NCBI GenBank assembly: GCA_015660995.1
Contig: JACTUC010000008.1
Location: forward strand, 10,645 to 74,644
Reading direction: 5' to 3'
Source of the DNA: Candidatus Methanomethylicaceae archaeon
GTDB taxonomy: Archaea; Thermoproteota; Methanomethylicia; Methanomethylicales; Methanomethylicaceae
Length of the DNA: 64,000 bases
Shown: piece by piece, positions 1 to 64,000 of the stretch
How positions within the stretch are numbered: position 1 is the first letter of the stretch
How the letters are laid out: each line of letters begins with the position of its first letter
The notes under the pieces: generated by a model
Database searches by the model: none
Told to the model about the DNA's origin: nothing
Seen by the model: only the letters and a program-made list of their open reading frames with translations
Position numbers and translations under genes: made by a program

Positions 1-3
1 GCG

Positions 4-222
4 ATGGGCGCCATGGGAATATACCGCACCATACAGTACAACCTCGAGCAGGGCTATCCCGCAGAGAGGGTAGCCCAGCACATCCGCGAGAAGCTCCTGA
101 AGCTTGAGGGGCTGCTCTACACGATCACAGCAAAAAGGATGGTCCGAAGCAGGACTGAGATCCTGGAGCTCTACCTCCGGTCAATGGAAGAAGAGCTCTT
201 CGATGCGAGCATCTCCAAGTAA
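4..222 (+). CDS. C-terminal fragment of a gene truncated by the window start; product unknown
   Basis: ORF is open from the first base of the window and ends at TAA 220-222. It overlaps the 3' end of the convergent CYTH gene. No recognisable motif. Confidence 0.3.
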   Translation: MGAMGIYRTIQYNLEQGYPAERVAQHIREKLLKLEGLLYTITAKRMVRSRTEILELYLRSMEEELFDASISK

Positions 223-752
223 GATTCCGTGGTCAGCCTCTCGGTTGGCACTTCAAGCCGCTCGGCTATCGCAAAGAGTTTCCTCTTGAGCTCTTGCATG
301 TGGTTTGCGTCCTCCACAATGTCTTTTTTCATCGACGGCACCATGACCTCAATCTCCACGAACTCTCCGAGGCCTTCCACCGAGTCCAATGAAATTGTCG
401 CGCCGTCAAGTAAGAAGTCCTTTCTGCTCTTGCGTATGATGAAAAGCTTCTCAAATCCGAGCTGGCTGAAGATATTTTGCGTTGCCTCGAAATCGTCAAC
501 CCTGACCTCGATCTCCTCCCTGATCTTTGCCTCCTTGCCCACCCTCTTGCCCTTGAAGGTTAGTATGCACTCCCCTCCCTCCCTCCTCAACCTCAGCGCT
601 TCATCCCTCTCCCTCAGGTTCCTACACGGATGAATGAAGTAAACGTCTTCCTGTGCAACCTCCCTGGTGAACCTCCCTCCCAGGGATTCGATCTTCTTTG
701 CGAGCTTTTCCCTGCTCTCTACCCTCGCCTTCACTTCCACTTCGCCAGCCAA
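171..752 (-). CDS. CYTH-domain protein (triphosphate tunnel metalloenzyme, CyaB/ThTPase-like)
   Basis: N-terminal EVEVKARV, and later FVEIEV, match the CYTH signature (ExExK ... ExE). Size is typical for an archaeal CYTH protein. Confidence 0.75.
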   Translation of the reverse strand: MAGEVEVKARVESREKLAKKIESLGGRFTREVAQEDVYFIHPCRNLRERDEALRLRREGGECILTFKGKRVGKEAKIREEIEVRVDDFEATQNIFSQLGFEKLFIIRKSRKDFLLDGATISLDSVEGLGEFVEIEVMVPSMKKDIVEDANHMQELKRKLFAIAERLEVPTERLTTESYLEMLASKSSSSIDRR

Positions 753-893
753 CTGATACCCTCCAAATGCTTCCCGATCCGTTACCTTTCGCGCAATGCC
801 GAAATGAAGTTTGCGCCAGTTAGAACCTCTTTGGCAGAATCTTCAATATAAAACAGATTTAAACAGGCAGATGCGATAGATGCGGAAGAGCAG

Positions 894-1484
894 ATGATTG
901 CCATGCTCGACAGAAGGACGGCTACAGAGATTATCTCCGCTATCTTCAATGCCCCCTTCGTCTCGCTCTACGCCTTCGTTGCATGGGTACTTTACCTCTC
1001 AGCGCCGGCTGCCCCGACCCTACTGCTTATTGCGGCCATCTTTGGCACTGTCCTTCCGACAGGGGTGATCCTGTACATGAGGAAAAAAGGGATAATCCGT
1101 GATGTCTATGCCTCCGATAGGGGGACACGGTTCAAGCCATTCCTGGCTGCGCTTGCCAGTTACCTCGCCGGAATGCTTCTGTTGCTTGCAGTCAGCGCCC
1201 CCAGGAGCGTGACGGCCCTCATGGCTTGCTACCTCGTTAACACTGGCGTTATGACGATCATCACCCTAAAATGGAAGATAAGCATCCACGCCTCCGGTAT
1301 TGCTGGACCCGCCACTTTTTTTGTCTTCATGCTTGGCCCTGCCATGCTCCCCTCCCTCCTCTTCATACTGCCAGTGGGCTGGGCGCGGATCACGCTGGGT
1401 GCCCACACCCGCGACCAGGTTCTTGCCGGCTTCTTCCTGACCATCGCACTCACCTGGATCCAGCTCGCTATCTACATGAGGTAA
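894..1484 (+). CDS. Polytopic membrane protein, tentatively a PAP2-like lipid phosphatase
   Basis: Five to six hydrophobic helices. SIHASG and ARITLGAHTRD loosely resemble PAP2 motifs 2 and 3. Confidence 0.4.
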   Translation: MIAMLDRRTATEIISAIFNAPFVSLYAFVAWVLYLSAPAAPTLLLIAAIFGTVLPTGVILYMRKKGIIRDVYASDRGTRFKPFLAALASYLAGMLLLLAVSAPRSVTALMACYLVNTGVMTIITLKWKISIHASGIAGPATFFVFMLGPAMLPSLLFILPVGWARITLGAHTRDQVLAGFFLTIALTWIQLAIYMR

Positions 1485-1541
1485 ACAAAAAGATTTTAAA
1501 GAGGAGTTTCATGTTATGATTCCACGGTTGGTGTATCATTA

Positions 1542-2408
1542 ATGCCTATCAAGAACGGAGATTTCGTCCTCGTCGATTACAGCCTAAAAGTCAAGGACAC
1601 AAATGAGGTCTTTGATGTCACGATGGAGGATCAGGCCAAGGCAGCTAACGTCTATAGCCCTGAGCAGGCGTACGAGCCAAAGCTCATTGTCGTAGGCCAG
1701 GGGTGGATGATCAAGGGCATAGACGAGGCACTGCTGGAGGCAGACGAAGGTCAGGAGAAGGACCTTGAAATCCCCCCAGCCAAGGCATTTGGCGAGAGGG
1801 ATGGCAGCAAGGTGAGGATCGTTCCAGCCAGAGAGCTGACCAAGCAGGGTGTCACTCCGAGGCCTGGCGCAAGGATAGAGGTCGGCGGCCAGCTTGCAAC
1901 GATAAGGAGCGTCGGCAGCGGCAGGGTCATCGTCGATTACAACCACCCGCTTGCAGGGAAGACACTCGTCACCAAGCTTTACATCCGGAAGGTCGTCTCC
2001 GACCCGGTTGAGAGGATGCGTGAGCTCATACACAGGAGGATTGTGAATGTCAAGAAGGATAAGTTCATGATTTCAAACCTTGGAACCATGGTCACTGTGG
2101 AGATGCCCGAGGAGTCCTTCACCCTTGAGGACATTCAGTTCGCGAAGAAAGGCATAGCTAAGGAGATCGGCAAGTACTTCCCCGAGGTCACCACGGTCCA
2201 GTTCATAGAATCCCACGTGCTGAAGCAGCCAGAAAAAGTAGAGGCAAAGCCTGAGGAGAAGAAGGCTGAGCTGGCAAAGGAAGAAGCGAAGCCAGCAGGA
2301 AAAGAAGAGGCCAAGCTGGCGGCAAAAGAAGAGACGAAAGAAACCGAGAAGCCTGCTGCTAAGGAAGGCGGGCGCTCTAGGAAGAAGGCTCAACAACGAG
2401 CGCAGTAA
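1542..2408 (+). CDS. FKBP-type peptidyl-prolyl cis-trans isomerase (long archaeal FKBP with K/E-rich C-terminal tail)
   Basis: GDFVLVDY and VDYNHPLAGKTL are FKBP/SlyD hallmarks. There is an IF-domain-like insert, and the C-terminus is a low-complexity KEEAK repeat tail. Confidence 0.85.
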   Translation: MPIKNGDFVLVDYSLKVKDTNEVFDVTMEDQAKAANVYSPEQAYEPKLIVVGQGWMIKGIDEALLEADEGQEKDLEIPPAKAFGERDGSKVRIVPARELTKQGVTPRPGARIEVGGQLATIRSVGSGRVIVDYNHPLAGKTLVTKLYIRKVVSDPVERMRELIHRRIVNVKKDKFMISNLGTMVTVEMPEESFTLEDIQFAKKGIAKEIGKYFPEVTTVQFIESHVLKQPEKVEAKPEEKKAELAKEEAKPAGKEEAKLAAKEETKETEKPAAKEGGRSRKKAQQRAQ

Positions 2409-2835
2409 CCTTCTTCAGCTTCTTCTTGCAGAGGGCAACCTCTGAGACGCTCTCGGAGACCTTCTCTATCTTTATCTTTTCACCTTTCTTAACGCCCTCT
2501 GGTTTGCACAGCTTCTCTATCGTGCAGCCCTTCTTCTCACACTCTGCTCCAGCGAAAGTGATGGTGGCACCCTCGATTGCGTGCTGGGATTTGATCACAA
2601 CCTCGATCGGGGACGGGATCACCTTAGCTACGTTTACCTTGTCTTCATAGAGGCTGCAGTAGTGCTGCTTGTCCTTGATCTCTATGACCTCGTATGCCCT
2701 TCCTGGCACGAGCTTCCCCATGCAGACGAGGAAGAGCTTACATTCCTTGCAGATGGCTGGCGGCTGCGCTGCCACGAACCTGAAACCCTTAACTGCCTGC
2801 CCCTCGCCTACTAGGGTCACGATAAACTTGTTCAT
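2377..2835 (-). CDS. UPF0179 family protein
   Basis: TLVGEG, CKECK..VC, GRAYEVIEIKDKQHYC and CKPEGVKKGEKIKI match the conserved Cys pattern of archaeal UPF0179 proteins (about 150 aa). Confidence 0.65.
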   Translation of the reverse strand: MNKFIVTLVGEGQAVKGFRFVAAQPPAICKECKLFLVCMGKLVPGRAYEVIEIKDKQHYCSLYEDKVNVAKVIPSPIEVVIKSQHAIEGATITFAGAECEKKGCTIEKLCKPEGVKKGEKIKIEKVSESVSEVALCKKKLKKVTALVVEPSS

Positions 2836-2875
2836 TCCAAGCCCACCTGTCCAACTCTTTTTTACGTCATCACAT

Positions 2876-3931
2876 TCATTCTATAACGCCAGTTATCCTG
2901 GCAAGGTCCTCGGCCGCTTCACGGGCAATCCCCTTCTCGCCAAGGATCGTGTACCTGTCTGCTCTTATCGTGTGGGCTATGGTCAGCGCCTCTATTATCT
3001 GCTCGTCCTTCATGCCAAGTTCCTTCGCGCTTGTCGGCGCTCCCACCTTTGATAGGACCTCCTTCACACTCTTCCAGTCCCCACCATGCAGATACATCAT
3101 CATTATCGTTCCGACGCCGCACTTCTCACCATGGAGGGCCTGCCCCGCGCATATCTTGTCAAGCGCGTGGCTGAAGAGGTGCTCTGATCCGCTGCATGGC
3201 CTGCTGCTTCCCGCTATACACATGGCGTAGCCGCAGCTGATGAGCCCCTCGATCATGGATCGTATCCCCACATCCAGCCCCCTATCTATGAGGTCGATGT
3301 TCTCGGTTATCAGCTCCGCTGACATGAGCGCCAGGGATGCTGCATACTCCCCATAATACTCCCCCCTAAGGCGGTGGGCAAGGCTCCAATCCCTGACTGC
3401 GGTGTATTTGGCGATTATATCGCCCACGCCGCTGACTATCTGCCTCCTCGGCGAGTTGGCAATAATGTCTATGTCTGCCAGGAGCGCCACCGGCGGATGC
3501 GCCATCGTCGAGGTGGATCCATTGCATCCCTTTAGCGATGCTACTGGGGATGCTATGCCATCATGGGCAGCTGACGTCGGGATGCTTATGAACTGTATGT
3601 TATGCTTGAATGAGGCGAGCTTGGCAATGTCGATCGTCTTTCCGCCGCCAACGCTGATCACAATTACTGACTTTGTGTCCTTTATGGCAGCCTCGACTGC
3701 CCCCAAGGTCTCCTCCGTCGCATCCTTCACCTTCACCACGTGTGTCGGGAGGTGCAAAACGTTGACGCTCTCTTCAACGATCCCCATCGGCTCCTTGGTA
3801 AAGGTCTCCCCGCAGAGCAGGAGAACGTCCCCGTTGACGTTCAGCCTAGTGAGTACCTCCCCGACCTTAGGTAGTACCTGTGGCCCCACTATAACAAACC
3901 TGGGCAAATTGATGGCATGGATGTGCATCAT
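2876..3931 (-). CDS. egsA: sn-glycerol-1-phosphate dehydrogenase
   Basis: GGGKTIDIAK nucleotide-binding motif and SAAHDGIASP metal-site region are typical of archaeal G1PDH. Length 351 aa fits. Confidence 0.9.
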   Translation of the reverse strand: MMHIHAINLPRFVIVGPQVLPKVGEVLTRLNVNGDVLLLCGETFTKEPMGIVEESVNVLHLPTHVVKVKDATEETLGAVEAAIKDTKSVIVISVGGGKTIDIAKLASFKHNIQFISIPTSAAHDGIASPVASLKGCNGSTSTMAHPPVALLADIDIIANSPRRQIVSGVGDIIAKYTAVRDWSLAHRLRGEYYGEYAASLALMSAELITENIDLIDRGLDVGIRSMIEGLISCGYAMCIAGSSRPCSGSEHLFSHALDKICAGQALHGEKCGVGTIMMMYLHGGDWKSVKEVLSKVGAPTSAKELGMKDEQIIEALTIAHTIRADRYTILGEKGIAREAAEDLARITGVIE

Positions 3932-4145
3932 CTCTACCGCCTCTTACCTATGGCACAGAAGGACTTTCTCATCCTATTAATATACATGGTTATCTCCATC
4001 ATGCGATCCCTTCAAGAAGGCGCTCCTTCCAAAACCGAAGGGACCTCTTTTCCTTCTGGTTGCCATCTACGTCACGCTTAAATATAAGGATAAAGTCCTT
4101 TCTAATTGACTTCGCTCATTCTTTCCGATCGCGGAGGAGTCCTCT

Positions 4146-4796
4146 GTGCTGCCTGAAGAAATCAAAAACAAGCAAGAGCTTTACGAGAAACTGAAGAAAG
4201 GCACAACCACGGTAGGGATAGTCTGCATGGACGGAGTGGTCTTGGCTACCGACAGGAGGGTTACTGCCGGGACGTACATAGCCCACAAAAGGGGGAGGAA
4301 GCTCTTCGTGCTGGACGAGAACAAAGCAGCAACCATCGCCGGGCTTGTTGCAGACGCCCAGATGATAATGGACTTTCTCAAGTCGCAGATCAACCTTATG
4401 AAGCTCACCAACCGCCAGCCGGTGCCGACGAAGTCGGTGGCGACGTTCGCCTCGAACATACTCCTCAACTCCAAGTACTTCCCGTACATAGTTCAGTTGA
4501 TAATAGCGGGCGTCGACGAGGAAGGTCCCAGGATGTTCGTCCTCGACTGGTTCGGAACCTTGAGCGAGGAGAAATTCGTCTCCACGGGTTCGGGGTCGCC
4601 CTACGCATTGGGTGTCTTGGAGGCGATTCTGAAGAAAAACCCGACGGTCTCGGAGGCGCTGCCGGTTATTGCAAGGGCAGTGAAGGCTGCCATTGAGCGA
4701 GACCCTGGCAGCGGCGAAGGGATAGACGTCATCGCCCTCACAAAAGAGGGCATTAGGGAGCTCACAGACCAGGAGATACTGAAGTACCTGGAATGA
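4146..4796 (+). CDS. psmB: Proteasome beta subunit
   Basis: A propeptide is followed by the catalytic TTTVGIVCMDGVVLATD. GTG start is 10 nt downstream of GGAGG. Confidence 0.95.
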   Translation: MLPEEIKNKQELYEKLKKGTTTVGIVCMDGVVLATDRRVTAGTYIAHKRGRKLFVLDENKAATIAGLVADAQMIMDFLKSQINLMKLTNRQPVPTKSVATFASNILLNSKYFPYIVQLIIAGVDEEGPRMFVLDWFGTLSEEKFVSTGSGSPYALGVLEAILKKNPTVSEALPVIARAVKAAIERDPGSGEGIDVIALTKEGIRELTDQEILKYLE

Positions 4797-4824
4797 ATCA
4801 CGTTTCCCAGCAAGCAAAGGTGCG

Positions 4825-6753
4825 TTGTGGATGTATAACTTAGGCACGCTCGATACATTCGGAGAGATTAGGAAGATTATTGCACGTGAGATTCCGCCGG
4901 AAGCGCGGCTGACAAAGGTCGAATTTGAAGGACCCTCAATCATAATCTATGCAAACAATCCGAACCTCCTCCTCGAGAACAGCGAGCCCATAAAGAGGAT
5001 CGTACGGGAGATCAAGAAAAGGGTCATAGTCAGGGCTGACCCAGGTGCCAGGAAGAAGACAGACGAAGCGAAGAAGACGATCGAGGAGCTCATCCCAAAG
5101 GAAGCAGAGATAACCGATATGAACTTCGACGAAGGCACGGGCGAGGTAACGATCCTAGCGAAGAAGCCAGGCTTGGTAATCGGGAAGGGGGGCTCCACGC
5201 TGCGGGACATCGCTTCAAGCACTGGCTGGCGTTCAACTATAATAAGATCCCCGCCGCTAAAGTCGAGGATCATCGAGCAGAGCCTCTACTACATGGGCAA
5301 GGAGCAGGACTACCGCCTGGATTTCCTCAAGAAGGTGGGGAGGAGGATCCACAGGCCAAAAATATACAACAATGGCTGGATAACCATCTCGGCCCTTGGC
5401 GGCTTCAGGGAGGTGGGGAGGCAGGCGATACTCGTGCAGACGCTCGAGAGTAAGGTCCTCATAGACTGTGGCGTCAAGCCAGGTGCCCAAAACCCCTTCG
5501 ACGAATTCCCGAGGCTTGACCTTGCAGAGTTTGACATCGAGGAGCTCGATGCTGTCGTGGTCACTCACGCTCACTTGGATCACTGCGGTCTTGTTCCGCT
5601 TCTTTTCAAGTACGGCTACGGTGGACCCGTGTACTGCACGAGGCCCACCAAGAGCCTGATGACTCTCCTCCAGCTCGACTACCTCGATGTCGCTGTAAAA
5701 GAGGGGAGGCCAACCCCCTACGGGCTGAAGGACGTCAAGAAGGTGCTTCTCAACACGATCGCCCTAGACTACGGTGAGGTGAACGACATATCCCCAGACA
5801 TACGGCTCACGCTCCACAACGCTGGGCATATTCTGGGCTCGGCCATGGTTCACCTCCACGTTGGCGAAGGGCTCCACAACATCGTCTATACCGGGGACTT
5901 CAAGTACGCGAAGACCCGCCTGCTTGAGCCCGCAACATCCTGCTTCCCCCGGGCGGAGACTCTAATAATGGAGAGCACCTACGGCGCCCCGAACGACGTT
6001 GTCCCCTCAAGGGAGGAGACTGAACGCCAGTTCCTAGAGTACATCCGGAACACTGTTCAGAAGGGCGGTAAGGTGCTTATCCCCATCCTTGCTGTGGGGA
6101 GGGCTCAGGAGATTATGCTGGTCTTGGACGAGGCGATAAGGTTTGGCTCTATACCGCAGGTCCCCGTCTACATTGAGGGGATGCTGCAGGAAGTAACGGC
6201 AATACACACCGCCTACCCGGAGGAGCTGGCACGTGAACTCAAAAACAGGATCTTCCACAAGGGCGAGAACCCGTTCCTTAGCGACCACTTCATCAGCGTG
6301 GATGACCGGAGCGCAAGATCGGACATTGCAGAGGGAGCGCCATGCGTAATAATGGCTACGTCGGGTATGCTTACCGGCGGTCCGGCCCTTGAGTATTTCA
6401 AGCTCCTCGCTCCCGACCCTAACAACACCATGATCTTCGTCAACTACCAGATTGAGGGCACACTCGGCAGATCTATACTTCGTGGGGTCAGGGAGATTCC
6501 AATCAGCGACTCAATAGGGAAGATAGACGTTGTCCAGGTTAAGATGGACGTGAAGTCCGTGGACGGATTCTCAGGCCACAGCGACCGGAGGCAACTGCTC
6601 AAGTTCGTGAACAACATATCGCCTCGACCCAAGCAGGCGCTGGTCGTGCACGGGGAGGAGTCCAAGTGCTTAGGAATGGCTGACTGCATCAGGCGGTTCT
6701 TCCGGATAGATGCTTCCGCCCCGAGCGTGGGCGACAGGCTGCGAATCAAGTGA
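4825..6753 (+). CDS. fttA: aCPSF1 / FttA beta-CASP ribonuclease with N-terminal KH domains
   Basis: N-terminal KH region (GLVIGKGGSTLRDI), metallo-beta-lactamase HAHLDHCG and a beta-CASP C-terminus. Sits next to psmB as in many archaea. The true start may be ATG 4831. Confidence 0.9.
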   Translation: MWMYNLGTLDTFGEIRKIIAREIPPEARLTKVEFEGPSIIIYANNPNLLLENSEPIKRIVREIKKRVIVRADPGARKKTDEAKKTIEELIPKEAEITDMNFDEGTGEVTILAKKPGLVIGKGGSTLRDIASSTGWRSTIIRSPPLKSRIIEQSLYYMGKEQDYRLDFLKKVGRRIHRPKIYNNGWITISALGGFREVGRQAILVQTLESKVLIDCGVKPGAQNPFDEFPRLDLAEFDIEELDAVVVTHAHLDHCGLVPLLFKYGYGGPVYCTRPTKSLMTLLQLDYLDVAVKEGRPTPYGLKDVKKVLLNTIALDYGEVNDISPDIRLTLHNAGHILGSAMVHLHVGEGLHNIVYTGDFKYAKTRLLEPATSCFPRAETLIMESTYGAPNDVVPSREETERQFLEYIRNTVQKGGKVLIPILAVGRAQEIMLVLDEAIRFGSIPQVPVYIEGMLQEVTAIHTAYPEELARELKNRIFHKGENPFLSDHFISVDDRSARSDIAEGAPCVIMATSGMLTGGPALEYFKLLAPDPNNTMIFVNYQIEGTLGRSILRGVREIPISDSIGKIDVVQVKMDVKSVDGFSGHSDRRQLLKFVNNISPRPKQALVVHGEESKCLGMADCIRRFFRIDASAPSVGDRLRIK

Positions 6754-6773
6754 TAAGGGCATGAATTGTTGGC

Positions 6774-7271
6774 TCAGATAGCCCGCGTCCAATTCCAGAT
6801 CTCGTCGCCGACGTAATGGACGTTCTTGATCGCCTTTCCCTTCTTCTTCTGCAGGACCTCGCTCCTTTCCATAATCAGAATGCCCATGGCGAGTCCTTTG
6901 GAATGCTTCTCGTCCACCACTAGGACCAAGTCCCCAACCTGAATGCCCTCTGCAGCAGACCTGATCCCTGGCGCCATGATGTCTGCTCCATTCACGACAA
7001 AAGGCACTGCGCCCATGTCAACAACGACTTTTGGGATCGTGTCAAGAAGCGCCTGAGGCATCGCAAGGGATGGAATCACCTTGCCCTCCTTCTCCATAAG
7101 CACTGGCTTACCATACTGAAGGTATATCTTGTCGCCGCTGGCCAGTTCCACGATCTCGATCTCCTCCTTCTTGTCAATATGGTCGGCTAGAGTAGGACAG
7201 ACCTTCTTCGCCTCCTCAAGAAGGACCTTCAGATCCTTGGAACTCAAGGGGTGTCTCTTCTTTATCAGCAA
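6774..7271 (-). CDS. PUA-domain RNA-binding protein
   Basis: C-terminal VVDMGAVPFVVNGADIMAPGI is a PUA fold signature. About 165 aa, matching the archaeal DUF1947+PUA family. Confidence 0.55.
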   Translation of the reverse strand: MLIKKRHPLSSKDLKVLLEEAKKVCPTLADHIDKKEEIEIVELASGDKIYLQYGKPVLMEKEGKVIPSLAMPQALLDTIPKVVVDMGAVPFVVNGADIMAPGIRSAAEGIQVGDLVLVVDEKHSKGLAMGILIMERSEVLQKKKGKAIKNVHYVGDEIWNWTRAI

Positions 7272-7352
7272 CTTTTCACGATCTCCGATAAACTTAAATA
7301 ACGTCTCTCATAAACCGAGATTGCTAATTAACCTTTACGGCAGGAATAAAAT

Positions 7353-7583
7353 ATGAGCGAGTTCGGCGCAACGGAAATACTGACAGAGTCCTTAGGGTCC
7401 TTTGTGCTCGTGAAGCTGAAGGGCGGAAGGGAAGTTCGAGGAACGATGAAGAGCTTCGACCAGCACCTGAACCTGGTTCTTGAGAACGCTGAGGAACTTA
7501 TAGCGGAGAAGGAGCCCAAGAAGCTGGGAACAATCATTGTCAGGGGCGACAATGTCGTAATAGTTTCCCCGTCGCCAAGGTGA
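7353..7583 (+). CDS. Sm-like archaeal protein (LSm)
   Basis: Sm1/Sm2 motifs ([35 protein letters not shown]). Followed immediately by L37e, the conserved lsm-rpl37e pair. Confidence 0.9.
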
Positions 7584-7588
7584 TATAA

Positions 7589-7765
7589 ATGAAGGGGACA
7601 ACATCATTCGGAAAAAGAAACAGGCAGATCACGCATATCCCCTGCAGGCGGTGCGGCCGCAGGGCCTTCAATGTGCGCAAGAAATTCTGTACGCACTGCG
7701 GGTACGGCAAGACCCCTAAAATGAGAGTTGCTTCGAGGCCCCGTAGATACAGACCCATAAAATGA
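7589..7765 (+). CDS. rpl37e: 50S ribosomal protein L37e
   Basis: Translated by hand as [58 protein letters not shown]. The C4 zinc ribbon is typical of L37e. Too short to appear in the ORF track. Confidence 0.85.
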
Positions 7766-7943
7766 GGGTTTCTTTGAGACCCCATAGGTGCTAATACCTG
7801 TTCATCTGACATTAATTTAAATGACCCGAGATAATTCCCTCGGGGATATATTTACCCTCTTTCAACATCTTTTGGGTCGATGCAGAAGAGGGTAGAATAT
7901 ATATCCAAAGAATCATAAAATTTGGTATTAAAGGGGTTTATTC

Positions 7944-8207
7944 ATGGCAGAACCTGCTCCAAATAGCGAAAAATTGCCAACGAATGAGATGATTAACGTC
8001 TTGGAGTATGTGACAATCTCCAAAAACGAGAGTTGGTGGACCGCCATCGTCCTGGCTGGGGATGCTGGAAGAAAGAAAGTGATGCTATATATGTGGCACA
8101 AAAGCGGCGACAAGTGGTCAAGGAAACAAAAGTTCACCATCCCGCGCAAGACCGACTGGCCACTAATTAGGGACACTGTCGAGAAAATGATGTCTAAAGT
8201 TGATTAA
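7944..8207 (+). CDS. Hypothetical protein
   Basis: 87-aa ORF with upstream inverted repeats. No recognisable motif. Confidence 0.3.
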   Translation: MAEPAPNSEKLPTNEMINVLEYVTISKNESWWTAIVLAGDAGRKKVMLYMWHKSGDKWSRKQKFTIPRKTDWPLIRDTVEKMMSKVD

Positions 8208-8287
8208 AGCCCAAACAACTGAATCCCAAAGGCCCTCTATTGGTACTCAATAACTTTTTAAAAGAGTGTTTCGTCTATTGCACTGAT

Positions 8288-8392
8288 GGGCCGGTAGCTC
8301 AGACTGGCAGAGCGCCCGCTTGGCATTGCGGGCATGCAGCCTCCGCACCAAAGTGCGGGAGGCCACGGGTTCAAATCCCGTCCGGTCCACCA
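8288..8392 (+). tRNA. tRNA-Ala (anticodon GGC) with a 28-nt intron between positions 37/38; CCA encoded
   Basis: Acceptor GGGCCGG/CCGGTCC gives the G3:U70 Ala identity pair, with A73. The D-arm is GCTC-AGACTGGCA-GAGC. Anticodon stem CCCGC/GCGGG only pairs after removing 8326-8353. T-arm is ACGGG-TTCAAAT-CCCGT. Confidence 0.75.
8326..8353 (+). other. Putative tRNA-Ala intron (canonical 37/38 position)
   Basis: TTGCGGGCATGCAGCCTCCGCACCAAAG. Removing it restores a 7-nt anticodon loop TTGGCAT. Contains a hairpin that could contribute to a bulge-helix-bulge. Confidence 0.6.
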
Positions 8393-8543
8393 TCAAACAT
8401 ATGCGGAACAGCCAAATTATTGCTCGCCTCGTCTTCAACAATAGCATCCTATTCCTCTCTTCAAAAAGGAGTGCAAGGCATTTGAAGAAGAAAGACAGAA
8501 ATAGTAATACCTTCCACAGCCAAAAAGTGGGGTATATTCTACT

Positions 8544-10529
8544 ATGCGGCACAAGATCGCAGCATGCCTCATATTCTGCCTTTTGACCATATCTATCATC
8601 GGAAGTACTGTTGCAGCTGCTGATTGGCCCATGTTCCACTATGATTCAAGCCATACGGGCTACACAACCGATGCCGGCCCTCTCACAAATAATGTTCTGT
8701 GGAAATACACCACCGGTGGCACGGTGGAATCCTCTATCGTCATCTCCGGTGGCTATGTTTACGCCCCCTCAGCTGACAATAATGTCTACTGCCTCAACGC
8801 CACGACCGGCCACCAGGTGTGGAACTACACAACCGGTGGTTACGTGTGGGGGCCAGCTATCGCCAACGGCTACGTCTACGTCGGCTCCGACGATCACAAG
8901 GTCTACTGCCTCAGTGCCCAGACCGGCGCCTTGGTGTGGAGCTACTCGACCGGCGGCTACGTGTACACCCCAACCGTCGCCAATGGCTATGTCTATATTG
9001 GTTCAAATGATCGCAATGTTTACTGCCTCAATGCCTCGACTGGCGCCCAGGTGTGGAACTTTACCACTCAAGGTGAAGTGTACGTTCCCTCCGTCTCCGG
9101 CAGCTACGTCTACATAGGCTCTTCAGACAGTAATGTCTACTGCCTCAATGCCAATACGGGTGCCAAGATATGGAGCTATTCGACCGGCAACTATGTATTA
9201 TCAACCCCTGCTGTCTCTGGCAACGGCTACGTCTACGTGGGGGGCTACGATCACAACGTCTACTGCCTCAATGCCTCAACCGGCGCCCAAGTATGGAGTT
9301 ACGCCACAGGCGGTATCATATTCTCCTCCCCAGCCGTCGCTAATAGCTACGTCTACATTGGCTCCGAAGACAACAACGTCTACTGCCTCAATGCCCAAAC
9401 CGGCGCCCAAGTATGGAGCTATTCGACCAGTAGCAAGGTATTATGCTCCCCCGCCGTCTCTGGCAACGGCTACGTCTACGTCGGTTCCGAAGATCACAAG
9501 GTCTACTGCCTCAGTGCCCAGACCGGCACCTTGGTATGGAGCTACACGACCAGCGGTGTAGTGACGTCCGCCCCTGCTCTCTCCGACGGCGTGCTTTACA
9601 TAGGATCCTTCGACATGAATGTATATGCCTTCGGTACCCCCTCTTCGACAAATTCCTCCAATGTTGTAGCGAATGGCTGGGTTCCTTCGCCCACTCCTGC
9701 AGTAGCAGCTATAGTGGTTGCTGTAGCATTGACGGGCGCGGTCTCGTTCCTCTTTTCAATGGTGAGCAACCCTCTGGGCAGTCTCGGGGGTAAAGCAGGT
9801 GAAAAAACGAAGGGCATCCTTCCTGATAACATTAAGTCGTGGCTAGAGGATTTTGTGGAGTCTAGGCATGAAATTAATGTGGAGGCAAAAATTGGGGCTT
9901 CGTATTTGCCTACAGGGCCCGAGATTTTAGCCTATGGTATTGCTATCGTTGCACTGACGCTCGCGTTCTCCTATGCGGAGGTCAATAGCCTCGCGAATAT
10001 ATTTGAAGTTCTCCCTCTTATTTTGGTCACGAGTGTTCTTGTGGTACTGGTCCAGAAGTTCGTCTCGATCGCGCTTATGCGGAAGCTGGGGGTGTGGAGC
10101 GAATACAAGATTTGGCCCCTAGGTCTCGTACTATTTCTTGTAACCACTCTCGCATTCCGGGTTCCTTTTTCATCACCAACCCGTGACGTGGAAGCTTCTC
10201 ACGAGCCTGCTGAACAAGCTCCACCTTCGTCGCTGACCCCTGAGGCGCATTCCTTGTCCAAGCATACTGAACTTTTCGAAGCGATAGTGCCTGCTTCGGA
10301 AATACTAGTAGGAGTACTTTTTGCAGGACTTTTCTTTATCATATTGAAAAGCGGTTTCACCTTGGTGGGCAGTACGGGCTTGGCGATGTGCATCATTGGT
10401 TCCTTCTTTGAATCTCTTCCCATTGAGCCCCTAGACGGCAAAGACATCTACGACCATAGCAAGATGATTTGGGCAGCCATATTCCTAGGAACTCTGATCT
10501 TGTTCGCATTGTGGGTGCTGCTGCTCTAG
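8544..10529 (+). CDS. Secreted PQQ-repeat beta-propeller fused to a polytopic membrane domain resembling an inactive site-2 protease (M50-like)
   Basis: Signal peptide, about 8 PQQ-like blades (repeats of YVY.GS.D..VYCLNA.TG..VW), then 6 or more TM helices. These carry ALMRKLGVWSEYKIWPLG and SLPIEPLDGKDIY, which parallel the S2P HExxH-region and LDG motifs. HExxH is replaced by QKFVS. Confidence 0.75.
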   Translation: MRHKIAACLIFCLLTISIIGSTVAAADWPMFHYDSSHTGYTTDAGPLTNNVLWKYTTGGTVESSIVISGGYVYAPSADNNVYCLNATTGHQVWNYTTGGYVWGPAIANGYVYVGSDDHKVYCLSAQTGALVWSYSTGGYVYTPTVANGYVYIGSNDRNVYCLNASTGAQVWNFTTQGEVYVPSVSGSYVYIGSSDSNVYCLNANTGAKIWSYSTGNYVLSTPAVSGNGYVYVGGYDHNVYCLNASTGAQVWSYATGGIIFSSPAVANSYVYIGSEDNNVYCLNAQTGAQVWSYSTSSKVLCSPAVSGNGYVYVGSEDHKVYCLSAQTGTLVWSYTTSGVVTSAPALSDGVLYIGSFDMNVYAFGTPSSTNSSNVVANGWVPSPTPAVAAIVVAVALTGAVSFLFSMVSNPLGSLGGKAGEKTKGILPDNIKSWLEDFVESRHEINVEAKIGASYLPTGPEILAYGIAIVALTLAFSYAEVNSLANIFEVLPLILVTSVLVVLVQKFVSIALMRKLGVWSEYKIWPLGLVLFLVTTLAFRVPFSSPTRDVEASHEPAEQAPPSSLTPEAHSLSKHTELFEAIVPASEILVGVLFAGLFFIILKSGFTLVGSTGLAMCIIGSFFESLPIEPLDGKDIYDHSKMIWAAIFLGTLILFALWVLLL

Positions 10530-11760
10530 GAACTCAATCCTCTTGGGTTCCGTAGACATTTTTTTCTATCATCATAGACGTTTGCTTGCTATGAGATATG
10601 TTGATATGTGGTAGGAAATACCTTATTCGAGATTCTGAAAAAGCGTTATATCTTCCATAATATAAGGTCAGTTTGTGACAATCTATGCACTATAAGATTT
10701 TAATAGGCTTATTATGCTGTATTTTAGCTGTATCTGTCTTCGGTGGCATCGTAGCAGCCAGCGATTGGTCCCAATTCCACTATGATGCAAGCCATACGGG
10801 CTATACAACCGATGCTGGCCCCCTTACAAATAATGTTTTCTGGAGCTATAACACCGGCCTTGCAGTGACATCCTCTATCGCCGAATCTGGTGGCTACGTC
10901 TACGCCCCCTCAGGTTCTACTCTCTACTGCTTCACCGCCTCGAGCGGCGCCCAAGTATGGAACTATACTGCCGGTGGTTTGGTTTGGGGCCCAGCCATTT
11001 CCAACGGCTACGTCTACATCGGCTCTGATGACTACCATATCTACTGCCTCAATGCCTCGACCGGTACCCAGGTATGGAACTACACTACTGCCGGTACCGA
11101 TTACACCACAACCGTCTCCGGTAGCTACGTCTACGCAGGCTCTGGTCACTACGTCTACTGCCTCAATGCCTTGACCGGCGCCCAGGTATGGAATTACACA
11201 ACCGGCGGTGGTGCGTATGTTCCCTCCGTCTCCGGTAGCTACGTCTATGTAGGCTCCGATGACGGCAAAGTCTACTGCCTCAATGCCCAGACCGGTGCCT
11301 ATGTATGGAACTACACTACAGGAAATAGTATATACTCCACACCCGCCGTCTCTGGTGGCTACGTCTACGTCGGCTCCGACGATAAAAACGTCTACTGCCT
11401 CAATGCCCAGACCGGTGAAAAAGTATGGAACTACACTACCGGCAGCATTGTATTCTCCGGCCCCGCCGTCGCCAACGGCTACGTCTACGTCGGCTCTAAC
11501 AGTGGTAAATTCTACTGCCTAAATGCCCAGAACGGCGACTTGGTATGGAACTGCACTACCGGCATTGGCTCATTGACACCAGCTATATTATGCTCCCCCG
11601 CTGTCTCTGGCAACAGCTACGTCTACATCGGCTCTGATGACTACAGCATCTACTGCCTCAATGCCAATACGGGCGCCTTGGTATGGAACTACGCTACCGG
11701 CAGCTATGTGACATCCGGCCCCTCTATCGTCAACGGCTTCCTCTACATCGGTTCCAATGA
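8640..11760 (+). repeat. Tandem ~120-nt PQQ-blade coding repeats shared at nucleotide level within and between the two propeller genes
   Basis: Strings such as gtctactgcctcaatgcc(cag/tcg)accggcgcccaggt(g/a)tggaactac recur many times in both genes. Confidence 0.7.
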
Positions 11761-12499
11761 CGGTACGGTCCTTGCCTTCGGGACTCTGCAGAACGCAGTG
11801 CTCAGCATACAGTATTCTGCGCCGAGCGTCACCGTTGGGAACAGTCTTACGGTTTCAGGCTCACTGGCCCCGACTAGCACTGGGACTGCAACCATCTGGG
11901 AGTCCATAAATGGCTCGGCTTTTACCATGCTCAATGAAGCTACCCTGACCAATGGCGGATATTCCTACGCATTCAACCCTTCAGCTGTCGGTTCCTACCA
12001 ATTCTACGCATCCTGGCCAGGCAACTTCCCGTACAACCCTGCCAATTCATCCACCATTACTGTCTCGGTTACAGCTGTTCCATTGACAACCCCAACCCTA
12101 ACCTTGCAAACTTCGGCTTCGAGCATAACCCCTGGACAGTCGGTAACGCTGTCAGGATCACTTAGTCCATCCGCATCGGGAACCGTCGCTCTCTCAGAGT
12201 CGGTTAATGGCTCCGCCTTCCAGCAGATTGCTGCCGCTGTTACCCTTACTAACGGTGCCTATTCCTACCCGTTTGTAATCTCGGGGGCAGGCACCTACAA
12301 GTTCGAAGTGTCATTTCCAGGCAACAGCCAGCTCAACCCAGCCCAGTCTTCCACAGTCACGGTCACCTCAACGCCAGCTACTCCCAGCAGTGGTACAGAT
12401 TATACTATGTACATAATTATCATAGTGGTTGTCGTAATCATCATAGCTGTTCTCTACTACCTGCTAGCAATGAGGCCTAAGAACAAACCAACAAAATGA
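10685..12499 (+). CDS. Surface PQQ-repeat beta-propeller protein with two Ig-like repeats and a C-terminal TM anchor
   Basis: Paralogue of the upstream gene (same signal peptide-DWSQFHYDASHTGYTTDAGPLTNNV start). Two 85-aa S/T-rich repeats. C-terminus is a TPSSGT linker, 23 hydrophobic residues and RPKNKPTK. Confidence 0.8.
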   Translation: MHYKILIGLLCCILAVSVFGGIVAASDWSQFHYDASHTGYTTDAGPLTNNVFWSYNTGLAVTSSIAESGGYVYAPSGSTLYCFTASSGAQVWNYTAGGLVWGPAISNGYVYIGSDDYHIYCLNASTGTQVWNYTTAGTDYTTTVSGSYVYAGSGHYVYCLNALTGAQVWNYTTGGGAYVPSVSGSYVYVGSDDGKVYCLNAQTGAYVWNYTTGNSIYSTPAVSGGYVYVGSDDKNVYCLNAQTGEKVWNYTTGSIVFSGPAVANGYVYVGSNSGKFYCLNAQNGDLVWNCTTGIGSLTPAILCSPAVSGNSYVYIGSDDYSIYCLNANTGALVWNYATGSYVTSGPSIVNGFLYIGSNDGTVLAFGTLQNAVLSIQYSAPSVTVGNSLTVSGSLAPTSTGTATIWESINGSAFTMLNEATLTNGGYSYAFNPSAVGSYQFYASWPGNFPYNPANSSTITVSVTAVPLTTPTLTLQTSASSITPGQSVTLSGSLSPSASGTVALSESVNGSAFQQIAAAVTLTNGAYSYPFVISGAGTYKFEVSFPGNSQLNPAQSSTVTVTSTPATPSSGTDYTMYIIIIVVVVIIIAVLYYLLAMRPKNKPTK

Positions 12500-12504
12500 G
12501 ACGG

Positions 12505-12540
12505 GGAATTTCCCCTTTTTTCCTTTTTTTAATAAAAAAA
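12505..12540 (+). terminator. T-rich putative archaeal terminator
   Basis: ccccttttttcctttttttaataaaaaaaa lies immediately after the stop of the PQQ gene. Confidence 0.4.
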
Positions 12541-12614
12541 ATAGGAAGAGTAGTCTCAAGCACCGGCGAAACAGACTTTTCGAAGCATTTACCGAAGCTC
12601 TTCACATCAACCAA

Positions 12615-13352
12615 ATGTTTATTAAACGCGCAAAAATAGTTCGTTCTATGAAAAGAACGCGCCTGGCCTTGATCGCTGTTTCCATAATAATCCTTGTCTC
12701 GGTAGGCACTGTCTGGGTCTTGTACTTCTCGCCTGGCACAATAAAAATCAATTCCATCCTGCCCCTCTCCAATGACAGCAGCCTCACGGTTACTCTGCTC
12801 TCGGCCCCCGAGATGTCCCTTAATCCCAGCGAGACCTTCAATGTAGTACTCAATCTTTCGTCCATTGGCAATGCCAAGATAGAAACAATAAACACCCCAT
12901 CGCCAGGCTTCACCATAACTTCAATAAATTCATCAATGCCATTAAGCGTAAATGCAAACACGCCTGTGCTGGTGACCATCAAAGCACCAAACTATGCCTA
13001 TCAGGGGATGCTTGTTCTGAATATGAATGTGAGCGTTAAATTTGAAAGCTTCATCGTCCGGTACTTCATGACCGATTGGAAGAAGAGCATCTATAATTTC
13101 AGCATATTCAACGACGGATATGCCCCAGTCCAGCTGGTGAAAATGTATCTCGTCCGGTCCGACGGGATTGTGGTGAACTCCACGGACCTATCTTTGCCAT
13201 CCGTTTCGCCTGGCCAGGTGGGAAGCTTCAACTGTAGCATATCCTATGACCTGGCAACAGCAACCGAACTTTACCACATAAAATTGGTAAGCGCAGATGG
13301 CATTGTTGGCGTATCCCTTGACGCGCCCATAACCTGCAATTGTACCCATTGA
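12615..13352 (+). CDS. N-terminally anchored extracellular protein with many N-glycosylation sequons
   Basis: Signal anchor (RLALIAVSIIILVSVGTVWVLYF) and 10 or more NxS/T sites. Shares a C-terminal I(K)AP..(F/Y)..G.LV(L/I) motif with ORFs 55098 and 60501. Real start probably ATG near 12648. Confidence 0.5.
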   Translation: MFIKRAKIVRSMKRTRLALIAVSIIILVSVGTVWVLYFSPGTIKINSILPLSNDSSLTVTLLSAPEMSLNPSETFNVVLNLSSIGNAKIETINTPSPGFTITSINSSMPLSVNANTPVLVTIKAPNYAYQGMLVLNMNVSVKFESFIVRYFMTDWKKSIYNFSIFNDGYAPVQLVKMYLVRSDGIVVNSTDLSLPSVSPGQVGSFNCSISYDLATATELYHIKLVSADGIVGVSLDAPITCNCTH

Positions 13353-13367
13353 TTCTGTAGGCTCTAA

Positions 13368-14408
13368 TTACAGTAGCAGCAGCCAGATGCCCATTATCAA
13401 CATCAGGACAGCTGAGACTATGCGTATGTACTGCTTCGGAATATTTGGGGATTTGGCGAACCGATAGACCAGTAGCACCACCACCAAAGGAAGCACGAAT
13501 ATGAGATTATAGAGGAGCAGATAACCCAGGATCCCTAGTCCAGTTATTCCGTACTGGGTCAGTAGGGTCAGGGCAAGGAAGTAGGGCCCGCCCGTGCAGG
13601 GGAGCTCGATAGCCGAGATCCCCACACCGACTAGGAATGCAAAATAGGGGGAAGTGGCTGTGTCTATGAGCCTCTTTATGGTTGGCTTGCTCCGGTCAGG
13701 CAGCTTGATGAAAAGGGAAACGAAAGCCAAGCCAATAGCTAGGACCCCAACTACCTTGGTGGTATAGGTCGGCAGGTTAAACTGCTGAAGTATGGTGAAG
13801 AGGCCAAAGCCGATGGCAAGGTAAGAGAGAAAGTTGCCCAAGATGTAGGCGAAACCGGTTTTCCAGACCGACCTCGATGCTGCGGAAAGAGCGACCAATA
13901 ACACTATGAGCACCGTGATCGCGCAGGGGTTGAGCGAGTCCGCAAAGGCCATCCCGAATATTATCCCGAGGGGCGGCGGGCCGACGGGTTTTGAGGGTGT
14001 GCCGTTGCAGGTTGGGCATTGAACTCCAGTGTCATTCAGAAGCAGGGGGGTTAGTTCGCTCTCGATCTGGTCGACACCCACCAAGGTCTGGGTTCCGATA
14101 AAGACCACCGGCCAGTTAGGGCTGGTAATGTTGTGGCAGTTGTAGTACTGAACCATCAGATCGTAGTTCGAGGAGTTGGTGATCTCGAAATCAGTTACGG
14201 TCAAGTTGGGGAATTGTTGCTCCACCTGGAGCATATAGGTTTTAGCCTCTTCGCAGGCGCTGCATCCATTAGCATAGAAGAAGTATATGCACTGCGGCGT
14301 AGTTGTTTGGTTCGCCTGAGGCGCTGCCATGGTAGGGTGTGTAAATACCGCTGACGCCATCAGAATCAGCAACAATATCAGGAGAAGCTTTTTGTGATCC
14401 GCAGCCAC
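13368..14408 (-). CDS. Thioredoxin-like domain fused to DsbD/CcdA-type disulfide transporter
   Basis: Signal peptide, CSAC thioredoxin CxxC, then 6 TM helices with the conserved NPCA and ELPCTGGPY cysteines of the DsbD/CcdA family. Confidence 0.65.
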   Translation of the reverse strand: MAADHKKLLLILLLILMASAVFTHPTMAAPQANQTTTPQCIYFFYANGCSACEEAKTYMLQVEQQFPNLTVTDFEITNSSNYDLMVQYYNCHNITSPNWPVVFIGTQTLVGVDQIESELTPLLLNDTGVQCPTCNGTPSKPVGPPPLGIIFGMAFADSLNPCAITVLIVLLVALSAASRSVWKTGFAYILGNFLSYLAIGFGLFTILQQFNLPTYTTKVVGVLAIGLAFVSLFIKLPDRSKPTIKRLIDTATSPYFAFLVGVGISAIELPCTGGPYFLALTLLTQYGITGLGILGYLLLYNLIFVLPLVVVLLVYRFAKSPNIPKQYIRIVSAVLMLIMGIWLLLL

Positions 14409-14508
14409 GAAAAAACCTGCCTCTATTCTTATTATACTCCTCCATTCTGGTCCTCATTTAATAAAGATTTTCAGGATGGTAACTAGCGGCTACGGCTGAC
14501 TCTTACGG

Positions 14509-16143
14509 TCATAAGAACTGGGTCAGTGTCTTCTGGTTCTTCGGGATCGCCTCGGGGAGCTTCTCCTCTGCCAGCTGCTGGGTGAACCCATAGACCTTCT
14601 CCACCTTCGACTTCACCCGGAGCAGCTTGTTCTGCTCATGGGTCTTCCTCGTGATTAGGGCGTAGGTCTTTGCTACTTTCTTCCCTTCCGACTGGCGGAG
14701 TATCCTTCCGAACCTCTGGATCCACTTCTTGGGGTTGCTGGGGGGGTCGATCCAGATCTCAATGTCTGCGCTCGGTATGTCCAGCCCTTCCTCCCCTATG
14801 CTGGTGCAGACCAGTATCGACGCCTTTTCCCTGAACTGCAGCAGCGCCGATGCCTGCTGCTCCATGGCCATCCCACCCTTGCCAACTAGGACTGCCACAT
14901 CATCCATTCCCCTTTTTCCATGGAGTACGCCACCCAGCTGCTTGGCCGCCTCTACAGACTCTACGAATACTATGGCTTTCTTGAATCTCTCCCCTTCTAG
15001 GATCTTCAGGGCGGCTGTGAGCTTGTGGTTGAAGCTGATCTTGGTGGCCTCCCTGTAGAACTCATGGATCGTCTTGCCATCAAGCTCCTTCAGCGGCCTA
15101 TTCAGCTCGCTGAGCTTCCAGCTTCCGTACCTCAGCACACTGCTGGCGCCGTCCTCAACGAGTCTCGATCTCATCATCCTTAGCGATATGAGTAGGATGC
15201 AGAGGGGGTGCCTGTTGCAGAAGCCCCTGGCGTGCTGGGGTCCGTAACGCCCCTTTGCCTTGGCCTCGTAGGTCTTCACTACGTTGCTCAGCTGGTAGTA
15301 GACCGAGAGGAGCTTTGGGGGTGGGTCCAGCGCGATCATTCCTATGACCCTCTCTGGCATGTGCGCCTTGATCTCAGGCTCCTCCATGGAGAAGCTCTCC
15401 ACCTTCTCGAAGATCTTCTTCAGCTCCTTCAGCCTCTGGGGGGCATGGAGCTGGGGTGTGGCGCTGAGGGCCAGGATCTTGGCTCCGGCAGCCTTGGCAG
15501 CTAGCAGTATCGAGTATCCATCGGTCTCCCCTATGTAGCCATGGCACTCGTCGGCGACCACAAGGTCGTAGGGAAACTTGAAACCTTTCGCCTTAAGTCT
15601 CCTAGCCAGGTCTTCTACGGGGTCATCATGCCTCTTAGCAGCGCCTATCTCTGTTGAGAACTGCGCGAGGACATCGTTGTAGAAGGTCTGGGGGGTTGTC
15701 ACCGCGAAACCAGCATTCCAGACCCGCAGCGCCTTCCGCTTCTCCGGGTGCAGGTTGCCCGATATGAAATAGGCCTCACTGAGGCCAAGCATTTTACGCG
15801 CGAAGAGGGTCTGCTGGATGCCGAGCGGAACCGATGGGGTGAGGAAGAGCACCCTACAGGCGCAGCCTCTGAGGACCGACTCCCGGGCTATGAAAGCCCC
15901 TGCTATGTAGGTCTTGCCCAACCCTGTCGGGAGTCCAATGACAAGCGTGTCTCCACCGATCTTCTCCAGAATCTTTTGCTGGAAAGGGAAGAGCGTATAA
16001 CCAAGGTTTTCTACTTTTGCCGATTGGGGGTTCTGCAGCATGCTGTCGGGGGCAAGATTCGAAGTGAGCATTTGCAGCGAGTATGGGCTCTTATCAAGAA
16101 ATTCTAGATACTCCTTCCATGAACCTTTTGGCACCGCATGCAT
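14509..16143 (-). CDS. SF2 helicase, Hef/FANCM/RIG-I-like (DECH box)
   Basis: Motif I GLPTGLGKT, motif II DLVVADECH, motif VI QRFGRILR. Helicase core only (544 aa); no nuclease domain follows. Confidence 0.7.
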   Translation of the reverse strand: MHAVPKGSWKEYLEFLDKSPYSLQMLTSNLAPDSMLQNPQSAKVENLGYTLFPFQQKILEKIGGDTLVIGLPTGLGKTYIAGAFIARESVLRGCACRVLFLTPSVPLGIQQTLFARKMLGLSEAYFISGNLHPEKRKALRVWNAGFAVTTPQTFYNDVLAQFSTEIGAAKRHDDPVEDLARRLKAKGFKFPYDLVVADECHGYIGETDGYSILLAAKAAGAKILALSATPQLHAPQRLKELKKIFEKVESFSMEEPEIKAHMPERVIGMIALDPPPKLLSVYYQLSNVVKTYEAKAKGRYGPQHARGFCNRHPLCILLISLRMMRSRLVEDGASSVLRYGSWKLSELNRPLKELDGKTIHEFYREATKISFNHKLTAALKILEGERFKKAIVFVESVEAAKQLGGVLHGKRGMDDVAVLVGKGGMAMEQQASALLQFREKASILVCTSIGEEGLDIPSADIEIWIDPPSNPKKWIQRFGRILRQSEGKKVAKTYALITRKTHEQNKLLRVKSKVEKVYGFTQQLAEEKLPEAIPKNQKTLTQFL

Positions 16144-16275
16144 CTGTGAACTTTACTCCTGCCTCTCTCGAACTCTATAGTATCTCCCACTTCCAGTTCC
16201 TATAAGTATAATGATCATGCCGTCCAAGGGATTATTTTATATATTCGCGCCTTAACGGAGATTTGGCGCTCAGAG

Positions 16276-17409
16276 ATGGACTCACGATACTATGCGAGCC
16301 TGCTCATACACATGATGAACGATGGCACAGTCTTTCTCCTGCCCTCTGTACTACCTCTCATCGTTCTTCAGTATGGCTTCTCCTATGCTACTGCAGGCTA
16401 CATCAGTGCCATAATCCCCCTCTGCTTGGGGGTCTTCCAGACGCCCATCGGGAGGATCTCGGATCGCTTTTCCAATGCATTCCTCCTCCGAATTGGCATC
16501 CTTATTGTTTCCGCAGGGGCGCTGCTAGGAGGTCTAGTTCCGCAACTGCTCATACCTTCACTCTTCCTAATTGGCACAGGCGGTAGTTTCTACCATCCTG
16601 TGGGCTATGCCTTCACCGCAAAAATCATCAAAAACAGCAGCAGCGGAACCGTGCTTGGCATCCAGAGCAGCTCGGGTGATATAGGTACCCTTATCGCCTT
16701 CCTGACTGCCGGTCCCATTGCGATCTTTGCTGGCTGGCGAGCAGTATTTGTGGCTTGGGGCATTGCCTGCGCTGTGGCTTTAGCGATCTCCTCATTTGTC
16801 CTTAGAGGCGAGAGAAGCTCTGGTGAAACTTCGAAACCAACGAGCCTGTCGATGCTCAGAAAAAGGGAAGCAGTCCTCATAATGATCCTCTTCGCTTTGC
16901 TCGGGGCTGTGTACAGGATCCTGTCGACTTTCATTCCGTCAATCTTCTTCCTGCAGGGGGCAAGCATCACCACAGCCGATTATATTTCGGCCATCTTCAT
17001 TGGCGCTGGAATAGTTGGCGGCATAGTTGGCGGTAGGCTTGTCGATAGGTTTGAGGGGCGCACAGTGGCTGCCTCTCTCTTCGCAATTTCTACTGCTGCC
17101 TTGTTTGCGTTATACTTGTTGCCGTCAATTTTCATAAGCGCATTCTTGATCGCAATTTTCGGCATGGTCATCTGTGGGTTGTATCCGGCCTTCTACTTCC
17201 TAATGCGTTTGGTGACTTCCGTCAAGATAGTCGGTACATCCTACGGCCTTCTCCTATCCTTGGGTATGCTCAGTGGCATAGTCAGTGTTACCGCTGGAGG
17301 ATACATCATGGACATCTCACCACCGATGATATTCATCTTTGCTGGCAGCCTCACGGCACTGGGTGTTCTCATCTCCCTGATAATGCCCAAAATGAATGGT
17401 AAAAAGTGA
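16276..17409 (+). CDS. MFS transporter
   Basis: 12 predicted TM helices, loop 2-3 motif GRISDRF, and two-fold internal symmetry. Confidence 0.75.
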   Translation: MDSRYYASLLIHMMNDGTVFLLPSVLPLIVLQYGFSYATAGYISAIIPLCLGVFQTPIGRISDRFSNAFLLRIGILIVSAGALLGGLVPQLLIPSLFLIGTGGSFYHPVGYAFTAKIIKNSSSGTVLGIQSSSGDIGTLIAFLTAGPIAIFAGWRAVFVAWGIACAVALAISSFVLRGERSSGETSKPTSLSMLRKREAVLIMILFALLGAVYRILSTFIPSIFFLQGASITTADYISAIFIGAGIVGGIVGGRLVDRFEGRTVAASLFAISTAALFALYLLPSIFISAFLIAIFGMVICGLYPAFYFLMRLVTSVKIVGTSYGLLLSLGMLSGIVSVTAGGYIMDISPPMIFIFAGSLTALGVLISLIMPKMNGKK

Positions 17410-17462
17410 TATTGCTCTACCCGAAAACTTTAATTGCTTTTTCCTGTTTCGAGATATGAAGG

Positions 17463-17557
17463 GCTCCGGTAGTATAGTCCGGTCAAGTATACTGGCCTCT
17501 CGAGCATCAAAGCAGAGAAAGTCAGTGACACGGGTTCGAATCCCGTCCGGAGCACCA
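17463..17557 (+). tRNA. tRNA-Glu (anticodon CUC) with about 17-nt intron at 37/38; CCA encoded
   Basis: Acceptor GCTCCGG/CCGGAGC plus A73, and the characteristic Glu D-arm GTAT-AGTCCGGTCAA-GTAT. Anticodon stem CTGGC/GTCAG closes only after removing 17503-17519, giving loop CTCTCGA. T-arm is ACGGG-TTCGAAT-CCCGT. Confidence 0.7.
17503..17519 (+). other. Putative tRNA-Glu intron
   Basis: AGCATCAAAGCAGAGAA. Its 3' part (AGAG) can pair with the CTCT of the anticodon loop as expected for a BHB. The exact boundary is ambiguous by one A. Confidence 0.55.
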
Positions 17558-17729
17558 TTGAAACTTTTTTGCAGTGAGCAGTAAATGGCATATATGACTG
17601 TTTGATGCGATCAAACCCATATTTTTTCAGCTAACTCATAGTCTCGCTCCTCATGGGTAGCGAGGCCTGACAAAGTGATCACGTTCGGACACAAACATTT
17701 TTATCCAAAGCTGATCCTCTTCGCTCTCT

Positions 17730-18698
17730 ATGGCGAACCTAAACGTCGTTGTGCTCGGGGAGCTGGGTTACTCGGAGAACCTCGGAAAGAAAGGTACCTC
17801 CACCGACATCACCTTCTACAACCTGAAAAAAGGTGACGTTACGGTCACGTTCATAGAACCCTCGAAGTATCCCGAGCGGCTCGCACCGCTCTTCTACGCA
17901 GTTTCAACGGCACGAAAAGCGATCCTAGTCGTAAGCGACATCACCCCCGCTTTTGGCGAAATTGTGGTCATGCTACACTCTGCTGGTCTGGAAAGCGGGT
18001 TCATAGTTCTGAAAAACTTCTTACCAAAGGAACGTATGATCCCACTCATCAAAGGAACCGCTGTCGAGAAGTACGAGTTCATTGAAGATGATAAAAACGA
18101 CCTTAGGGAGAGACTCCTCGGTGAAGCAGAACGCCTGGGGTCGGAGGCACCTTCCCAAGCCCAGTCCCAGGGAACTGTTCTGATAGACCACTACTTCAAC
18201 GTGAAGGGAGTGGGCACAGTTGCCCTCGGGTGCGTGAGCAGCGGGACCATCCATGTGCACGAGAGCCTCAGCGTGCTTCCGGGGGAGAAGTCAGCTTTCA
18301 TTCGCTCAATACAGAAGCACGATGATGACTTCGACTGGGCAACTCAAGGCGACCGCGTTGGCTTGGCCATCAAAGATGTAGCAGTTGAAGACCTGGAGAG
18401 GGGCACAGTCCTGACAAGCGAGAGCTCCATCAAGTCCGCACTGATAGTGAATGGAGATGCTGAGCTTGTGAAATACTGGGCCAGTCCTTTGAAGATTGGC
18501 ATGGTCCTTCACCTGGGTCACTGGATGCAGTTCCTTCCCGCCCGCGTCGAGTCAATCCAGGATGCCGGGGACTGGCGGAGGGTCTCCCTCTCCCTTAAGC
18601 TCGAGAAGCCACTCGCATACTTGCCGGGCGACCACGCAGTGTTGGCATACCTCGAAGGAGGCAAACTAAGGGTAGCGGGCGCGGTAAAGTTGAACTGA
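17730..18698 (+). CDS. EF-Tu/aEF1A-like protein with degenerate G domain (pseudo-GTPase) and intact domain II beta-barrel
   Basis: VKGVGTVALGCVSSGTI is an EF-Tu domain II signature. The N-terminal VVVLGELGYSENLGKKGT aligns to the P-loop region but lacks GxxxxGK[ST] and the DxxG switch. Confidence 0.5.
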   Translation: MANLNVVVLGELGYSENLGKKGTSTDITFYNLKKGDVTVTFIEPSKYPERLAPLFYAVSTARKAILVVSDITPAFGEIVVMLHSAGLESGFIVLKNFLPKERMIPLIKGTAVEKYEFIEDDKNDLRERLLGEAERLGSEAPSQAQSQGTVLIDHYFNVKGVGTVALGCVSSGTIHVHESLSVLPGEKSAFIRSIQKHDDDFDWATQGDRVGLAIKDVAVEDLERGTVLTSESSIKSALIVNGDAELVKYWASPLKIGMVLHLGHWMQFLPARVESIQDAGDWRRVSLSLKLEKPLAYLPGDHAVLAYLEGGKLRVAGAVKLN

Positions 18699-18769
18699 GC
18701 TTAGAAGCGCCACACTAGCCACATCAAAGAGCCAACACTTTTTAGCACCCTTTCTCAATATTACCATCA

Positions 18770-19780
18770 GTGGTTCTAATGGATGCTCAAGAGTCTGCAA
18801 AGAATGCACTGAAGTACGTCCTCGACGCGATCCCGAACGAGCGGATCGCCATCATCTGTGACGAGGAGTGCCTTCCTGTGGGGGATGCCTTCGCCAAGGG
18901 CGCCATGGAGCTAGGCCTATGGGTCAAGTCCCTAGCGCTGAGCGGGGGAACGGATGTACGAAAAGACATTCCGAGAGAGATCTCCGATATCGTCGCCAGC
19001 CGATCCTCAGATCTTTACATTACAATCTTCAGGGATAGCGAGAAGGAGACCCCATTCCGTGTCAAGATCATCGACCTAATCCACCGCTACCGTAAGTATA
19101 GACTAGGGCACTGCCCCGGGATCACACTGGATATGCTTACTGAGGGCGCCTTGGCGCTGTCTTCCCAGGACCACTTGGAGCTGCAGGATACTGCCAGGAA
19201 CCTCATGTCCAAGCTCAGCGGCACTAAAGAAGTCCGCGTAATGAGCCCCCGTGGGACTGACATCTCCTTCAGCGTGGCGGGAAGGGACTTCTTCACCGAT
19301 ACCAAGTTCGACTGGAAGATGTACAAATGGGGGAACCTACCCACGGGCGAGGTAATAGTAGGTCCAGTGGAGAATTCGCTCAATGGAACACTCGTCTGCG
19401 ATCTAGCCGTAGGCGGGATCGGTCCCATCTCTTCGCCAATAACAATAACAGCCAAGGATGGAAGAGCTGTCAAGTTCGAGTCGTCGGACCAAAGCGTGCT
19501 TGGCAGGGTTGAGGGGGCGCTCTCGATCGACGAAATGGCGCGCCATGTTGGTGAGTTCGCCTTCGGCCTAAACAAGAAGGCAAGGCTGTCCGCAAACTTC
19601 TTGGAGGCAGAGAAAGTAGGCAATACAATTCACATAGCATTCGGGCACAACCTCGACTTCCCGGGAGGCATGAACAACTCCGCCACCCACATGGACTTCC
19701 TAGTCTCCAAGCCCACCGTCGAGGTCACCAATGAGATGGGCAGTCGCTTCATATTGATGAAGAACGGCAGCCTCATCTGA
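18770..19780 (+). CDS. Aminopeptidase, peptidase family M29 (AmpS/PepS-like)
   Basis: GNLPTGEV, HIAFG and THMDF motifs are characteristic of thermophilic M29 aminopeptidases. Confidence 0.7.
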   Translation: MVLMDAQESAKNALKYVLDAIPNERIAIICDEECLPVGDAFAKGAMELGLWVKSLALSGGTDVRKDIPREISDIVASRSSDLYITIFRDSEKETPFRVKIIDLIHRYRKYRLGHCPGITLDMLTEGALALSSQDHLELQDTARNLMSKLSGTKEVRVMSPRGTDISFSVAGRDFFTDTKFDWKMYKWGNLPTGEVIVGPVENSLNGTLVCDLAVGGIGPISSPITITAKDGRAVKFESSDQSVLGRVEGALSIDEMARHVGEFAFGLNKKARLSANFLEAEKVGNTIHIAFGHNLDFPGGMNNSATHMDFLVSKPTVEVTNEMGSRFILMKNGSLI

Positions 19781-19792
19781 GCATGGGCATGC

Positions 19793-20707
19793 CTAACCAG
19801 TGGGTGCCGTTCCTGACTCGACCAATTTTTTATTGAAGCGGTCCCACTGGGTGTCGACATCCTCCTGGAGAGCCTTGGTCTCCTCTTCGGAGAGCCTGCT
19901 GAACCTCCCCTGTGCTGTCAGATACTCTTTGAGAGGCTTCCTGCTGCTCTTCTTAGTCATCCCCTTCGAGAGCCCCGTCAGCGTATACTTGCCCTCAGAC
20001 CACTCGTAAAGGATCCACGCTCCGGTGCTGACTGCCAGTTTGCCTATCTCAACGGTCTTCTCCGCCGGGAACCTCCACCCGGGCGGGCAAGGCGACAGAA
20101 GGTGAATGTATTTCAGCCCTTTCATGCTAAGGGCTTTCCTTATCTTCTCGGCGAAGTCGAGGGGGTATGCAGCACAGGCAGTTGCGACATAGGGTATCTC
20201 ATGTGCAATCATTATCTCGGGGACGTTCTTCTTCTTCTCTTTCTTTCCAGTCACGGTGGTCGTGGTCACCGCTCCCCTTGGCGTTGCGCTGCTTCCTTGG
20301 GTCCCTGTGTTCATGTAAGCTTCGTTGTCGTAGCAGATGTAGATGAAGTTCTCATTCCGCTCTGCTGCGCCGCTAAGCGCCTGAATGCCGATGTCGGCTG
20401 TTCCTCCGTCGCCTGCCCATCCAAGAACGTTGATCCCCTCTCGCCCTTTGATCTCGAGTGCAGCAAGGATCCCGCTTGCTGAGGCTGCTGTCGCAGCGAA
20501 TGCGGTGTTTAGGAAAGGCACCCTCGCCGGGCTCTTTGGGTAATAGCCCTGGATTACGGAGCTGCAGCATGCAGGGATTGTTACAATGGTTCTCGGCCCA
20601 AGTACCTTGAGTGCTATCCTGAGAGAGGCCACCGATGCGCATCCGGGGCATGCAGCATTTCCTGGCAGCATGTATTCCTCAGCGGAAAGGTTCTTCAGTG
20701 TGATCAA
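19793..20707 (-). CDS. porB: Pyruvate:ferredoxin oxidoreductase beta subunit (TPP-binding)
   Basis: GDGGTADIG...YDNEAYMNTGTQ is the TPP-binding motif. Last gene of a porGDAB operon. Confidence 0.9.
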   Translation of the reverse strand: MITLKNLSAEEYMLPGNAACPGCASVASLRIALKVLGPRTIVTIPACCSSVIQGYYPKSPARVPFLNTAFAATAASASGILAALEIKGREGINVLGWAGDGGTADIGIQALSGAAERNENFIYICYDNEAYMNTGTQGSSATPRGAVTTTTVTGKKEKKKNVPEIMIAHEIPYVATACAAYPLDFAEKIRKALSMKGLKYIHLLSPCPPGWRFPAEKTVEIGKLAVSTGAWILYEWSEGKYTLTGLSKGMTKKSSRKPLKEYLTAQGRFSRLSEEETKALQEDVDTQWDRFNKKLVESGTAPTG

Positions 20708-21871
20708 TCAAGCCAACTCCTTTAATCCCCACCATACCTCCTTCGCATCTTCGCCACGTTCAGCCTTGGAGAGGGCGTCATCCATCATCCCCTCGAAGTC
20801 TCCTATGGTGATGTCCCTGCCGCCCAAGCCTGCCACGTACCTGTGAACCCCACCTTTGAGGCAGGACGAAAGCTCTCCCCCTATTATGCCGCCGAAACCA
20901 TATGAGTAATCCCTGTCGACGACAGCAATAGCCTTCACTCCCCCGATCCGCTCCCTCACTTCTCGGCCTGGGAACGGCCTGATTGCCTTCAGCCTAATCA
21001 CGCCGGCCCGGACCCCTCTGTCGCGCAGGTTGTCCGCGGCGTCCATGGCGTCTCCGCTCGATGCCCCAATTGCCACGAGGGCGACCTCCGCATCACTGCA
21101 CCTGTAGTCATCGAAGAGGCCAGTCTGTGGTCTGCCGGAGATCTTGGAGAATTCCTGCGCCACCTGCTCTATGACTGCAGGAGCCCTGTCAAACGCCTCC
21201 TTCGTAAGGTGCCTGAACTCCATCATCGCGTCCGGTCCTAGAAGATTACCAAAAGTAATTGGGTTATCCGGGTCCATGTAAACAGGCAGCTTTGCAGGAT
21301 CCAGTTTGGGCAGGAACCCGTCCACCACGCTCTGATCCAGCAGGTCCACGTTCTCTGCTGTGTGGGAGAGCGAGAATGCATCTAGGCCGTACATTACTGG
21401 TTGCAGGAGCCGCTCGTCCTCGGCTATCCTGAATGCCTGTATAGCCGTATCGTAAGCCTCTTGCGCGCTACTGCACATCATAATGACCCATCCTGCATCC
21501 CTCTGCGCCAGGAGATCAGTGTGCTCGTTCCAGATGCTCCATGGAGGGGCTAAGGTCCTGTTGACAACTGCCATCGTTACTGGGAACCTGCCCATTCCCG
21601 CCCAGAACACCAGCTCGCTCATATAGGCTAACCCGTGGGAAGACGTGGCTGTGAAGGCCCTTGCACCGCACGCCTCCGCGGCGATGCATGCAGCCATGGC
21701 GCTGTGCTCGGACTCCACTCTAATGTACTTCGCCCTCAAGTCTCCCTTCGCTATGAGCTCCGCCAGTTTCTCTATTATCTGGGTCTGTGGGGTGATGGGA
21801 TACGCTGCGACCACCTCAGCCCTTGCCACCTTTACCCCGTAGGATACTGCATAATTGCCCGTAAGAATCAC
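20708..21871 (-). CDS. porA: Pyruvate:ferredoxin oxidoreductase alpha subunit
   Basis: N-terminal MILTGNYAVSYGVKVARAEVVAAYPITPQT is typical of PorA/KorA. Confidence 0.9.
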   Translation of the reverse strand: MILTGNYAVSYGVKVARAEVVAAYPITPQTQIIEKLAELIAKGDLRAKYIRVESEHSAMAACIAAEACGARAFTATSSHGLAYMSELVFWAGMGRFPVTMAVVNRTLAPPWSIWNEHTDLLAQRDAGWVIMMCSSAQEAYDTAIQAFRIAEDERLLQPVMYGLDAFSLSHTAENVDLLDQSVVDGFLPKLDPAKLPVYMDPDNPITFGNLLGPDAMMEFRHLTKEAFDRAPAVIEQVAQEFSKISGRPQTGLFDDYRCSDAEVALVAIGASSGDAMDAADNLRDRGVRAGVIRLKAIRPFPGREVRERIGGVKAIAVVDRDYSYGFGGIIGGELSSCLKGGVHRYVAGLGGRDITIGDFEGMMDDALSKAERGEDAKEVWWGLKELA

Positions 21872-21875
21872 TTTT

Positions 21876-22130
21876 TCACGCCTCCCTCACTATCACTATT
21901 GCCTTCGCTGGGCAGACCTCTGCGCAGATGCCGCAACCCTTGCAAAAGTCGTAGCTTATGGAGAGCTTGCCATCTTCATGCCTCTTCATCGCTCCCTCAG
22001 GGCAGTACAGCCAGCAGAGGAGGCAGTTCGTGCACTTGGTCTGATCAACGACAGGCCTCTTAATCCTCCACATGCCTGTTAGACCGCTTGCGCCCTCCGA
22101 AGGCTTGGAGATGGCTGCCTTCTTTGACAT
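21876..22130 (-). CDS. porD: Pyruvate:ferredoxin oxidoreductase delta subunit (2x[4Fe-4S] ferredoxin)
   Basis: CTNCLLCWLYCP and CKGCGICAEVCP cluster motifs. I trimmed the start to MSKKAA, whose ATG overlaps the porG stop by 1 nt (TGATG). The longer ORF-track version is probably too long. Confidence 0.85.
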   Translation of the reverse strand: MSKKAAISKPSEGASGLTGMWRIKRPVVDQTKCTNCLLCWLYCPEGAMKRHEDGKLSISYDFCKGCGICAEVCPAKAIVIVREA

Positions 22131-22669
22131 CAAACGACCTCCCCAAAGGCCTGAAGGGCCGCGCGGATGTTCCTGTCCCCAAGGTCCCCGCTCCACCTCA
22201 TCCTCACAACCTTCTCAAGAGCTCCCTTGGAGATTGTGCCCAGGACCTTGGCTATCGCCCCCAGCATTGCCGTGTTTACCACCGCCCAGCCCGCTACTAC
22301 AAGCCCGTTTTCCATGGCAATCCTAGTGGCGTCAACAATATGGACCTTGTATTTCTTGATATCCGGTTGCGTCCTATGGTTTACGACTATTTCGCCGCTA
22401 TCTTTGAGCCCTGCCGTGACCTCTCCCCTGAGCAAGAAGAGCGGATCGAAGACCGCGACTATGTCTGGGTTGTAGATCTGGCTGTGCCTTCTGATGGGCT
22501 GGTCCGAGATCCTTGCAGACGCCGTGACTGGTGCTCCCCTCCTCTCCGCCCCAAAAATAGGTATTGACTGCCCGTAATAGCCGTCGATGGTAGCAGCCTC
22601 GACAAGCATCTCGGAGGCAGTGACTATTCCCTGTCCGCCCCTACCGTGCAGCCTTAGTTCCACAAACAT
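22130..22669 (-). CDS. porG: Pyruvate:ferredoxin oxidoreductase gamma subunit
   Basis: MFVELRLHGRGGQGIVTASEML is the PorG N-terminus. First gene of the operon. Confidence 0.85.
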   Translation of the reverse strand: MFVELRLHGRGGQGIVTASEMLVEAATIDGYYGQSIPIFGAERRGAPVTASARISDQPIRRHSQIYNPDIVAVFDPLFLLRGEVTAGLKDSGEIVVNHRTQPDIKKYKVHIVDATRIAMENGLVVAGWAVVNTAMLGAIAKVLGTISKGALEKVVRMRWSGDLGDRNIRAALQAFGEVV

Positions 22670-22858
22670 GCGGGACCGCCTGATCTTTACATATGTAAAG
22701 GGTTAATAAAAAAGTATTTAGTTCGATTCACCAGCTGCAGCGCGCTGACAGGGTGTAACCTAAGATTGATCGGTTGACCGAGCTAAAACTTAAATAAGCA
22801 TCCACAGAGTTCTATTTTTGCTCCCGTTTCAGGGAGCGAGGGCCTAGGTGGCCCGGGT

Positions 22859-22884
22859 TAGGAAACTCCGATGGTTTCCCCCGA
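22859..22884 (+). other. Putative non-canonical tRNA-His intron in the 8/9 region
   Basis: TAGGAAACTCCGATGGTTTCCCCCGA. Contains the strong hairpin GGAAAC-TCCGATG-GTTTCC. Required to bring acceptor 5' strand and D-arm together. Confidence 0.4.
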
Positions 22885-22913
22885 AGGGTAGCGGTCATCC
22901 CGGGGGCCTGTGG

Positions 22914-22930
22914 CGCTCAACAGCGCAGAA
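22914..22930 (+). other. Putative tRNA-His anticodon-loop intron (37/38)
   Basis: CGCTCAACAGCGCAGAA. Same 17-nt length as the tRNA-Glu intron. Contains hairpin GCGCT-CAACA-GCGC. Confidence 0.5.
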
Positions 22931-22989
22931 AGCCCCAGTTCGCGGGTTCGATCCCCGCCCCGGGCCCTCCAAGTATCTTCTCAGCAAGT

Positions 22990-24096
22990 TTAGATCTTGA
23001 CAAGGTTGTAGGACATGCTTCCCACGCCCAGCCTGACTGCTTCCTTCATTTGTATCAGGCTGTCGGTTCCGTTGATCTTGCCCAGCACATCCGGGGGTTT
23101 GACGTCCCAACCAGGCATCAAGGATGCTTGGTCGACCAGGTCCAGCGATGCCCTGTCTATCGCAACCGGGTCGCCCGAGATGAGAAGCCCCACGTTTTGA
23201 GTGACGAGCCTGCCTGCAGGTGCTGCGCAGTCGCAAAGAGGGGTAACGTCGAGGATGGAATTGAGGAATACCACATCCTTTCCGCTGAACGCCTTCATGA
23301 CTCCTGCGGAAGCGTGGGCGAGCGCCTTCTGAAACAGCTCCTTGCCGTTATCGTACAATCGGATCGCGTCGTTCTCGCATTCAAACCGGCAGTTTTGGCA
23401 GTACGTGCACCTCCCCTCTTCCTTCACAGGTTTGTCCCCCTGCATCTCAAGTGCATTGAACTTGCAGCTTTCAATGCATTTTCCGCAGCCGCTGCACTTT
23501 CCATAATCCCAAACAAGGCCATGAGCAGCATGCTGCTCCCTCTTCGAGTGCCTCGTTGTGCAACCCATGCCAAGGTTCTTTATGGCGCCCCCCATTCCCG
23601 ACAGAAGATGCCCCTTTACGTGGCTGATAACGATCATGCTGTCTGCCTCGATGAGGTGCCTCGCCACGTTGACAGACTTGACTCTGCAGTCCTCGGCAGC
23701 ATTGTCCACGAAAAACTCTACGCCGTTGTCGCCATCGGGCTCGTCCGCGATGACTATGGGGCAACCCAGACCCTCCTCCGTAAAACCGTTGTACCTTGCA
23801 GTCTCTAGGCTATCCTCGACCGTGAGCCTGTAACCGGTGGGATACAGGGTCGTCGTCTCAGCGATAAACGGCATCCCTCCCTCCAGCTTCACGAAATCCA
23901 CCACTCTCCTGACAAAGGAAGGCCTGATGTGGGTATAGTTGCCTCTCTCACCGAAATGTATCTTTATCGCGACTCTGCGGCCCATCAAATTCCTCCCGCC
24001 AAATGAGCTCTTCATCAGCCCATCTATTCCTTCCAGCGGATCGCCAAATTTGCCCAATTCGAAGAAACGAACATCCGGGTTCATAATCAGCACCAT
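22990..24096 (-). CDS. DUF362-domain protein with 2x[4Fe-4S] ferredoxin insert
   Basis: CSGCGKCIESCK and CTYCQNCRFECEN cluster motifs. The flanking regions match the DUF362 architecture. Confidence 0.6.
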   Translation of the reverse strand: MVLIMNPDVRFFELGKFGDPLEGIDGLMKSSFGGRNLMGRRVAIKIHFGERGNYTHIRPSFVRRVVDFVKLEGGMPFIAETTTLYPTGYRLTVEDSLETARYNGFTEEGLGCPIVIADEPDGDNGVEFFVDNAAEDCRVKSVNVARHLIEADSMIVISHVKGHLLSGMGGAIKNLGMGCTTRHSKREQHAAHGLVWDYGKCSGCGKCIESCKFNALEMQGDKPVKEEGRCTYCQNCRFECENDAIRLYDNGKELFQKALAHASAGVMKAFSGKDVVFLNSILDVTPLCDCAAPAGRLVTQNVGLLISGDPVAIDRASLDLVDQASLMPGWDVKPPDVLGKINGTDSLIQMKEAVRLGVGSMSYNLVKI

Positions 24097-24237
24097 GCGC
24101 TAAAGTGGCACGAATCGATCAAACAAAGAATAACGGGGCTTAATATCTGTCGCCCATAGTGCAATGCATTAATGACAAATGAGGGTAATTCGATTCACCC
24201 TAGATAGTGATTTAGAGGTCCGCGCAGAAATCTAAAT

Positions 24238-24741
24238 ATGATGGCAATGCCGTTAGTGCTGGTCACCGTGGTCTTCGGCAAAGAGGAGGCAGCCAAGCTT
24301 GAAGTGCTCGACTGCATATATGCGTTAGACCCGAATGCCCATTTCCTGGAGCACAAATATGGCGGGCTTTTAATACTGGAAACTGAAATTGCTTCGGATG
24401 CTGCTGCAGAGGCGATAGAAAGGTACCCTACAAGCCAAGTCTTCAAAGTGATGCCCGTGGACTCCGCCGTGAAAGCCGAAGTTGGCGCAATAGTCTGCGA
24501 GGTCCTTAGGCTGGTTCCCCAATCACAGAGCAGTGTCTCCGTCGTCTGCCAAAGGCGGGGGAGAGCGATCGCCTCAAGCCACGATCTGGAAGTGGAGGTC
24601 GGATCTGAGCTCAAGTCAAGAGGACATATAATTGACCTTGAGAACCCGCAGCTGGTCGTGCGCATAGATATTATAGGCGAACGCGCAACTATCTCGGTGA
24701 GGCCACCCGCCAGTTACTTCATCAAAAGGAGGGGAAATTGA
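24238..24741 (+). CDS. THUMP-domain protein
   Basis: Archaeal THUMP-only protein of about 165 aa (GERATISVRP, ELKSRGHI). Stop overlaps the next gene by 4 nt. Confidence 0.5.
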   Translation: MMAMPLVLVTVVFGKEEAAKLEVLDCIYALDPNAHFLEHKYGGLLILETEIASDAAAEAIERYPTSQVFKVMPVDSAVKAEVGAIVCEVLRLVPQSQSSVSVVCQRRGRAIASSHDLEVEVGSELKSRGHIIDLENPQLVVRIDIIGERATISVRPPASYFIKRRGN

Positions 24742-25745
24742 GATTGGGCAAGCTTAAGGTCGGCAAGATCCCCAACGAAATCCTTGAGAAGATCGTGTTC
24801 AGCAAGCTGGGCGCAGAGGACCCCTCGGTAATTCTTGGGCCCAACGTAGGAGAGGATGCTGCTCTGCTTCCCGTGAGATCTGGTGTGATCGCTTTCAAGT
24901 CGGACCCCATCACAGGGTCCGTTGACGAAGTTGGGTGGCTGGCGGTCTATGTGAATGCCAATGATATTGCCACAAAGGGGGCGATTCCCAAGTGGTTCCA
25001 GCAGTGCATACTGCTCCCGGAAGGTTCCACGACTGAAGACCTCGAGGCAATATGCGAACAGATCGACAGCGCTGCCCAGGAACTCGGTGTATCCATAGTT
25101 GGCGGCCACACTGAGGTGACGCGTGGCATAAGCCGCCCTCTCGTGATAGGATCCATGATTGGGGTAATTCAGGACGAGCGGTTCCTCACGTCGGGTGGCG
25201 CCCGCCCTGGAGACCTGCTGTATATGACAAAGAGCGTTGGCATCGAGGGTACAGCGATACTCTCCTCTGATCGAAAAATAACCTCGAAATTCAGCAAAGG
25301 CTTCACCTCAAGGTGCAAGAAGCTCATCAAGCTGATCAACGTCGTTCCAGAATGCTCGAAGCTCAGTCGCCTCGAGGGGGTGACGTCGATCCACGATCTC
25401 ACCGAAGGGGGCCTCCTAGGGGGAGCTTGGGAGCTTGCGGAGGCTGCTGGGTCGGGAATATCTCTTGACCTGCACCCCGTGCCGGTCATGAAGGAGACTG
25501 CAGATCTATGCCGCGAGCTGGATCTCGACCCATATCGCCTAATCAGCTCTGGGTCTGTAATCTTCACAGTACGAAAGGGCTCGGAGCGAAGGGTTGAAGA
25601 AGCCCTTACCCAAGCCGGAATCAAGCACACTAGGATAGGCAAGGTGCTCCGTCCAGCCAGCGGGAGATTCTACCTGGACCTCTCTGGTTCGAAACGCCCA
25701 CTGATCCCCCCTTCGGCGGACGAGCTCTGGCGGGGCCTGGCATAA
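24738..25745 (+). CDS. AIR-synthase-related (PurM-like) protein, ThiL/HypE-like
   Basis: VDEVGWLAVYVNANDIATKGAIP and SIVGGHTE are PurM-superfamily motifs. About 335 aa. Confidence 0.6.
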   Translation: MRLGKLKVGKIPNEILEKIVFSKLGAEDPSVILGPNVGEDAALLPVRSGVIAFKSDPITGSVDEVGWLAVYVNANDIATKGAIPKWFQQCILLPEGSTTEDLEAICEQIDSAAQELGVSIVGGHTEVTRGISRPLVIGSMIGVIQDERFLTSGGARPGDLLYMTKSVGIEGTAILSSDRKITSKFSKGFTSRCKKLIKLINVVPECSKLSRLEGVTSIHDLTEGGLLGGAWELAEAAGSGISLDLHPVPVMKETADLCRELDLDPYRLISSGSVIFTVRKGSERRVEEALTQAGIKHTRIGKVLRPASGRFYLDLSGSKRPLIPPSADELWRGLA

Positions 25746-25809
25746 TACTTTCGGCAATGTCTCCGCAAAATGTCTTTTCTAAAGTACAAAAGCCATAAAT
25801 CCCACCGTC

Positions 25810-27030
25810 ATGCAACCTATGGATGGGTATCCTTCGTTGGCGTACGACATAATCGCTCATGAGATGGACAGGCCAACACTCTTTAAGGACGAGTCGAAAC
25901 TCTTCCCGGACCATGTGCCCACGAACCTTGTCCACAGGGAACCCGAACTGAAAGCATTGAGCAGGGTATTCAAGGTGCTGCTGGAGTCCCCGGGCTCCGT
26001 AGCTCAGAAGGTAACGCTCGTGGGCGACGTCGGCGTTGGAAAGACTGCTGTTGCGAAGAGGTTTGGATCCAGCATCGAGTCGCTGGTAAAGGGCAAGGGG
26101 ATCAACCTCCGTTACGTCCACGTCAACTGCTACAAGGACCGCACACTCTTCCTGGTCATAAAGAAGGTTGCACAGCAGATACTCCCGAGCATACCCGACC
26201 GCGGATTCTCGGCCCAGGAGCTCTTCGAGACGCTCTGGAAGATCCTCGAAGACGAGAACATCTACCTGCTACTCGCGCTGGACGAGGCTGACTTCCTTAT
26301 CTCAGCCTCTGGCGAGAAGGACGCGCCCCTCTACTTCCTCTCCCGGGTTGCCGATGAATACCTGAATCGTCCCCAGAGGCTCAGCCTCATCTTGATTACG
26401 AGAAATCTCGAATTCCTCTCGGGTCTGGACAAGAGCGTTCAGAGCAGCCTCCTTCACAACGTGGTGCGCTTCGAGAAGTACACCTCCGAGCAGCTCTTTG
26501 ACATAATCCACGCCAGGGGCATGGATGCTCTCAAGGAGAGCGCCCTTAGCGAGGAGGTACTGGCCATGATCTCGGACATATCCGCGCCACGCGGCGACGC
26601 CAGGTATGCGCTTGAGCTGCTCTGGCGCGCGGGCAAGTACGCCGATGCCGAGGCTGCGGAGAGGATACTTCCCGAGCATGTGAGGAAGGCGCAGCTGGAC
26701 GTCTCACAGTTCCCCATGCACACGGTGCAGGAGCTGCCCCTGCACGAGAGGCTCTTCCTGCTCTCGGTGGCGAAGGTGCTGAAGAGAAACAAATCTGCCT
26801 ATGTAACCATGGGCGAGGTGGAGTCGACCTACCGCGTTCTCTGCGAGAGCAACAGCATAGAGCCTAGGAAGCACACTCAATTCTGGGAGTACCTGCAGAA
26901 CCTGAAGAACCTCGGTATACTATACACCAAGATCTCGGGCGCAGGCTTCAGGGGGAAGACAACGCTGATAGGGCTGCTCAACCTCTCCGTAGAGGCTGTG
27001 GAGCGGGGTCTGAAGGATCTGGAGGGATGA
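25810..27030 (+). CDS. cdc6: Orc1/Cdc6 replication initiator
   Basis: AAA+ Walker A VGDVGVGKTAV, Walker B LLLALDEAD, sensor regions and a C-terminal winged helix. Confidence 0.9.
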   Translation: MQPMDGYPSLAYDIIAHEMDRPTLFKDESKLFPDHVPTNLVHREPELKALSRVFKVLLESPGSVAQKVTLVGDVGVGKTAVAKRFGSSIESLVKGKGINLRYVHVNCYKDRTLFLVIKKVAQQILPSIPDRGFSAQELFETLWKILEDENIYLLLALDEADFLISASGEKDAPLYFLSRVADEYLNRPQRLSLILITRNLEFLSGLDKSVQSSLLHNVVRFEKYTSEQLFDIIHARGMDALKESALSEEVLAMISDISAPRGDARYALELLWRAGKYADAEAAERILPEHVRKAQLDVSQFPMHTVQELPLHERLFLLSVAKVLKRNKSAYVTMGEVESTYRVLCESNSIEPRKHTQFWEYLQNLKNLGILYTKISGAGFRGKTTLIGLLNLSVEAVERGLKDLEG

Positions 27031-27034
27031 AAAG

Positions 27035-27307
27035 ATTTCTGTAGAGGACATATTCTCGTCCAAGGGACGGGTAAAGGTACTGAAGGAGCTTGCCGAGCGT
27101 GGCGAGATGAACATATCTGAGATAACACGGCGCACAAGCTTGAACCACACAACGACCTCTGCGCATCTGAAGAAGCTCTGCGAGCTTGGCATAGTGGAAG
27201 AGAAGAGGTTCGGGCGCATCAGGATATTCAGGTTCATGAAGGAGGACCCGCGAGGATGGGCGATCCAGACCCTCTTCGAGTCCTTCAAAAAGGGGTCGAA
27301 GGCATGA
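27035..27307 (+). CDS. ArsR-like winged-helix transcriptional regulator (start codon uncertain, probably ATT 27035)
   Basis: DIFSSKGRVKVLKELAERGEMNISEITRRTSLNHTTTSAHLKKLCELGIV is an ArsR/HTH_20 pattern. The frame is open from 27014 with no ATG/GTG/TTG before the internal Met at 27107. GGAGG sits at 27021-27025. Confidence 0.5.
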   Translation: MSVEDIFSSKGRVKVLKELAERGEMNISEITRRTSLNHTTTSAHLKKLCELGIVEEKRFGRIRIFRFMKEDPRGWAIQTLFESFKKGSKA

Positions 27308-27756
27308 GCGTGAAGATGATCGACATAAGTTCGAAGGATCCGGTCAGCAGGGAGGCCTCGGCCACAGGTACGATCCAGCTGAAGGAAAGCACCGTCGAAC
27401 GCATAAAGTCAAACGGCGTCGAGAAGGGTGACGTCCTGGCAGTCGCAAGGGTCGCAGCAGTCCAGGCTGTGAAAAGGACCCCAGACACAATCCCCCTCTG
27501 CCACCAGATACCCATCGAGCACGTGAGCGTCGACTTCGAGATATCTGCGTCCCTGCTCAGGGCCACGGTCAAAGTGAAGGCATGCGCCAAGACCGGCGTC
27601 GAGATGGAGGCGCTGGCGGGGGTCTCTGCCGCACTGCTAACGGTCTGGGACATGACTAAGAAATATGAGAAGGACGAGGCAGGCCAGTATCCATCAACAG
27701 CTATAGGAGAGATTCGGGTCCTGGAGAAGCGCAAAGGGGCAAGGGGAAGAACCTAG
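27304..27756 (+). CDS. moaC: Cyclic pyranopterin monophosphate synthase MoaC
   Basis: MSVKMIDIS start (ATGA overlap with the upstream gene). Conserved MoaC core, including DMTKKYEKDE. Confidence 0.85.
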   Translation: MSVKMIDISSKDPVSREASATGTIQLKESTVERIKSNGVEKGDVLAVARVAAVQAVKRTPDTIPLCHQIPIEHVSVDFEISASLLRATVKVKACAKTGVEMEALAGVSAALLTVWDMTKKYEKDEAGQYPSTAIGEIRVLEKRKGARGRT

Positions 27757-28278
27757 ATGGCCAAGGATCACCATTCCGATCTTCCAAAGGATCTAAAGTT
27801 TACAGTGATCGTCACCAGCGATACCATCCTCTCGAAGAAATCCCGGGGAGAGCCTTTCAACGACTCTAGCGGCGATGCGGCTGAATCCCTCGTTAAGGGC
27901 GCTGGATTCTTCTTGGCTGACCGCATCTACCTGCCAAACGATGTCCAATCAATAAGAACGGCGGTGGGTTCAATCATTTCAAGCGGATCAGCTGACGTTG
28001 TAGTCGTGAGCGGCGGCACTGGCGTCGGCAGAAAGGACGTGACCGTGGAGGCAGTTGCCCCCCTTTTGGAGAAGGTCCTGCCCGGCTTCGGCGAGCTGTT
28101 TAGGCGCCTTTCCTATGACACAGTCGGGACATCCTCCATAGCATCCAGATCAATGGCAGGTATCGCGAAAGGAGTTCTTGTCTTTCTGCTTCCCGGTTCC
28201 CCAGATGCAGTCAGGCTGGCTTTGGAGAAGATAATCCTTCCAGAGTCCCCGCACCTTGCCAAGATGTTTCGCGGGTGA
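27757..28278 (+). CDS. moaB: Molybdenum cofactor biosynthesis protein MoaB/MogA
   Basis: SGGTGVG motif and typical length. Confidence 0.85.
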   Translation: MAKDHHSDLPKDLKFTVIVTSDTILSKKSRGEPFNDSSGDAAESLVKGAGFFLADRIYLPNDVQSIRTAVGSIISSGSADVVVVSGGTGVGRKDVTVEAVAPLLEKVLPGFGELFRRLSYDTVGTSSIASRSMAGIAKGVLVFLLPGSPDAVRLALEKIILPESPHLAKMFRG

Positions 28279-28321
28279 AGATTTAAGTCAGCTATGGGTC
28301 TTTTGACTGTAGTGTTAGTTA

Positions 28322-28834
28322 ATGCGAAGTAGAGCCCCCGTGGTTTGCATCGTGGCACCGGGCAGCGGTTACGGGAAGACCGCTCTCATAGACTCATTGC
28401 TGGCGGGCCTAAAACAGCAGGGCATCAAGGCCTGCGTCCTGAAGCATTCAGGCCACGATTTCGAGCCTGACGTTGAAAAGGACACGTGGTTCTTCAGGCA
28501 GGCAGGTGCCATTGGCTCGGCAGTAATAACCGAGGCGGGCCTCGCCTCCTTTTACGTGCCCTGTAGCACCCTCGAGAGCTCCCTCGCCATCCTCGAAGGG
28601 CTCGAGCCAGACATCATCCTCTGCGAGGGCTTCAAGGAGTCGAACCTACCAAAAATACTCTTGCTCAAGGCCGAGGACGAGTTTGGGATAATCCCTTCGC
28701 TCACATCTGTCTTAGCTGTTGTGTATGATAGCGAATACCCTGAATGGGTCAAGGTTCCTGTACTCAAGCAAGCCAAGGAGGTACTGAATTTCCTGCTCGA
28801 TTACCACCGCAGATCTAAGGAGGGGCTGGTCTGA
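28322..28834 (+). CDS. mobB: Molybdopterin-guanine dinucleotide biosynthesis adapter MobB
   Basis: P-loop GSGYGKT plus the LKHSGH motif. Confidence 0.8.
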   Translation: MRSRAPVVCIVAPGSGYGKTALIDSLLAGLKQQGIKACVLKHSGHDFEPDVEKDTWFFRQAGAIGSAVITEAGLASFYVPCSTLESSLAILEGLEPDIILCEGFKESNLPKILLLKAEDEFGIIPSLTSVLAVVYDSEYPEWVKVPVLKQAKEVLNFLLDYHRRSKEGLV

Positions 28835-29742
28835 TCGATCCATACGGCAGGGCAATCAAGGGCATAAGGATCAGCCTCACCCAGAGGTGCAACCTCAACT
28901 GCGTCTATTGCCATCATGAGGGCGAGGCCGCGGTCTCGACGGAGATGACAACGGTCGAGGTACTTCGCACAGTGAAAATTGCTGCTGAGCTGGGTGTTAT
29001 AAGGGTCAAGTATACGGGGGGAGAGCCCCTCCTCAGGAGCGACCTGATCGATATCATCAGGGGAACAACCTCAATGAAGCTGGAGGACGTCGCGCTCACT
29101 ACTAATGGCTCGCTCCTTAAGGCAAGTGCAAAGGGGCTGTCCGAAGCTGGCCTCAGGCGCCTCAATATTTCGCTCCCCAGCATGGCACCGGACGTCTACT
29201 CCACGCTGACCGGGGGGGAACTTGGGGATGCCCTAGACGGCATAAGGGAAGCCAGGAACTTGGGCATGGAGATCAAACTGAACATGGTAATAATGAAGGG
29301 TATTAATGCAGGCGAGGTAGACCGCTTCATGGGGCTTGCGCGGGACTTGGGCGGTAGCCTCCAGCTCATTGAGCTTGAGGACCTCAGCCTTGAACCGGGA
29401 TTTTTCAGCAAGTACCATCTGGACATCTCGGACATCGAGGAAGAGATAGTGCATATGGCCCAGCGGACAGTAAAAAGGGAGGACATGAACCACCGGGCCA
29501 GGTATCTTGTGGACGGTCTGCAGGTGGAGGTTGTTCGGCCCATTAACAACCCGAACTTCTGCAGTAGATGCACCCGCCTGAGGGTCACAAGCGACGGGAA
29601 GCTCAAGCCCTGCCTTATGCGTTCGGACGACCTGATCGACCTGCTGAAGCCGATGAGGTGCGGATCTTCCGATGCTGAGCTGAAAGGGCTCTTCCTAAAG
29701 GCGGTCTCCCTCAGGTCTCCTTACTACCAGCAACGCGGCTGA
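28834..29742 (+). CDS. moaA: GTP 3',8-cyclase MoaA (radical SAM); start codon uncertain (ATC 28834 or CTG 28831)
   Basis: The radical-SAM CNLNCVYC motif lies upstream of the first ATG (28945). The frame is open from 28819 with no ATG/GTG/TTG before the motif. GGAGG sits at 28819-28823. Confidence 0.75.
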   Translation: MDPYGRAIKGIRISLTQRCNLNCVYCHHEGEAAVSTEMTTVEVLRTVKIAAELGVIRVKYTGGEPLLRSDLIDIIRGTTSMKLEDVALTTNGSLLKASAKGLSEAGLRRLNISLPSMAPDVYSTLTGGELGDALDGIREARNLGMEIKLNMVIMKGINAGEVDRFMGLARDLGGSLQLIELEDLSLEPGFFSKYHLDISDIEEEIVHMAQRTVKREDMNHRARYLVDGLQVEVVRPINNPNFCSRCTRLRVTSDGKLKPCLMRSDDLIDLLKPMRCGSSDAELKGLFLKAVSLRSPYYQQRG

Positions 29743-30910
29743 GCGCTCCTCCACCTGTTGCACCTGCCCCCTCGATGATCTCGATGTAGGGCAAGTACTC
29801 CGTCGCCACCTTCTTCATGGAAGCATGCATCCCTCCCCCGATCTCCCTCAAAGCCTCCTTTTTATTGCCCCTGACCTCCTTCGTTGCGCTGAGCATACTT
29901 ATCCTACGAGGGAAGTTGTACCTCGTGAATCTATATTCCCCCCTCCTCGCTAGCGCTGCACCGCCAGTGGCAAGCTCGATGGCATAGCTGAAGAGATCCC
30001 ACATCTGTTTCCTCTTGACTCTGTTCATGAAGATATCAGCCTTCGATAGCCAGTCATACGCGAACTCGCGGTCTGCCGGGTCTGGGTACTGATTTGGGAT
30101 GTTCTCGTTTATCCACTGGAGAAGCATCTCCGGGTCGACAGACGCGCCTTCAGCTGCTATCTTGGCTTCAAGGCACCCCTCAGCCGAGAATATGGACTTC
30201 ATCACGTCGAAGATCCCTCTCTCCTGCACCCTTGAGAAGAGCATCCCGACCTCCTCATCCTTGAGAGCCTTCCTCCCCTCAGCGAGCATCTGCAGGTCGT
30301 TTATCGCGGCCCTCAGATCCCCTCCAGCCCTCTCTGCAACCCTGGCTATCAGGGCATCGTCCACTGCGACGCCGTTGAGCTTTGCTATCCTTCTCAGCTG
30401 GACCTCGATGCTGGGGGACCTGATCCTCCTGAACTGGATGATCTCGCATGCATCTCTGAGCGACCTGAACTTCGGGTCCCACGGGTCGTTCACAGCCATG
30501 ACTATGGGGTACCGTGACTCCTTTACCACCCTGAGTATTGCCGATAGCCCTCCCCTGTCCTCCCTTCCGGAGATGCCATCCAGCTCGTCCAGAAAGATGA
30601 GCTTCCCCTTCCTTCCGAAGAGGGACCCTTGGAGGGACGCCCCGCCGGCCACCCTCTCCACGAGTTCCTCTGTCCTAGAATCGCTTGCGTTCATTTCGAC
30701 TAGGTCGAGGTCAAGCTCCTTCGCGATAAGGCCTACTGCCACGGACTTTCCGGTGCCTGGCGGGCCAGTCAGGAGCACTGCTCTCTTGGTCGTTGCCTTG
30801 CCGTCTTCCCTTGACCTGACCCAGCCAAGCAGCTGCTCCACTGCGGGGTAGTTGCCAGCTATCTCCTTGAGGTTGGAGGGCTTGTAGCGTTCGGTCCAGG
30901 GCAGGCTCAA
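29711..30910 (-). CDS. rfcL: Replication factor C large subunit
   Basis: ERYKP box II, Walker A LLTGPPGTGKS, followed directly by rfcS. Confidence 0.85.
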   Translation of the reverse strand: MSLPWTERYKPSNLKEIAGNYPAVEQLLGWVRSREDGKATTKRAVLLTGPPGTGKSVAVGLIAKELDLDLVEMNASDSRTEELVERVAGGASLQGSLFGRKGKLIFLDELDGISGREDRGGLSAILRVVKESRYPIVMAVNDPWDPKFRSLRDACEIIQFRRIRSPSIEVQLRRIAKLNGVAVDDALIARVAERAGGDLRAAINDLQMLAEGRKALKDEEVGMLFSRVQERGIFDVMKSIFSAEGCLEAKIAAEGASVDPEMLLQWINENIPNQYPDPADREFAYDWLSKADIFMNRVKRKQMWDLFSYAIELATGGAALARRGEYRFTRYNFPRRISMLSATKEVRGNKKEALREIGGGMHASMKKVATEYLPYIEIIEGAGATGGGALSRVAGSKET

Positions 30911-30916
30911 GAGGGA

Positions 30917-31885
30917 TCACCCCTTGCTTCCTATCAGAGAGATTTTGGCCAGAAGGGCGTTCAGCTGCACTTCGTCGCTTCCGCCCTCGAGCAGCCTGTA
31001 CTCGGCCTCGCCAATGACCTCTATGAGCTGGAGCTTCCTTCTCTCCTCAAGCTCGAGCCCGAGGAGTTCCCTGTGGATCTGTTTCACCACATCTAGGCCT
31101 GAGAGCCCATAGGTAACCATGAGCTTCACCGTGTCCTCTCTGGCGGAGTTGAAATCCCCGCTGAGTGCCTTCTTGAGCATCTCCTTCAGCTCTTTGGGTG
31201 AGACCCTGCCCGAGATTCTATAGACCACCTCATCATCCACAGTGCCGCCCACAGCCGACGCCGCCTGAAGGGTGTTTATGACCCTCCTGAGATCCCCCCC
31301 TCCAGCATAGATGAGAGCATCCATTCCCTTCGGAGTAATTCCCACTTTCTCGATCCCGCAGATGTACTTCACCCTCGCCTTTATGTCGTCCGGCTTGAGC
31401 GGGGCGAACCTGAAGAACGCGCACCTTGACTGAATGGGTTCGATTATCTTGCTAAAATAGTTGCAGGCGAGTATGAACCTGCAGGTATTCGTATACATCT
31501 CCATGGTACGCCTCAGCGCCTGCTGCGCATCTGTCGTCATATTGTCCGCCTCGTCCAACACCAAGATCTTGAAGGGGGCATCCGCCATGCTTATGGTTCT
31601 AGCGAAGTCCTTGATGGTCGTCCTGACCACGTCTATCCCCCTCTCGTCGCTGGCATTGAGTTCGAGGTAGTTCTTATGGTACTCCTGCCCGTACAGGTCC
31701 TTCGCGAGGCAGAGGGCAGCGGTGGTCTTCCCATTACCTGGTGGGCCTGCGAAGAGGCAGTTGGGCATCGACCTCTCCTTGGCAAACCGCTTGAGCCTGT
31801 CGACTATTTCATGCTGATCTACGATCTCGTCGAGTGTTTTAGGACGGTACTTCTCTGTCCACATCACTTCATGGATCTCTGGCAA
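30917..31885 (-). CDS. rfcS: Replication factor C small subunit
   Basis: EKYRP, GPPGNGKTT, DEAD-like LDEADNM and SRC motifs. 322 aa, so no intein. Confidence 0.9.
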   Translation of the reverse strand: MPEIHEVMWTEKYRPKTLDEIVDQHEIVDRLKRFAKERSMPNCLFAGPPGNGKTTAALCLAKDLYGQEYHKNYLELNASDERGIDVVRTTIKDFARTISMADAPFKILVLDEADNMTTDAQQALRRTMEMYTNTCRFILACNYFSKIIEPIQSRCAFFRFAPLKPDDIKARVKYICGIEKVGITPKGMDALIYAGGGDLRRVINTLQAASAVGGTVDDEVVYRISGRVSPKELKEMLKKALSGDFNSAREDTVKLMVTYGLSGLDVVKQIHRELLGLELEERRKLQLIEVIGEAEYRLLEGGSDEVQLNALLAKISLIGSKG

Positions 31886-32058
31886 TTACTGGCCCCCCTA
31901 TCTCCTTTCCTCTCCTCTAAACGGTCGAATATTTAACTAAAGCGCAGCATCGCAGTCTCTCCCCGCTCAGCAAGATTTTTACCCCAAACCTGGCAATATC
32001 TCGACCGGCAAGCACACTTTTATCTGACACCGACCTAATACGTTGGCGGGAAAAATCG

Positions 32059-32766
32059 ATGCTCAGGGCCAGAGACATCACGCTCCTTGCATTTTATACC
32101 GGCCTCGTGACCGTATCGACATTGATCTTTACAGTTTATGTACCTGCCACTAGGGGTTACTTCAACGTCGGCGAGGCAGCCGTCTACATTGTAGCATTGC
32201 TCGCTGGCTCCTACGCAGGTGCCTTCGCTGGAGGGCTCGGCTCTATGCTCTCTGACATAATACTCGGCTACTTCTTCTTCGCCCCTGCTACGCTGGTGAT
32301 AAAAGGGGTGGAGGGCGGCGTTCTGGGCTTCCTGGCCGGCAAGAAACCCTCCCTCTCGCGTCATCAATGGATTGTGGCCTCGGTTGCCATTGGCGTGATC
32401 CTCTCCATTTCGGCATACGTCATTGGCTATTCCGTGGGCCCCACGCAGATCTCCGTAGGCTTTCCGGGATCAAGCAACTCAATCACGGTCACGGTGACAC
32501 CCTTGGTGTGGACCATAATAGGCTTGGTGGCCTCCCTGTCCGTTGTGCTCACATCCCTCCTCGCCAAGCCCGAGGTGGGGTGGCTCGTCCTGTCAGCAGC
32601 CCTCTCAGGCTTCCTGATGGTGCTGGGCTACTTCCTCTTCGAGCAGTTCGTCCTTGGCTTCGCAGCCATCGCAGAGGTCCCATTCAATATTGTCCAGGTC
32701 CTAGTGGGCATACTTATAGCGGTCCCAATATACAATTCCCTGAAAGCTTTGCAGAGGCGCAAATGA
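32059..32766 (+). CDS. ECF-transporter S-component-like membrane protein
   Basis: Six TM helices with FNVGEAAVYIVALLAG and GGLGSMLSDIILGY, typical of ECF substrate-capture components. Confidence 0.5.
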   Translation: MLRARDITLLAFYTGLVTVSTLIFTVYVPATRGYFNVGEAAVYIVALLAGSYAGAFAGGLGSMLSDIILGYFFFAPATLVIKGVEGGVLGFLAGKKPSLSRHQWIVASVAIGVILSISAYVIGYSVGPTQISVGFPGSSNSITVTVTPLVWTIIGLVASLSVVLTSLLAKPEVGWLVLSAALSGFLMVLGYFLFEQFVLGFAAIAEVPFNIVQVLVGILIAVPIYNSLKALQRRK

Positions 32767-32797
32767 ATTTAATTGGGTATGATAGAGAGATCAAATT

Positions 32798-33367
32798 ATG
32801 TCTCGCCGGGCTTCGGACGATATCAAGACCTCACAGTTCCTCTACGAGGAGGAACTTGTGGGCGTAGTATTTCAGAAGCCGCTCCTGGCGACCAAAGTGG
32901 GCGCTCTACAGCTCGGCGCTTTCGTTGAAGGCAACGAGGCAAGGATCCCGCTCTGGGCAGCGAAGGCCCTAGAGGCAGAGGGCATAGTCAAGCTGAATCC
33001 CGATCAATCCCAGCAGCTCATAGCCAGCGAACTCTTCAAGCTTTCATGGAAGGAGGAGCGGAACGAGGCGTTGCTCGTGCTGCCACCCAATTTCTACCCG
33101 AAGCTTAGAGAACTCACGAATCAGCTCAACGAGAGCATTAAGCAGAACCCCACCCACACGACCCTGAGCGAGCAGCGGCAGGCTTTCATGAAGGCGAAAG
33201 ACCTTATTAACTGCAGGCTGCAGAAGATTCTCCGCCTTTCGTTTGAGAGGAACCCTTCAAAACCGCTGGTTGAGGCCCTCCAGCCCGAGGAGAAGTCCCT
33301 CTTCAACAACATTAGGTCCGAGATAGACGACTGGCGTGAGAAGATCCTTCTCGAGGAGACGAAGTGA
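32798..33367 (+). CDS. gins23: GINS subunit Gins23 (Psf2/Psf3-like)
   Basis: N-terminal beta (B) domain with IPLWAAKALEAEGIVKL and helical A domain with LPPNFYPKL. Directly upstream of mcm with a 4-nt overlap. Confidence 0.55.
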   Translation: MSRRASDDIKTSQFLYEEELVGVVFQKPLLATKVGALQLGAFVEGNEARIPLWAAKALEAEGIVKLNPDQSQQLIASELFKLSWKEERNEALLVLPPNFYPKLRELTNQLNESIKQNPTHTTLSEQRQAFMKAKDLINCRLQKILRLSFERNPSKPLVEALQPEEKSLFNNIRSEIDDWREKILLEETK

Positions 33368-35445
33368 TAATCATGACAGAAATACTGGCCGAGGTTATGG
33401 ATTATCGAGAGAGGTTTGTTAACCTCCTCAAGTCCTTCCAAGACAAGAAGGGCGCTTTCAAGTATAGGGAAGCGCTGGCAGAGATGGCAACCCAGGGGAA
33501 GGTCTCCCTAGTAATAGACTTCGACGACCTAATCTCATTCGACCCGGACTTGGCATCAGATCTCAAGGACAAGCCCATGGAGATTGTACCCAAGGCCGAC
33601 GCAGCGATCCTCGATGCGATGCGCGTCGAGAACATGCAGTACGCAGCCAAGGTCAAGGGCACTAAGGTTAGGTTCCGCAACCTGGACGAGGTCGTGCCGC
33701 TGCGCTCGCTGAAGTCCCGCCACATGGGCAGGCTCCTGATGGTGGAAGGCATAATCACCCGGTCATCAAGCATAAAGCAGCTCCTGAGGACCGGCGTCTT
33801 CCAGTGCCCCCGGTGCGGCGAGAAGATGGTTGTGGAGCAGGGAGGCACGGCCCTCATAATGCCGCCCAGGTGCGCCAACGAAGACTGCCAAAGAACGGGC
33901 TTCTTCAAGCTGATCCCGGAGGAGTCGACCTTCTCCGACTGGCAGATGATCTCGCTCCAGGAGAAGCCTGAGGAGCTCCCACCTGGCCAGCTCCCGAGGT
34001 CGGTCGAGGCGATTCTCCAGGGCGACCTCGTGGACATCTCACGTCCCGGTGACAGGATATCGCTGGTGGGTACGCTCCAAGCCAAGCAGGAGTTCACGTC
34101 GAAAGGGTTCAGGCTTGCGACCTTCTCCACAGGCATTGAGGCGAACAACCTGGAAGTCTCCGAGAAGGGCGCCACGGAGGTCCTGGTAACGCCCGAGGAT
34201 GAAAAAATCATAAAGAAGCTCGCCAAAGACCCCGCCTTGTACGAGAAGATATTTGGCTCCATCGCTCCCTCCATTTACGGCTACGAGGAGATCAAGGAAG
34301 CAATAGCTTACCAGCTGGTTGGTGGCGTCCCCAAGACCATGCCCGACGGCATCAGGATAAGGGGTGATATCAATATTTTGCTGGTGGGAGATCCTGGGAC
34401 TGCGAAGAGCCAGATGCTTCAATACATCGCCCGAATTGCCCCCCGTGGGGTTTACACCTCGGGCAAGGGCTCGACTGCTGCAGGCCTGACTGCGACGGTG
34501 ATAAGGGATAAGAACACCAACGAGTTCTTCCTTGAAGCTGGTGCCTTAGTATTAGCAGATAAGGGCATAGCATGCATCGACGAGATCGACAAAATGCGAC
34601 CGGAGGACCGTTCCGCCATACACGAGGCCATGGAGCAGCAAACCATAAGCATAGCCAAAGCTGGCATTGTGGTTCAGCTCAACGCCAGGAGCAGCATCCT
34701 CGCTGCAGCCAACCCTGCCTTCGGCAGGTATGTCCCTCAGAGGACCATTGCTGAGAACATCCAGGAGCTGCCGGTCACAATACTCTCAAGGTTCGACCTG
34801 ATCTTCACCCTGCTCGACAGGCCCGAAGAGGGTCGCGACAGGAGCATGACCGAGCACATCCTCAAGCTCCACCAGGGCATAAGGATCGAGAAGGAATCAA
34901 TGATAGAGCGAGAGTTCTTCAAAAAATATCTCTTCTACATAAGGAAGAACGCGAACCCGAGGCTCTCCGAAGGGTCGATTAAGAAGATAGAGGAGTTCTT
35001 CCTCGCGATGAGGGCCCAGGGCGAGGGGGCAGACTCACCAGTTCCAATAACCATGAGGCAGCTGGAGGCGATCATAAGGCTCTCCGAGGCTCGGGCCAAG
35101 CTTGCCCTGTCAAAGGAGGTTACGGAAGAGGATGTTGCCCATGTGACCCGGCTCATCACACACTTCCTGACCCAGGTCGGTACCGACCATGCTACGGGCA
35201 AGCTTGATATAGACACCCTCATGGTGGGCAGGCCAAAGTCCACCAGCGACAAAATGGCTGGATTGTTCGATCTCCTCATGACGATTCAGAAGGACAACGA
35301 AGGAGGGCCAATTAAGAAGGAAGTGTTCCTCGAGCGTGCCGAGCTGGAGCACTACGGCAGGGAGTTCGTTGAGAAGAACCTGCAGCAGTGGCTCAATGAC
35401 GGCGTGATCTACGAGCCCAAGGCTGGCTTCATCAAGAAGACCTGA
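33364..35445 (+). CDS. mcm: MCM replicative helicase
   Basis: C4 zinc finger (CPRCGEK...CANEDC), Walker A GDPGTAKSQ, Walker B CIDEIDKM and the arginine finger. 693 aa, so no intein. Confidence 0.95.
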   Translation: MIIMTEILAEVMDYRERFVNLLKSFQDKKGAFKYREALAEMATQGKVSLVIDFDDLISFDPDLASDLKDKPMEIVPKADAAILDAMRVENMQYAAKVKGTKVRFRNLDEVVPLRSLKSRHMGRLLMVEGIITRSSSIKQLLRTGVFQCPRCGEKMVVEQGGTALIMPPRCANEDCQRTGFFKLIPEESTFSDWQMISLQEKPEELPPGQLPRSVEAILQGDLVDISRPGDRISLVGTLQAKQEFTSKGFRLATFSTGIEANNLEVSEKGATEVLVTPEDEKIIKKLAKDPALYEKIFGSIAPSIYGYEEIKEAIAYQLVGGVPKTMPDGIRIRGDINILLVGDPGTAKSQMLQYIARIAPRGVYTSGKGSTAAGLTATVIRDKNTNEFFLEAGALVLADKGIACIDEIDKMRPEDRSAIHEAMEQQTISIAKAGIVVQLNARSSILAAANPAFGRYVPQRTIAENIQELPVTILSRFDLIFTLLDRPEEGRDRSMTEHILKLHQGIRIEKESMIEREFFKKYLFYIRKNANPRLSEGSIKKIEEFFLAMRAQGEGADSPVPITMRQLEAIIRLSEARAKLALSKEVTEEDVAHVTRLITHFLTQVGTDHATGKLDIDTLMVGRPKSTSDKMAGLFDLLMTIQKDNEGGPIKKEVFLERAELEHYGREFVEKNLQQWLNDGVIYEPKAGFIKKT

Positions 35446-35459
35446 TCGGAGGGCCCAGT

Positions 35460-37667
35460 ATTAGGGTAGACGACCTTCCCATCCGCGACGAAGCCAAGAG
35501 GCTCTACCGCGAGATGGGCATTACCGATCTTTACCCTCCCCAGGAAGAAGCTGTGAAGTCAGGGGTTCTGGAAGGCAAGAACCTTGTCCTGGCCATCCCC
35601 ACAGCCTCTGGAAAGACGATGGTGGCCGAGCTATGCGCCCTCAAGCACGTGATGGAGCGCCGGGGGAAGGCCCTTTACCTTGTTCCACTCAAGGCCCTTG
35701 CCTCAGAGAAGTACGAAGATTTCAAGAAGTTCAACAAAATAGGGCTGAGGGTGATACTCTCCACGGGCGACTTTGACACCCTGGATCCGACGCTCGGAAG
35801 GTATGACATAATTATCGCAACAAATGAGAAGGCGGACTCGATCTTCCGGCACAAGCCTGCTTGGATCAACAGCCTTACACTGCTAGTCGTTGACGAGATT
35901 CATCTCTTGGGCGATGGGTCTAGGGGTCCTACGCTGGAAGCTGTCATGACTAGGTTCCGCCTCCTCAATCCTAAAGCGCAGATACTGGCCCTCAGCGCGA
36001 CAATCAGCAACGCCGACGAGATGGCTGGCTGGCTGGGTGCCCAGCTTGTCACGAGCGATTGGCGACCAGTTCCCCTCATGGAGGGTGTCTATTTCCACGA
36101 ATCTGTAATGTTCAGTGACGGCCAGAACAAGAAGGTGGAGGGCGTCGAGACTGACCCCGTGGCACGCTTGGCAGTGGACGTGATAAAGTCTGGAGGCCAG
36201 ATGCTCGTCTTCGCTGCGAGCAGGCTCTCTTCCACCTCCCTGGCCAAGCGGATGGAAACGCCCGTAAGAAACCTGCTCAAGGGGAGCGAGGAGAAGAAGC
36301 TGCTTGAGCTCTCGTCCAGGATACTAAAGATGGGGGAGCGCACCCGCATATCCAACAAGCTTGCCAAGGCTGTCTCCAATGGTGTCGCCTTCCACCACGC
36401 GGGCCTGACCTACGAACAGAGGAAAGCGGTCGAGGACGCTTTCCGATCGTTTTTGGTCAAGGTAATATGCGCCACGCCTACTTTGGCCGCAGGCGTCAAC
36501 CTACCCGCGAGGCGGGTACTCATCTACGATTACAGGCGCTACGAGGCAGGCCTCGGCCAATCGAACATACCCGTGCTGGAGGAGAAGCAGATGGCTGGCA
36601 GGGCTGGCAGACCCAAGTACGACAAGGAGGGCCAGGCAATAATCCTTGCAAGGAGCGAAGAGGAACGCGACTTTCTGCTGGAGCAGTACGTGCTCGCCAA
36701 GCCCGAGAAGGTCTGGTCGAAGCTGGGCAACGCCTCCTCGTTGAGGTCCCACATACTGGCAGCAATCTCCATGGGGCTGGCATGCTCCCAGGAGGGTGTC
36801 TTCGACTTCCTTGAGAGATCCTTCTGCTCCTACCAGTACGGTATAAACTCATTCAAGGGCGCGATCCTCGAATCGCTGGATATGCTTACGAGCGAAGGCA
36901 TGGTGAAGTCTGAGGGGAAAGATCTGCTCCCGACCCCGCTTGGCAGGAGAGTGGCAGAGCTGTACATAGACCCGAAGTCCGCCGTTATCCTGAAGAACGG
37001 GCTCAAGATCCGCCGCTCTGGTGTGCCTGCCATAGGCTACCTCACGCTGATCTGCCACACCCCTGACATGCCCAAGCTCTACATCCGCAGAAAGGAGCTC
37101 GAGGAGCTGAAGGCGTTCCTTGAGTCCAACTGCGACCTCTTCCTTTACGACCTTCCCCAGGATGAAGGCTTTGACTATGAGATGCTCCTCACGGAAGTGA
37201 AGACGTCCCTCCTCATCAAGGACTGGATCGACGAGCTGCCTGAGGACGCGATAGTGGAGAGGTTCGACGTAGGATCCGGGGACATTTACGCCTACGTCGA
37301 GTCGGCAAAGTGGCTGGTCCACTCCGCCCACGAGCTTGCGAAGCTGATGGGGTACCCAGAGTCTATGAAGCCGCTCTTGGACTTGAACGTGAGGATCGAG
37401 AACGGCGTGAAGGAGGAGCTCCTGCAGCTTATATCGCTGAAGGGCGTAGGCAGGGTTAGGGCCAGAGCCCTCTTCTCGGCAGGCTACAAGGGCATCGATG
37501 ACCTGAAGAGAGCTTCCCCAACGGAACTTGGCAGGATCCCAACATTGGGGCCGGAGACCATACGATCGATTAAGGAGCAGGTGGGTGGTAGCGTCACCAA
37601 GGAGGAGTGGTCTATGGTTAAGTCCAGATCCGGCACCAAGCAGTCGTCCATGGACGACTACGGATAA
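35460..37667 (+). CDS. hel308: Hel308/Hjm Ski2-like DNA helicase (start probably ATT 35460)
   Basis: AIPTASGKT, DEIH and the C-terminal HhH domain. Residues upstream of the first ATG (RVDDLPIRDEAKRLYRE) align with the conserved Hel308 N-terminus. GGAGG sits at 35448-35452. Confidence 0.9.
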   Translation: MRVDDLPIRDEAKRLYREMGITDLYPPQEEAVKSGVLEGKNLVLAIPTASGKTMVAELCALKHVMERRGKALYLVPLKALASEKYEDFKKFNKIGLRVILSTGDFDTLDPTLGRYDIIIATNEKADSIFRHKPAWINSLTLLVVDEIHLLGDGSRGPTLEAVMTRFRLLNPKAQILALSATISNADEMAGWLGAQLVTSDWRPVPLMEGVYFHESVMFSDGQNKKVEGVETDPVARLAVDVIKSGGQMLVFAASRLSSTSLAKRMETPVRNLLKGSEEKKLLELSSRILKMGERTRISNKLAKAVSNGVAFHHAGLTYEQRKAVEDAFRSFLVKVICATPTLAAGVNLPARRVLIYDYRRYEAGLGQSNIPVLEEKQMAGRAGRPKYDKEGQAIILARSEEERDFLLEQYVLAKPEKVWSKLGNASSLRSHILAAISMGLACSQEGVFDFLERSFCSYQYGINSFKGAILESLDMLTSEGMVKSEGKDLLPTPLGRRVAELYIDPKSAVILKNGLKIRRSGVPAIGYLTLICHTPDMPKLYIRRKELEELKAFLESNCDLFLYDLPQDEGFDYEMLLTEVKTSLLIKDWIDELPEDAIVERFDVGSGDIYAYVESAKWLVHSAHELAKLMGYPESMKPLLDLNVRIENGVKEELLQLISLKGVGRVRARALFSAGYKGIDDLKRASPTELGRIPTLGPETIRSIKEQVGGSVTKEEWSMVKSRSGTKQSSMDDYG

Positions 37668-37711
37668 GGCTATTTAAGGGCGCCCGCTCGATCTTAGATC
37701 GAACTGTTCAA

Positions 37712-38914
37712 GTGGTGTTCTCCATGCGGCGCTTCAATATTGCAACCGACGAAGAGATCAGGTCCGGTGGGACCTCGGACATTTACTACCCCCGAACCAG
37801 GGAGGTCTTGGAGGCCAAGGGGATCGACAAGAAGGTAGTCGCAGAGGTGACCGTCGGCAAGCTGCCCGAGGAGTGGGGATGGGGCGTATTCTGCGGGCTT
37901 GATGAGGTGCTCACCCTCTATGAAGGCCTGCCGGTCGACATCTATGCCATGCCCGAGGGGACGATCTTCCCCACCAGGGACGCACGAGGTTTCCGCCTCC
38001 CTCAGATGGTAGTAGTGGGAAAGTACAATTCATTTGTCAATGTGGAGACGGCAACCGTGGGCCTTCTCTGCCAAGCGTCGGGGGTCGCCACCTCGGCCGC
38101 AAGGGTCAAAAAGGCTGCTAAGAACAAGACCGTCTTTGCCTTCGGCATAAGGAGGATGCACCCTGCCATAGCACCCATGCTCGACAGGTCCGCCTACATC
38201 GGTGGCTTCGACGGCGTGTCGGGCGTGGCAGGCGCGAAGCTCCTTGGCATAGAACCCACGGGGACGATGCCGCACCCCTTGATCCTCCTCTTCGGGGATC
38301 AGAAGGCTGCCTGGAAGGCATTTGACGAGGTTGTCCCAAAGAACGTCCAGAGGATAGCGCTGGTGGACACGCTCTGCGACGAAAAGTTCGAGTCGATCAT
38401 GGCTGCAGAGGTTCTCGGCAAGAAGCTCTACGGTGTCAGGATTGACACCCCCGGCTCAAGGAGGGGCGATCTCCTCGAGATTGTAAGGGAGGTGCGCTGG
38501 GAGCTAGATGCTAGAGGCTTCAAGAGTGTTAAGATATTTGTTTCAGGTGGATTAGATGAGAAGTCTGTCCTCAAGCTCGCCGAGGGTCCGGTAGATGGAT
38601 TTGGCGTGGGGACATCGGTTGCCAACGCCCCAACCATCGACTTCTCGATGGATGTGGTTGAGGTCGAAGGCAGACCAAGAACTAAGCGCGGCAAGTACAG
38701 CGGAAGAAAGCAGGCGTGGCGCTGTGAAAAATGCAACCGGTGGATTACCGCCCTTCACAGTGAGAAGCTCGAAAAGTGCGATGCCTGCGGAGGAAGAATG
38801 CGCCCTATGCTGGAGAAGGTCCTAGCAAACGGCGCCATAGTCGGTAAAGCCCTGCTGCCCCGGCAGACAAGGGGGCGTGTCCTCGAGCAGCTTGGGCACT
38901 ACGTGCTGGAGTGA
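37712..38914 (+). CDS. Nicotinate phosphoribosyltransferase (archaeal type) with C-terminal zinc ribbon
   Basis: NAPRTase family core (GTMPHPLIL, RIDTPGSRRGD). C-terminal CEKCNRW...CDACGG. Confidence 0.8.
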   Translation: MVFSMRRFNIATDEEIRSGGTSDIYYPRTREVLEAKGIDKKVVAEVTVGKLPEEWGWGVFCGLDEVLTLYEGLPVDIYAMPEGTIFPTRDARGFRLPQMVVVGKYNSFVNVETATVGLLCQASGVATSAARVKKAAKNKTVFAFGIRRMHPAIAPMLDRSAYIGGFDGVSGVAGAKLLGIEPTGTMPHPLILLFGDQKAAWKAFDEVVPKNVQRIALVDTLCDEKFESIMAAEVLGKKLYGVRIDTPGSRRGDLLEIVREVRWELDARGFKSVKIFVSGGLDEKSVLKLAEGPVDGFGVGTSVANAPTIDFSMDVVEVEGRPRTKRGKYSGRKQAWRCEKCNRWITALHSEKLEKCDACGGRMRPMLEKVLANGAIVGKALLPRQTRGRVLEQLGHYVLE

Positions 38915-38920
38915 TGAAGC

Positions 38921-40192
38921 ATGGCCGATTTCACCATCAGGAGTATAAAGGCAAGGGAGATACTCGACTCGCGTGGGAACCCAACGGTCGAGGTGGACGC
39001 AACCACCCAGGCCGGATTCGGAAGGGCTTCTGTCCCCTCCGGCGCCTCAACGGGAACCTACGAGGCGGTGGAGCTTAGGGATGGCGGGAGTAGGTTTCAT
39101 GGCAAGGGGGTGCTCAAGGCTTGCAGAAACGTAGACTCGGTCCTGGCTCCAGCCATTGTAGGGATGGACTCCCGCGACCTTGCCGAGATAGACAAAAAGA
39201 TGATCTCGCTGGACGGTACGGACAATAAGTCCCGGCTTGGCGCAAATGCCATATTGGGCGTATCCTTGGCGGTCGCAAAAGCAGCCGCCGACACGGCAGA
39301 GTTGCCTCTCTTCAAATACCTTAACCCAGACTCCTACCTGCTGCCTGTCCCGCTTATGAACATAATAAACGGCGGCAAGCACGCTGGAAGCAGCCTCGCA
39401 ATCCAGGAATTTATGGTCGTTCCCGTGGGCGCGAAGTCGTTGAAGGATGCTCTGAGAATCGGCTCGGAAGTCTACATGGAGCTGAAAAAGATCCTGAAGG
39501 AGAGCTATGGTCCCTCCGCTATCAATGTGGGGGACGAAGGGGGATTCGCTCCTCCCATTTCGGACTCGCGTACCGCCTTTGGTTCCCTTATCAAGGCGAT
39601 CAAGGGGGCGGGATACACCGAAAACGATGTCAAGATTGCCATCGATTCAGCAGCTACAAGCTTCTACGGCAACGGGAAGTACTCGATAGATGGTGAAACT
39701 CTCGCACCGGACGCGCTTCTAGCTCTCTATGAGAGGCTGGTAGGCGAATACCCAATTATCTCCATTGAAGACCCCTTCGAGGAGGACGATTATTCCTCCT
39801 TTGTGGCAATAACCAAGAACCTTGGCAAGAAGGTTCAGATAATCGGCGACGATATCTTCGTGACCAACATCAAGCGATTTGAAAAGGGCGCTGCCATGGG
39901 TGCTGCCAACTCCCTGCTTCTCAAGGTAAACCAGATAGGCACACTGACCGAGGCAATTGAGGTCGCCAAATACGCCTTCAGCAAAGGCTACACGGTTGTC
40001 GTGAGCCACCGCTCAGGCGAGACGGAGGATTGCTATATTGCAGACCTTGCCGTGACCCTCAATGCCGGACAAATAAAAGCAGGAGCGCCTGCGAGGGGGG
40101 AGAGGATCTCAAAGTACAACCAGCTCATAAGAATAGAAGAGCTGCTGGGTTTGAAAGCAATGTTCCCTGGAAAGAGCGCTTTCAACAGGTGA
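38921..40192 (+). CDS. eno: Enolase
   Basis: Full enolase signature (SHRSGETED, IKLNQIGT equivalents). Confidence 0.95.
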   Translation: MADFTIRSIKAREILDSRGNPTVEVDATTQAGFGRASVPSGASTGTYEAVELRDGGSRFHGKGVLKACRNVDSVLAPAIVGMDSRDLAEIDKKMISLDGTDNKSRLGANAILGVSLAVAKAAADTAELPLFKYLNPDSYLLPVPLMNIINGGKHAGSSLAIQEFMVVPVGAKSLKDALRIGSEVYMELKKILKESYGPSAINVGDEGGFAPPISDSRTAFGSLIKAIKGAGYTENDVKIAIDSAATSFYGNGKYSIDGETLAPDALLALYERLVGEYPIISIEDPFEEDDYSSFVAITKNLGKKVQIIGDDIFVTNIKRFEKGAAMGAANSLLLKVNQIGTLTEAIEVAKYAFSKGYTVVVSHRSGETEDCYIADLAVTLNAGQIKAGAPARGERISKYNQLIRIEELLGLKAMFPGKSAFNR

Positions 40193-40250
40193 GCCCGGAC
40201 AATTAAATTATTGATTGGAAAATGCGAGCAGATGCAGCCCTTAAGATAAT

Positions 40251-40283
40251 GTGTGCGGGATTGAAATTTAACCCCAACCCCAA
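40251..40283. repeat. Island palindrome copy (GTGTGCGGGATTGAAATTTAACCCCAACCCCAA), at the core/island boundary
   Basis: First copy of the GT-rich / AT core / CA-rich motif. Lies just after eno. Confidence 0.6.
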
Positions 40284-40420
40284 TCTGGATTAAGGAAGGG
40301 TCCCTCTGGCAGGCCACGGGACTGGCATTCATTACTCCTACCAAGTAGGAGGTTTATGTCTCCTAAAACCTATGACAGCACTCAACAAAACTATTAAATA
40401 ACAAAATTCCATGTAAGAAA

Positions 40421-40984
40421 GTGGATCTGCCAATGAGTTCTTTTACGGTGCTCAAATCCATCCTCCGCTACTACCTTAGGTACATTGTTGGTTCTCCGCT
40501 ACCCTTCCTCTCCCACCAGGCCTTCTCTGAGTACATAATCTCCGAGAGCAGTAGGTATGAGAAATATTACATTCCTCCTATAGACCTCAAAGATAAAACC
40601 GTTCTTGATGTTGGCGCGGAAGAGGGGTGCACTGCTCTCTTCTTCTTCAAGCATGGTGCCAAAAAGGTTATCTGCATCGAGCCACAGCCCGAGGCCTTCG
40701 CCAACCTGAAAAAAAATGCCGAGGCTCTCAAGTGGAATGCCATTCTCATCAACGATGTCTTTAAATTAGATCATCTAAGCTTGGACGTCAATTTCATCAA
40801 GATGAACATCGAGGGCTATGAGGCACTGATCCTAGATCAACCAATTCCAAAGATTCCTATGGTGATGGAGGTCCACGGCCTGTGGCTCGTCGACGAGTTT
40901 GTAAAAAGAGGGTGGCATAAAGCCTCTGGGAACGATGCCACGCATTGCAGGGCAATGCTCAACAATTGGGGGGTTAAAATTTAA
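40421..40984 (+). CDS. FkbM-family SAM-dependent methyltransferase
   Basis: VLDVGAEEGCTALFF (motif I) and FIKMNIEGYE (FkbM motif). Confidence 0.6.
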   Translation: MDLPMSSFTVLKSILRYYLRYIVGSPLPFLSHQAFSEYIISESSRYEKYYIPPIDLKDKTVLDVGAEEGCTALFFFKHGAKKVICIEPQPEAFANLKKNAEALKWNAILINDVFKLDHLSLDVNFIKMNIEGYEALILDQPIPKIPMVMEVHGLWLVDEFVKRGWHKASGNDATHCRAMLNNWGVKI

Positions 40985-41042
40985 TTCCCACACATATTGG
41001 AAAAACAAAATAATTATACAAAAAAAGAAGTGAGAAGTATTT

Positions 41043-41615
41043 CTATCCTGTTATGTTGCCTGCCAGGACTACAATGTATTCGGTTGAACCAGTGCTGAAG
41101 TCCAGTTTGAGATTAGCTGTTAGGACACCACCGAAATTACCTTGGGCATCGGCGCGAATCAGTAATACACCGCCTGGGTTGGTCTGCCCCTGGCCCACAA
41201 GTGCTTCCGCATAGCGTCCCGTCTGGGCAGCGCCTGACGTAATGGTGTAGGTTGTACCGTTGATTACAATTTCCCCGCTAGTCAATGTCAGGATATACCC
41301 TGCCTTCAGTGCATTTGTCACGGTGAAAGTCATCGTTCCAGAGGCGTCTCCATGCTGGCTAGGATCACCGACTACCTTGAAAGTGCCCATTGTGCTTGTG
41401 ATAGTTATTGTCTGACCCACCGAAAGGTTGGCCGGGATCCCACAGTCACACTTGCGATCGATGGCGGGCATCACGTTATTTGGGGTTGCATTTGTGGTCG
41501 CTGCTATGTTCAGGTTTGCAAATACACCGGGTGTTACTGCCAGAAAGGTGAATATTCCCAGCACTGCCAGGAGTGCCACTATCACTGTGGCCTTTTTGGA
41601 TATTTTCATTGCCAT
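41043..41615 (-). CDS. Secreted hypothetical protein (signal peptide, G/T-rich beta-rich domain)
   Basis: Sec-type signal peptide MAMKISKKATVIVALLAVLGIFTFLAVTPGVFA. No known domain. Confidence 0.45.
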   Translation of the reverse strand: MAMKISKKATVIVALLAVLGIFTFLAVTPGVFANLNIAATTNATPNNVMPAIDRKCDCGIPANLSVGQTITITSTMGTFKVVGDPSQHGDASGTMTFTVTNALKAGYILTLTSGEIVINGTTYTITSGAAQTGRYAEALVGQGQTNPGGVLLIRADAQGNFGGVLTANLKLDFSTGSTEYIVVLAGNITG

Positions 41616-41722
41616 TTGAAATCACCAGGGAAAAACTCCTAAACCAAACGGATTTAACCACTCCCTTTGTCGATATCTCGACTGGAAATTCGAAATTTCG
41701 AAAAAGTCTGTACCATTAAAAT

Positions 41723-41748
41723 CTAATCCCCACACATTTTAAAAAATG
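41723..41748. repeat. Island motif half-copy (CTAATCCCCACACATTTTAAAAAATG)
   Basis: Upstream of the start of minus-strand gene 41043..41615. Confidence 0.5.
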
Positions 41749-41855
41749 TCAAAAGAGTGACAAAAGTGGTAGCCTGTGGTAAGATGACCTATTCTTGTCT
41801 TGTTCATGAAATTCAAACCTCCATCCCTCGTAGGCACCTCTTTGTTGTTCTTTGC

Positions 41856-42974
41856 CTATACTTTCCTCGGTAATCCGAAAGTCAGGATAAACCCGATCAT
41901 TGCTACAGCGGCCAGAAAAATAAGAGTGTAATAGGGAAGAGATATGATCTGACCTACTGTAACAAGAACTAGTATCGCGAAAATGTGTCCTATGAGCATT
42001 ATGAAGCCTGTGATTTGCCCCTGGGACTTATGTTGGATGAATTTCTCGATCCATTCAAAAATTATCGGCCAAGCACTCAGAAGGAAAAAACCGTCCAGAA
42101 TGAGCCATCCCGAAACCCATACAACGTTTTGCCAGATCGCTATTGCTAAAAAAGTGAGTGCTGTGTACAACGATGCTGCCATCAGAATATAGGTTCGTTT
42201 GTTGTGTTTTGATACAATTTGAGGAATAATTGCTGAACCAATAATTCCAGAAATGATCACGATCCCAAGGAGAGAACCAGCAACATCTCCAAGCCCAAAT
42301 TGTGAAAAGATGGGCTGCAACCAACTTGATAAAGAATCAAATATCCCTAGTCCAACAGCAAGTATTCCTCCAAGGATCCATAACTGCTTTTCCTTGAGAA
42401 TCTCTTTTAAACCTCTTGAATAAAATGCAACTTGAATTTGGTCGGAAGAGGGAATCTCCTCCGCTCTAAAAAGAACTGCTAGGCTCCATATGGTCGCCAC
42501 TGCAGTTATTATTGCAATTACAGTTTCAAGGTAAATTATTCCTCCAAGCTGATAGAGTGGATAACCTATGGCCATAGCCACTACGATTCCGGTGTAAATA
42601 CCAATGCTCGATATCGATACTGCGGTTACCCTCTGTTTATCTATAAAATACTTCCGCGCAAAAAGCGGAATTGATGAGAGAATAAACGGCTGTGCAATGG
42701 CACCAATAATCTGGGTGCTGAAGATGAACCCAAAAGATAAGGGATCCAGAAGCCTTCCTATCCCGGCAATTGCATTAAGTACTATTCCAATCAATAATGC
42801 TTTTTTGAAGAATGAATCCAATGCTCTGCCCGATGGTATGGCTAATAGTATATATACAATAGGATACATGACGGCTAAGTAACCTACATACAACACATTT
42901 ACATTAAAAACTGTAGCCATGTAGGTTTCTACAGGAGAAAACGTTACCCAAATTGCCTGGGACGATAAAACCAA
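41856..42974 (-). CDS. MFS-like transporter
   Basis: 10-12 TM helices with an MFS-like loop PSGRALDSF. Downstream of the decarboxylase on the same strand. Confidence 0.55.
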   Translation of the reverse strand: MVLSSQAIWVTFSPVETYMATVFNVNVLYVGYLAVMYPIVYILLAIPSGRALDSFFKKALLIGIVLNAIAGIGRLLDPLSFGFIFSTQIIGAIAQPFILSSIPLFARKYFIDKQRVTAVSISSIGIYTGIVVAMAIGYPLYQLGGIIYLETVIAIITAVATIWSLAVLFRAEEIPSSDQIQVAFYSRGLKEILKEKQLWILGGILAVGLGIFDSLSSWLQPIFSQFGLGDVAGSLLGIVIISGIIGSAIIPQIVSKHNKRTYILMAASLYTALTFLAIAIWQNVVWVSGWLILDGFFLLSAWPIIFEWIEKFIQHKSQGQITGFIMLIGHIFAILVLVTVGQIISLPYYTLIFLAAVAMIGFILTFGLPRKV

Positions 42975-43039
42975 TAATGAGTATCCTATAAGTACAAATG
43001 AAAAGGTAGACTTACTATCAGTCCTCGTGGTTAAGTCTC

Positions 43040-44512
43040 CTAGTTGTCTTTCTCGTCCTTCCTAGTTGGAGTAAAGACCTCATTCACTATCGTCTTGAAT
43101 AATTTTTCAACTAACTCGCTAGGCATGGTTCTAATTAATTGATTGATCAAAGTCATCTGCGAACCACTATCTTCATCAGGGGTACTCAGTGAATGAGAAA
43201 TAGCGGCTACAAGCGAATTTAGTTCCTCTGGATTAAAACTGATGCGGGAAACATCGTTGATGCTTTTATCCCGATTCTGAATATTTTTGTTCCTGACCGA
43301 TTCTGTGCATGTCTTCAGAGACTCAATGAATGGCTCAATGGAATACTCATGAGCAGCGGTGATAGTCATATGTAAAGATGCAACATTATTCAGCTCTTCG
43401 GAGCCGGGCTGGACCTGAAGATACCACCCTTTGGATTTCATCAGGTCTGCGATCTGGAAAATATTAACATCGCCTCTTCTAAAAGCCACGATGCTCGCCT
43501 CCGGTTTGCCTAGAATTTCGTAACCTAAGCCTTCAAGACCCCGTATCAGCTTCTCTCTTGCAATTAGCACTTTTTTTGATAGTTCTATGTAACCTTTCTT
43601 TCCCAAATAGTTCAAGGTTGCCCATGATGCAGCAAGGGGTCCTTCCGATCTCGTTGATTGAAGTGTGGTATTTGCCATTGGGTATCCAGGCCAGCTAGCA
43701 TTCGTGAATAATTGATGTATTCTTAGTTCTTTGGACCTGTAGAGTATCACTGAAGCACCTTTTGGAGCGTAGCCGTACTTGTGAAGATCAGCAGATATCG
43801 AAGTAACTCCCCTGACTGAAAAATCAAATTCAGGCAACTTCTCTCCTAGCAATCTGAAAAACGGAAGGATAAAGCCGCCTATGCAGGCATCCACATGTAA
43901 CCTTACACCCTTCTCTATGGCAATCTCTCCAAGACTTTCTATTGGATCAATAACTCCAATAGGATATGATGGTGCAGAACCAACAATAAGCGCTGTATTT
44001 TCATTTATTCTTCTTTCAACATCCTCAGCTTTTACTTTAAATGTCTTCTTGTCTACGGGGACGACCGTCAAGGTCATATCAAAAAAATCAGCCGCTTTGA
44101 TAAATGAAGGATGGCCAGTGCTAGGTATAATTACTTCTGGTCTTCCTGAACCTCCACATTTGTTTGCCCTATGGTAATCTCTTGCAGACTTTACAGCAAG
44201 CATATTGCTTTCTGTGCCACCACTCGTAAAGTTTCCAACAGTTGTATTATTTCCATTGAGGAGAGATGCAGTCATGGCCACAATATCATTTTCAAGCATA
44301 AGCACACTAGGAAAGACTGTAAAATCAAGGGCGTTCTTGTTCATGAATTCCCAATAAAATTCTCGGATTCTATCAAGTTCTTTATTTCCAGATTCATATA
44401 CATATGAAAATAATTTTCCTTTGTTATCCGGCATATCATGCTTTGAGAATTCACGAAGACCCTTACGAATCTCATAAAAAGACAGACCATCATCTGGCAA
44501 ATCTTTTAACAT
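43040..44512 (-). CDS. PLP-dependent group II decarboxylase / sphingosine-1-phosphate-lyase-like enzyme
   Basis: SGGTESN and SADLHKYGYAPKGASV (Lys of HK binds PLP) match the SPL/GadA fold-type I family. 490 aa with the N-terminal extension typical of SPL-like members. Confidence 0.75.
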   Translation of the reverse strand: MLKDLPDDGLSFYEIRKGLREFSKHDMPDNKGKLFSYVYESGNKELDRIREFYWEFMNKNALDFTVFPSVLMLENDIVAMTASLLNGNNTTVGNFTSGGTESNMLAVKSARDYHRANKCGGSGRPEVIIPSTGHPSFIKAADFFDMTLTVVPVDKKTFKVKAEDVERRINENTALIVGSAPSYPIGVIDPIESLGEIAIEKGVRLHVDACIGGFILPFFRLLGEKLPEFDFSVRGVTSISADLHKYGYAPKGASVILYRSKELRIHQLFTNASWPGYPMANTTLQSTRSEGPLAASWATLNYLGKKGYIELSKKVLIAREKLIRGLEGLGYEILGKPEASIVAFRRGDVNIFQIADLMKSKGWYLQVQPGSEELNNVASLHMTITAAHEYSIEPFIESLKTCTESVRNKNIQNRDKSINDVSRISFNPEELNSLVAAISHSLSTPDEDSGSQMTLINQLIRTMPSELVEKLFKTIVNEVFTPTRKDEKDN

Positions 44513-44640
44513 AAGATCATGATAATAATATTCTCAGCCTTACTTAAGCGTTGATGATATGCTAGGCAGATGGTGAATAGACTAAGGCATTATTTTCTAT
44601 GCGCGGGGGTTAATTCAATTCTTTCTCCTGCTACTGTGTT

Positions 44641-45414
44641 TCATTCCGGAAGCTCCCGTCCGAAGCGCGACTGGACGTCGTATAATGCCCACATCAAGGT
44701 GAAGATGAAGTTGTATACCCAAAGCTTCGGATCCGATCTTGTATATCTGAATTCTCTGACTGAGGCGCGTATGCTCTGCTTGGAGAGAACGCTCTTCATA
44801 GTCTTATAATGTCGACAGTAGGAAGCGAAGCTCTTGACGACCCGGTAGTTCTGGGATAGGATCCACTCCCTGATGTAGGCGTCTTCCAGCGTGTGAAGGT
44901 GGCTCGGGATGTGCAAGTCTTTTACTGCCTCGCGACGCACCAGGAGGTCGTGGCAGCCGCCCCTTAGGTCGAAGACGCGTGACTCCATCCAGAGAAGCGC
45001 GCTGACCATCCGCCTGTTCGTAACAGCTCCAGGGATGTCGACCCCCCAGACCGCGCCTACGTCTGGCTCTCTAAGCCTGCTTGCCTTCTGGAACCAGTCC
45101 CTGCAGAGGACTACGTCGCTGTCGACGAAGACGAACCATTCCGTCTCGACCTCTTGCATCCCCCTATCCCGCGCCTCTCCTCGGGTACCAGTCTCCTCGA
45201 TCACCTTCACATTGCCATACTTGCTTCTGAACTCATCGAGAATCTGGAGTGTGAGGTCCTCTGAATGGCCGTCAACGGCGATCAAGCGATTCACCGGGAC
45301 ATTCTCATATATAGAGCTGAGGCAGTCTCTGAAAATGCCGTCGCTATCCCTGGTCAGGATAACTACGTCGACCTTCTCCATGGTGGTTCTTGATCTCGGT
45401 TTCCTAATTAGCAT
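44641..45414 (-). CDS. Family 2 glycosyltransferase
   Basis: VVILTRDSDG..., DGHSEDLT and FVFVDSDVV (DxD) motifs. Confidence 0.7.
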   Translation of the reverse strand: MLIRKPRSRTTMEKVDVVILTRDSDGIFRDCLSSIYENVPVNRLIAVDGHSEDLTLQILDEFRSKYGNVKVIEETGTRGEARDRGMQEVETEWFVFVDSDVVLCRDWFQKASRLREPDVGAVWGVDIPGAVTNRRMVSALLWMESRVFDLRGGCHDLLVRREAVKDLHIPSHLHTLEDAYIREWILSQNYRVVKSFASYCRHYKTMKSVLSKQSIRASVREFRYTRSDPKLWVYNFIFTLMWALYDVQSRFGRELPE

Positions 45415-45494
45415 TTCTCCTTGAGCATCTTAGTTCCCAGGAGCCAGCTCGCGATGGTCCTGGACCTGACCTAGACAGAAGCTGGACAAAGGGA

Positions 45495-45553
45495 GTGTCT
45501 GTGGGGGTTAAACTTTTGTTTTTTTTACTTGCACACGGGGCCCCACATTAAAT
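45495..45553. repeat. Two facing half-copies (GTGTCTGTGGGGGTTAAAC ... GCACACGGGGCCCCACATTAAAT)
   Basis: Divergent promoter region between the GT2 gene and the first DUF72 gene. Confidence 0.5.
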
Positions 45554-45588
45554 ATGTTTGAAGGATATATCCTCCATAAAAAAGGAAG

Positions 45589-46533
45589 TTGTATATTTTG
45601 GTGGAGTTGTACGTCGGCGCAGGGGGATGGGCTTACTTCATAGTTCCAGATGAGAGCCCTTTAAAGGCCTACTCGAAGACTTTCAACTTCGTAGAAGTGA
45701 ACTCGACTTTTTACGAAATCCCTCAACCCGGTGCTGCAGACGCTTGGAGGAGGGCAGTGCCGCAGTCATTCAGGTTCGCAGTGAGGGCCAATAAGGCGAT
45801 AACCCACAACGATCCATTCGCGCCTTCGCCGGAATCTGAAGACGCACTGCAGGCTACTTTGGAGGTATGCCAAGCGCTAAAGGCAGACGTGCTCCACTTC
45901 CAGACCCCCCAATCATTCAGGATTGGCGATATCGAAGCAAAGCGGATAGGCGATTTCTTCAGTACACTGAATGCGGGCAGCATGCTCTTGGCACTGGAGG
46001 TGAGGGGCGCTTCAGGCGGGGATCTTCCCCATAGCCTAGTAAAGGCAATGCAGGACAATTATATTATCCACTGCGTCGACCTACTGAAAGGCGAAGCGCC
46101 GGCATATGCCGCCGACACACTCTACACCAGAACCTTCGGCAAGGGTGATCACAACATATACCAACCCGATGATGGTGAGCTCAAGGCGGTACATATGACT
46201 GCTTCCATGTACACGAAAGCATACGTGGCCTCCCACAGCGCTAAAATGTACTCAGACGCTGCAAGGCTGATCACATTTGGCAAGACCGGCAAATTCCCCA
46301 TGGTAACCAAGTGCACAGGGCTGAATTCGCTGACTTCTGTCTTGGAAGAGGACGCCAAGTTCCCAGCGACTAAGGACGAGCTGATAAAGAGGCAGGGATG
46401 GAAGCTCTATGACGCATCGGAGGAAGTGAGGGTCAGGGCCGAGGAGCCGCTGAGTAAGCTGCCAGACAGGACTTATGGCAATGTAAATGACCTCTTGCAA
46501 GAACTACATTATCAGGGAGGCGGGGCAGTCTGA
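45589..46533 (+). CDS. DUF72 (UPF0759) family protein, divergent paralogue
   Basis: VGAGGWAY...NSTFYEIP aligns to the DUF72 N-terminal GTSGWSY...STFY motif of the next gene. Confidence 0.6.
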   Translation: MYILVELYVGAGGWAYFIVPDESPLKAYSKTFNFVEVNSTFYEIPQPGAADAWRRAVPQSFRFAVRANKAITHNDPFAPSPESEDALQATLEVCQALKADVLHFQTPQSFRIGDIEAKRIGDFFSTLNAGSMLLALEVRGASGGDLPHSLVKAMQDNYIIHCVDLLKGEAPAYAADTLYTRTFGKGDHNIYQPDDGELKAVHMTASMYTKAYVASHSAKMYSDAARLITFGKTGKFPMVTKCTGLNSLTSVLEEDAKFPATKDELIKRQGWKLYDASEEVRVRAEEPLSKLPDRTYGNVNDLLQELHYQGGGAV

Positions 46534-46547
46534 CTGGCAGGATCCTT

Positions 46548-47399
46548 TTGGGCACGTCCGGCTGGAGCTACAAAGAGTGGGTGGGCCCATTCTATGAGAA
46601 TGACGAGGAGAGTAAGCTCAGAGCCTACACCGAAGTCTTCGGGACGGCAGAGATCGATTCCACATTCTACGCCTACCCTGCAAAGGGTCTTGTCATGGGT
46701 TGGAAGATGAATACGCCCGAAAAGTTTCTTTTTACGGCAAAGCTCCCAAAGGTCATAACGCATGAGAAGATGCTTGATCTCTCGCAGGGTGCGGATCAGG
46801 ACCTGATGAGGTTCGTTGATCTGATGGCGCCTCTTGCCGGGGCTAATAAGCTTGGGTGCCTTCTGATACAGCTCCCGCCAAGCTTCAGCTATGACCCCGG
46901 CAGGCTGGAAGCCTTCTTCAAGGTTATGCCCAAGGGGGTCAGGTTCGCCGCAGAGTTCCGCAACAAATCATGGATGAGAGATGAGACGTGGGAGCTCCTT
47001 AAGGGATACAACGTGGCCTATGTCAATGTGGACGAGCCCCTGCTCCCTCCTGAGGTGCACATAACAGCTGACTTTGCCTACTTCAGGTGGCACGGGCATG
47101 GGAAGAATGTCTGGTTCGACTACAGCTACAGCAAGGAAGAGTTGGAGCCGTGGGTGCTAAAGGTGAAGGAGGTTACCGGAAAAGTGAAGGAGGTCTACGG
47201 CTACTTCAACAACCATTTCCATGGTTATGCAGTTGAGAACTGTTTGCAGGTGATGGAAATGCTAGGGGTAGCGGGTGATGCCCAGAGGGACGCAAAAGAA
47301 AAGATCGAGTCATACAGAGTTTCCTCCGAAAATATCAAAGACAAGACCAAGCATAAGGGGAAAGCTGGGGGAACTCTGGACGTTTTCATGAAAAAATGA
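46548..47399 (+). CDS. DUF72 (UPF0759, YecE-like) family protein
   Basis: Canonical MGTSGWSYKEWVGPFY N-terminus and TIM-barrel-like length. Confidence 0.75.
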   Translation: MGTSGWSYKEWVGPFYENDEESKLRAYTEVFGTAEIDSTFYAYPAKGLVMGWKMNTPEKFLFTAKLPKVITHEKMLDLSQGADQDLMRFVDLMAPLAGANKLGCLLIQLPPSFSYDPGRLEAFFKVMPKGVRFAAEFRNKSWMRDETWELLKGYNVAYVNVDEPLLPPEVHITADFAYFRWHGHGKNVWFDYSYSKEELEPWVLKVKEVTGKVKEVYGYFNNHFHGYAVENCLQVMEMLGVAGDAQRDAKEKIESYRVSSENIKDKTKHKGKAGGTLDVFMKK

Positions 47400-47474
47400 A
47401 AAGGTAATAGTGCGTATTTTGGTCGAACTTCTTTTGCCCTAGAATTCTATTGTTTTGTGCACGATTTGCCATGA

Positions 47475-48083
47475 TTATAGGGTTTTTTCAAGGGTTTCTA
47501 GGTTGAAACTTGTGTTGGTGCAGCCATTTCTTATCAATGGGATGGCCTGTCCTGCAAAGCCCATCTGCCTAAGGCCTTCTGCCCCAAGCTGCACCTCCTG
47601 CCCACAGGCGACACCAACTATTCCATCATATTTGTCTTTCTTCAAGATATTGAGGATGCAAGAGCTACCCGGCAATACGTAAACATTGTACCCATTCTTC
47701 TTGCCCATTTTGGTTGCCCTGTTTATGAGGCAGTCTTCTGAACACTGGCCACAGATATAGGATGGTATATCTGGGTTGAAGGTGGACTTGCACCTGCTGT
47801 CCATATACTTTCTTGAGCAGTGCGGCAGTAATAGCGCCCTATTTTTTGTCCCCTCAAAGCGTTTCCGCTCTGAAAGATTCTGTGAATATACATCTACCAA
47901 GTCCTCAACCAATTGGAGCGTCTCGGGCTCATCCAAACCGGTGATCTTGGTAAGGTTATGGGCTAGGCGTTGCGTTTTCATATCAAATCTTCTTCGAAGC
48001 TTATTCTCGCCGGCAACTTTAGCAAGCTCAATGAAAAATGATTTTGGGATACTGGAGAGATCAAAACTGAACTTGTAAGGCAT
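47475..48083 (-). CDS. DUF116-like cysteine-rich protein
   Basis: LLLPHCSRKY...C...CGQCSEDC cysteine pattern, characteristic of the archaeal DUF116 family. Confidence 0.45.
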   Translation of the reverse strand: MPYKFSFDLSSIPKSFFIELAKVAGENKLRRRFDMKTQRLAHNLTKITGLDEPETLQLVEDLVDVYSQNLSERKRFEGTKNRALLLPHCSRKYMDSRCKSTFNPDIPSYICGQCSEDCLINRATKMGKKNGYNVYVLPGSSCILNILKKDKYDGIVGVACGQEVQLGAEGLRQMGFAGQAIPLIRNGCTNTSFNLETLEKTL

Positions 48084-48105
48084 ACATTCTGCTTACATGC
48101 GTTCG

Positions 48106-48143
48106 AATTAAATATTTCCCCCACAAACACAAAAATTTTTTAA
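48106..48143. repeat. Island motif copy (TTTCCCCCACAAACACAAAAATTTTTTAAAAATACCCC)
   Basis: Immediately upstream of the DUF116 gene start. Confidence 0.5.
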
Positions 48144-48590
48144 AAATACCCCTTATATCCTTCATTATGAAACTGAAAGGCTTTGACAAATTTCGCCTCA
48201 AGATTCCAGCCTTGGCCGGGAGAAAAATCATTATCCTCCCAATATACTTCATCGGAATGATCTCCCTCGCATTATTTGTATTAATCACGTTTTTTTCCTT
48301 GCCTAATCGTTTTCAACCGCAGGGCTGGGATCCATCATTACTCTCGTTTTTGCCGCTATTTGGGTTTCTCATGCTTGGAGTACTAGGATTTTTATTAGAA
48401 AAATAGTGGTTAAATTTTGACTATCAAACCCAATAATTTTGACGTTCATCCCTGCCACCAGAAAATTCACCGTTGTCTGTCGAATAGATCAAGGAAAATA
48501 AATAGAGCAACAGGTAAAGACCCCGACCAATGTCACCGAGGAAGTAATCCATCTGGGGCTCTAATTTTGGTCATGGGAGAACTGAGTAGA

Positions 48591-48887
48591 CTAGAGAAAG
48601 TTAAGCAGTATATTCTTGAATTGCTCATGTTTATTTAATATTTTTATAATTAGATTTGTCACCCACATTATTTCTGTATCAAGTATCTTTGACAGGGCGA
48701 GGGAGACAAAGTAGATCAAAATCCCTAAAGCTATCACCTGAAGCGCATTGATAGACCCAAGAAAGAATACAGTAATTACAAAGATCAGACCATTGATTAT
48801 GATCATTACGCCAGATCTCACTATGAAGCACATCTCTATAGTATCAGCATTTGATGTCATTCCATCAGTTCCTCCTTGAGTTGTCAA
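48591..48887 (-). CDS. Small two-TM membrane protein
   Basis: Two strongly hydrophobic helices. No known domain. Confidence 0.3.
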   Translation of the reverse strand: MTTQGGTDGMTSNADTIEMCFIVRSGVMIIINGLIFVITVFFLGSINALQVIALGILIYFVSLALSKILDTEIMWVTNLIIKILNKHEQFKNILLNFL

Positions 48888-49322
48888 CCAGATATTGAAA
48901 ATCCTTGTATTTTGGCATTTCTATCTTCGAATTTATATCGATCTTATCTGTCCGAAGAATTTTGCCTCTTCTTATGAAGATAATCTAAAACCTAAATCCA
49001 CACACTATCTCTAATTCAACAATTCTTACTCCTACTCTCTCCTGTGCAATTGCTCTGCATCTATCCCCGAGGGCAAAATTTTAATAACCCTAGAAGTGCT
49101 TATCAACTCGATTGAGATGTACCCGTTCGTTTTGCTCACGGACATAATTGCTGTTATTGCAATTATCCTATTGGCGGTTACCACGCTCCTCATCACCTTT
49201 GACAGAGAATAGCGCCGACTATCGTCGGTGGCGCTTTTGAAATTTTTCAACATAAGAATAGGGAGGATCAGTCATAATTAATATAAGCCTCGAAATGACC
49301 TCCTCCTGATATAAATGGAGGA

Positions 49323-52300
49323 TTGCAACTGGTGTCTCGTTCCAAATTTGACTCATTCAACTCATTCATCAGACGCTTCCATCGGCAGATAATAATTGTC
49401 TGGGTCGTGGCGCTTGTGTTCTCGGCTGCGGTGATACCTAGCTTCTTCTCTGGCGTCTCCTATAACATCACTACCCTGGCCAGCTCAGGAGCCCCCCAGA
49501 ACACAGAGTCTCAGATCGCCCAGAACATATTGGACGCACAGTTTCCCTCCTCTAACGGTAGCGGAGACAATAGCATCATACTGGTTATCCAGAACCCGAC
49601 CCCCGGCCTATACTCGGATGCCGTGAAGAACGCTGTCCTCCAGCTCGAACGCACCGTAGGATCCGATCCCAGCCAGGTCAACTATACAGGTGCATCGAGC
49701 ATCTATTCGACCGAGAGCGATCTTCTGAACTCCTCGCTGCCTGGTTTCATCCAGGGCGTGGCGTCCATGGACTCCAACATCACCGCGGTCAACCAGGCCG
49801 TCTTCTCCTTGGAGCAGAACCTTTCGGCCCTCAGCTCCGGCCTCTTCCAGCTGGCGCAGGGGATAAGCCAGACATCTCAGCTGGTCTACGGCATACCCAC
49901 TGCCTTCGTTGGGATCTGGGGTGGAATAGTAGGCGCTGGAGAGACGAACATGACCATCGCCAACCAGGAGGCCAACGCGACCATCTTCGCCCAGACGGGC
50001 AACTTCGGTGGCGACCAGCAGTCAGTGGGATACTATACCGCCTTCTTCGCCTATTGGAGCGCGAGCTTCCAGACAGCCCCCACCCTCACGCCGCTCCAGA
50101 GGGAGGCAGCTGCCATCAGCGGAGCAGTCACCCAGCTAACCTCCAGCCCCTACCTGGACAATGCAACAAAGGTCCTGATCCTAAGCGTGGCCAACGGGCT
50201 CAACGTAACCAGCTGGAACCAGGCCAGCGCCCTAGGTAACCTTACGGTAGAAACATTCGCATCTCAGGTGCCGAGCAGCCTAACCTCGTCCCTTGGCGTT
50301 ACGCCCAGCGACCTCGTGGCCAGCCTCTACAGCCTAGGTCCTTCTCCGTCAGTCGCGGCCCTCACCAACCTTACCATCCCCCTCATCGCGAACGCCTTCG
50401 GCGGCTCCTCCGCGCCCATAGCTGGTTTCTCGATCACTGACTTGGTCGCAGCCTCCTCCTCCCTTGGGCCTTCGCCCAGCCAGAGCGCTGTTTGGAACCT
50501 GGCGGCAGAGTTCTTCTCAAATACGACGGCGAGCGCCCTTGAGGCATCGCCCCTCTTTACGGTCAATGCGACCTCCCTCAGTGGCCTCCTCTCGGGCCTC
50601 AGTCCCTCCAGCTCTGCTGCCCAGCTAGCGAGCGCAATAGACGCCGTAGTATATAATGAGAGCTTCTCCAACTATCCCCTTGTACTCTCAAGGTCCCTGA
50701 CTCAGAACTTCGTGGGGACAGAGAATGACACCATGATTGTCGTGTTTAGTTACTCTTCAACTCTTAGTCCCGACACCCTCGCAGGGTTCCAGCAGGACGT
50801 GAAGAGCTCAGACCTCTCATCAATGGCGACGACCTACGTCACCGGCGGGGCTGTGATCAGCCATGATTTTGAAGACGCCTTCAGCCCCGTCATTGGAGCG
50901 ATCTCGAGCGTCGGAATCGTTGCCTCCATAATTATCGCCATAATCCTCTTCGGGGCACCCCTTGCGGCCATCCTTCCGCTGCTTCTCGGGGGCATCTCCA
51001 TAGTTATCGGCTACGCAGCCATCTACCTTGGCGTGGTGGTAGCCGGAAGCGGCAAGATAACCTTCCTCACACCTACACTGGCTACGCTCATCATGCTGGG
51101 CCTAGCCGTTGACTACTCTGTCCTTCAGCTCCGAAGGATGAAGGAGGAGAGGGCCAAGGGAAAGTCAAAGGAGGAGAGCGTGGCCACATCGGTCAGATGG
51201 TCCGGCCAGGCCGTGCTTACTGCAGGGATTACCGTCGTCGTAGCCTACGTCATCCTGGCGGTGGTGAACGTGCCCATATTCAACGACGTCGGCGTAGCCA
51301 TAGCCCTGGGGGTCTCCATCCTTCTTCTGGCGTCGGTGACGCTGCTTCCGTCCCTTGAGCTGCTACTTGGGGACCGCCTCTTCTGGCCTCGCCTAAAGGT
51401 TAACAGTCACGAATCAAAGCCTGGCCGCCTAGCAAGGGTATCCGATGCTACCCTCAAGAGAAAGGTGGCAGTCACGGTGGTGATATCGCTCTTCGCTGTC
51501 TGCGCGGTCGCAGCTGTGGCCAGCACCCCCACGGGGCTCGACATTCTGAAGCTCATCCCGAACACCCAGAGCAACCAGGGCCTGACGGTCATGACGAACA
51601 GCCTGGGCGGTGGAACCATCTCCCCCACATCGATTCTGGTCACAATGCCCTCCGCCATAGTCTACGGAGACAACCAGTTTAACCAGACGCTACTGAACCA
51701 GATCGAGCTCATATCGTCCAAGGTAGCTGGCTCCTCAGGCGTGGTTAGCGTAACGGGCCCCACCAGGCCCTATGGATCTTCATTCAATTTCTCGTCCATA
51801 GGGGAGATGCCTGAGCCCATCCTCTCCCAGTACCTAGACGGCATGCTCTCCTACATAGGAAAGGACAACACCACAGCGCTCATATCCGTCGGATTCAATT
51901 CTCCCATGATGAGCGCCCAGTCCGTCGCTTCACTGGATAAATTAGAGTCCCAAGTGAAGTCCACATCCCTCATTAATGGGGTCGTTGTGCATTATGGCGG
52001 AGAGGCTTCCCAGACGAAGGATAATGAGCAGTTCATAAATGGGCTGATACCGGAGATCTTGATCATCCTCTCCATAGCGGTCTACCTGATCCTGTTCTTC
52101 CAACTAAGGTCCGCCTTTACGCCCCTCAGGCTTATCTTCACCATCCTCTGCAGCGCGGCCTTCTCTCTGGCCCTGCTTGACTTCACCTTTACTTACATAC
52201 TGAAGCTGCCCGTGCTCAACTTCGTGGCACTCTTCGTGATAGTGACCATGCTGGGCGTCGGCATTGACTACGACATCTTCTATGTTACGAGAATACGAGA

Positions 52301-52595
52301 GGAGATCCTGAACGGGAAGACCGACGACGAAGCGATCAAGACTGCCACAACCAAAGTCTGGGTAACCATCTTCGGCCTAGGACTTATACTTGCGAGCATC
52401 TTCGCCTCCCTTCTGGTGACTGGAATCCCCGTGCTCGAGGAGATCGGCCTGGCGGTTGGGGCGGCCGTGCTGATCGACGTCTCGGTGGTCATCCTCTTCT
52501 TCGTGCCGTCCTTGATGGCCCTGGCCGAGAGGTTCAACTGGTGGCCATCCAAGATCGGAAGAAGCTCTGACAAGACGACTCCATCGAAAAGCTAA
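49323..52595 (+). CDS. MMPL/RND-superfamily giant membrane exporter
   Basis: 1090 aa. TM1, an extracytoplasmic domain of about 480 aa, 5 TM helices, a second extracytoplasmic domain and 5-6 TM helices (duplicated RND topology). Markedly higher GC than its neighbours. Confidence 0.7.
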   Translation: MQLVSRSKFDSFNSFIRRFHRQIIIVWVVALVFSAAVIPSFFSGVSYNITTLASSGAPQNTESQIAQNILDAQFPSSNGSGDNSIILVIQNPTPGLYSDAVKNAVLQLERTVGSDPSQVNYTGASSIYSTESDLLNSSLPGFIQGVASMDSNITAVNQAVFSLEQNLSALSSGLFQLAQGISQTSQLVYGIPTAFVGIWGGIVGAGETNMTIANQEANATIFAQTGNFGGDQQSVGYYTAFFAYWSASFQTAPTLTPLQREAAAISGAVTQLTSSPYLDNATKVLILSVANGLNVTSWNQASALGNLTVETFASQVPSSLTSSLGVTPSDLVASLYSLGPSPSVAALTNLTIPLIANAFGGSSAPIAGFSITDLVAASSSLGPSPSQSAVWNLAAEFFSNTTASALEASPLFTVNATSLSGLLSGLSPSSSAAQLASAIDAVVYNESFSNYPLVLSRSLTQNFVGTENDTMIVVFSYSSTLSPDTLAGFQQDVKSSDLSSMATTYVTGGAVISHDFEDAFSPVIGAISSVGIVASIIIAIILFGAPLAAILPLLLGGISIVIGYAAIYLGVVVAGSGKITFLTPTLATLIMLGLAVDYSVLQLRRMKEERAKGKSKEESVATSVRWSGQAVLTAGITVVVAYVILAVVNVPIFNDVGVAIALGVSILLLASVTLLPSLELLLGDRLFWPRLKVNSHESKPGRLARVSDATLKRKVAVTVVISLFAVCAVAAVASTPTGLDILKLIPNTQSNQGLTVMTNSLGGGTISPTSILVTMPSAIVYGDNQFNQTLLNQIELISSKVAGSSGVVSVTGPTRPYGSSFNFSSIGEMPEPILSQYLDGMLSYIGKDNTTALISVGFNSPMMSAQSVASLDKLESQVKSTSLINGVVVHYGGEASQTKDNEQFINGLIPEILIILSIAVYLILFFQLRSAFTPLRLIFTILCSAAFSLALLDFTFTYILKLPVLNFVALFVIVTMLGVGIDYDIFYVTRIREEILNGKTDDEAIKTATTKVWVTIFGLGLILASIFASLLVTGIPVLEEIGLAVGAAVLIDVSVVILFFVPSLMALAERFNWWPSKIGRSSDKTTPSKS

Positions 52596-52673
52596 GCAGG
52601 CACATGTTTGCCCAGGAGAGAAAGAGAAAGAGTAGGACTCAACAACTCGCTTCTTCTTACTCTCTCCTACTAA

Positions 52674-52949
52674 GTGCGCACACAACGCACGCGCGAATTT
52701 ATATACAATGAAGCTTTACTAATGATGGAGTTCTTTGAAATGGCAGAAAAAGGAAAAACTACTGACAACCGCAGCATGCATGTAACCATTCTGGGCGTAC
52801 TAGGAATACTCTTCGCGATCATTGGAGCAGCAATAATTGCTATTCCTGGTATGCCTGGGCGAGGCTCAGGTATAGGCACTGGCTTAGTTGTGATAGGTGT
52901 CGTGCTGCTGGTCATTGCTTTCTTAAGGCTTTACTACAAGCGCCCATAA
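52674..52949 (+). CDS. Small two-TM membrane protein
   Basis: ILGVLGILFAIIGAAIIAI and GLVVIGVVLLVIAFL helices. Start may be the internal MAEKG. Confidence 0.35.
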   Translation: MRTQRTREFIYNEALLMMEFFEMAEKGKTTDNRSMHVTILGVLGILFAIIGAAIIAIPGMPGRGSGIGTGLVVIGVVLLVIAFLRLYYKRP

Positions 52950-53045
52950 TGAGTCTTCTTTTATAGACTCATCCATTTTCTTCTTTTTTCCATATATTTT
53001 GTGTCGTGTGCACAGTTGACTGGCAAAGTGACAGAGTGACTGACT

Positions 53046-53090
53046 CCACACACGCGGGTTTATATGATTAAATTAATCCCCCACGCACAC
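53046..53090. repeat. Island motif copy (CCACACACGCGGGTTTATATGATTAAATTAATCCCCCACGCACAC)
   Basis: Intergenic, between the small membrane ORF and the nucleotidyltransferase-kinase gene. Confidence 0.55.
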
Positions 53091-53146
53091 AAAAACCGAA
53101 CCACATCGGCCCCACTATTTTCCAAGTAATAATCCGGCCCAATGAC

Positions 53147-54829
53147 TCAAGGATTATCAGCATCAGCTGACGAGTACTTTTCAAGTGTATGTCTAACAAT
53201 ATGAATCATCTTCGAAGTTAGGAATGGTAAGAATGGTATCAGATATCTAATGTTCTTCGCTTTTGCAACAACTTCGCCACTATTCTCACTACGATAGCCG
53301 GTGAGGAAGGCTTCAGCGACAAGCTTTATGCCTTCCTCCCTCGTTTTGTTATCCTTCTTCTCTCCTTTCTTCTCCAGGCGCGTTGCAGAAAAATAGAGAA
53401 ATTCGGCGAGGTCCCAAGCCCTATCGCCGTTCTCCACAGCCTGCTCAAGGTCTAGAAGATCTATTCCATCCTTACCCACGAGCGCGTTCCCTGGCTTCGT
53501 ATCTCCGTACACCAAGCCAGCCTTGTGCAGTTTACCCAATATCTTGCCATATTTTGCGATGTTGCTCGTGTCTGTACTTTTCCCACTGATTATCTCCTCG
53601 ACGAATTTTGAGAGCGGGGTGCCATTGACATACTCTGTTACCAGGGTCCTTTCGTCTAGAACAATGCCGATTATATCGTGAGTTTTGATTCCGAGTTCAT
53701 TCAGCCGTCTGACACCTTCGACCTCTCTGTTCAGTCTTGAGAGAGGGCTCTGGTTGAATCTCTTGGCGACGAGTGACCAAAGATTGAGAAATGCCCACTT
53801 TATTGACTTCAGTTCGGGGAAGTGCTTGAGGACATACTTGACTCGTCTTTCATCGTCCCAGATTTCCAGCTGTTGAGTAGAGTTGATGAAATCTCCCTTT
53901 TTCTTCTGTTCGTATTCGTAAGTTTCGCCGAAGCCTCCTATTTGCGCAAGCTCTTCGATCATCTTGGTTGCATCGTCAAAGATTACCCCTTCCTCAAGTC
54001 GAAGAAGTTTGTTCGGCCGATCGAGCTCGACCATGGATTCAACCTTCCCCATCATTTTCAGCTTGGCGAGAGGCCTAGTCTTGAACCCATATCCCAACCT
54101 ATTAGCAAACCCGTGAACCACGTATCGAATGGCGCCCCTGCTCTCCAACGGAAACATTTTGTGAAGCTCAGTGAGTGCATAAATACGCTTCTTTCTCCCC
54201 CTGAAGATCCTAACAGAGTCACCGATACTCTCTATTATTCCGTTTGAAGCAAGCGATTCTGCCGCTTCTCGAAATCCTCGAAGCGTGAACTCTATGTTCT
54301 CTTTCCTCTGATCAGACGCGTAGGTGCGGGCGTAGCTGAACATCGCTTCTGGGTAGGCAAGAGCCCTCTTGTGCAGCTTATCAAAGAGAAAGTATTCGTG
54401 AGGAATGATCAAGTTTGAAGAAAAGTCGCCGTAGTCTGACTGGATCTCAATCAACTTTTCTGCTATGATTCTCTTCTTGTATTCAACCTCGACGCTCCCC
54501 AGGAACTCCGCGTTAACAATGGGTTCATAGATGTTCAGTAACCTGCCTATTACGAACTCTCCAACCGAAGGTTGCTTTGCGTCCTTCATTAGGGCCGTCT
54601 CTTCTATGATGAGTGGTGGTGACTTGGTAGGCTCTTGTTCATGCCTCTCTGCTACACTCGCATTGACGTTCTTCGCGACTATTATCATGTCATAGTCAGA
54701 ATCTTTTCTTGCATACCCCGCAACTCTTGAGCCATAGGCGCAGAGGGAATAGATCTCCTCTTTCTTGACCAATAACTCGGCGAGAGCGAGAATCTTGGAT
54801 CTCTCCATGTCAGTAAGCTTGCTGTTCAA
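53147..54829 (-). CDS. Fusion protein: N-terminal minimal nucleotidyltransferase domain + C-terminal RIO/Bud32-like atypical kinase domain
   Basis: The N-terminal CAYGSRVAGYARKDSDYDMIIV matches the GS...DxD nucleotidyltransferase fold. The C-terminal LHKAGLVYGDTKPGNALV...GIDLLDLEQAV matches the catalytic and metal-binding loops of RIO/Bud32/Kdo-type kinases. Confidence 0.6.
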   Translation of the reverse strand: MNSKLTDMERSKILALAELLVKKEEIYSLCAYGSRVAGYARKDSDYDMIIVAKNVNASVAERHEQEPTKSPPLIIEETALMKDAKQPSVGEFVIGRLLNIYEPIVNAEFLGSVEVEYKKRIIAEKLIEIQSDYGDFSSNLIIPHEYFLFDKLHKRALAYPEAMFSYARTYASDQRKENIEFTLRGFREAAESLASNGIIESIGDSVRIFRGRKKRIYALTELHKMFPLESRGAIRYVVHGFANRLGYGFKTRPLAKLKMMGKVESMVELDRPNKLLRLEEGVIFDDATKMIEELAQIGGFGETYEYEQKKKGDFINSTQQLEIWDDERRVKYVLKHFPELKSIKWAFLNLWSLVAKRFNQSPLSRLNREVEGVRRLNELGIKTHDIIGIVLDERTLVTEYVNGTPLSKFVEEIISGKSTDTSNIAKYGKILGKLHKAGLVYGDTKPGNALVGKDGIDLLDLEQAVENGDRAWDLAEFLYFSATRLEKKGEKKDNKTREEGIKLVAEAFLTGYRSENSGEVVAKAKNIRYLIPFLPFLTSKMIHIVRHTLEKYSSADADNP

Positions 54830-55097
54830 ATCTTCATCTCCTCTGGCCGGTCTGGTTCAAGTATTCGTTTCACCCTAATCTTAGTCTTCCGTATGCTATC
54901 CTTCGTGCTCATTAAATTTTAGCCCCAAACCCACTAACTACTATTCTACTGGTAAGATAGGGAAATGAAACTCCATCAGCTTCAAGAGAGCCACCATCAA
55001 TAGAACGCTCTTAGTTGAACTAAGAGAACTCTGCTTGTCATCAAAAAGAGAGATGGGAAATGCAGAGTTATTAACAACTTGAAGTCTATTTATTGCC

Positions 55098-55505
55098 ATG
55101 AAGAAAAACATCTACATTGTTGCGGGTGTTGCTGTCATCGTTATAGTAGCAGCCATTGTGTTTTTTGGATCCCCTCTATTGATGCCAGGCCAACGAGTGA
55201 TAATCACAAATTTTGAGCTAAACACAAACAATCCCTACGACGTTTATTCCTCCGCCTCAAACCCTTTACCAACAATATATACTAATGATGTTTTCAATTA
55301 TACATTTAGTTTATGGGGGGGAAGGGAATTTACAATTAATAGCATCTCCTTAACGCAAGGATTCTCTTTAGTTTCTTCTAACACTTCGTTACCAGCTTCA
55401 GAGCCAAACATAGGTCAAGCAATATCTCTTCAGCTCAGGATCAAAGCTCCGAGCCAAGCTTTCAATGGAACACTCGTGATTACGGTTGACACAACAATTC
55501 ATTAA
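55098..55505 (+). CDS. Small N-terminally anchored extracellular protein (paralogue family with 12615 and 60501)
   Basis: Signal anchor, several NxS/T sequons, and a C-terminal LRIKAPSQAFNGTLVITV motif shared with the 12615 protein. Confidence 0.45.
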   Translation: MKKNIYIVAGVAVIVIVAAIVFFGSPLLMPGQRVIITNFELNTNNPYDVYSSASNPLPTIYTNDVFNYTFSLWGGREFTINSISLTQGFSLVSSNTSLPASEPNIGQAISLQLRIKAPSQAFNGTLVITVDTTIH

Positions 55506-55532
55506 TCTTTAACCCCCCAAACCCAAACGGCT

Positions 55533-56273
55533 TCATTTAGGAAGGCGGAAGATGTAGACCCCCCAGCCCAAGACACCCCTCTCCCACCGAAGATAGTATT
55601 CCTTCTCCCTCCCCTTCCTCTCCATCAGCTCTGCAAGGTCGGGATCGTCAGGTTTTGCTTTGGAGTATTCGTTCACGGCATTCCACTGGAGCGTCTCGTA
55701 ATTGTCCCAGTCGTCGAGGCTGCTCTCCATGGCATAGACACAGTTGAGACTATGCTCCTCCCCGATAGCGATATTCCCGCCAAATCCACTGGCGTAGTCT
55801 TCCTTTTTTTGTGAGGTCAGTCTGAGATACTCCGGATCGGGCTCTTTCGACCAAAATGGTTCGCCTGTCACTATGAGTCCCCAAGGGACGACCATGCTCA
55901 GCAGTGCCTTCAGCGTTCTTGCATAGCCTCCGTAGATAAAACTGGCGCCAAGGCATATTGCGATGTCGAACGGAGCTTCAGGCTTATATTGAGAGCCATC
56001 CATGAGGAGGAACTTTAGGCCCGACCCAGGTACCCTCTTTCTCTGCTTTTCAAGACATTCTTCGATGGAGTAGGGGGATATGTCCACGCCCATGCCAGCA
56101 ATATTATAAAGCTCTTCTAGCCTGATGAGAGTCTCACCCTTGCCGCATCCCATATCCAGTACCCTCCCCCCTGGGCTTAGCAGTCTGCACATCCGATCAA
56201 ACTTTTCTCGGAGAAGTGGATTGCATATCAAATGGTGTCGATGCGTGATGTCATAATATTTCCAGGTGTCCAT
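55533..56273 (-). CDS. Class I SAM-dependent methyltransferase
   Basis: VLDMGCGKGE (motif I), GVDISPY (motif II), LLMDGSQY. Confidence 0.75.
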   Translation of the reverse strand: MDTWKYYDITHRHHLICNPLLREKFDRMCRLLSPGGRVLDMGCGKGETLIRLEELYNIAGMGVDISPYSIEECLEKQRKRVPGSGLKFLLMDGSQYKPEAPFDIAICLGASFIYGGYARTLKALLSMVVPWGLIVTGEPFWSKEPDPEYLRLTSQKKEDYASGFGGNIAIGEEHSLNCVYAMESSLDDWDNYETLQWNAVNEYSKAKPDDPDLAELMERKGREKEYYLRWERGVLGWGVYIFRLPK

Positions 56274-56354
56274 GATGAAAACTCGGATACAATCTGTATT
56301 AAAGTCTACTTTCTTATCATTGAGTTGGATATGGAAAATAGAAAGTAAGTTATT

Positions 56355-56388
56355 GTGTGTGTGGGGTAAATTTTAATCCCCCACACAC
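56355..56388. repeat. Full island palindrome (GTGTGTGTGGGGTAAATTTTAATCCCCCACACAC)
   Basis: Near-perfect inverted repeat around an A/T core, upstream of the MTase gene 55533..56273. Confidence 0.7.
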
Positions 56389-56402
56389 GCTGTTCGATCT
56401 AG

Positions 56403-56855
56403 CTATCGTAATCCTTTCTCCATAGTATTTACCAGAGAGTTTACTACCCGTTTTTGAACTACTCCCTTGGCTGCCTGTTTCGCAACTGATAACCTATCGT
56501 GGAGAATCGTGTGTTGCTTAATTTTGCCATCATCAATTTCATAGATACAGATCCCAAGCGTTTCATATTTCATGCCTTGATAGGAAACTGCCTCTAGCAT
56601 GTACTCGTAAACAGCCTTATTGCCATTTACCACAAGTCCTATTCCAGCATCCTTAAACTTTACCTGACGATTCATCTTGAAAGCCCAAGTCAAATAGCGC
56701 TTCACTTCCGCCTTGCCTTTGAACATTCCCTCGGGAACTTGCCAGACAGTGTCTTCTGTAAAAAAGGAAAGTGTGCCATCCACATCCAGCTTCATGTATG
56801 CATCATGAAAATTGCGTATAAGCGTCTCAACATTCTTCTCAGACGTATCACTCAC
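56403..56855 (-). CDS. SnoaL-like / NTF2-fold protein
   Basis: FHDAYMKLDVDGTLSFFTEDTVWQ is a typical SnoaL/ketosteroid-isomerase-like N-terminus. Confidence 0.55.
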   Translation of the reverse strand: MSDTSEKNVETLIRNFHDAYMKLDVDGTLSFFTEDTVWQVPEGMFKGKAEVKRYLTWAFKMNRQVKFKDAGIGLVVNGNKAVYEYMLEAVSYQGMKYETLGICIYEIDDGKIKQHTILHDRLSVAKQAAKGVVQKRVVNSLVNTMEKGLR

Positions 56856-57052
56856 CTCCTACTAACGACCATCTTCCGCGGCTTCCTCCCTCCCATAATC
56901 CGAAATGCAATCTATCACGAGGGGCGCCCTTCATTTTTTCACTCACTACATTCTATTATGGGAAGTGTGATATACGCTACACGTAACACCAGCCAAGAGA
57001 GAAATGGTTACTCACTAGTAACCATAGTTAGTAGTTAGTCGTCAGTCAGTAG

Positions 57053-57087
57053 TGTGTGTGGTAAAAATTTAACCCCCCACACACACT
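57053..57087. repeat. Full island palindrome (GTGTGTGTGGTAAAAATTTAACCCCCCACACACAC)
   Basis: Divergent intergenic region between 56403..56855(-) and 57115(+). A further half-copy lies at 57137-57172. Confidence 0.7.
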
Positions 57088-57114
57088 GGATAATAGAAAT
57101 TATGCAAAAACCCA

Positions 57115-57630
57115 GTGAGATTGAATTTCATTTTTTTTATAATTTCGCATGTGTGTTTGGGTTTGGGATTAGATTATATATGCTATGGAAACAAAGATGA
57201 AATCGGTGATTTCGTGCCTATACCTAAAGAAGTTCAGGATGTGTACAATGATCCTGCAGCCATAAAGGTGCTCGCCACAAGATCCGGAGACGACCTTCAT
57301 GTGATACCCTTGGGCTCACTCAGGGTAATGGATGCCAACACCATAGTCTGCGCCTCGATACACATGCGGGAGGCCCACGAGAACCTTCGTGTTGCAGCCG
57401 AGACTGGAGCGAAAATTTCCACCTTGGCAGTAAAGACTGGACCAGGAGGACCGCCGCAGGCGTATCAGGTAAGATGTCGCGTGAAGGCATTCGTGACCTC
57501 TGGTCCCCTCTTCGAAGTGATGAATGAGAACCTTAAAAAAAGAGGGATGGAAATGCGCGGCGTGTGGATCCTTGAGCCTTTGGAAGTCTTGGACCAGTTC
57601 GGACCGAACGCTGGCAAGAAGATTGCATAG
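57115..57630 (+). CDS. Hypothetical protein (true start probably downstream, about 57200-57230)
   Basis: The first 25 codons overlap a copy of the island palindrome (CATGTGTGTTTGGGTTTGGGATTAGATT) and look non-coding. The remaining roughly 130 aa have a beta-rich, split-barrel-like character. Confidence 0.35.
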   Translation: MRLNFIFFIISHVCLGLGLDYICYGNKDEIGDFVPIPKEVQDVYNDPAAIKVLATRSGDDLHVIPLGSLRVMDANTIVCASIHMREAHENLRVAAETGAKISTLAVKTGPGGPPQAYQVRCRVKAFVTSGPLFEVMNENLKKRGMEMRGVWILEPLEVLDQFGPNAGKKIA

Positions 57631-57641
57631 TGCCGTTGCCA

Positions 57642-57665
57642 GGTGTTTGTGGGATTAAAATTTAA
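57642..57665. repeat. Island motif half-copy (GTGTTTGTGGGATTAAAATTTAAC)
   Basis: Downstream of the 57115..57630 gene. Confidence 0.5.
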
Positions 57666-57947
57666 CTTTTTTTTAATTCAACCGCATACATCTTTGGATA
57701 ATGATATAAGAATGGCTGATTGGAAACTACTATCCGAAAGGAAGAACATCATTCATGAGGAGGTATAGATACGAAATGGACAACTAGAATAGTAATCATA
57801 GTCGTACTAACAATAATAGTAATACTAATAGCAATGGGAATACATCAGGGATGGTTGTAAAGTTATAAATACAAATGCTAATGGAGATAGCATCTTTCTT
57901 CCTGCATTCTCTACAATGTAACATTCTATGCTTTCTAGGTGTGTGTG

Positions 57948-57980
57948 GGATTAAATTTTAATACCACAAACTCTAGGTGA
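57948..57980. repeat. Island palindrome copy (GTGTGTGTGGGATTAAATTTTAATACCACAAAC)
   Basis: Upstream of the DUF1294 gene. Confidence 0.6.
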
Positions 57981-58010
57981 TGCGATAACGTTGAACCTTC
58001 GCAACAATCC

Positions 58011-58295
58011 TTGGCTGGCATGACGAACATGTTGCAAGTTCCCCCTCTGCTGATTCTCCTCGCGATCGTTAATACTGTATCACTTGTGTTTTTCGGGGTG
58101 GACAAATGGAGGAGCATGACGGGAGGCTGGAGGGTTCCGGAATCGAGGCTTCTGCTGGTTGCATTCTTTGGACCGTTCGGGGCCTACGTTGGCATGTTAA
58201 TTTTTAGGCACAAGACCCGCAAGGTCAAGTTCCTTCTGGTCCCGATCTTCCTGGTTCTCCAGTTATTATTGATATTATACCTTCACCTCATCTGA
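58011..58295 (+). CDS. DUF1294-family small membrane protein
   Basis: FGVDKWRS..GGWRVPESRLLLVAFFGPFGAYVGMLIFRHKTRK is a DUF1294 signature. Confidence 0.55.
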   Translation: MAGMTNMLQVPPLLILLAIVNTVSLVFFGVDKWRSMTGGWRVPESRLLLVAFFGPFGAYVGMLIFRHKTRKVKFLLVPIFLVLQLLLILYLHLI

Positions 58296-58461
58296 GGCGG
58301 TTCATGCATCACAGGCACACCTATGCGCGTAAATCACTTATGTTTCGCGAAGCAATAGAATCGCCAGTCTTTAGTCTCTCTCTCCCGAAACTGAACTTCT
58401 CTAACTAATGACCATCGCTTTCACATCAATTTGATGATCCCGGAGCGAAAATTAGGCGAAA

Positions 58462-58701
58462 GTGATAGTATTAGGATCGGGTGCGAGAATGACCTTAGCT
58501 GAAGACCCTGTCCTTTCCAACGACGTTTTTTTTAACGGCGGCTACAAGTGCCTGAAATGCGGCAAGTGGTGCCGGTCCTGGCATGGATTCAGGATCCACT
58601 ACAGCAAGAGGCATATCGCGCACCCCATTAAACCCAAGCCAGAACCTAAGCCCCTGACCTTGTGGGATCTGAGGTACGGTGGGAAGAAGTGGAATCAGTG
58701 A
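58462..58701 (+). CDS. Small C2H2-like zinc-finger protein
   Basis: YKCLKCGKWCRSWHGFRIHYSKRH fits C-x2-C-x12-H-x4-H. Basic PKPEPKP tail. Confidence 0.45.
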   Translation: MIVLGSGARMTLAEDPVLSNDVFFNGGYKCLKCGKWCRSWHGFRIHYSKRHIAHPIKPKPEPKPLTLWDLRYGGKKWNQ

Positions 58702-58709
58702 AATGCTGC

Positions 58710-58808
58710 ATGTGTGGCGGACGAGGCAGGATCTGGGTTGCAGGAGTCAGCCCTTGGCCTTGTGAGAATTGCAGAGGAAGGGGAATGATTTACAATTGTC
58801 CAAATTAA
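58710..58808 (+). CDS. Candidate 32-aa DnaJ-type zinc-finger mini-protein (two CxxCxGxG repeats)
   Basis: Hand translation gives MCGGRGRIWVAGVSPWPCENCRGRGMIYNCPN. CCMCGGRG (including the two upstream in-frame Cys codons) and CENCRGRG both fit CxxCxGxG. A possible GTG start at 58698 overlaps the stop of the preceding gene. Confidence 0.3.
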   Translation: MCGGRGRIWVAGVSPWPCENCRGRGMIYNCPN

Positions 58809-58974
58809 GACCTTAAAGCTGAAGGCAATGCCTGACTATATGATAAAGAGAGAACATACACGGACTTGTCTTAACGGAATACAGGAAAAAACCTGATCAA
58901 GCCACCAGCGTCGTTTCTTCTTGAGTCCAGAAATCCTTCGAATTGACTAAATCAACGTTGAGTTTCATTACAAT

Positions 58975-59502
58975 TTACTGGTGGCTTTGCCTCTCTGTGA
59001 CTTCTGTGTGCTCGATTACGATCATCGCTCCGATAACAAATCGGTGATCCACTTCTCCTGTTATCGAAATTCCAAACTGATCTCTTACCGAGACCCACTT
59101 CTTGTGTATGGAAGCGACCTGAACCCCATTGACCTCCATCTGATAGTCGTGCTCTGTGAAATTACCGTAGATGCGCATATACTCAACTCCGTCTCTTTCT
59201 ACCCAGTACTCTTCACCAATCAACTTGACTATCTTCTTCTTTATGGTTCCGAGTTCTGCTCTGGCATCATCATAGAAAGTGAACTGATTTCGAAACGACA
59301 ATACCTTCCCTTCGAGGTGCATCCGCTCTGAACCAGAGGCATCGATCACGACAAACTTGGCGGGGAGCTGAAATAGATTGCCATCAGCCTCTCCCAATTT
59401 CGTCCCCGTCCTATCCTCCATGTCATAATGCTCACGCACAGACAGGATCTTCTTTGTTAACACCAGATCATTGGTCTCAAAGAGAGAATTTGCGCTGCTC
59501 AT
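58975..59502 (-). CDS. LURP-one-related / tubby-C-terminal-like (DUF567) protein
   Basis: Size and alternating beta pattern (KFVVIDASGSERMHLEGKVLSFRNQFTFYDD...) fit the LOR family. Confidence 0.45.
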   Translation of the reverse strand: MSSANSLFETNDLVLTKKILSVREHYDMEDRTGTKLGEADGNLFQLPAKFVVIDASGSERMHLEGKVLSFRNQFTFYDDARAELGTIKKKIVKLIGEEYWVERDGVEYMRIYGNFTEHDYQMEVNGVQVASIHKKWVSVRDQFGISITGEVDHRFVIGAMIVIEHTEVTERQSHQ

Positions 59503-59675
59503 TCGCTCACCAAGTATACGATGTAGTGCGTTAAAACTAAAGCTTTTCTTGTACGCATGAGTGTTCCCTCAAATCTTGGGTTAACAGCAATGAGCTAACC
59601 AATATAAGCCTAAGAGAATTTGGATACTGTCAGAAGCCGGACAAGCTAACAACCCCAAAGCAACGATGGTCTGGT

Positions 59676-60467
59676 ATGATTATGAGATTCTATGAGGAAT
59701 TTGCAGAAAAATACGATAGACTGGTTTCGTGGGAGAACCGTTTCAAAAGAGAATCTGGATTCTATCAGAAGTTGTTTTCCGAAAACAAGGTGAGAACTGT
59801 TCTCGATTGTGCCTGCGGAACAGGGCAACATGTGATAATGTTCAACCAGATGGGATACAAAGCCAAAGGATCGGATTTGTCTCCAGCGATGCTGAGGAAA
59901 GCTAAAATTAACTCAAAGGCACATGGCGTCAATCCTGAATTCATAATATCCGATTTCAGGGATTTGACTCGCAACTTTGATGAGAAATTCGACGCGATTA
60001 TTTGTGTTGGAAATTCTCTCCCCCACCTATTATCTGATAAGGATTTGACCAAAGCATTGAGAGAGATGTACAGGCTCCTGAATAATAATGGTATACTAGT
60101 TCTGCAACAAAGGAATTACGATAGATTGGTAAAAACACAAATGCGATTTTTTCCGGTCTCGATGAGAGAAGATGAGGTCTTTTTCTATGTTCTAGATTAC
60201 TTTCCAAAAAAGATTGTTTTCAACGTCGTAGACCTAGAGACCAAAGCCAAGGCATTCAAAGTATATTCTACAGAGTACAATCCGCTAAGAAAAGACAATT
60301 TGATTAAACTCCTCAGGAAGGTTGGCTTTAGGGGGATGAATCTCTATGAAGATTTTCAATTCAAAAAATATGATACAGATGAGAGTGATGACTTGATTGT
60401 TGTCTGTAAGAAGGGTACTGTCAAGTCTTCGGTCGATGATAATGCCCCTAACGACATTTTGGCTTAA
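59676..60467 (+). CDS. Class I SAM-dependent methyltransferase
   Basis: VLDCACGTGQH (motif I), GSDLSPAM, AIICVGNSLPHL. Confidence 0.75.
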   Translation: MIMRFYEEFAEKYDRLVSWENRFKRESGFYQKLFSENKVRTVLDCACGTGQHVIMFNQMGYKAKGSDLSPAMLRKAKINSKAHGVNPEFIISDFRDLTRNFDEKFDAIICVGNSLPHLLSDKDLTKALREMYRLLNNNGILVLQQRNYDRLVKTQMRFFPVSMREDEVFFYVLDYFPKKIVFNVVDLETKAKAFKVYSTEYNPLRKDNLIKLLRKVGFRGMNLYEDFQFKKYDTDESDDLIVVCKKGTVKSSVDDNAPNDILA

Positions 60468-60500
60468 TGCCATAAAGTTGCGGAGTTGTTCCAGAAGATC

Positions 60501-60905
60501 TCAATAGGTCATGTTGAAATCTTGCGTAATTGTTTTCCCATTCTCATTCACTATTATTTTCATTTCGATGGTGTCCCCAGTCTGGAACGGAGTGGCTGTC
60601 ATAGCTGTTTGGCCAGTAGTAAATTTAAAATTACCAAAAAAATCTGTTGCAGCATACCAGTTATATCCTCCAGTAAGGAAATTTCCGTTTATAAATATCG
60701 TATAATTCATTGGCAAGTCTGCATCCCTTGAGTAAAGATGACCTGTTACGTTGAAACCAATAGATGGATAGGAATCCACAAATCCTTTTTGCGGTGTCAC
60801 CTGGATACTTTCCGGCGCAAGGTAGGGGAGAAAATAGGCAACAGATACGATTACAACTACTGCTAATATTACCACTGCTAATGCGAATTTTGAGTTTCTT
60901 TTCAT
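60501..60905 (-). CDS. Small N-terminally anchored extracellular protein
   Basis: Signal anchor FALAVVILAVVVIVSVAYFL and several NxT sequons. Same architecture as the 55098 protein. Confidence 0.4.
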   Translation of the reverse strand: MKRNSKFALAVVILAVVVIVSVAYFLPYLAPESIQVTPQKGFVDSYPSIGFNVTGHLYSRDADLPMNYTIFINGNFLTGGYNWYAATDFFGNFKFTTGQTAMTATPFQTGDTIEMKIIVNENGKTITQDFNMTY

Positions 60906-61031
60906 TTTTGTCTATGATATAATGTGCGTTGCTTCGGTAAATTCCTTTATGTTGTAGATGTCCGAGTGATAAATCTCGGGCAAAAATACGGCAAAGACCT
61001 TTATCGTATAGTTGACTGCCAAATTGAATTT

Positions 61032-61499
61032 CTATCGACTGAGGTCTTTCTCCATCGCTTTCGCTAATGATTTCCACCCCAACGAATCTTCCTTCGCTAA
61101 TTCATTAGCCATCAAAGCGATTCTAACCGGTGTGGGTTTTTTGCTGTTGTAGTAGACCTGGGAGCCGGTAAAATCCAGACGTGAGCCTTTTTCACCATCT
61201 GGAACTATCTGGTAAAGGAACTGGGAATGTCTTCCATCAGCACTTAATCGAGTGTTAGTCCAGAAGAGGCATTCAGGATAGAGCCTCACAAGCCTTTTCT
61301 TTACTGTCTTTCTTTCTTTCCCGAAAAGAGTGTCCGTTAGGACAAGCGTATCATCGTTGATTCGCTGGATCTGCCGCTTGCCTTTCGAGCCCATCAGCAC
61401 GATGTCATCGGTTTGGTAGTCGGTGCACCATCGGTAAGCATCTTGAGCTGGGAAGTTGAAGTGTTGGCTGAATTTGTAATGTACAGAATATGCTATCAT
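61032..61499 (-). CDS. SRPBCC (Bet v1/START-like, polyketide-cyclase-like) protein
   Basis: Length and N-terminal pattern (YSVHYKFSQHFNFPAQDAYRWCTDYQ) fit the SRPBCC superfamily. Confidence 0.4.
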   Translation of the reverse strand: MIAYSVHYKFSQHFNFPAQDAYRWCTDYQTDDIVLMGSKGKRQIQRINDDTLVLTDTLFGKERKTVKKRLVRLYPECLFWTNTRLSADGRHSQFLYQIVPDGEKGSRLDFTGSQVYYNSKKPTPVRIALMANELAKEDSLGWKSLAKAMEKDLSR

Positions 61500-61616
61500 A
61501 AAGAAGGAGTGGGTTCCTTTTTGGATATTAAGTTTCTGCCCATATGCTCTGGCAAAGATATGAAAAAGACATTTATCGCATAGTTAGCTGTTGAATTGTG
61601 AACCCTTACCCACTAT

Positions 61617-62354
61617 TTACTTCCATTTTGTAAGTATCTCCTCCCTGCGGAATGTGGCCGTACTGATATAAAATAGAACCAAAACAAGGGCTGCCATTAT
61701 GGCGGCGATGATGAGAAGAGTGTTGGTGTCGAGTGTTATGATGCCTATCTCGCCCGCGACGTAGATACCCACAAAGGGGATAAACATGAGCGCTCCGAGT
61801 TGCGATGCAGTCCGTACATCACTGACTCTCGATGACGCGATCACATTCATCTCGATGCTTAATGTTGCTGCAAGAGGGGCGAGAAGCAGAAGGATGATGC
61901 CCATGCCCCAATTTGGATAATAAAGATAGCCCAGCTTGCTGTAAGTCAAACTATCCATGAGCACCATGAAGATTGCAGCACCTGCATAGGTAGCGGCGAT
62001 GGAAGGAATGAATGCAGCTATGCTTTTTCCTAGAAGGATCTCTCCATCGGTGATGGGAGTGGCCAGAAGTGGCTCTAGGCTCTTCTCAACCTTCTCGCCG
62101 ACTATACTGTAAGAGGCTATTGGTGTAGGAATGATCGCTGGGATGATAACGTAGAAGAATGCAAATGCACTTAGTAGTACGGGGAGATACGCAGCGGGGA
62201 TTCCCCCGGACTTCTGTCCGGAGAGCTCGATTACCACTGGAAAAAGAATCGAGATGATGAGGGGAAGCATGACGACCGTATAGAGAACCGTCCTTTTCCG
62301 TATGATTACCTTGAGGTCCTTGGCTGCAATAATCCACGATTTCCGTAGTCTCAT
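61617..62354 (-). CDS. ABC-2 family transporter permease
   Basis: Six TM helices. The MRLRKSW start overlaps the ATPase stop by 4 nt. The ORF-track N-terminal extension is probably not translated. Confidence 0.75.
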   Translation of the reverse strand: MRLRKSWIIAAKDLKVIIRKRTVLYTVVMLPLIISILFPVVIELSGQKSGGIPAAYLPVLLSAFAFFYVIIPAIIPTPIASYSIVGEKVEKSLEPLLATPITDGEILLGKSIAAFIPSIAATYAGAAIFMVLMDSLTYSKLGYLYYPNWGMGIILLLLAPLAATLSIEMNVIASSRVSDVRTASQLGALMFIPFVGIYVAGEIGIITLDTNTLLIIAAIMAALVLVLFYISTATFRREEILTKWK

Positions 62355-63271
62355 TTTGTCTCCCTCACTAGTTTCAGATAGGCATCTTCTAATGTTGAAC
62401 CAAGCACAGTAACGGTCTGAATGTGGCCGCCAGCACCGACTATTGCGTTCACAATAGCCCAATTCTCCTTTTCAGGATTCTCTAGGTCAATCGTTAGTTT
62501 GTTGTTATCGCTCGTTATGTTACCAAGCGATAGTTTCTTTAATGCGTTCAGAATCGTGTCATTTACTTGGTCCAACTGAATTACGGTCTTCCTGCCCCCA
62601 ATGGACCCCTCGAGCTCTTTCGGAGTGCCTATTGCCATGAGCTTGGTATTCAATATTCCAATCTTGTCGCAGATCCTTTGAGCTTCATCGAGGTTATGGG
62701 TGTTCAGAAAAATGGTCTTCTTCTCCTTTTTCAGCTCAAGGATGAAGTCCCTGACCGTCTTTGCTGATTCTGGGTCCAGGTTCACTGTTGGCTCGTCCAA
62801 GAACAATATTTCCGGTTCATGAATAAGGGCGCGGGCTATGGCAAGTTTTTGTTTCATCCCTTTGGAGAAGGTTCCAGCCGAGACATCCCTTTTATCCCAA
62901 AGCCCAAGCATCTTGAGAAACTTCTCGATGTTTTCCTTCCTTTGCGTCTCCGTACAGTCGTACAGCTTCCCGTAAAAGTCTAGGTTGTCATAGGCGCTTA
63001 AACCATCATAGAGACCGACATTATCAGGAACCAATCCGATAATCTTCCTTATCTTCATAGAATCCGCATCGTTACCTATTTCATAATCTGCTATCTTGGC
63101 CGTGCCGCTGGTCTTTGATATGAGGCAGCAGAGCATTCTCACTGTAGTGGTCTTCCCCGCTCCGTTCGGCCCAAGGAAACCGAAAATTTCTCCCTCATCA
63201 ACATGGAAGGTCAGATCCTCAACTGCAGTAAGGTTGCCAAATTTCTTTGTGAGATTTTCGGCGTCGATCAT
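62351..63271 (-). CDS. ABC transporter ATP-binding protein
   Basis: Walker A GPNGAGKTT, signature FSKGMKQKL, Walker B ILFLDEPT, H-loop. Confidence 0.9.
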   Translation of the reverse strand: MIDAENLTKKFGNLTAVEDLTFHVDEGEIFGFLGPNGAGKTTTVRMLCCLISKTSGTAKIADYEIGNDADSMKIRKIIGLVPDNVGLYDGLSAYDNLDFYGKLYDCTETQRKENIEKFLKMLGLWDKRDVSAGTFSKGMKQKLAIARALIHEPEILFLDEPTVNLDPESAKTVRDFILELKKEKKTIFLNTHNLDEAQRICDKIGILNTKLMAIGTPKELEGSIGGRKTVIQLDQVNDTILNALKKLSLGNITSDNNKLTIDLENPEKENWAIVNAIVGAGGHIQTVTVLGSTLEDAYLKLVRETK

Positions 63272-63348
63272 TAAGTAACCTTCTCGAATTAGTTGAATCG
63301 AAGTAGTAAATATGAATTCTTATTGATGACCTAACGGTGAATCCTTTT

Positions 63349-63678
63349 TTATTTGAGATGTCTGGTGATCACGCTTGGTTTTGCTCGTCTCGTAACAGAG
63401 AGGATACCGATATTAGAAACCACAAAAGGCACAAGATAGGTAAGAAATACTTTGAGCCAGACAAACCACGTGGCTCCTCCCCCTAATACGACGTCCAACT
63501 GATTTATGATAAAGAGGACAGTTCCAACTATAAGGGCTATCGTTATCGTGTTTCTTAAGTTGCTGCTTTTGCATACGATTGCCCAAGCTTCCCTGGATGT
63601 CGACCAATACTTACGATCCTCATTTCCTGATCTACCCATGTCTTCATTTAGTGGGTCAATTGGCAATGATATCACCAA
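63349..63678 (-). CDS. Small two-TM membrane protein
   Basis: Hydrophobic helices ITIALIVGTVLFII and VFLTYLVPFVVSNIGIL. No confident family. Confidence 0.3.
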   Translation of the reverse strand: MVISLPIDPLNEDMGRSGNEDRKYWSTSREAWAIVCKSSNLRNTITIALIVGTVLFIINQLDVVLGGGATWFVWLKVFLTYLVPFVVSNIGILSVTRRAKPSVITRHLK

Positions 63679-63827
63679 GCTATTAGGTTAATTTCCTATT
63701 ATTATGCTATTACTTCGTTGGTGCAGCATAGGATTGGCTTTGTCGATGCAGCTCAGCGCGTTTCTCACCTAACATTTATCATTGCAAGACGATTAACATA
63801 AATAGTTCCAAATGTTGAGCGGAGTCG

Positions 63828-64000
63828 ATGATCTTGGAGTTTTGTCCTCGGTGTAAGAGTGTGTTGTTTCCTGATCCTACAAAACATAAATTGACATGCA
63901 GAATTTGCGGATATGAACAACCCTTTGCGGAAACGAAACTCTATACTGAAAGAATTTTGAAACCCAAGCAAACGTTAGTCATAAAATCCCATCTCCCTAC
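63828..64000 (+). CDS. tfs: Transcription factor S / RNA polymerase subunit M-like zinc-ribbon protein (5' part; runs off window end)
   Basis: Hand translation MILEFCPRCKSVLFPDPTKHKLTCRICGYEQ matches the N-terminal zinc ribbon of archaeal TFS/RpoM (MEFCPKCG..L.P......L.C..CGYE). Confidence 0.55.
   Translation, partial: MILEFCPRCKSVLFPDPTKHKLTCRICGYEQPFAETKLYTERILKPKQTLVIKSHLP

Follow-up and report, generated by a model that had tools for sequence, protein, structure and literature searches.

Flexible genomic islands of the additive type have been described in Alteromonas and other aquatic prokaryotes (PMC4898812, PMC4033161), and CALINs, integron cassette arrays without an integrase, have been reported also in Archaea, in a survey that makes no mention of Methanomethylicia (PMC9668308). 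The dif modules of Acinetobacter are Xer-dependent and flanked by pdif sites (PMC6449649, PMC13141974), and an XerA/dif system is described for archaea (PMC2958812). These systems, together with REP/BIME palindromes and the passenger cassettes flanked by terminal inverted repeats (TIRs) known as mobile insertion cassettes, are the closest to the locus analysed here, which belongs to Candidatus Methanomethylicaceae archaeon, an uncultured, methanogen-related organism. The window, to which coordinates refer unless a relative is named, comprises 64,000 nt, and the source contig was followed for the next 9.3 kb, up to 73.3 kb; the motif distribution and the GC baseline apply to the one region of about 84 kb read from this genome. 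Beyond the enolase gene (eno) lies an AT-richer zone with a repeated motif of about 30 bp, made of a G-rich arm, either (GT)nGGGG or (GGGTTT)n, a TTAAAWTTTAA centre and often a complementary C-rich arm.

Like flexible islands, the zone occupies a site fixed by core genes and holds differing, AT-richer accessory sets with addition or loss of small groups among close relatives. Unlike them, it is a hotspot of an uncultured archaeal lineage without tRNA, integrase or insertion sequence, its modules lie between repeated copies of a dedicated motif, and its right-hand conserved flank lies beyond the DNA read. With CALINs it shares an array of units about 0.3-0.9 kb long, most of them single genes and each with a short, imperfectly palindromic site behind it, a content that varies among close relatives, a first site at a fixed chromosomal boundary, as attI, and no adjacent integrase; however, its site measures about 30 bp, as opposed to the 55-141-nt attC with R''/L''/L'/R' boxes, a hairpin forms in a minority of copies, both strands carry genes in the stretch at 40-58 kb, and no IntI gene was seen. 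The dif modules are likewise small accessory modules bounded by two arms of two types round a central spacer, shuffled and inverted across contexts, with a recombinase encoded elsewhere (hypothetical in our case), but they are found mainly on bacterial plasmids and have 11-6-11 XerC/XerD sites, whereas here the chromosome is archaeal, the arms are low-complexity G/T repeats and the 11-nt centre is itself palindromic. The likeness to REP/BIME palindromes and TIR-flanked cassettes lies in short intergenic palindromes in many copies and in module ends that, read outward, resemble inverted terminal repeats, TTAA-CCCC(AC)n ... (GT)nGGGG-TTAA; the differences are that the motif does not extend across the conserved 40 kb, that hairpin formation is not a conserved property and that neither a RAYT nor a transposase was seen. 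A target-site duplication is not demonstrable at the motif, since TTAA is self-complementary.

Composition and synteny change at eno

A preliminary description of this DNA had reported a drop in GC after 40.2 kb and a switch from core functions to accessory gene types. Both were borne out, the latter by Pfam. The best single GC change-point (maximum likelihood, log-likelihood gain 185) falls at 40105, 87 bases short of the end of eno, with GC of 0.542 for positions 1-40200 and 0.463 for 40201-64000, a fall seen in both coding (0.550 to 0.478) and intergenic DNA (0.479 to 0.396). In 2-kb steps, GC passes from 0.55-0.58 at 19-40 kb to 0.41-0.48 beyond 40.2 kb, with GC-rich patches at 45-47 and 49-53 kb; before eno, the stretch at 7-18 kb likewise has just 0.49-0.52. 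Median GC3 falls from 0.685 in the 34 genes up to the end of eno to 0.528 in the 26 after it (Mann-Whitney, p=6.3e-7), the latter having twice the spread and 12 members under the core minimum. The proposed tetranucleotide profile gave a contrast that is only modest and noisy (correlation of z-scores with the core of 0.29-0.44 for island segments vs 0.50-0.80 for core segments). The AT-rich zone runs past 64000 to at least 73.3 kb, with no far boundary inside the window.

The conserved block RFC-ECF-MCM-Hel308-NAPRT-eno is syntenic in six family-level MAGs (eno identity 69-74%) and five genus-level contigs (90-93%). Contigs of ten of these 11 relatives continue past eno, and the break directly after eno, for which comparison with related genomes had been proposed as a check, appears in 10/10; the six family-level MAGs keep the upstream synteny and have nothing downstream in common with the window.

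Gene modules and rearrangement junctions

The zone is laid out as follows up to the last homology with the sister species, whose contig, L098, is 95% identical in nucleotide sequence.

38921..40192, + strand: eno (enolase; Pfam Enolase_N/C), end of the syntenic block and anchor of the breakpoint
40247..40283: motif copy 1, GTGTGCGGGATTGAAATTTAACCCCAACCCC, at the edge of conserved DNA
40433..40984, + strand: FkbM-type SAM methyltransferase (PF05050; GC3 0.60), single-gene module
40963..40995: motif copy 2, two-armed (half-site matches 40965+ and 40974-), between convergent genes and overlapping the FkbM stop codon
41043..41615, - strand: 190-aa protein, N-terminally anchored or secreted, in a module that has the opposite orientation in the sister species
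41716..41743, - strand: motif half-site GTGTGGGGATTAGATTTTAA, where the inverted segment has its junction and the MFS/PLP module ends
41856-42974, - strand: MFS transporter (PF07690; GC3 0.38), in an AT-rich two-gene module, 41856..44512
43040-44512, - strand: group II PLP-dependent decarboxylase (PF00282; GC3 0.37), partner of the MFS gene
44601..44620: degenerate motif GCGCGGGGGTTAATTCAATT, where homology with L098 resumes
44641..45414, - strand: family 2 glycosyltransferase (GT2; PF00535; GC3 0.705), resident gene
45589..47399, + strand: two DUF72 genes (PF01904; GC3 0.62 and 0.67), the first with a C-terminal DUF2795
47475..48083, - strand: DUF116 protein (PF01976), last gene in common with the sister species
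48105..48132, - strand: motif half-site TTAAATATTTCCCCCACAAACAC, present in both genomes, where homology with L098 ends

The preliminary description had placed the first palindrome at the boundary, and this copy indeed starts 55 nt past the stop codon of eno. With L098, which is 95% identical in nucleotide sequence up to this point, the blastn alignment breaks off at 40269, and the window, L098, L160 and L159 have the eno flank, left arm and AT centre in common and diverge right after ...TTTAA into three kinds of content (L098 and L160 being alike), L100 having a fourth within the one genus. L098 is without 40270-41015, including any counterpart of the FkbM gene, and without 41744-44612, which holds the MFS and PLP-decarboxylase pair; the intervening 41016-41743 is inverted, L098 11321-12042 aligning in reverse to 41743-41016 at 92% nt. 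The alignment restarts at 44613, inside the AT centre of the degenerate motif, and ends within the C-run/(CA)n arm at 48125 (L098 14928), with no homology thereafter. Just four post-eno genes are common to both (those of the secreted protein, GT2, one DUF72 and DUF116): GT2 is 97% identical in amino acid and 94% in nucleotide sequence, the second DUF72 and the DUF116 protein each 96% in amino acid sequence, and the N-terminal DUF72 part of the first DUF72 gene (45476-46253) is missing from L098. These segments are 92-94% identical in nucleotide sequence and are thus old residents. A single acquired block beginning at eno was ruled out, because these four genes are shared and have near-core composition.

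The MFS and PLP-decarboxylase pair recurs in other contexts in L102 (89% nt; GC3 0.40-0.42 beside genes of 0.57-0.72) and in L103 (76% nt); in L102 the motif arm and centre follow the MFS stop as in the window, and homology ceases there. The AT-rich genes, such as this pair, thereby appear to be lineage-specific additions. The direction of change, insertion in the window or loss in the sister species, was read from composition, without an outgroup. Strains L087 and L089, 99.95% identical, split exactly at a motif centre (70236), and the GC drop after eno likewise coincides with a motif copy in L011, a more distant relative. All mapped inter-species and inter-strain junctions between close relatives thus coincide with motif copies; the probability that the four cleanest would do so by chance is roughly 0.01 and so not negligible, junctions being necessarily intergenic and gaps short. 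Their positions are uneven, most at the edge of the AT centre and that at 48125 within an arm, so homologous or illegitimate recombination at a repeat fits as well as site-specific exchange.

The remainder of the zone in the window reads:

49332..52595, + strand: MMPL/RND-superfamily transporter, 1087 aa (PF03176, E=2e-77, two domains)
53147..54829, - strand: Pol-beta-type nucleotidyltransferase and RIO-like kinase fusion, 560 aa (PF18765, PF01163, PF00069, all weak), flanked by a degenerate motif (53067-53086) and a motif (54903-54934)
54903..54934: motif copy from the motif scan
55098..55505, + strand: 135-aa anchored or secreted protein (no Pfam match; GC3 0.37), single-gene module between motif copies at 54921 and 55511
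55500..55527, - strand: motif half-site TTAATCTTTAACCCCCCAAACCC, between convergent genes
55533..56273, - strand: SAM methyltransferase (PF13649), single-gene module
56353..56388: motif copy GTGTGTGTGGGGTAAATTTTAATCCCCCACACAC, near-perfect palindrome (DNA hairpin -12.1 kcal/mol, z=-4.9)
56403..56855, - strand: SnoaL-like protein (PF12680; GC3 0.44), single-gene module
57050..57086: motif copy, near-perfect palindrome (fold z=-4.2)
57115..57630, + strand: 138-171-aa protein with no assigned function, single-gene module
57643..57669, + strand: motif half-site from the motif scan
57939..57973: motif copy, two-armed (fold z=-4.1)
58020..63678: motif-free rest of the zone (Pfam; GC3 0.36-0.66), with DUF1294, a C2H2 zinc-finger mini-protein, a LURP-one-related protein and a SAM methyltransferase, then a 134-aa anchored protein, a 155-aa protein, an ABC-2 permease and ATPase, and a 109-aa membrane protein

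The protein at 57115..57630 has homologues in L096 (84% amino acid identity) and L100 (42%), whose genes stand in other contexts. The MMPL gene had been described as conspicuously GC-rich; this is true relative to its neighbours (0.35-0.47), but its GC of 0.570 and GC3 of 0.727 equal the core value. Its homologues form a clade-wide series from 81 to 44% identity before falling to 27%, neighbours are wholly different in the relatives with the 81% homologue, and in 20 more distant relatives its GC follows the host flanks or genome. It is a resident, clade-wide gene of core-like composition, which agrees with the earlier suggestion of a region built around a native gene and contradicts its alternative, a foreign one.

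Distribution of the motif

The motif is a new point, beyond the earlier observations on composition and synteny. It occurs in 9/25 intergenic gaps after eno vs 0/26 before (p=6.7e-4), with 24 matches in 33 kb, vs one in the 40-kb core and four in 1.2 Mb of unrelated loci, and profile matches across 2.1 Mb are nearly all confined to this lineage. Neighbouring copies lie 300-860 bp apart, bracketing single genes at 54.9-58 kb, and three consecutive sites at 70.2-72.2 kb have identical arm order. No copies were found at 58-65 kb, though this stretch is AT-rich and non-syntenic. Several copies are degenerate (5 mismatches), and hairpin folding was better than in shuffled sequences for 3/9 copies. 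Gaps with the motif are convergent, divergent and tandem alike; the motif is therefore not simply a promoter or terminator.

Discussion

On balance, we favor a chromosomal plasticity zone, reaching from 40.2 kb to beyond 73 kb, of modules rearranged at the motif by a trans-encoded enzyme. A credible but clearly less probable alternative accepts the plasticity hotspot and takes the motif as a regulatory or structural element (operator, bidirectional TATA-like element or transcript-end hairpin) that overlaps junctions because it is the sole conserved intergenic sequence, or via homologous recombination between repeats. The TATA-box-like centre, the strong hairpins in three copies, the HTH regulators encoded just past the window, the junction lying in an arm outside the centre and the lack of a recombinase nearby are all compatible with it. 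However, copies in convergent gaps (40979, 55511) make no sense for a promoter, six of nine copies fold no better than shuffles, so that what is conserved is not a hairpin terminator, the motif is missing from all gaps of the 40-kb core, and arm and centre move with the MFS/PLP module to another genome context. That no transfer took place, the zone being vertically inherited DNA made AT-rich by relaxed selection or low expression and synteny having been lost through ordinary rearrangement, seems improbable: MMPL, DUF996 and the 171-aa protein do have 80-85% homologues elsewhere in relatives, and the graded series of the PLP-decarboxylase and MMPL are typical of vertical descent, but the MFS/PLP pair is missing where synteny would place it in a sister genome of 95% identity and keeps a GC3 of about 0.4 beside genes of 0.57-0.72 in two different genomes, one genus holds four post-eno contents, and a replacement separates strains at 99.95% identity.

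A classical integrated mobile element beside eno (provirus, integrative plasmid or ICE-like island) would account for the sharp compositional boundary, the accessory cargo and the absence from relatives. It is nonetheless very unlikely, because no integrase, tRNA, att or flanking direct repeat, or virus gene was found in 40.2-73.3 kb (window and next 9.3 kb); replication, conjugation and virion genes were equally absent there, three island proteins have no relatives on viral contigs, the region is partly common to the sister species and partly not, and its composition is a mosaic. The tRNA or integrase envisaged at the far boundary did not appear in this span, and the classical island picture is inapplicable. 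That the composition of a MAG contig switches at a repeated palindrome could also betray a chimera, created in assembly or binning by a join at a repeat, the chance of which is practically nil: the eno-to-island junction and the 21-kb arrangement recur at 99.98-100% identity in six assemblies independent of one another (NCBI, four JGI metagenomes, Logan), which refutes it, the sister species also has an eno-motif-island junction, and the repeat is only about 33 bp.

The zone of motif-bounded modules, with its family-wide breakpoint after eno, would be layered, older core-like residents (GT2, the DUF72 pair, DUF116, MMPL) standing among younger modules of one or two genes that are AT-rich and specific to the lineage (FkbM methyltransferase, MFS and PLP-decarboxylase, small anchored proteins, methyltransferases, SnoaL). 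Motif sites would delimit the modules, and breakage and joining of DNA there may lead to their insertion, inversion, exchange and loss. The 73 kb examined contain no gene for a recombinase, transposase or integrase, and the rearranging enzyme is therefore hypothetical; a likely agent would be a trans-encoded site-specific recombinase or transposase that recognizes arm and centre and is encoded outside this DNA. The AT-richness may reflect the younger age of the modules and their origin in a separate gene pool. As to the horizontal assembly first proposed, piecemeal module turnover within the clade stands, whereas an origin outside it was not shown. The sequence comparisons show gain, loss, inversion and relocation of modules within the clade. 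The zone is probably a module array rearranged at the motif site, and its predicted cargo serves accessory functions, namely transport or efflux across the membrane, methylation of small molecules and decarboxylation of amino acids.

Composition and gene content across the eno boundary

Sliding GC content of 0.55-0.58 between 19 and 40 kb gave way to 0.41-0.48 past 40.2 kb, interrupted by GC-rich patches at 45-47 and 49-53 kb. A two-segment likelihood scan placed the best single GC change-point at 40105, 87 nt upstream of the eno stop codon at 40192 (log-likelihood gain 185), with GC contents of 0.542 before and 0.463 after the boundary. Across it, coding GC went from 0.550 to 0.478, intergenic GC from 0.479 to 0.396 and coding density from 0.88 to 0.82. 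GC at third codon positions (GC3) had a median of 0.685 (range 0.52-0.77) in the 34 genes up to eno, against 0.528 with a doubled spread in the 26 genes that follow (p=6.3e-7), 12 of which lay under the core minimum and 7 within the core range. The fall in composition after 40.2 kb reported in the preliminary description is therefore confirmed by the change-point, by coding and intergenic GC and by GC3. The tetranucleotide z-score comparison that it proposed was also run; profiles of zone and core do differ, yet modestly and noisily at the 6-kb scale, and so add little beyond GC3. On the source contig (JBEKUN010000002.1, GCA_049514975.1), the zone runs past position 64000 to at least 73.3 kb with a GC of 0.47, including a further GC-rich patch at 66-70 kb. 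At least eight other assemblies (JGI, ENA, Logan) contain the source population with a nucleotide identity of 99.9-100%. A chimeric assembly was excluded, since the eno-to-island junction was found in six independent assemblies and in the sister species.

Pfam assignments on both sides bore out the switch in gene content at eno. Upstream genes encode RFC, MCM, Hel308, NAPRT, enolase and metabolic proteins; those downstream encode four SAM methyltransferases, MFS, MMPL and ABC-2 transporters, a GT2 glycosyltransferase, two DUF72 proteins, DUF116, DUF1294, SnoaL, a LURP-one-related protein, small N-terminally anchored proteins and a C2H2 mini-protein. Judged from Pfam domains only, this cargo would serve transport or efflux, the methylation of small molecules, the transfer of glycosyl groups and the decarboxylation of amino acids together with a transporter, an accessory and probably niche-related chemistry that suggests no single pathway.

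Several individual genes had features of their own, as listed here.

Genes with unusual features in and around the zone
8544-10529 and 10685-12499, adjacent paralogues of 661 and 604 aa made of diverged internal repeats of 117-243 nt, in a lower-GC stretch (0.49-0.52) of the otherwise core-like part
33364-35445, MCM of 693 aa with no insertion; the MCM ORF has 1373-1773 aa in four family-level loci (L008, L009, L010, L012), which suggests intein-sized insertions there
37712-38914, NAPRT (nicotinate phosphoribosyltransferase) with a C-terminal CxxC...CxxC zinc-ribbon extension, the ORF being 70-81% identical to relatives across almost its full length
53147-54829, minus strand, 560-aa fusion of an N-terminal Pol-beta-type nucleotidyltransferase and a C-terminal RIO/Bud32-like kinase, with weak Pfam matches and only generic kinase matches in PADLOC
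63828-64145 (9127-9444, minus strand, of strain contig L087), 105-aa protein with two CxxC...CxxC zinc ribbons, truncated by the window end at 64000; judged by eye it resembles transcription factor S or RNA polymerase subunit M and may be an accessory TFS paralogue in the zone

Synteny with related genomes

The left flank of the zone is conserved among relatives, and the right one lies past 73.3 kb. The order RFC-ECF component-hypothetical-MCM-Hel308-NAPRT-eno was kept in six family-level loci (L007-L012) at 54-81% amino acid identity (NAPRT was not detected in L011), and the window enolase is 69-74% identical to those of Methanomethylicus and Methanomethylicota MAGs. None of the 26 post-eno genes was found downstream of eno in these six loci (10 kb of DNA compared in five of the six). 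The synteny comparison recommended in the preliminary description revealed different downstream content in all six, which are also unlike one another, and the block that follows eno in L007 and L012 is not present in the window. Content differs within the genus as well, with four different contents downstream of eno: an ABC transporter follows in L100 and a different ORF in L159, and L160 resembles the sister-species locus L098. Both L098 and L011 have their own GC drop after eno.

The sister species (L098/L099, enolase 93% identical) aligned with the window at 95.0% nucleotide identity over 28921-40269. Beyond that point, 40270-41015 (the FkbM methyltransferase gene) was missing, 41016-41743 (a 190-aa secreted protein) was inverted at 92% identity, and 41744-44612 (the MFS and PLP-decarboxylase genes, GC3 0.37-0.38) was also missing. 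GT2, the tail of the first DUF72 gene, the second DUF72 gene and DUF116 were retained at 94%, and homology stopped at 48125. The first DUF72 gene (45589-46533) carries a C-terminal DUF2795; in the sister counterpart region (L098 13039-13338) about 780 bp of this gene have been lost and the DUF2795 tail alone persists as a 99-aa ORF. Genes common to both species have near-core composition and an identity slightly below that of the core, and so are old residents; the most AT-rich genes are lineage-specific, and the zone is therefore layered. Past the motif copy at about 70236 (position 3036 in each), two strain contigs 99.95% identical to one another (L087 and L089) differ in their genes, which are a 165-aa protein with HNH, MscL, a 74-aa protein, DUF6144 and AsnC in L087, and HTH_3, DUF2178, an ATC_hydrolase-like gene and a glycosyltransferase in L089. 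The proposal of a horizontally assembled region is partly supported: the zone is flexible, was put together piecemeal and has native genes inside it, and it is not a discrete foreign island.

A repeated motif between the genes of the zone

The palindrome reported at the zone boundary proved to be one copy of a motif family. Its half-site, with the consensus KTGTGGGGRTTAAAWTTTAA, begins with a G-rich arm of the form (GT)nGGGG or (GGGTTT)n and continues into a palindromic centre rich in A and T, and a complementary C-rich arm is present at about two thirds of the sites. At up to four mismatches the motif gave 24 matches in 40.2-73.3 kb, a single match, within a gene, in 1-40.2 kb, and four in 1.2 Mb of unrelated loci. 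Among intergenic gaps, 9 of 25 downstream of eno contained it, against 0 of 26 upstream, the total gap length being similar (p=6.7e-4). Across 2.1 Mb of loci, profile matches were almost confined to the source species, its sister, L011 and L103, a locus with the MFS and PLP-decarboxylase pair elsewhere; none was found in the 20 full-length MMPL loci scanned. In L011, a more distant Methanomethylicaceae MAG, a copy (GGGATAAAAATTTACCCCCCACAC, 12673-12698) lies exactly where the post-eno GC drops from 0.60 to 0.42.

Successive copies bracket single genes in three series.

Module series in the zone (numbers are motif copies)
40266, FkbM, 40979, secreted protein, 41726, MFS and PLP-decarboxylase, 44610
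54921, 135-aa protein, 55511, methyltransferase, 56371, SnoaL, 57067, 171-aa protein, 57656
70231, 165-aa protein and HNH, 71100, MscL, 71696, 74-aa protein, 72172 (beyond the window)

Copies lay 713 and 747 bp apart in the first series (40.3-41.7 kb), 590-860 bp apart in the second (54.9-57.7 kb) and 476-869 bp apart in the third (70.2-72.2 kb), which has the same arm order at three consecutive sites. The motif was present in convergent, divergent and tandem gaps, and only three of nine copies folded into strong hairpins relative to shuffled sequences, so that the motif is unlikely to serve purely as a promoter, a terminator or a REP; the reading of the palindrome as a hairpin terminator or REP is weakened by the same folding result.

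Rearrangement junctions at the motif

All of the differences mapped between the genomes have a junction that falls within a copy of the motif.

Junctions between genomes
40269, the window and L098 diverge
41743 and near 41016, ends of the inverted segment
44613, sister homology resumes, inside a degenerate motif centre
48125, sister homology ends, inside a motif arm
Directly past the eno-adjacent motif centre, the window, L098/L160 and L159 part into three contents
70236, L087 and L089 split, at the motif centre
Outer edge of the motif centre in both genomes, homology of the MFS and PLP-decarboxylase pair between the window and L102 ends

These junctions span three evolutionary depths, strain, species and genus, and we consider it likely that the motif acts as a junction.

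The MFS and PLP-decarboxylase pair was found in two further loci. In L102 it is 89% identical at the nucleotide level and has a GC3 of 0.40-0.42 among neighbours (Lactamase_B, pyrF and other genes) of 0.57-0.72; in L103 it has 76% nucleotide identity and occupies yet another context. The composition of the pair stays distinct in both host backgrounds, which is what a mobile module should show. The L103 contig, with its 78%-identical PLP-decarboxylase and MFS pair, also carries a SAM synthetase gene (4033-5196) with S-AdoMet_synt Pfam domains, which we take to be of the bacterial/eukaryotic type; the host of this contig may accordingly lie outside the Archaea.

The MMPL gene

The MMPL gene (49332-52595) has a GC content of 0.570 and a GC3 of 0.727, above its neighbours and equal to the core. 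Its product matched PF03176 (E=2.1e-77) in two stretches, fitting a family of membrane proteins of about 1000 aa with two MMPL domains, and all 117 of 117 homologues carry PF03176. Homologue identities are graded (81, 81, 79, 67, 66, 62 ... 44%, then a gap to 27%). The 81% relatives occur in two contexts with entirely different neighbours (L095; L096, with L109 apparently the same locus as L096). MMPL GC exceeds the flanks by 0.08-0.14 in L095 and L096, hinting at an intrinsically GC-rich gene, a reading ruled out by 20 more distant relatives in which it tracks the flanks within about 0.00-0.05 over a range of 0.42 to 0.69. The gene does stand out from its neighbours as first described, but a foreign origin is ruled out by the core-like GC3 and the clade-wide graded series, leaving the other option offered, a native gene within the region. 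Given its core-like GC3, graded homologues, differing neighbours and GC that follows the flanks, MMPL behaves as a long-resident gene within fast-changing neighbourhoods. The DUF996 and 171-aa protein genes likewise have homologues (about 80-84%) in other contexts in relatives.

Comparison with known element classes

The preliminary description had advised looking for a tRNA or integrase at the far boundary; both were looked for in the window and its extension to 73.3 kb, and neither was found from 40.2 kb to the end of that extension. No integrase or recombinase Pfam family was detected among the ORFs of 40.2-64 kb, ten mid-sized upstream ORFs or the genes called to 73.3 kb. A recombinase encoded nearby was rejected on this account; a 383-aa ORF beyond the window with no Pfam match looks like a multi-pass membrane protein by sequence. 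The only window tRNAs lie at 8.3 and 17.5 kb, none was found in L087, L089 or L098, and no att-like long direct repeat flanks the zone in 40.2-73.3 kb. The two tRNA genes (8288-8389 and 17463-17557, about 95-102 nt) apparently contain introns; Rfam detects both, and ARAGORN only tRNA-Arg(TCG) at 17463. PADLOC and PHROG searches of the zone matched nothing beyond generic domains (methyltransferase, kinase, ABC ATPase, PLP fold), and defence or phage content was rejected. Between 40.2 and 73.3 kb no transposase and no virus, plasmid or defence hallmark was found. Association with viruses was likewise rejected: the exact palindrome had five single-copy matches on viral contigs, about our own estimate of chance, and no close relatives of three island proteins were found on such contigs.

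The zone combines the atypical composition and absence from related genomes of a classical island with the different gene content at the same position in related strains and species of a flexible genomic island. Rfam returned nothing in 40-64 kb at the gathering threshold or even at E<=5, and attC or another known RNA or DNA family was set aside for the motif. The attC sites of integrons and CALINs are hairpin-folding imperfect palindromes of 55-141 nt with RYYYAAC...GTTRRRY ends, whereas the motif is about 30 bp long with GT/CA-repeat ends and lacks these features in length, ends and folding. Copies do occur as two or more sites less than 4 kb apart bracketing cassettes, as in integrons and CALINs, but the sites are not attC; no IntI integrase with attI was found within 73 kb. 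Xer dif sites have two recombinase-binding arms of about 11 bp around a 6-8-bp spacer; the motif has two arms, of two types, and a centre, the latter of 11 nt (7 nt if TT/AA is assigned to the arms), and no xerA gene was found in the 73 kb. REP elements are dispersed genome-wide, form hairpins and accompany a RAYT gene, in contrast to the motif, which is absent from the core gaps and has no conserved hairpin; no Y1 transposase (RAYT) was found in the zone ORFs of the window or the genes called to 73.3 kb.

Discussion

The best-supported reading of these sequence comparisons is a zone of chromosomal plasticity that was put together one module at a time, through DNA breakage and joining at motif copies. 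The predicted agent is an enzyme encoded away from the zone. Mobilisation of the cassettes by a transposase is possible as well: module ends read outward look like inverted terminal repeats abutting TTAA. Plain homologous recombination at the repeat, or recombination provoked there by a cruciform, is a further possible explanation.

Under assembly by breakage and joining at the motif, its architecture (two arms, an AT-rich centre, two arm types, small modules and an enzyme not adjacent) resembles that of tyrosine-recombinase core sites (PMC2958812), Acinetobacter dif modules (PMC6449649, PMC13141974) and integron CALINs (PMC9668308). We tentatively propose, as a rather speculative reading, that the motif could be where recombination takes place in an archaeal gene-module system not described before, in which an enzyme encoded in trans (XerA-like or other) would build chromosomal arrays of single-gene modules in Methanomethylicaceae and move AT-rich accessory genes between related genomes. 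Such a system would be a functional analogue of integron cassette arrays and Acinetobacter dif modules with a different type of site.

As a genomic island the zone is ordinary; its notable part is the arrangement of modules between motif copies on an archaeal chromosome, backed by junctions at three evolutionary depths. Methanomethylicaceae, methyl-reducing methanogen relatives that occur in peat and sediments, have been cultured barely or not at all. A full-text literature search returned no paper pairing 'Methanomethylicia' with 'genomic island', from which we take accessory-genome change in this family to be essentially undescribed. Should the motif have no role as a recombination site, the region is a well-documented yet ordinary flexible genomic island. 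If it does have that role, the few known cassette systems would be joined by one with a new class of site and enzyme, and the motif would provide a practical marker of flexible regions in MAGs. With a hotspot at a fixed place after eno and motif-bounded single-gene modules whose content varies between strains, between species and at the genus level, the zone offers a concrete, testable handle on archaeal module mobility outside integrons.

Follow-up and report, generated by a model that had tools for sequence, protein, structure and literature searches.

We have found that the window (the whole stretch of 64 000 nt of DNA that was analysed) carries copies of a dispersed intergenic repeat family that is widespread in Bathyarchaeia. 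The conserved unit of this repeat is an AT-rich palindrome of 15–17 bp, GGATTAAAWTTTAATCC, with the invariant palindromic part GGATTAAA-W-TTTAATCC; it is flanked by arms of 8–20 nt, each a variable microsatellite with strand skew, the 5′ arm being rich in G and the 3′ arm in C. Our preferred reading, held tentatively and somewhat short of even confidence, is that of a dispersed symmetric BRE-TATA-BRE promoter module which is also a recombination breakpoint. In the literature searched we found no paper describing the palindromic intergenic repeat.

The sequence-only reading had placed a recurrent motif beyond the first 40 kb of the window, and the motif does exist there, far above chance expectation. 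With at most one mismatch, CCCCCACACAC had 9 matches, every one beyond 45 kb, while 0.67 were expected from shuffles; the core GATTAAAWTTTAATC, with at most three mismatches, had 8 sites, all at 40.2–58 kb, against ∼1 expected. We also searched the window, filters off, with a sequence profile of 48 sites, none of them from the window (43 from other genomes and 5 from the same genome past the window end), and took E < 0.01 as defining a significant copy. This search produced nine significant copies (40249–40283, 40966–40992, 41715–41734, 53056–53089, 54911–54934, 56354–56388, 57051–57085, 57643–57665 and 57939–57973) and two marginal ones (57156–57175, E = 0.13; 55508–55525, E = 0.5), all within 40.2–58 kb. 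The first 40 kb is free of the repeat, as had been claimed: the profile search found no significant copy in it (top match E = 0.45), and copies were present in 0 of 25 intergenic gaps >25 nt before 40.2 kb vs 11 of 17 at 40.2–58 kb (Fisher p = 3e-6). A chance or compositional artefact of intergenic AT-rich DNA has, in our estimate, a negligible probability. The bare core does turn up by chance in phage DNA rich in AT, but we rejected this explanation given the shuffle counts, the recovery of window sites by a profile from other genomes (E as low as 3e-8) and the presence of the skewed arms in Bathyarchaeia only.

Of the half-sites listed earlier, those at 45495, 45531, 48106 and 52664 score too low to pass the threshold of the profile; at 45495 and 48106 there is a half-site with an arm plus a degenerate core, spotted by eye, while 45531 and 52664 are doubtful as copies of the motif. 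Among the three near-perfect palindromes described, those at 56355 and 57053 were confirmed; the third good palindrome (hairpin) is placed at 57940, and no other copy makes a good one. The elements of the window are as follows (E, profile E-value; no strand is assigned unless given).

40251–40285: copy 1, GTGTGCGG-GATTGAAATTTAACC-CCAACCCCAATC, core with 2 mismatches, E = 2e-5; tandem gap, enolase stop 59 nt before, FkbM-like methyltransferase start ∼150 nt after.
40966–40995: copy 2, GGGGGG-GTTAAAATTTAATT-CCCACACAT, E = 3e-5; convergent genes, with G-arm and half core making the last 5 codons and stop of ORF 40421–40984.
41714–41736: copy 3, CATTAAAATCTAATC-CCCACACA, single arm, E = 0.007; 106 nt from the start of 41043–41615 (minus strand), ∼128 nt past the MFS gene stop.
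45495–45518: weak half-site seen by eye, GTGTCTGTGGGGG-TTAAACTTTTG, then a T-run; divergent gap, GT2/DUF72; profile E ≤ 10 was not reached, thus family membership is uncertain.
48106–48130: weak half-site below profile threshold, AATTAAATATTT-CCCCCACAAACAC; centre of its AT part ∼29 nt upstream of the DUF116 start (minus strand), which is the promoter distance for a leaderless mRNA.
53056–53090: copy 6, GGGTTTATATGATTAAATTAATC-CCCCACGCACAC, E = 0.003; convergent gap between MMPL/small ORF and a nucleotidyltransferase/kinase-like gene.
54910–54934: copy 7, CATTAAATTTTAGCC-CCAAACCCAC, one CCCAAA-type arm, E = 0.002; divergent gap.
55500–55528: marginal half-site, CATTAATCTTTAA-CCCCCCAAACCCAAAC, E = 0.5; 27-nt convergent gap, runs over the stop codon of 55098–55505.
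56354–56388: copy 9, near-perfect 34-nt palindrome GTGTGTGTGGGG-TAAATTTTAAT-CCCCCACACAC, E = 2e-6, hairpin −12.1 kcal/mol (z = −5.7); SnoaL-like stop 15 nt before, methyltransferase start 98 nt after, with its own proximal TTTAATA box.
57051–57087: copy 10, palindrome TGTGTGTGG-TAAAAATTTAACC-CCCCACACACAC, E = 2e-4, hairpin z = −4.1; divergent gap.
57150–57181, plus strand: marginal half-site, TGTGTGTTTGGGTTTGGG-ATTAGATTATATAT, E = 0.13; G-arm, then a TATA-like box, ∼42 nt upstream of the probable GTG start at 57214 (preceded by GGTGAT; called gene of 138 aa), of which it is likely the proximal promoter.
57642–57679: copy 12, GGTGTTTGTGG-GATTAAAATTTAAC-TTTTTTTT-AATTC, E = 6e-6; starts 11 nt past the stop at 57630, with a T-run and core-end repeat in place of the second arm.
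57938–57971: copy 13, GGTGTGTGTGG-GATTAAATTTTAATA-CCACAAAC, top profile match, E = 3e-8; DUF1294 start 64 nt downstream.

A conserved GT/CA palindrome, as the motif was originally described, did not emerge. The paired arms of one site tend to differ in type, are no more alike than random arm pairs and are usually non-complementary; therefore, the element is not a conserved hairpin. Arm types are genome-specific, and orthologous positions bear different ones. As the 5′ flanks are G-rich and the 3′ flanks C-rich, the outward strands contain hardly any G as far as the predicted start site: G is low from +7 to ∼+24 off the centre (2–7% at +7 to +17) and climbs to 12–18% by +24; this depletion was absent around chance cores in phage DNA. 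The notion of a dispersed repeat stood, while that of a MITE-like element was rejected, since just 15–17 bp are conserved and neither terminal inverted repeats nor target duplications are present.

One pattern scan covered 185 579 species genomes and gave 77 genome matches, about 60 of which were Bathyarchaeia MAGs of many species; in the loci compared, we counted 106 core sites in 416 kb from Bathyarchaeia vs 2 in 104 kb from elsewhere. Contrary to what was proposed, the repeat is thus not specific to the island; what holds is that in the window genome its copies are restricted to low-GC segments. It is abundant in other low-GC Bathyarchaeia and absent in high-GC relatives (40 kb) and in two 0.47–0.48-GC relatives (41 kb), so that the suggested foreign origin fits; it was not found in viral contigs. 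Exact-pattern matches in complete MAGs number just 1–2 per Mb, which implies tens of copies per genome and, therefore, not a general promoter.

Across genomes, 113 of 114 sites are intergenic. For the window the same had been said of all copies, but two run over stop codons (40968–40986 and 55500–55505). The statement that copies sit mostly directly upstream of gene starts was inaccurate, as 3 of the 13 lie between convergent genes. Divergent, tandem and convergent gaps are used equally, with typically one site per gap: divergent gaps account for 26% of the sites, and convergent ones are not depleted (29 of 97 sites vs 74 of 329 background gaps). Site-to-start distances are broadly scattered (median ∼200 nt, without a sharp peak); in the window the medians are ∼40 nt to the stop codon (two overlapping) and ∼100 nt to the start codon, and across genomes a core was ≤40 nt away from 3 of 93 start codons and from 12 of 101 stop codons. 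Among orthologues of SnoaL and DUF6144 the element stays 9–12 nt past the stop codon, which suggests constraint. Between site and start, several neighbour genes carry a proximal TATA box of their own, and sites are often found 60–200 nt upstream of such genes. With 95 different Pfam families matched by 113 site-adjacent genes and with start distances so scattered, the idea of an operator for an island-wide regulon was not borne out. Clusters of copies are located in low-GC flexible regions, where sites flank single genes of accessory types (GNAT, SAM methyltransferases, glyoxalase, SnoaL, OsmC, CMD, DUFs) whatever their orientation; arms that face a 3′ gene end are as strong as those that face a 5′ one.

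Breakpoints do occur at cores. Over 17.9 kb, a strain contig (L148) aligns gap-free with the window genome at 99.95% identity; the homology then ends entirely at the third base within a perfect core, beyond which the genes differ (p about 0.008–0.04), and the variant architecture of copy 12 recurs at this junction. Homology shared between species, too, frequently terminates at cores; among internal homology ends between loci, 21 of 78 were ≤25 nt from a core vs 1.5% expected (8 of 29 without SnoaL pairs). Copy 13 in other strains carries three linked SNPs (arm G>A, centre T>A and A>C restoring TTTAATCC); this patch at site 57949 spans 19 nt and looks like gene conversion. Rearrangement is infrequent, as some 20 strain contigs run through the island of the window collinearly and without gaps, and the strain-level exact breakpoint was seen once only. 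Unrelated neighbourhoods contain the SnoaL-like gene with 88–97% nt identity; for SnoaL and DUF6144 alike, the homologous stretch ends at the ORF edges (−5 to −37, +9 to +12) and does not extend from site to site.

The earlier view of the A/T core as a TATA box held in that the core is TATA/BRE-like, each half resembling the tRNA-Glu promoter of the window genome, GAAAACTTTAATTG. Archaea are known to have symmetric BRE-TATA-BRE promoters; in Pyrococcus they yield paired start sites ∼50 bp apart, in vivo and in vitro (PMC6640164). In many species conserved non-coding units are preceded, at a short and fixed distance, by the core with a (CA)5 arm; at two such loci (L037 and L048) the T7 terminator of the upstream proteasome gene precedes the site, and from there to the non-coding unit no further TATA is present. 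Two half-sites of the window are 29 nt and ∼42 nt upstream of gene starts. The scarcity of start codons close to cores and the G-depleted outward strands also speak for a promoter. TBP/TFB binding and bidirectional initiation at the core are inferred, as would be any role of the microsatellite arms. The core would then consist of two overlapping BRE/TATA promoter cores facing opposite ways; TBP and TFB could bind either way round, with transcription beginning ∼25 nt off the core on either side. Copies would mark the borders between modules, of genes or of non-coding RNA, that are arranged independently of one another in flexible DNA of low GC content, and, being near-identical repeats of 17–35 bp, might allow recombination or gene conversion to join different modules.

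Several observations do not sit easily with a promoter. In a convergent gap it could give antisense RNA only; core-to-start distances are broad and neighbours have their own TATA box; tRNA genes lack the full element; and a promoter core leaves the role of the arms unexplained. As to the breakpoint role, breakpoints can arise at repeats incidentally and need not reflect a function.

One could instead regard the core as a dedicated att-like site inside which a putative recombinase would cross over, with single genes or small operons as orientation-free cassettes, a functional analogue of integron arrays in which the TATA likeness is incidental. The L148 breakpoint within a core, the enrichment of homology ends at cores, the bracketing of single accessory genes regardless of orientation and the occurrence of the SnoaL-like gene in unrelated neighbourhoods would all agree with it, as would the differing arm types, expected if each arm belongs to another neighbour. 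We consider it unlikely, as neither integrase, transposase nor recombinase was seen in ∼45 kb round the clusters or among 113 neighbour genes, some 20 strain contigs show a collinear island, just one exact strain-level breakpoint was seen, SnoaL and DUF6144 homology ends at ORF edges, and ∼7–8 bp conserved per half-site is short for a recombinase arm. Rather improbable, in our judgement, is a dedicated dimeric protein, be it a global regulator at its operator or a nucleoid/insulator protein marking transcription-unit borders, with transcription of neighbouring units blocked or modulated at the site. The perfect dyad of 7–8-bp half-sites about a single central base, conserved class-wide, would suit such a protein, and one site per gap of any type, often 60–200 nt upstream of genes with their own TATA box, fits as well; yet neighbour genes share no function, spacing to promoters is not fixed, no candidate protein was found, and TBP and TFB, as basal factors, are a simpler explanation of the conservation.

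An improbable explanation, to our mind, is a selfish REP-like repeat without host function, spread or homogenised by gene conversion or a putative transposase and tolerated only between genes. While dispersal, strictly intergenic placement indifferent to gene orientation, genome-specific flavours of arm and core, the conversion-like patch and clustering in low-GC flexible DNA are all compatible with it, selfish repeats usually diverge between species and here the same 15–17-bp core is conserved in many; not all copies have hairpin potential, the 113 neighbour genes include no RAYT/IS200-like gene, terminal repeats and target duplications are lacking, and the kept post-stop position suggests constraint. 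The window sites are nearer to stops than to starts, as are cores across genomes, and this, with the conserved post-stop position in SnoaL and DUF6144 orthologues, would be expected from a bidirectional terminator or 3′-end element, where the polymerase transcribes a G/U-rich arm and then stalls and releases in the 13-nt pure A/T core. We hold this to be quite improbable: the core has T runs of T3–T4 only, a quarter of the sites (26%) are in divergent gaps, where a terminator is needless, a T7 terminator belonging to the proteasome gene lies ahead of the site at L037 and L048, and arms are equally strong toward 3′ and 5′ gene ends.

Among known systems, archaeal oligo-T intrinsic terminators are likewise A/T-rich tracts often found shortly past stop codons; in the Bathyarchaeial element, however, there are only 3–4 consecutive T, divergent gaps are occupied and a T7 terminator may precede it. 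Integron attC/CALIN arrays, including archaeal ones (PMC9668308), also have single accessory genes split by short imperfect palindromes, and one strain-level gene-content breakpoint at a Bathyarchaeial site is a further likeness. Still, no IntI or attI was found with the element; it has 15–35 bp with a conserved centre, whereas attC has 57–141 bp with conserved R″/R′ ends and a folded bottom strand, and cassettes share one orientation while the Bathyarchaeial genes lie in both. Bacterial REP/BIME are, similarly, short, dispersed, strictly intergenic palindromic repeats, rearrangement hotspots homogenised within a genome. REPs conserve the stem and form hairpins, whereas in the Bathyarchaeial repeat it is the centre that is conserved, between variable and mostly non-complementary flanks; moreover, the element is archaeal, without a RAYT-like gene found, and not depleted in divergent gaps. 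The symmetric BRE-TATA-BRE promoters of Thermococcales (Pyrococcus furiosus; PMC6640164) share with it an AT-rich TATA between mirror-image BRE-like sequences, at which a pre-initiation complex could form in both directions. By comparison, the Bathyarchaeial core is a near-invariant perfect palindrome of 15–17 bp across many species, has strand-skewed microsatellite arms, is rare (tens per genome) and clustered, and is equally common in convergent gaps and usually far from start codons. The promoter-carrying intergenic repeats of halovirus HF2 (PMC8707807) are also short AT-rich motifs recurring in a low-GC/foreign segment, and they act, as the Bathyarchaeial element could act, as promoters; the HF2 repeats are virus-specific direct repeats of 29–58 bp, whereas the Bathyarchaeial repeat is chromosomal, palindromic and class-wide.

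At 40.2 kb of the window, the GC content falls from ~0.55 to ~0.45, and it is in the low-GC part that follows (the island, 40.2–58 kb) that a motif recurring at 14 or more intergenic positions had been claimed from the sequence alone. The motif is real. The sequence CCCCCACACAC with at most one mismatch has 9 matches (0.67 expected), all past 45 kb of the window, and the core GATTAAAWTTTAATC with at most three mismatches has 8 (∼1 expected), all at 40.2–58 kb. A sequence-only profile made of 48 copies, none from the window (43 from other genomes and 5 from the same genome past the window end), and run against the window with filters off, recovered 9 copies at E < 0.01 plus two marginal ones. 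No profile match in the first 40 kb was better than E = 0.45, and copies are borne by 11 of the 17 intergenic gaps at 40.2–58 kb versus 0 of the 25 before 40.2 kb, so the statement that the first 40 kb are free of copies was correct. Most of the positions listed by the sequence-only reading were upheld; the profile gave no support to 45495, 45531, 48106 and 52664, and 45495 and 48106 are recognisable solely as an arm with a degenerate core.

A scan for AWTTTAAYCCCMCACACAC over 185 579 species, each represented by one genome, gave 77 loci, ∼60 of them in MAGs of Bathyarchaeia from peat, soil and sediment; the supposed specificity to the island is thereby lost, while the dispersal of copies in low-GC DNA was described correctly. 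By these matches the window, which is archaeal, is assigned to the Bathyarchaeia. When the window genome was extended with neighbouring contig pieces, six more copies appeared at 6–9 kb past the window end and three further on, again in low-GC segments, with GC-rich operons skipped (e.g. an ABC transporter with an HTH regulator, and transhydrogenase genes). Other genomes were sampled as 8–21-kb pieces. Among samples chosen without regard to the motif, no element was found at E ≤ 0.05 in 40 kb around methyltransferase homologues of relatives with a GC content of 0.55–0.57, in 41 kb around DUF6144 homologues of genomes with a GC content of 0.47–0.48 or in 14.5 kb of the contig piece L172. The exact search pattern has only 1–2 matches per Mb in complete long-read MAGs, which implies tens of clustered copies of the element per genome; it is not the general promoter. 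The composition of the island is that of the low-GC lineages where the element is common and would fit acquisition from a low-GC, element-rich lineage. A viral origin, or a role as a viral promoter, was rejected: in viral contigs the only matches were chance, armless cores in AT-rich phage DNA. The island genes are not viral, and neither a tRNA nor an integrase was found at the island edge. A single virus-like gene was seen next to the element: a phage portal protein gene (277–1683, minus strand) adjoining a four-site cluster on L076, a Thermoproteota MAG contig.

As the search fixed one arm only, the opposite side of each site gives an unbiased sample. What is conserved is a palindromic core, GGATTAAA-W-TTTAATCC, with variable short tandem repeats outside it: (TTGG)n, (GGGTTT)n, (GT)n, (GA)n, (GGAA)n or (GC)n on the 5′ side and C-rich mirror classes of these on the 3′ side. 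Read outward from the core, the arms have a G content of 5–6%, versus 15% beside cores that occur by chance in phage DNA. Similarity between the two arms of a site does not exceed, and may even fall short of, that of arms paired at random: 4.10 of 12 positions are shared versus 4.77 ± 0.18 for shuffled partners; both arms fell in the same class once (3.7 expected). The GT/CA palindrome described earlier is thus a special case, valid for the copies at 56355, 57053 and 57940 and not as a general form, the arms being variable. These three were also the only ones of six folded copies to fold significantly better than shuffles, and a conserved hairpin or cruciform was rejected because the arms are not complementary in general. 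Arm flavour is genome-specific: GT/CA and CCCAAA with G4/C4 clamps in the window genome, TTGG/CCAA in several other genomes; a third group combines GGAA with the core variant AATTAAA. We have not seen skewed microsatellite arms of many types beside one core described for other dispersed repeats or promoters.

A variant architecture joins a half-core, an A/T run of 8–12 nt and a full core (GGATTAAAA-AACAAAAAAAAG-TTAAAATTTAATCC). It was seen at 3005–3057 of the strain contig L148, at the sole strain-level breakpoint (junction with 3034–3048 of L146, a piece of the window genome); its mirror image occurs in the window copy at 57653 (57653–57679). Short GC-alternating palindromes of the form TAGCGCRCGCGCTA recur at homology-block junctions in the flanks of the SnoaL gene on metagenome contigs L084–L090, and are also found adjoining decayed cores as an alternative arm type.

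Core sites lie outside ORFs of at least 90 aa in 113 of 114 cases (62 Bathyarchaeia loci and the window), with no bias among intergenic gap classes.

Gap classes of 97 sites and 329 background gaps
Convergent gaps: 29 sites, 74 background gaps
Tandem (+ +) gaps: 26 sites, 88 background gaps
Divergent gaps: 25 sites, 88 background gaps
Tandem (− −) gaps: 17 sites, 79 background gaps

The distance from core to start codon is broadly distributed (median ∼200 nt), with a weak excess at 50–90 nt and no overall peak; within 40 nt of a core we found 3 of 93 start codons and 12 of 101 stop codons. Two window copies overlap stop codons. At 40968–40986 the G-arm and core encode the last five codons and the stop of an FkbM-like methyltransferase (…NWGVKI*), and at 55500–55505 the stop codon of ORF 55098–55505 falls within a half-site. 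The idea that the arms are 3′-end-specific signals was discarded, as arms facing 3′ gene ends and arms facing 5′ ends did not differ in strength.

Clustered sites enclose single genes or small operons, whichever way these face. The 113 site-adjoining genes span 95 Pfam families, none present in more than three genes and with no recombinase among the commonest; they encode mostly accessory enzymes, transporters and hypothetical proteins, and proteasome and TFB genes are also among them. With such functional diversity, scattered distances, no fixed geometry between site and promoter and occurrence in ∼60 species, the element is not the operator of an island-wide regulon that had been offered as one possibility, nor of any specific regulon.

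Read from either side, the core GGATTAAAWTTTAATCC gives ATTAAA + WTTTAATC, and each half resembles promoters of this lineage, e.g. GAAAACTTTAATTG before tRNA-Glu in the same genome; the earlier likening of the A/T core to a TATA box therefore holds. An AT-rich TATA-like box of ∼8 bp is accompanied by a purine/A-rich, BRE-like sequence on both sides. In Pyrococcus, symmetric BRE-TATA-BRE sequences give sense and antisense start sites ∼50 bp apart, as confirmed in vitro (PMC6640164).

In many Bathyarchaeia a (CA)5-armed core lies shortly upstream of conserved multi-copy non-coding units; in two such loci (L037 and L048) the preceding proteasome gene has its own T7 terminator, and no other TATA occurs between the site and the unit. 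Candidate promoter spacing (for which a transcribed unit should begin ∼25 nt from the TATA centre) was seen at these units in other species and at two or three window genes. One window half-site lies 29 nt upstream of the DUF116 start, which is promoter distance, and another ∼42 nt upstream of the GTG at 57214, which has a GGTGAT Shine-Dalgarno sequence. Against a purely promoter role stand the copies in convergent gaps (40966, 53056 and 55500 in the window; 29/97 of all sites versus 74/329 background gaps), the scattered start distances and the separate proximal TATA boxes of several adjoining genes, such as TTTAATA 27 nt before the ATG at 56273. We also rejected the idea that the central A/T base sets direction, both bases being about equally common upstream of oriented non-coding units.

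The non-coding units, seen at L054 451–700 and 2440–2640, L019 2738–3000, L037 2746–2950, L048 1320 and 2583 and elsewhere, form two sequence families, one of them made of 58-nt tandem units with 9-bp-stem hairpins (GAGGGGTAA-N13-TTACCCCTC). They match no Rfam family and are absent from the window. Within the window itself, a tRNA-like sequence at 22883–22959 (+), in the 320-nt gap 22670–22989, scored 26.3 bits (E = 0.002), below the Rfam gathering threshold; a canonical T-arm and 3′ CCA are present, and the surrounding region is GC-rich and seems to be structured. ARAGORN may have overlooked here a tRNA that contains an intron or is atypical. Two long tRNA genes (95–105 nt) at 8288–8392 and 17463–17557, both found by Rfam, presumably contain introns; ARAGORN reported only 17463–17557 by default, as tRNA-Arg(tcg), and tRNA-Ala and tRNA-Glu with intron search.

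The ∼20 strain contigs (99.6–100% identity) have no indels and no microsatellite length differences, and are collinear and gap-free across the island with the exception of L148. This contig is 99.95% identical to the window genome over 17.9 kb and loses all similarity to it from base three of a perfect core onwards. On the far side of this core, the window genome has six site-bracketed genes and L148 has four unrelated genes and no sites; an extra half-site is present at the junction. A breakpoint would land by chance in one of the 11 cores at this locus with a probability of ∼0.008, or of ∼0.04 when only non-coding DNA is allowed to break. In comparisons between species, 21 of the 78 internal homology-block ends fall within 25 nt of a core versus 1.5% expected by position (8 of 29 after removal of redundant SnoaL comparisons). 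Site 57949 looks like a conversion patch: several strains have three linked SNPs there in a stretch of 19 nt, versus a background of 0.24% polymorphic positions. Orthologues of the SnoaL-like and DUF6144 genes keep an element 9–12 nt after the stop codon, with a different arm type or a decayed core. Breakpoints, SNP patch and changed arms together indicate that copies turn over, are homogenised within genomes and serve as preferred junctions.

The SnoaL-like gene (window 56403–56855, minus strand) is 88–91% identical in nucleotides to metagenome contigs L084–L091, which among themselves show 93–97%; its amino acid identity (78–84%) is lower. Identity spans the ORF only (about −5 to +12 nt) and the contig neighbours are otherwise unrelated, which points to an ORF that is mobile or has undergone gene conversion. 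We rejected the idea that the SnoaL and DUF6144 genes move as cassettes from site to site, as their homology stops at the ORF edges without reaching the far sites. On L086 the SnoaL block lies between inverted repeats GGGTTCTGTTAACTCTTAGGG (374–387, plus; 1186–1199, minus), which occur also at L089 5850–5863 and L090 6728–6741 and are missing from the window; when L086 and L090 are compared, the block has opposite orientations with respect to a 66-nt flank. Metagenome contigs L171, L170 and L169 end at window positions 57028, 57944 and 58037, and more contig ends match 15367 and 16261 of L146. Several independent contigs stop ∼0–80 nt from the two copies with the best palindromes, and short-read assembly is probably interrupted by the element.

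Our tentative reading, which we hold at somewhat less than even probability, is that of a repeat widespread in Bathyarchaeia whose core is a symmetric BRE-TATA-BRE, with some copies acting as promoters and with copies at module boundaries serving as junctions for recombination or conversion. The junction data are compatible with ordinary recombination between 17–35-bp repeats as well as with a dedicated recombinase; a dedicated recombination site is unlikely, and a search of ∼45 kb of the window genome and of the site-adjoining genes gave no recombinase gene. That the core is the site of a specific DNA-binding protein, or an insulator, seems to us quite improbable, and a purely selfish repeat is a still more doubtful proposition. 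A bidirectional terminator is the least probable of these readings: archaeal intrinsic terminators have at least five T shortly after the stop and are absent from divergent gaps, whereas the core has only T3–T4, 25 of the 97 sites are divergent and, in L037 and L048, a separate T7 terminator precedes the site. None of these models accounts for the strand skew of the arms, their many repeat types, the tendency towards unlike arms at one site and the genome-specific flavour.

One could also speculate, at low probability, that Bathyarchaeia exchange gene cassettes irrespective of orientation, the TATA-like core being the crossover site for a putative recombinase in a system analogous, and unrelated, to integrons; modules would then be flanked by a two-faced promoter or insulator, with the arms either a by-product of the reaction or one of its structural components. 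Bathyarchaeia rank with the most abundant archaea of sediments and peat and are essentially uncultured, and we know of no experimental data on their promoters or on the assembly of their flexible genome; in the library searched, no paper gives the core sequence or treats promoters or intergenic palindromes of Bathyarchaeia. A near-invariant 17-bp element present in dozens of species is a candidate promoter or insulator for genetic tools and for the interpretation of metatranscriptomes, as well as a sequence tag for flexible gene modules and recombination junctions in MAGs. If the cores were true recombination sites, they would represent a new route of gene shuffling in archaea.

The element was also compared with several known classes. 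Known RNA families, as a class for it, gave nothing in the window, the island (E ≤ 0.1) or 16 related loci. REP/BIME elements form a stable stem-loop in most copies; with respect to the earlier suggestion of a REP-like element, a conserved stem-loop is not borne out here, the arms being generally non-complementary, and no RAYT (Y1 transposase) gene is present among the window island genes or the 113 site-adjoining genes. Likewise, MITEs have terminal inverted repeats, target duplication and a conserved interior of 50–500 bp, while conservation here is confined to the 15–17-bp core and the flanks are unrelated, so the alternative MITE assignment does not hold either. As to integrons, ∼45 kb of the window genome yielded neither a Phage_integrase nor an IntI gene, and the exact case of a strain gene-content junction at a site is the single one of L146 versus L148. 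The attC site (R″-L″…L′-R′, 57–141 bp) has a different architecture; integron cassettes are mostly co-oriented and promoterless, whereas the genes bracketed here lie in both orientations and many have a TATA box of their own.

Follow-up and report, generated by a model that had tools for sequence, protein, structure and literature searches.

The question raised by this locus was whether a single archaeal polypeptide combines a nucleotidyltransferase (NTase) with a kinase and, if so, which of the two activities defines the protein and on what it may act. A complete ORF of 560 amino acids plus a stop codon was identified on the minus strand at 53147..54829 of the window (the whole 64-kb stretch of DNA analysed), in agreement with the earlier note on this sequence. 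Its start is ambiguous, as the TTG codon gives a protein of 560 aa and an ATG at M8 one of 553 aa, the shorter form being the choice of other annotators. The NCBI record for the product (MGA2573314.1, locus ABSF36_03770) carries the label 'hypothetical protein', and relatives are named by JGI as 'Bud32/predicted nucleotidyltransferase' or 'tRNA A-37 threonylcarbamoyl transferase component Bud32'. The motifs quoted in the earlier note were all located in the translation, with YGSRVAGYARKDSDYD corresponding to residues 32-47, LHKAGLVYGDTKPGNALV to residues 434-451 and IDLLDLEQAV to residues 456-465.

The AlphaFold (AF2) model of the whole chain was confident (pLDDT 86.8, pTM 0.87) and consisted of three parts, namely a two-domain NTase (residues 1-260), a linker (261-300) and a kinase fold (301-560). 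A middle region of about 300 aa, described in the earlier note as matching nothing recognisable, is, by the three-part model, mostly made up of the NTase companion domain (146-260) and the kinase N-lobe. The proposal that one polypeptide carries both a Pol-beta-type NTase and an atypical kinase of the RIO/Bud32/Kdo clan was borne out, and both catalytic centres were found to be intact in the window protein (G33-S34, D45, D47 and probably E76 in the NTase; K335, E369, D443, K445, N448 and D460 in the kinase). The gene is probably monocistronic and its product a cytoplasmic enzyme with two catalytic modules; no second kinase or NTase paralogue was found elsewhere in the 64-kb window.

Such an architecture could be an artefact of two adjacent genes joined by a frameshift or an assembly error, and the homologue of one metagenome-assembled genome (MAG L024) is in fact split into ORFs of 320 and 316 aa. 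However, the family search returned 358 matches, full-length at 540-600 aa, and these include hundreds of independent full-length homologues from different assemblies, so the ORF is not a mis-joined pair. The exact protein sequence also occurs on three contigs, and the single chain was modelled with the high pTM given above. Full-length conservation already refutes this explanation, the probability of which is negligible. At 50% identity the family comprises 206 clusters (E<=1e-30), and relatives were found in approximately 305 of 185,579 species genomes, all of them MAGs belonging to a few archaeal lineages that are abundant in peat and soil, with no cultured organism among the carriers; OY969807.1 and OY970160.1 are examples of complete genomes that carry the family. 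Some genomes encode two paralogues (L019 with L079, L032 with L055, and L016 with L048). The family is uncharacterised and found only in archaea. An NTase-kinase fusion is not described in a review of archaeal kinases, in a classification of prokaryotic kinases or in a classification of NTase folds, and a literature search with combined terms was also empty; the domain architecture is new, while the component folds are already known.

Residues 1-260 were shown, on the basis of the model, to form a two-domain NTase of the KNTase/ANT/Tam41 type, in which a Pol-beta core is followed by a helical domain of basic character. The core (residues 1-145; 54395..54829, minus strand) was assigned from near-threshold Pfam scores, AF2 secondary structure and Foldseek, with modelled elements comprising a helix at 7-20, strands at 26-32, 47-52, 73-76, 101-105 and 140-143, and a long helix at 107-139. 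For the window protein both Pfam scores fell slightly under threshold (Polbeta 26.8 bits against a cutoff of 26.9; NTP_transf_2 20.1 against 21). At the family level the NTase call made in the earlier note gained support, with Polbeta matching 60 and NTP_transf_2 matching 48 of 81 members (E<=0.01) and the best fold match reaching an E-value of 1e-4. Foldseek probabilities for the core were 0.9-1.0 against ANT(4'), Tam41, HalB, HI0073 and MNT antitoxins. The NTase signature, G33-S34 followed by D45-x-D47 (GSRVAGYARKDSDYD; 54689..54733, minus strand), was checked in the translation and fits the expected pattern, in which G[SG] precedes a [DE]x[DE] (here D45-Y-D47) carried by the next strand.

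The third metal-binding carboxylate is probably E76 (54602..54604, minus strand), assigned by fold position at the end of strand 73-76, where D or E is found in 152 of 181 members. Another candidate, E102, was rejected because hydrophobic residues replace it in members in which DxD remains intact, position 76 being the better fit. The helical domain (residues 146-260; 54050..54394, minus strand; AF2 and Foldseek) contains a beta-hairpin at 200-207 and is basic (pI 10.2). As modelled, it is the companion of the NTase core, as in KNTase/ANT and in the winged-helix domain of Tam41.

A conserved linker or kinase N-terminal extension (residues 261-300; 53930..54049, minus strand) was delimited by conservation and the AF2 model, with P272, G281 and A295 invariant in A1. 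It leads into an atypical protein-kinase-like domain of the RIO/Bud32 clan (residues 301-560; 53150..53929, minus strand), identified by profile, PDB and Foldseek comparison. The modelled domain has N-lobe strands at 305-336, helix C at 362-378 and a C-lobe without an activation segment. The earlier note had placed a kinase in the C-terminal 120 aa or so; the kinase call stood (RIO1, Kdo and Pkinase match 72, 58 and 56 of the 81 members, respectively), but the size did not, as the domain covers approximately 260 aa. Its fold is that of a kinase, and the best Foldseek match was to PRPK/Bud32 (E 3e-7 over approximately 250 aligned columns), followed by MTR kinase and Rio2.

A Hanks-type catalytic core is present, with K335, E369, D443, N448 and D460 invariant or nearly so. 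These residues comprise the ATP-anchoring lysine of strand beta-3 (K335; 53825..53827, minus strand), invariant across the family, as well as the catalytic loop YGDTKPGN (D443, K445, N448; 53486..53509, minus strand), whose three named residues show no variation within A1 and are retained by 83-100% of 179 relatives. The metal-binding loop DLEQ (D460, E462, Q463; 53441..53452, minus strand), identified from conservation and the translation, lies where the DFG motif would be expected. The helix-F aspartate D473 comes just 13 residues after D460, and there is no activation segment with its APE motif (Pfam Pkinase 19.8 bits against a threshold of 31.7). By profile and model, residues 301-560 were shown to be an entire RIO/Bud32-clan atypical kinase that lacks this segment.

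Sequence matches in the PDB were to Bud32 and PRPK (9x4g_B at 1e-6 from the single sequence and 1e-9 with the family profile). The NCBIfam model arch_bud32 (TIGR03724) gave an E-value of 1.8e-12, yet its score of 47.2 bits lies well below the curated cutoff of 125, and other Bud32 models (NF011460-NF011464, NF007174) scored 14-36 bits against cutoffs of 174-447. Pfam RIO1 missed its cutoff narrowly in the window protein (20.6 bits against 22), with 72 of 81 relatives matching at E<=0.01.

The two catalytic centres were found to differ in how well they are retained. Conservation was calculated over 181 relatives, and the state of the NTase site was scored in 179, of which 127 retain the signature and 52 have a degenerate one with the kinase site intact. 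No member of either group lacks K335, E369 or D473, and conservation extends to D443, K445, N448, D460, E462 and Q463 in 83-100% of NTase-intact and NTase-degenerate members alike. Loss of DxD is accompanied by decay of approximately 40 residues of the N-terminal and helical domains, among them R155, Y159, S165, Y166, N178, H239 and K256 of the latter. Parsimony, with an intact root, required at least nine changes of state. These alignments show a transferase site that has been lost repeatedly (at least about nine times), together with a shell of pocket residues, beside a kinase site that is essentially invariant. As the kinase centre is almost never lost and the transferase centre repeatedly is, the kinase looks like the core activity of the family. 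The earlier suggestion that the protein nucleotidylates and phosphorylates one target is possible for the window protein, but obligate coupling of the two chemistries is contradicted by the 52 members in which the NTase is dead and the kinase intact.

The genomic surroundings were then compared across the family, in which the window protein belongs to clade A, with clade B as its sister. In the window the gene is surrounded by ordinary genes of metabolism and transport, including those for an MMPL and a small membrane protein. The idea that the gene lies in an accessory island had lower GC content beyond approximately 40 kb as its sole basis and was not supported, the neighbours being of this ordinary kind and no integrase or transposase being found among the genes at 38.9-63.3 kb. 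Likewise, the supposed palindrome copy at 54911-54934 proved to be unique in the window at up to three mismatches, with only 8 of 24 positions self-complementary; a k-mer search found no recurring sub-words of 12 nt or more from it, and no inverted repeats were found.

Across clade A the neighbourhoods are variable and non-operonic, mostly with convergent or divergent genes. The recurrent neighbours are a PAP2 phosphatase, PPK2, Metallophos, a 4-TM protein (c21) and membrane proteins, and c21, PAP2, PPK2 and Metallophos are all absent from the 64-kb window. The clade B gene, on the other hand, sits in a supercluster of ribosomal and translation genes, co-oriented with an overlapping gene for an HExxH protein, in the order L7Ae, NDK, aIF5B, S6e, AsnC, HExxH protein, family gene, S27ae, S24e, Spt4, RpoE and eIF2-gamma. 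This synteny has perhaps been inherited from one ancestor and therefore counts as roughly one observation. The HExxH protein has no relative in Pfam, PADLOC or the PDB, and no homologue of it was found in the 64-kb window. No Kae1 (Peptidase_M22) was found among the Pfam-annotated genes of seven of the 87 loci or in the annotated recurrent neighbour clusters, and KH-domain protein and aIF-1A neighbours were absent from the window and from related loci.

Comparison with known systems placed Bud32/PRPK, including the Kae1-Bud32 fusion MJ1130, closest to the kinase by both sequence and fold (7sza, 6wqx, 3en9, 8unk). Bud32 and the window kinase share a small kinase domain without an activation segment, and in MJ1130, as in the window protein, an enzyme that uses nucleotides precedes the kinase in the chain. 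The differences are that the window catalytic loop, GDTKPGN, is not of the Bud32 type, that its metal loop, DLEQA, is not DFG-like, and that the N-terminal partner is an NTase instead of Kae1, with no Kae1 among the annotated neighbours. The window protein also scores far under the curated Bud32 cutoffs, and the family has a restricted taxonomic range and is not universal and single-copy. Among RIO kinases, RIO1 is the Pfam family matched by most members, and Rio2 structures (1zar/1zao) match by fold. The metal loop of the window kinase is of the RIO-like D-x-x-Q-A-V type, and a helical or winged-helix-like region stands in front of the kinase, as it does in Rio2. In contrast to RIO kinases, the window protein falls under the RIO1 cutoff, has an extra NTase module of 260 aa and lacks the KH-domain protein and aIF-1A neighbourhood that is conserved around archaeal RIO genes (PMC5007285).

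For the N-terminal module, ANT(4')/kanamycin nucleotidyltransferase, AadA/ANT(9) and LinB share the Pol-beta core, the C-terminal helical domain and the GS and DxD motifs, and were aligned by Foldseek at E-values of 1e-4 to 1e-2 over approximately 270-300 columns. Superposition on these ANT-type enzymes gave low TM scores (0.23-0.29, rmsd ~14 A), indicating that the domain orientation differs. There was no significant sequence-family match to them (NCBIfam ANT_9 13.2 bits against a cutoff of 340; Pfam Adenyl_transf in 1 of 81 members), and these enzymes have no fused kinase. It was Tam41, the mitochondrial/Firmicutes CDP-diacylglycerol synthase, that superposed best overall on the N-terminal 300 residues (TM 0.39-0.42, rmsd ~7 A, approximately 281-295 aligned columns, 10-12% identity); in this enzyme CTP is bound between an NTase and a winged-helix domain (PMC7018664). 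Tam41 has no kinase domain, and where it carries a C-terminal membrane-binding segment the window protein has the kinase; no Pfam Tam41 match was found among the 81 members. HalB (Hailong) and MNT antitoxins also match the NTase module by fold, and TglT-TakA, MNT/HEPN and HalB resemble the family in coupling a protein of NTase fold to a second activity, which may be its partner or its controller. They are mobile two-gene systems with a role in conflict, whereas the family described here is a single polypeptide without a partner or mobile or viral association, and TakA is not a kinase of the RIO/Bud32 type.

The explanation favoured here, with moderate confidence and from sequence and model, is that of a two-module archaeal enzyme with a constant kinase/ATPase output and a separable NTase chemistry, likely acting on RNA or protein of the translation apparatus. 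As its constant output, the kinase domain would hydrolyse ATP or transfer phosphate; it may behave like RIO and Bud32, as an ATPase or a low-specificity kinase on a bound macromolecular partner, and not through a peptide-docking groove. In NTase-intact members the N-terminal module would add a second, Mg-dependent NMP transfer, with the NTP presumably bound between the core and the helical domain; in NTase-dead members it would serve only as a scaffold or binding domain. Translation is proposed as the likely field of action for three reasons: RIO and Bud32, the nearest relatives of the kinase, reportedly serve as ATPases in pre-40S maturation and KEOPS (PMC5007285), the helical domain is basic, and the clade B gene lies among ribosomal-protein and initiation-factor genes. 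Counting against this explanation, only clade B provides the link to translation. The neighbours of clade A, to which the window protein belongs, would be no less compatible with chemistry on small molecules or lipid phosphates, and the best-matching NTase structures (ANT, AadA, LinB and Tam41) are all small-molecule enzymes.

A rival reading is coupled small-molecule activation, which we consider possible but rather unlikely. Here the kinase would phosphorylate a hydroxyl of a metabolite or lipid head group and the Tam41/ANT-like NTase would then add NMP to that phosphate or to another hydroxyl, giving an NDP-activated or doubly modified product, as in sugar or choline kinase-NTase pairs or a bifunctional antibiotic-modifying enzyme of the ANT-APH type. 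The matches of the N-terminal module to ANT(4'), AadA, ANT(9), LinB and Tam41 would suit it, as would a Foldseek alignment to 5-methylthioribose kinase over approximately 380 columns, Pfam APH matches in 38 of 81 members, the PAP2, PPK2, Metallophos and membrane-protein neighbours of clade A and the soil and peat habitat of the carriers. The steps are, however, not obligately coupled, given the 52 of 179 members with a dead NTase and an intact kinase. In addition, sequence and fold both place the kinase nearest to Bud32/PRPK and RIO, not to APH or choline kinase, the ANT_9 score is only 13 bits against a cutoff of 340, and the recurrent neighbours are convergent or divergent instead of operonic, with none in the window. 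The catalytic loop GDTKPxN shares its lysine-proline pair with protein Ser/Thr kinases and is not of the APH type. A more far-reaching reading, which we regard as doubtful, is that the family would be an unrecognised archaeal class of bifunctional modifier whose RIO/Bud32-like ATPase/kinase and KNTase/Tam41-like NTase act on one macromolecule of translation (for example, by phosphorylating and nucleotidylating the end of an RNA, a ribosomal protein or an initiation factor), with a dedicated HExxH metalloprotein in clade B.

A kinship with signalling or defence enzymes had also been suggested, and a conflict or toxin-antitoxin-like module would consist of an NTase that acts as a toxin or makes a signal (MNT/HEPN, MenT/TglT and HalB being examples) and is checked or activated by the fused kinase. 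Kinase control has precedent in TglT-TakA (Rv1045-Rv1044), where TakA phosphorylates and neutralises the NTase toxin TglT (PMC7205606), and the fold likeness to HalB and MNT antitoxins, a weak match to NCBIfam MntA (NF047752) and the location of the gene in the lower-GC part of the window point the same way. The MntA score is nevertheless 20.1 bits against a cutoff of 60, and PADLOC returned generic Ser/Thr-kinase similarity only, in partial kinase-domain matches (PD-T4-6, MkoA and similar; best 32.7 bits over residues 357-466), with neither system membership nor partner genes. No HEPN domain was found among neighbours in the window or at related loci, no relatives were found in phages, plasmids or IMG/VR contigs, and mobile-element genes are absent nearby. 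Clade B is fixed in place among ribosomal-protein genes, and the kinase outlives the NTase, the reverse of what is expected of an antitoxin and its toxin. The suggested kinship was not sustained, and such a module appears very improbable. Even less credence can be given to the reading implied by the JGI name, a KEOPS Bud32 or RIO orthologue with an N-terminal extension, despite the best sequence and fold matches to Bud32/PRPK, the precedent of Kae1-Bud32 fusions, in which Bud32 is joined to an N-terminal enzyme (PMC5007285), and the adjacency of clade B to S27ae/S24e. TIGR03724 (47 bits against 125), the other Bud32 models and RIO1 all scored under cutoff, and neither Kae1 among the Pfam-annotated neighbours nor the KH/aIF-1A neighbours typical of RIO genes were found. 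A KEOPS subunit is universal and single-copy, whereas this family occurs in approximately 305 species genomes of few lineages, with two paralogues in some.

The analysis also corrects the labels that databases give to this family, all of which ('Bud32', 'LPS kinase InaA family', 'hypothetical protein') either mislead or say nothing. The impact of the finding is potential and not immediate. Archaeal RIO and Bud32 kinases are ancient and essential with in vivo roles that are poorly understood, and to them the family adds a third relative, confined to certain lineages and joined to an enzyme module. It also offers a natural experiment in which the same kinase is found beside a live or a dead NTase partner, comparison of which could reveal the targets of the kinase and its modulation by an attached nucleotide-using domain. 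Were the family to prove a bifunctional modifier of translation, archaeal translation would gain a previously unrecognised step of regulation or maturation.

The ORF at window positions 53147..54829 (-) was found to encode a protein of 560 aa from a TTG start codon, with the three peptides quoted in the earlier note being present at residues 32-47, 434-451 and 456-465 of its translation. An identical, MAG-derived protein exists in public data (MGA2573314.1, locus ABSF36_03770), annotated as 'hypothetical protein'. The start codon is ambiguous, as proteins sharing its 90% cluster have been annotated with the ATG at M8 as start, resulting in a product of 553 aa.

Pfam matches of the window protein alone were below cutoff at both ends. 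Residues 16-57 of the nucleotidyltransferase (NTase) end matched Polbeta (26.8 bits, cutoff 26.9) and NTP_transf_2 (20.1 bits, cutoff 21), and residues 330-481 of the kinase end matched RIO1 (20.6 bits, cutoff 22) and Pkinase (19.8 bits, cutoff 31.7), with weaker matches there to APH, WaaY, ABC1 and Kdo. The NCBIfam model arch_bud32 gave an E value of 1.8e-12, although its score of 47 bits lay under the cutoff of 125, and the solved structures closest by sequence were those of Bud32-type kinases. An AlphaFold2 model of the full chain, with 81 homologues as input, was confident for the whole single chain (pLDDT 86.8, pTM 0.87). Comparison with the PDB using Foldseek showed residues ~300-556 to match PRPK/Bud32 (E 3e-7, ~250 columns), with further matches to 5-methylthioribose kinase, the Kae1-Bud32 fusion MJ1130 and Rio2. 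The kinase fold that had been proposed for the C-terminus was thus borne out, but the match indicates a domain of ~260 aa and not of 120 aa.

Modelled separately, residues 1-300 (pLDDT 82.9) matched two-domain nucleotidyltransferases, including ANT(4')/kanamycin nucleotidyltransferase (E 1e-4 with Foldseek), Hailong HalB, AadA/ANT(9) and LinB, with MNT antitoxins matching in the core only. The best superposition was with Tam41 (TM 0.42), which consists of an NTase domain and a winged-helix domain with the NTP held between the two (PMC7018664). Given these matches and the Tam41 architecture, the middle region of ~300 aa, in which no match had been recognised before, can be accounted for by known parts, resolving in the models into a helical domain that accompanies the NTase core (residues 146-260, pI 10.2), a conserved linker of 40 residues and the kinase N-lobe.

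In the 81-sequence alignment, kinase residues K335, D443, K445, N448 and D460-L-E-Q463 were invariant; NTase position 34 was serine in 64 sequences and proline in 17, and D45 and D47 were each aspartate in 65/81. An extended alignment of 181 full-length members, with identity down to ~20%, showed K335, E369 and D473 to be kept in 100% of members and the remaining kinase residues in 83-100%. The NTase motif G-[SG]...[DE]x[DE] was kept in 127 members and absent in 52, in which approximately 40 other positions across the NTase core and the helical domain have decayed jointly (for example Y32, G38, Y39, S44, Y46, F92, G95, R96, P143, R155, Y159, S165, Y166, N178, H239 and K256). Those 52 still keep a smaller set, including D83, Y101, E114, K118, R120, E124, Y146, F147, P160 and P272. 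This joint decay is the signature of a genuine active site lost as a unit with the fold being retained. Parsimony on a neighbour-joining tree gave at least nine changes of NTase state from an intact root, several of the losses falling inside the window protein's own sub-family (clade A). The window protein itself keeps the full NTase residue set. Position 76 is D or E in 152/181 members, and E76 is probably the third NTase carboxylate. At the level of these alignments, both predicted catalytic centres were shown to be intact in the window protein, with the kinase centre being the invariant feature of the family and the NTase centre being separable and repeatedly lost.

A large protein database contained 358 relatives, nearly all of which span the full length (540-600 aa) and originate from archaeal metagenomes, with names such as 'Bud32/predicted nucleotidyltransferase', 'LPS kinase InaA family' and 'hypothetical'. 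Scanning one genome per species identified relatives in ~305 genomes, all MAGs, labelled Nitrososphaeria/Nitrososphaerales, Conexivisphaerales, Gagatemarchaeum, Bathyarchaeia and Methanomassiliicoccales, and an exhaustive profile search gave 206 50%-identity clusters at E<=1e-30. None of the family members found was from a cultured organism. As relatives are full-length and this widespread, the single polypeptide described in the earlier note stands and the idea of a mis-joined pair of genes is refuted; an assembly artefact is likewise unlikely. In one MAG the homologue is divided between two overlapping ORFs (320 and 316 aa; L024:3063-4866, locus-internal coordinates), which reflects either pseudogene formation by frameshift or an error in sequencing.

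ORFs were clustered from 87 homologue-bearing loci. Clade A (at least 49% identity to the window protein) comprises 24 loci including the window, among which no co-oriented partner gene was found. In the window, the gene is flanked downstream by a 91-aa membrane protein and an MMPL transporter and upstream by a 135-aa protein and a methyltransferase; at other clade-A loci the neighbours, most of them encoded on the opposite strand, include a 4-TM protein, PAP2, PPK2 and Metallophos. The 91-aa two-TM protein (window 52674-52949) is convergent with the target gene, is retained next to it in contig L001 (99% identical) and not in other clade-A loci, and matches only one Pfam family, the CD47 transmembrane region, below threshold. 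At another clade-A locus, the end of a 58-aa ORF (L002:5828-6004) overlaps the start of the homologue and shares 78% identity with the N-terminus of a downstream 4-TM membrane protein gene (L002:8299-8445), which suggests that a short segment beside the homologue was duplicated locally.

The sister clade B (~35-49% identity) is found in Nitrososphaerales-type MAGs. In 59/87 loci (L005:5315-6004, L006:5318-6004 and 57 others), its NTase-kinase gene is directly preceded by a co-oriented gene for a 228-aa protein that bears an invariant HExxH (AAHEFTHY), the end of this upstream gene overlapping the kinase gene start by 4 nt in L005 and L006, the two loci with called genes. No relative of this protein was found in Pfam, PADLOC or the PDB, and no homologue in the window. 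In these two loci (L005:1-13626, L006:1-13623) and other clade-B loci, the pair is flanked upstream by L7Ae, NDK, aIF5B, S6e and an AsnC-HTH regulator and downstream, on the opposite strand, by S27ae, S24e, DUF359, Spt4, RpoE, a PIN protein and eIF2-gamma, a location that is the archaeal translation/transcription supercluster. The eIF2-gamma of both Nitrososphaerota MAGs (L005:10677-13626, L006:10413-13589; ~1056 aa) carries intein-splicing and LAGLIDADG homing-endonuclease domains and is therefore intein-containing. Both clades occur together in some genomes, where identities to the window protein suggest pairs of one clade-A (49-57%) and one clade-B (~39-42%) paralogue: L019 and L079 (CAVRAG010000007.1), L032 and L055 (PLUF01), L016 and L048 (CAWCLN01), and L036 and L087 (DATFYP01).

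The accessory island in which the gene had been placed rests on a drop in GC from ~0.55 to ~0.41-0.50 (about 0.45) beyond 40 kb of the window (~40000-64000). Genes in this part encode enolase, an MFS transporter, a PLP decarboxylase, a glycosyltransferase, two DUF72 proteins, DUF116, the MMPL transporter, methyltransferases, a SnoaL-like protein, a LURP-one-related (LOR) protein and an ABC transporter; a scan of ORFs of 120 aa or longer showed no integrase, transposase or other mobile-element gene. The supposed palindrome copy at 54911-54934 has no second copy in the window with up to 3 mismatches allowed, shares no word of 12 nt or more with the rest of it, and is self-complementary at 8/24 positions only. 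The 1090-aa MMPL transporter gene (49323-52595) stands out from its low-GC surroundings at ~0.58 GC, and the DUF72 genes are adjacent paralogues (45589-46533 and 46548-47399), the first with an extra C-terminal segment weakly matching DUF2795, just below threshold (24.3 bits, cutoff 25). Elsewhere in the window, two unusually long tRNA genes (8288-8389 and 17463-17557; 102 and 92-95 nt), both of which Rfam calls, ARAGORN calling just the second (tRNA-Arg, TCG), are probably intron-containing archaeal tRNAs.

The window protein is akin to RIO/Bud32-clan kinases and KNTase/Tam41-type NTases, and a like mode of action is predicted. RIO/Bud32 proteins are currently viewed as ATPases acting on a bound macromolecule, either the pre-40S particle or Kae1 with tRNA (PMC5007285). 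The kinase lacks an activation segment, as D460 lies 13 residues from the helix-F aspartate D473. In the manner of RIO/Bud32 proteins, members of the family would hydrolyse ATP or transfer phosphate as their core activity, to which the N-terminal module of NTase-intact members may add NMP transfer, with the NTP between NTase core and basic helical domain; in NTase-dead members it may serve as a scaffold or binding domain. Considering the biology of the nearest relatives, the basic helical domain and the location of clade B, the field of action is most likely the translation apparatus, if only weakly so for clade A. The main rival explanation is that small molecules would be activated in a coupled manner, with a kinase step followed by Tam41/ANT-like NMP transfer. 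This would fit the best structural matches of the NTase, which act on small molecules, the similarity to MTR kinase and APH, and the presence of phosphatases and PPK2 among the neighbours; however, the NTase site is lost uncoupled from the kinase, whose affinity is to Bud32/RIO.

A plain Bud32 orthologue is also unlikely: the protein scored below all of the curated family cutoffs tested (Bud32, RIO1, Pkinase, MntA, ANT), and among the annotated neighbouring genes none was found for Kae1, the defining context of Bud32, for KH/aIF-1A, that of RIO, or for HEPN, that of MNT. A defence or toxin-antitoxin role, as in the analogy drawn by the earlier note, is similarly improbable, with PADLOC giving generic kinase similarity only and no relatives being found in phage records, plasmid records or IMG/VR contigs. 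The NTase-kinase architecture is not described in an archaeal kinase review, a prokaryotic kinase classification or an NTase-fold classification, and combined-term literature searches found no description of it. It is a new architecture built from known folds, real and uncharacterised; the defence and island framing is without support, and what is informative about the family is its evolutionary pattern.
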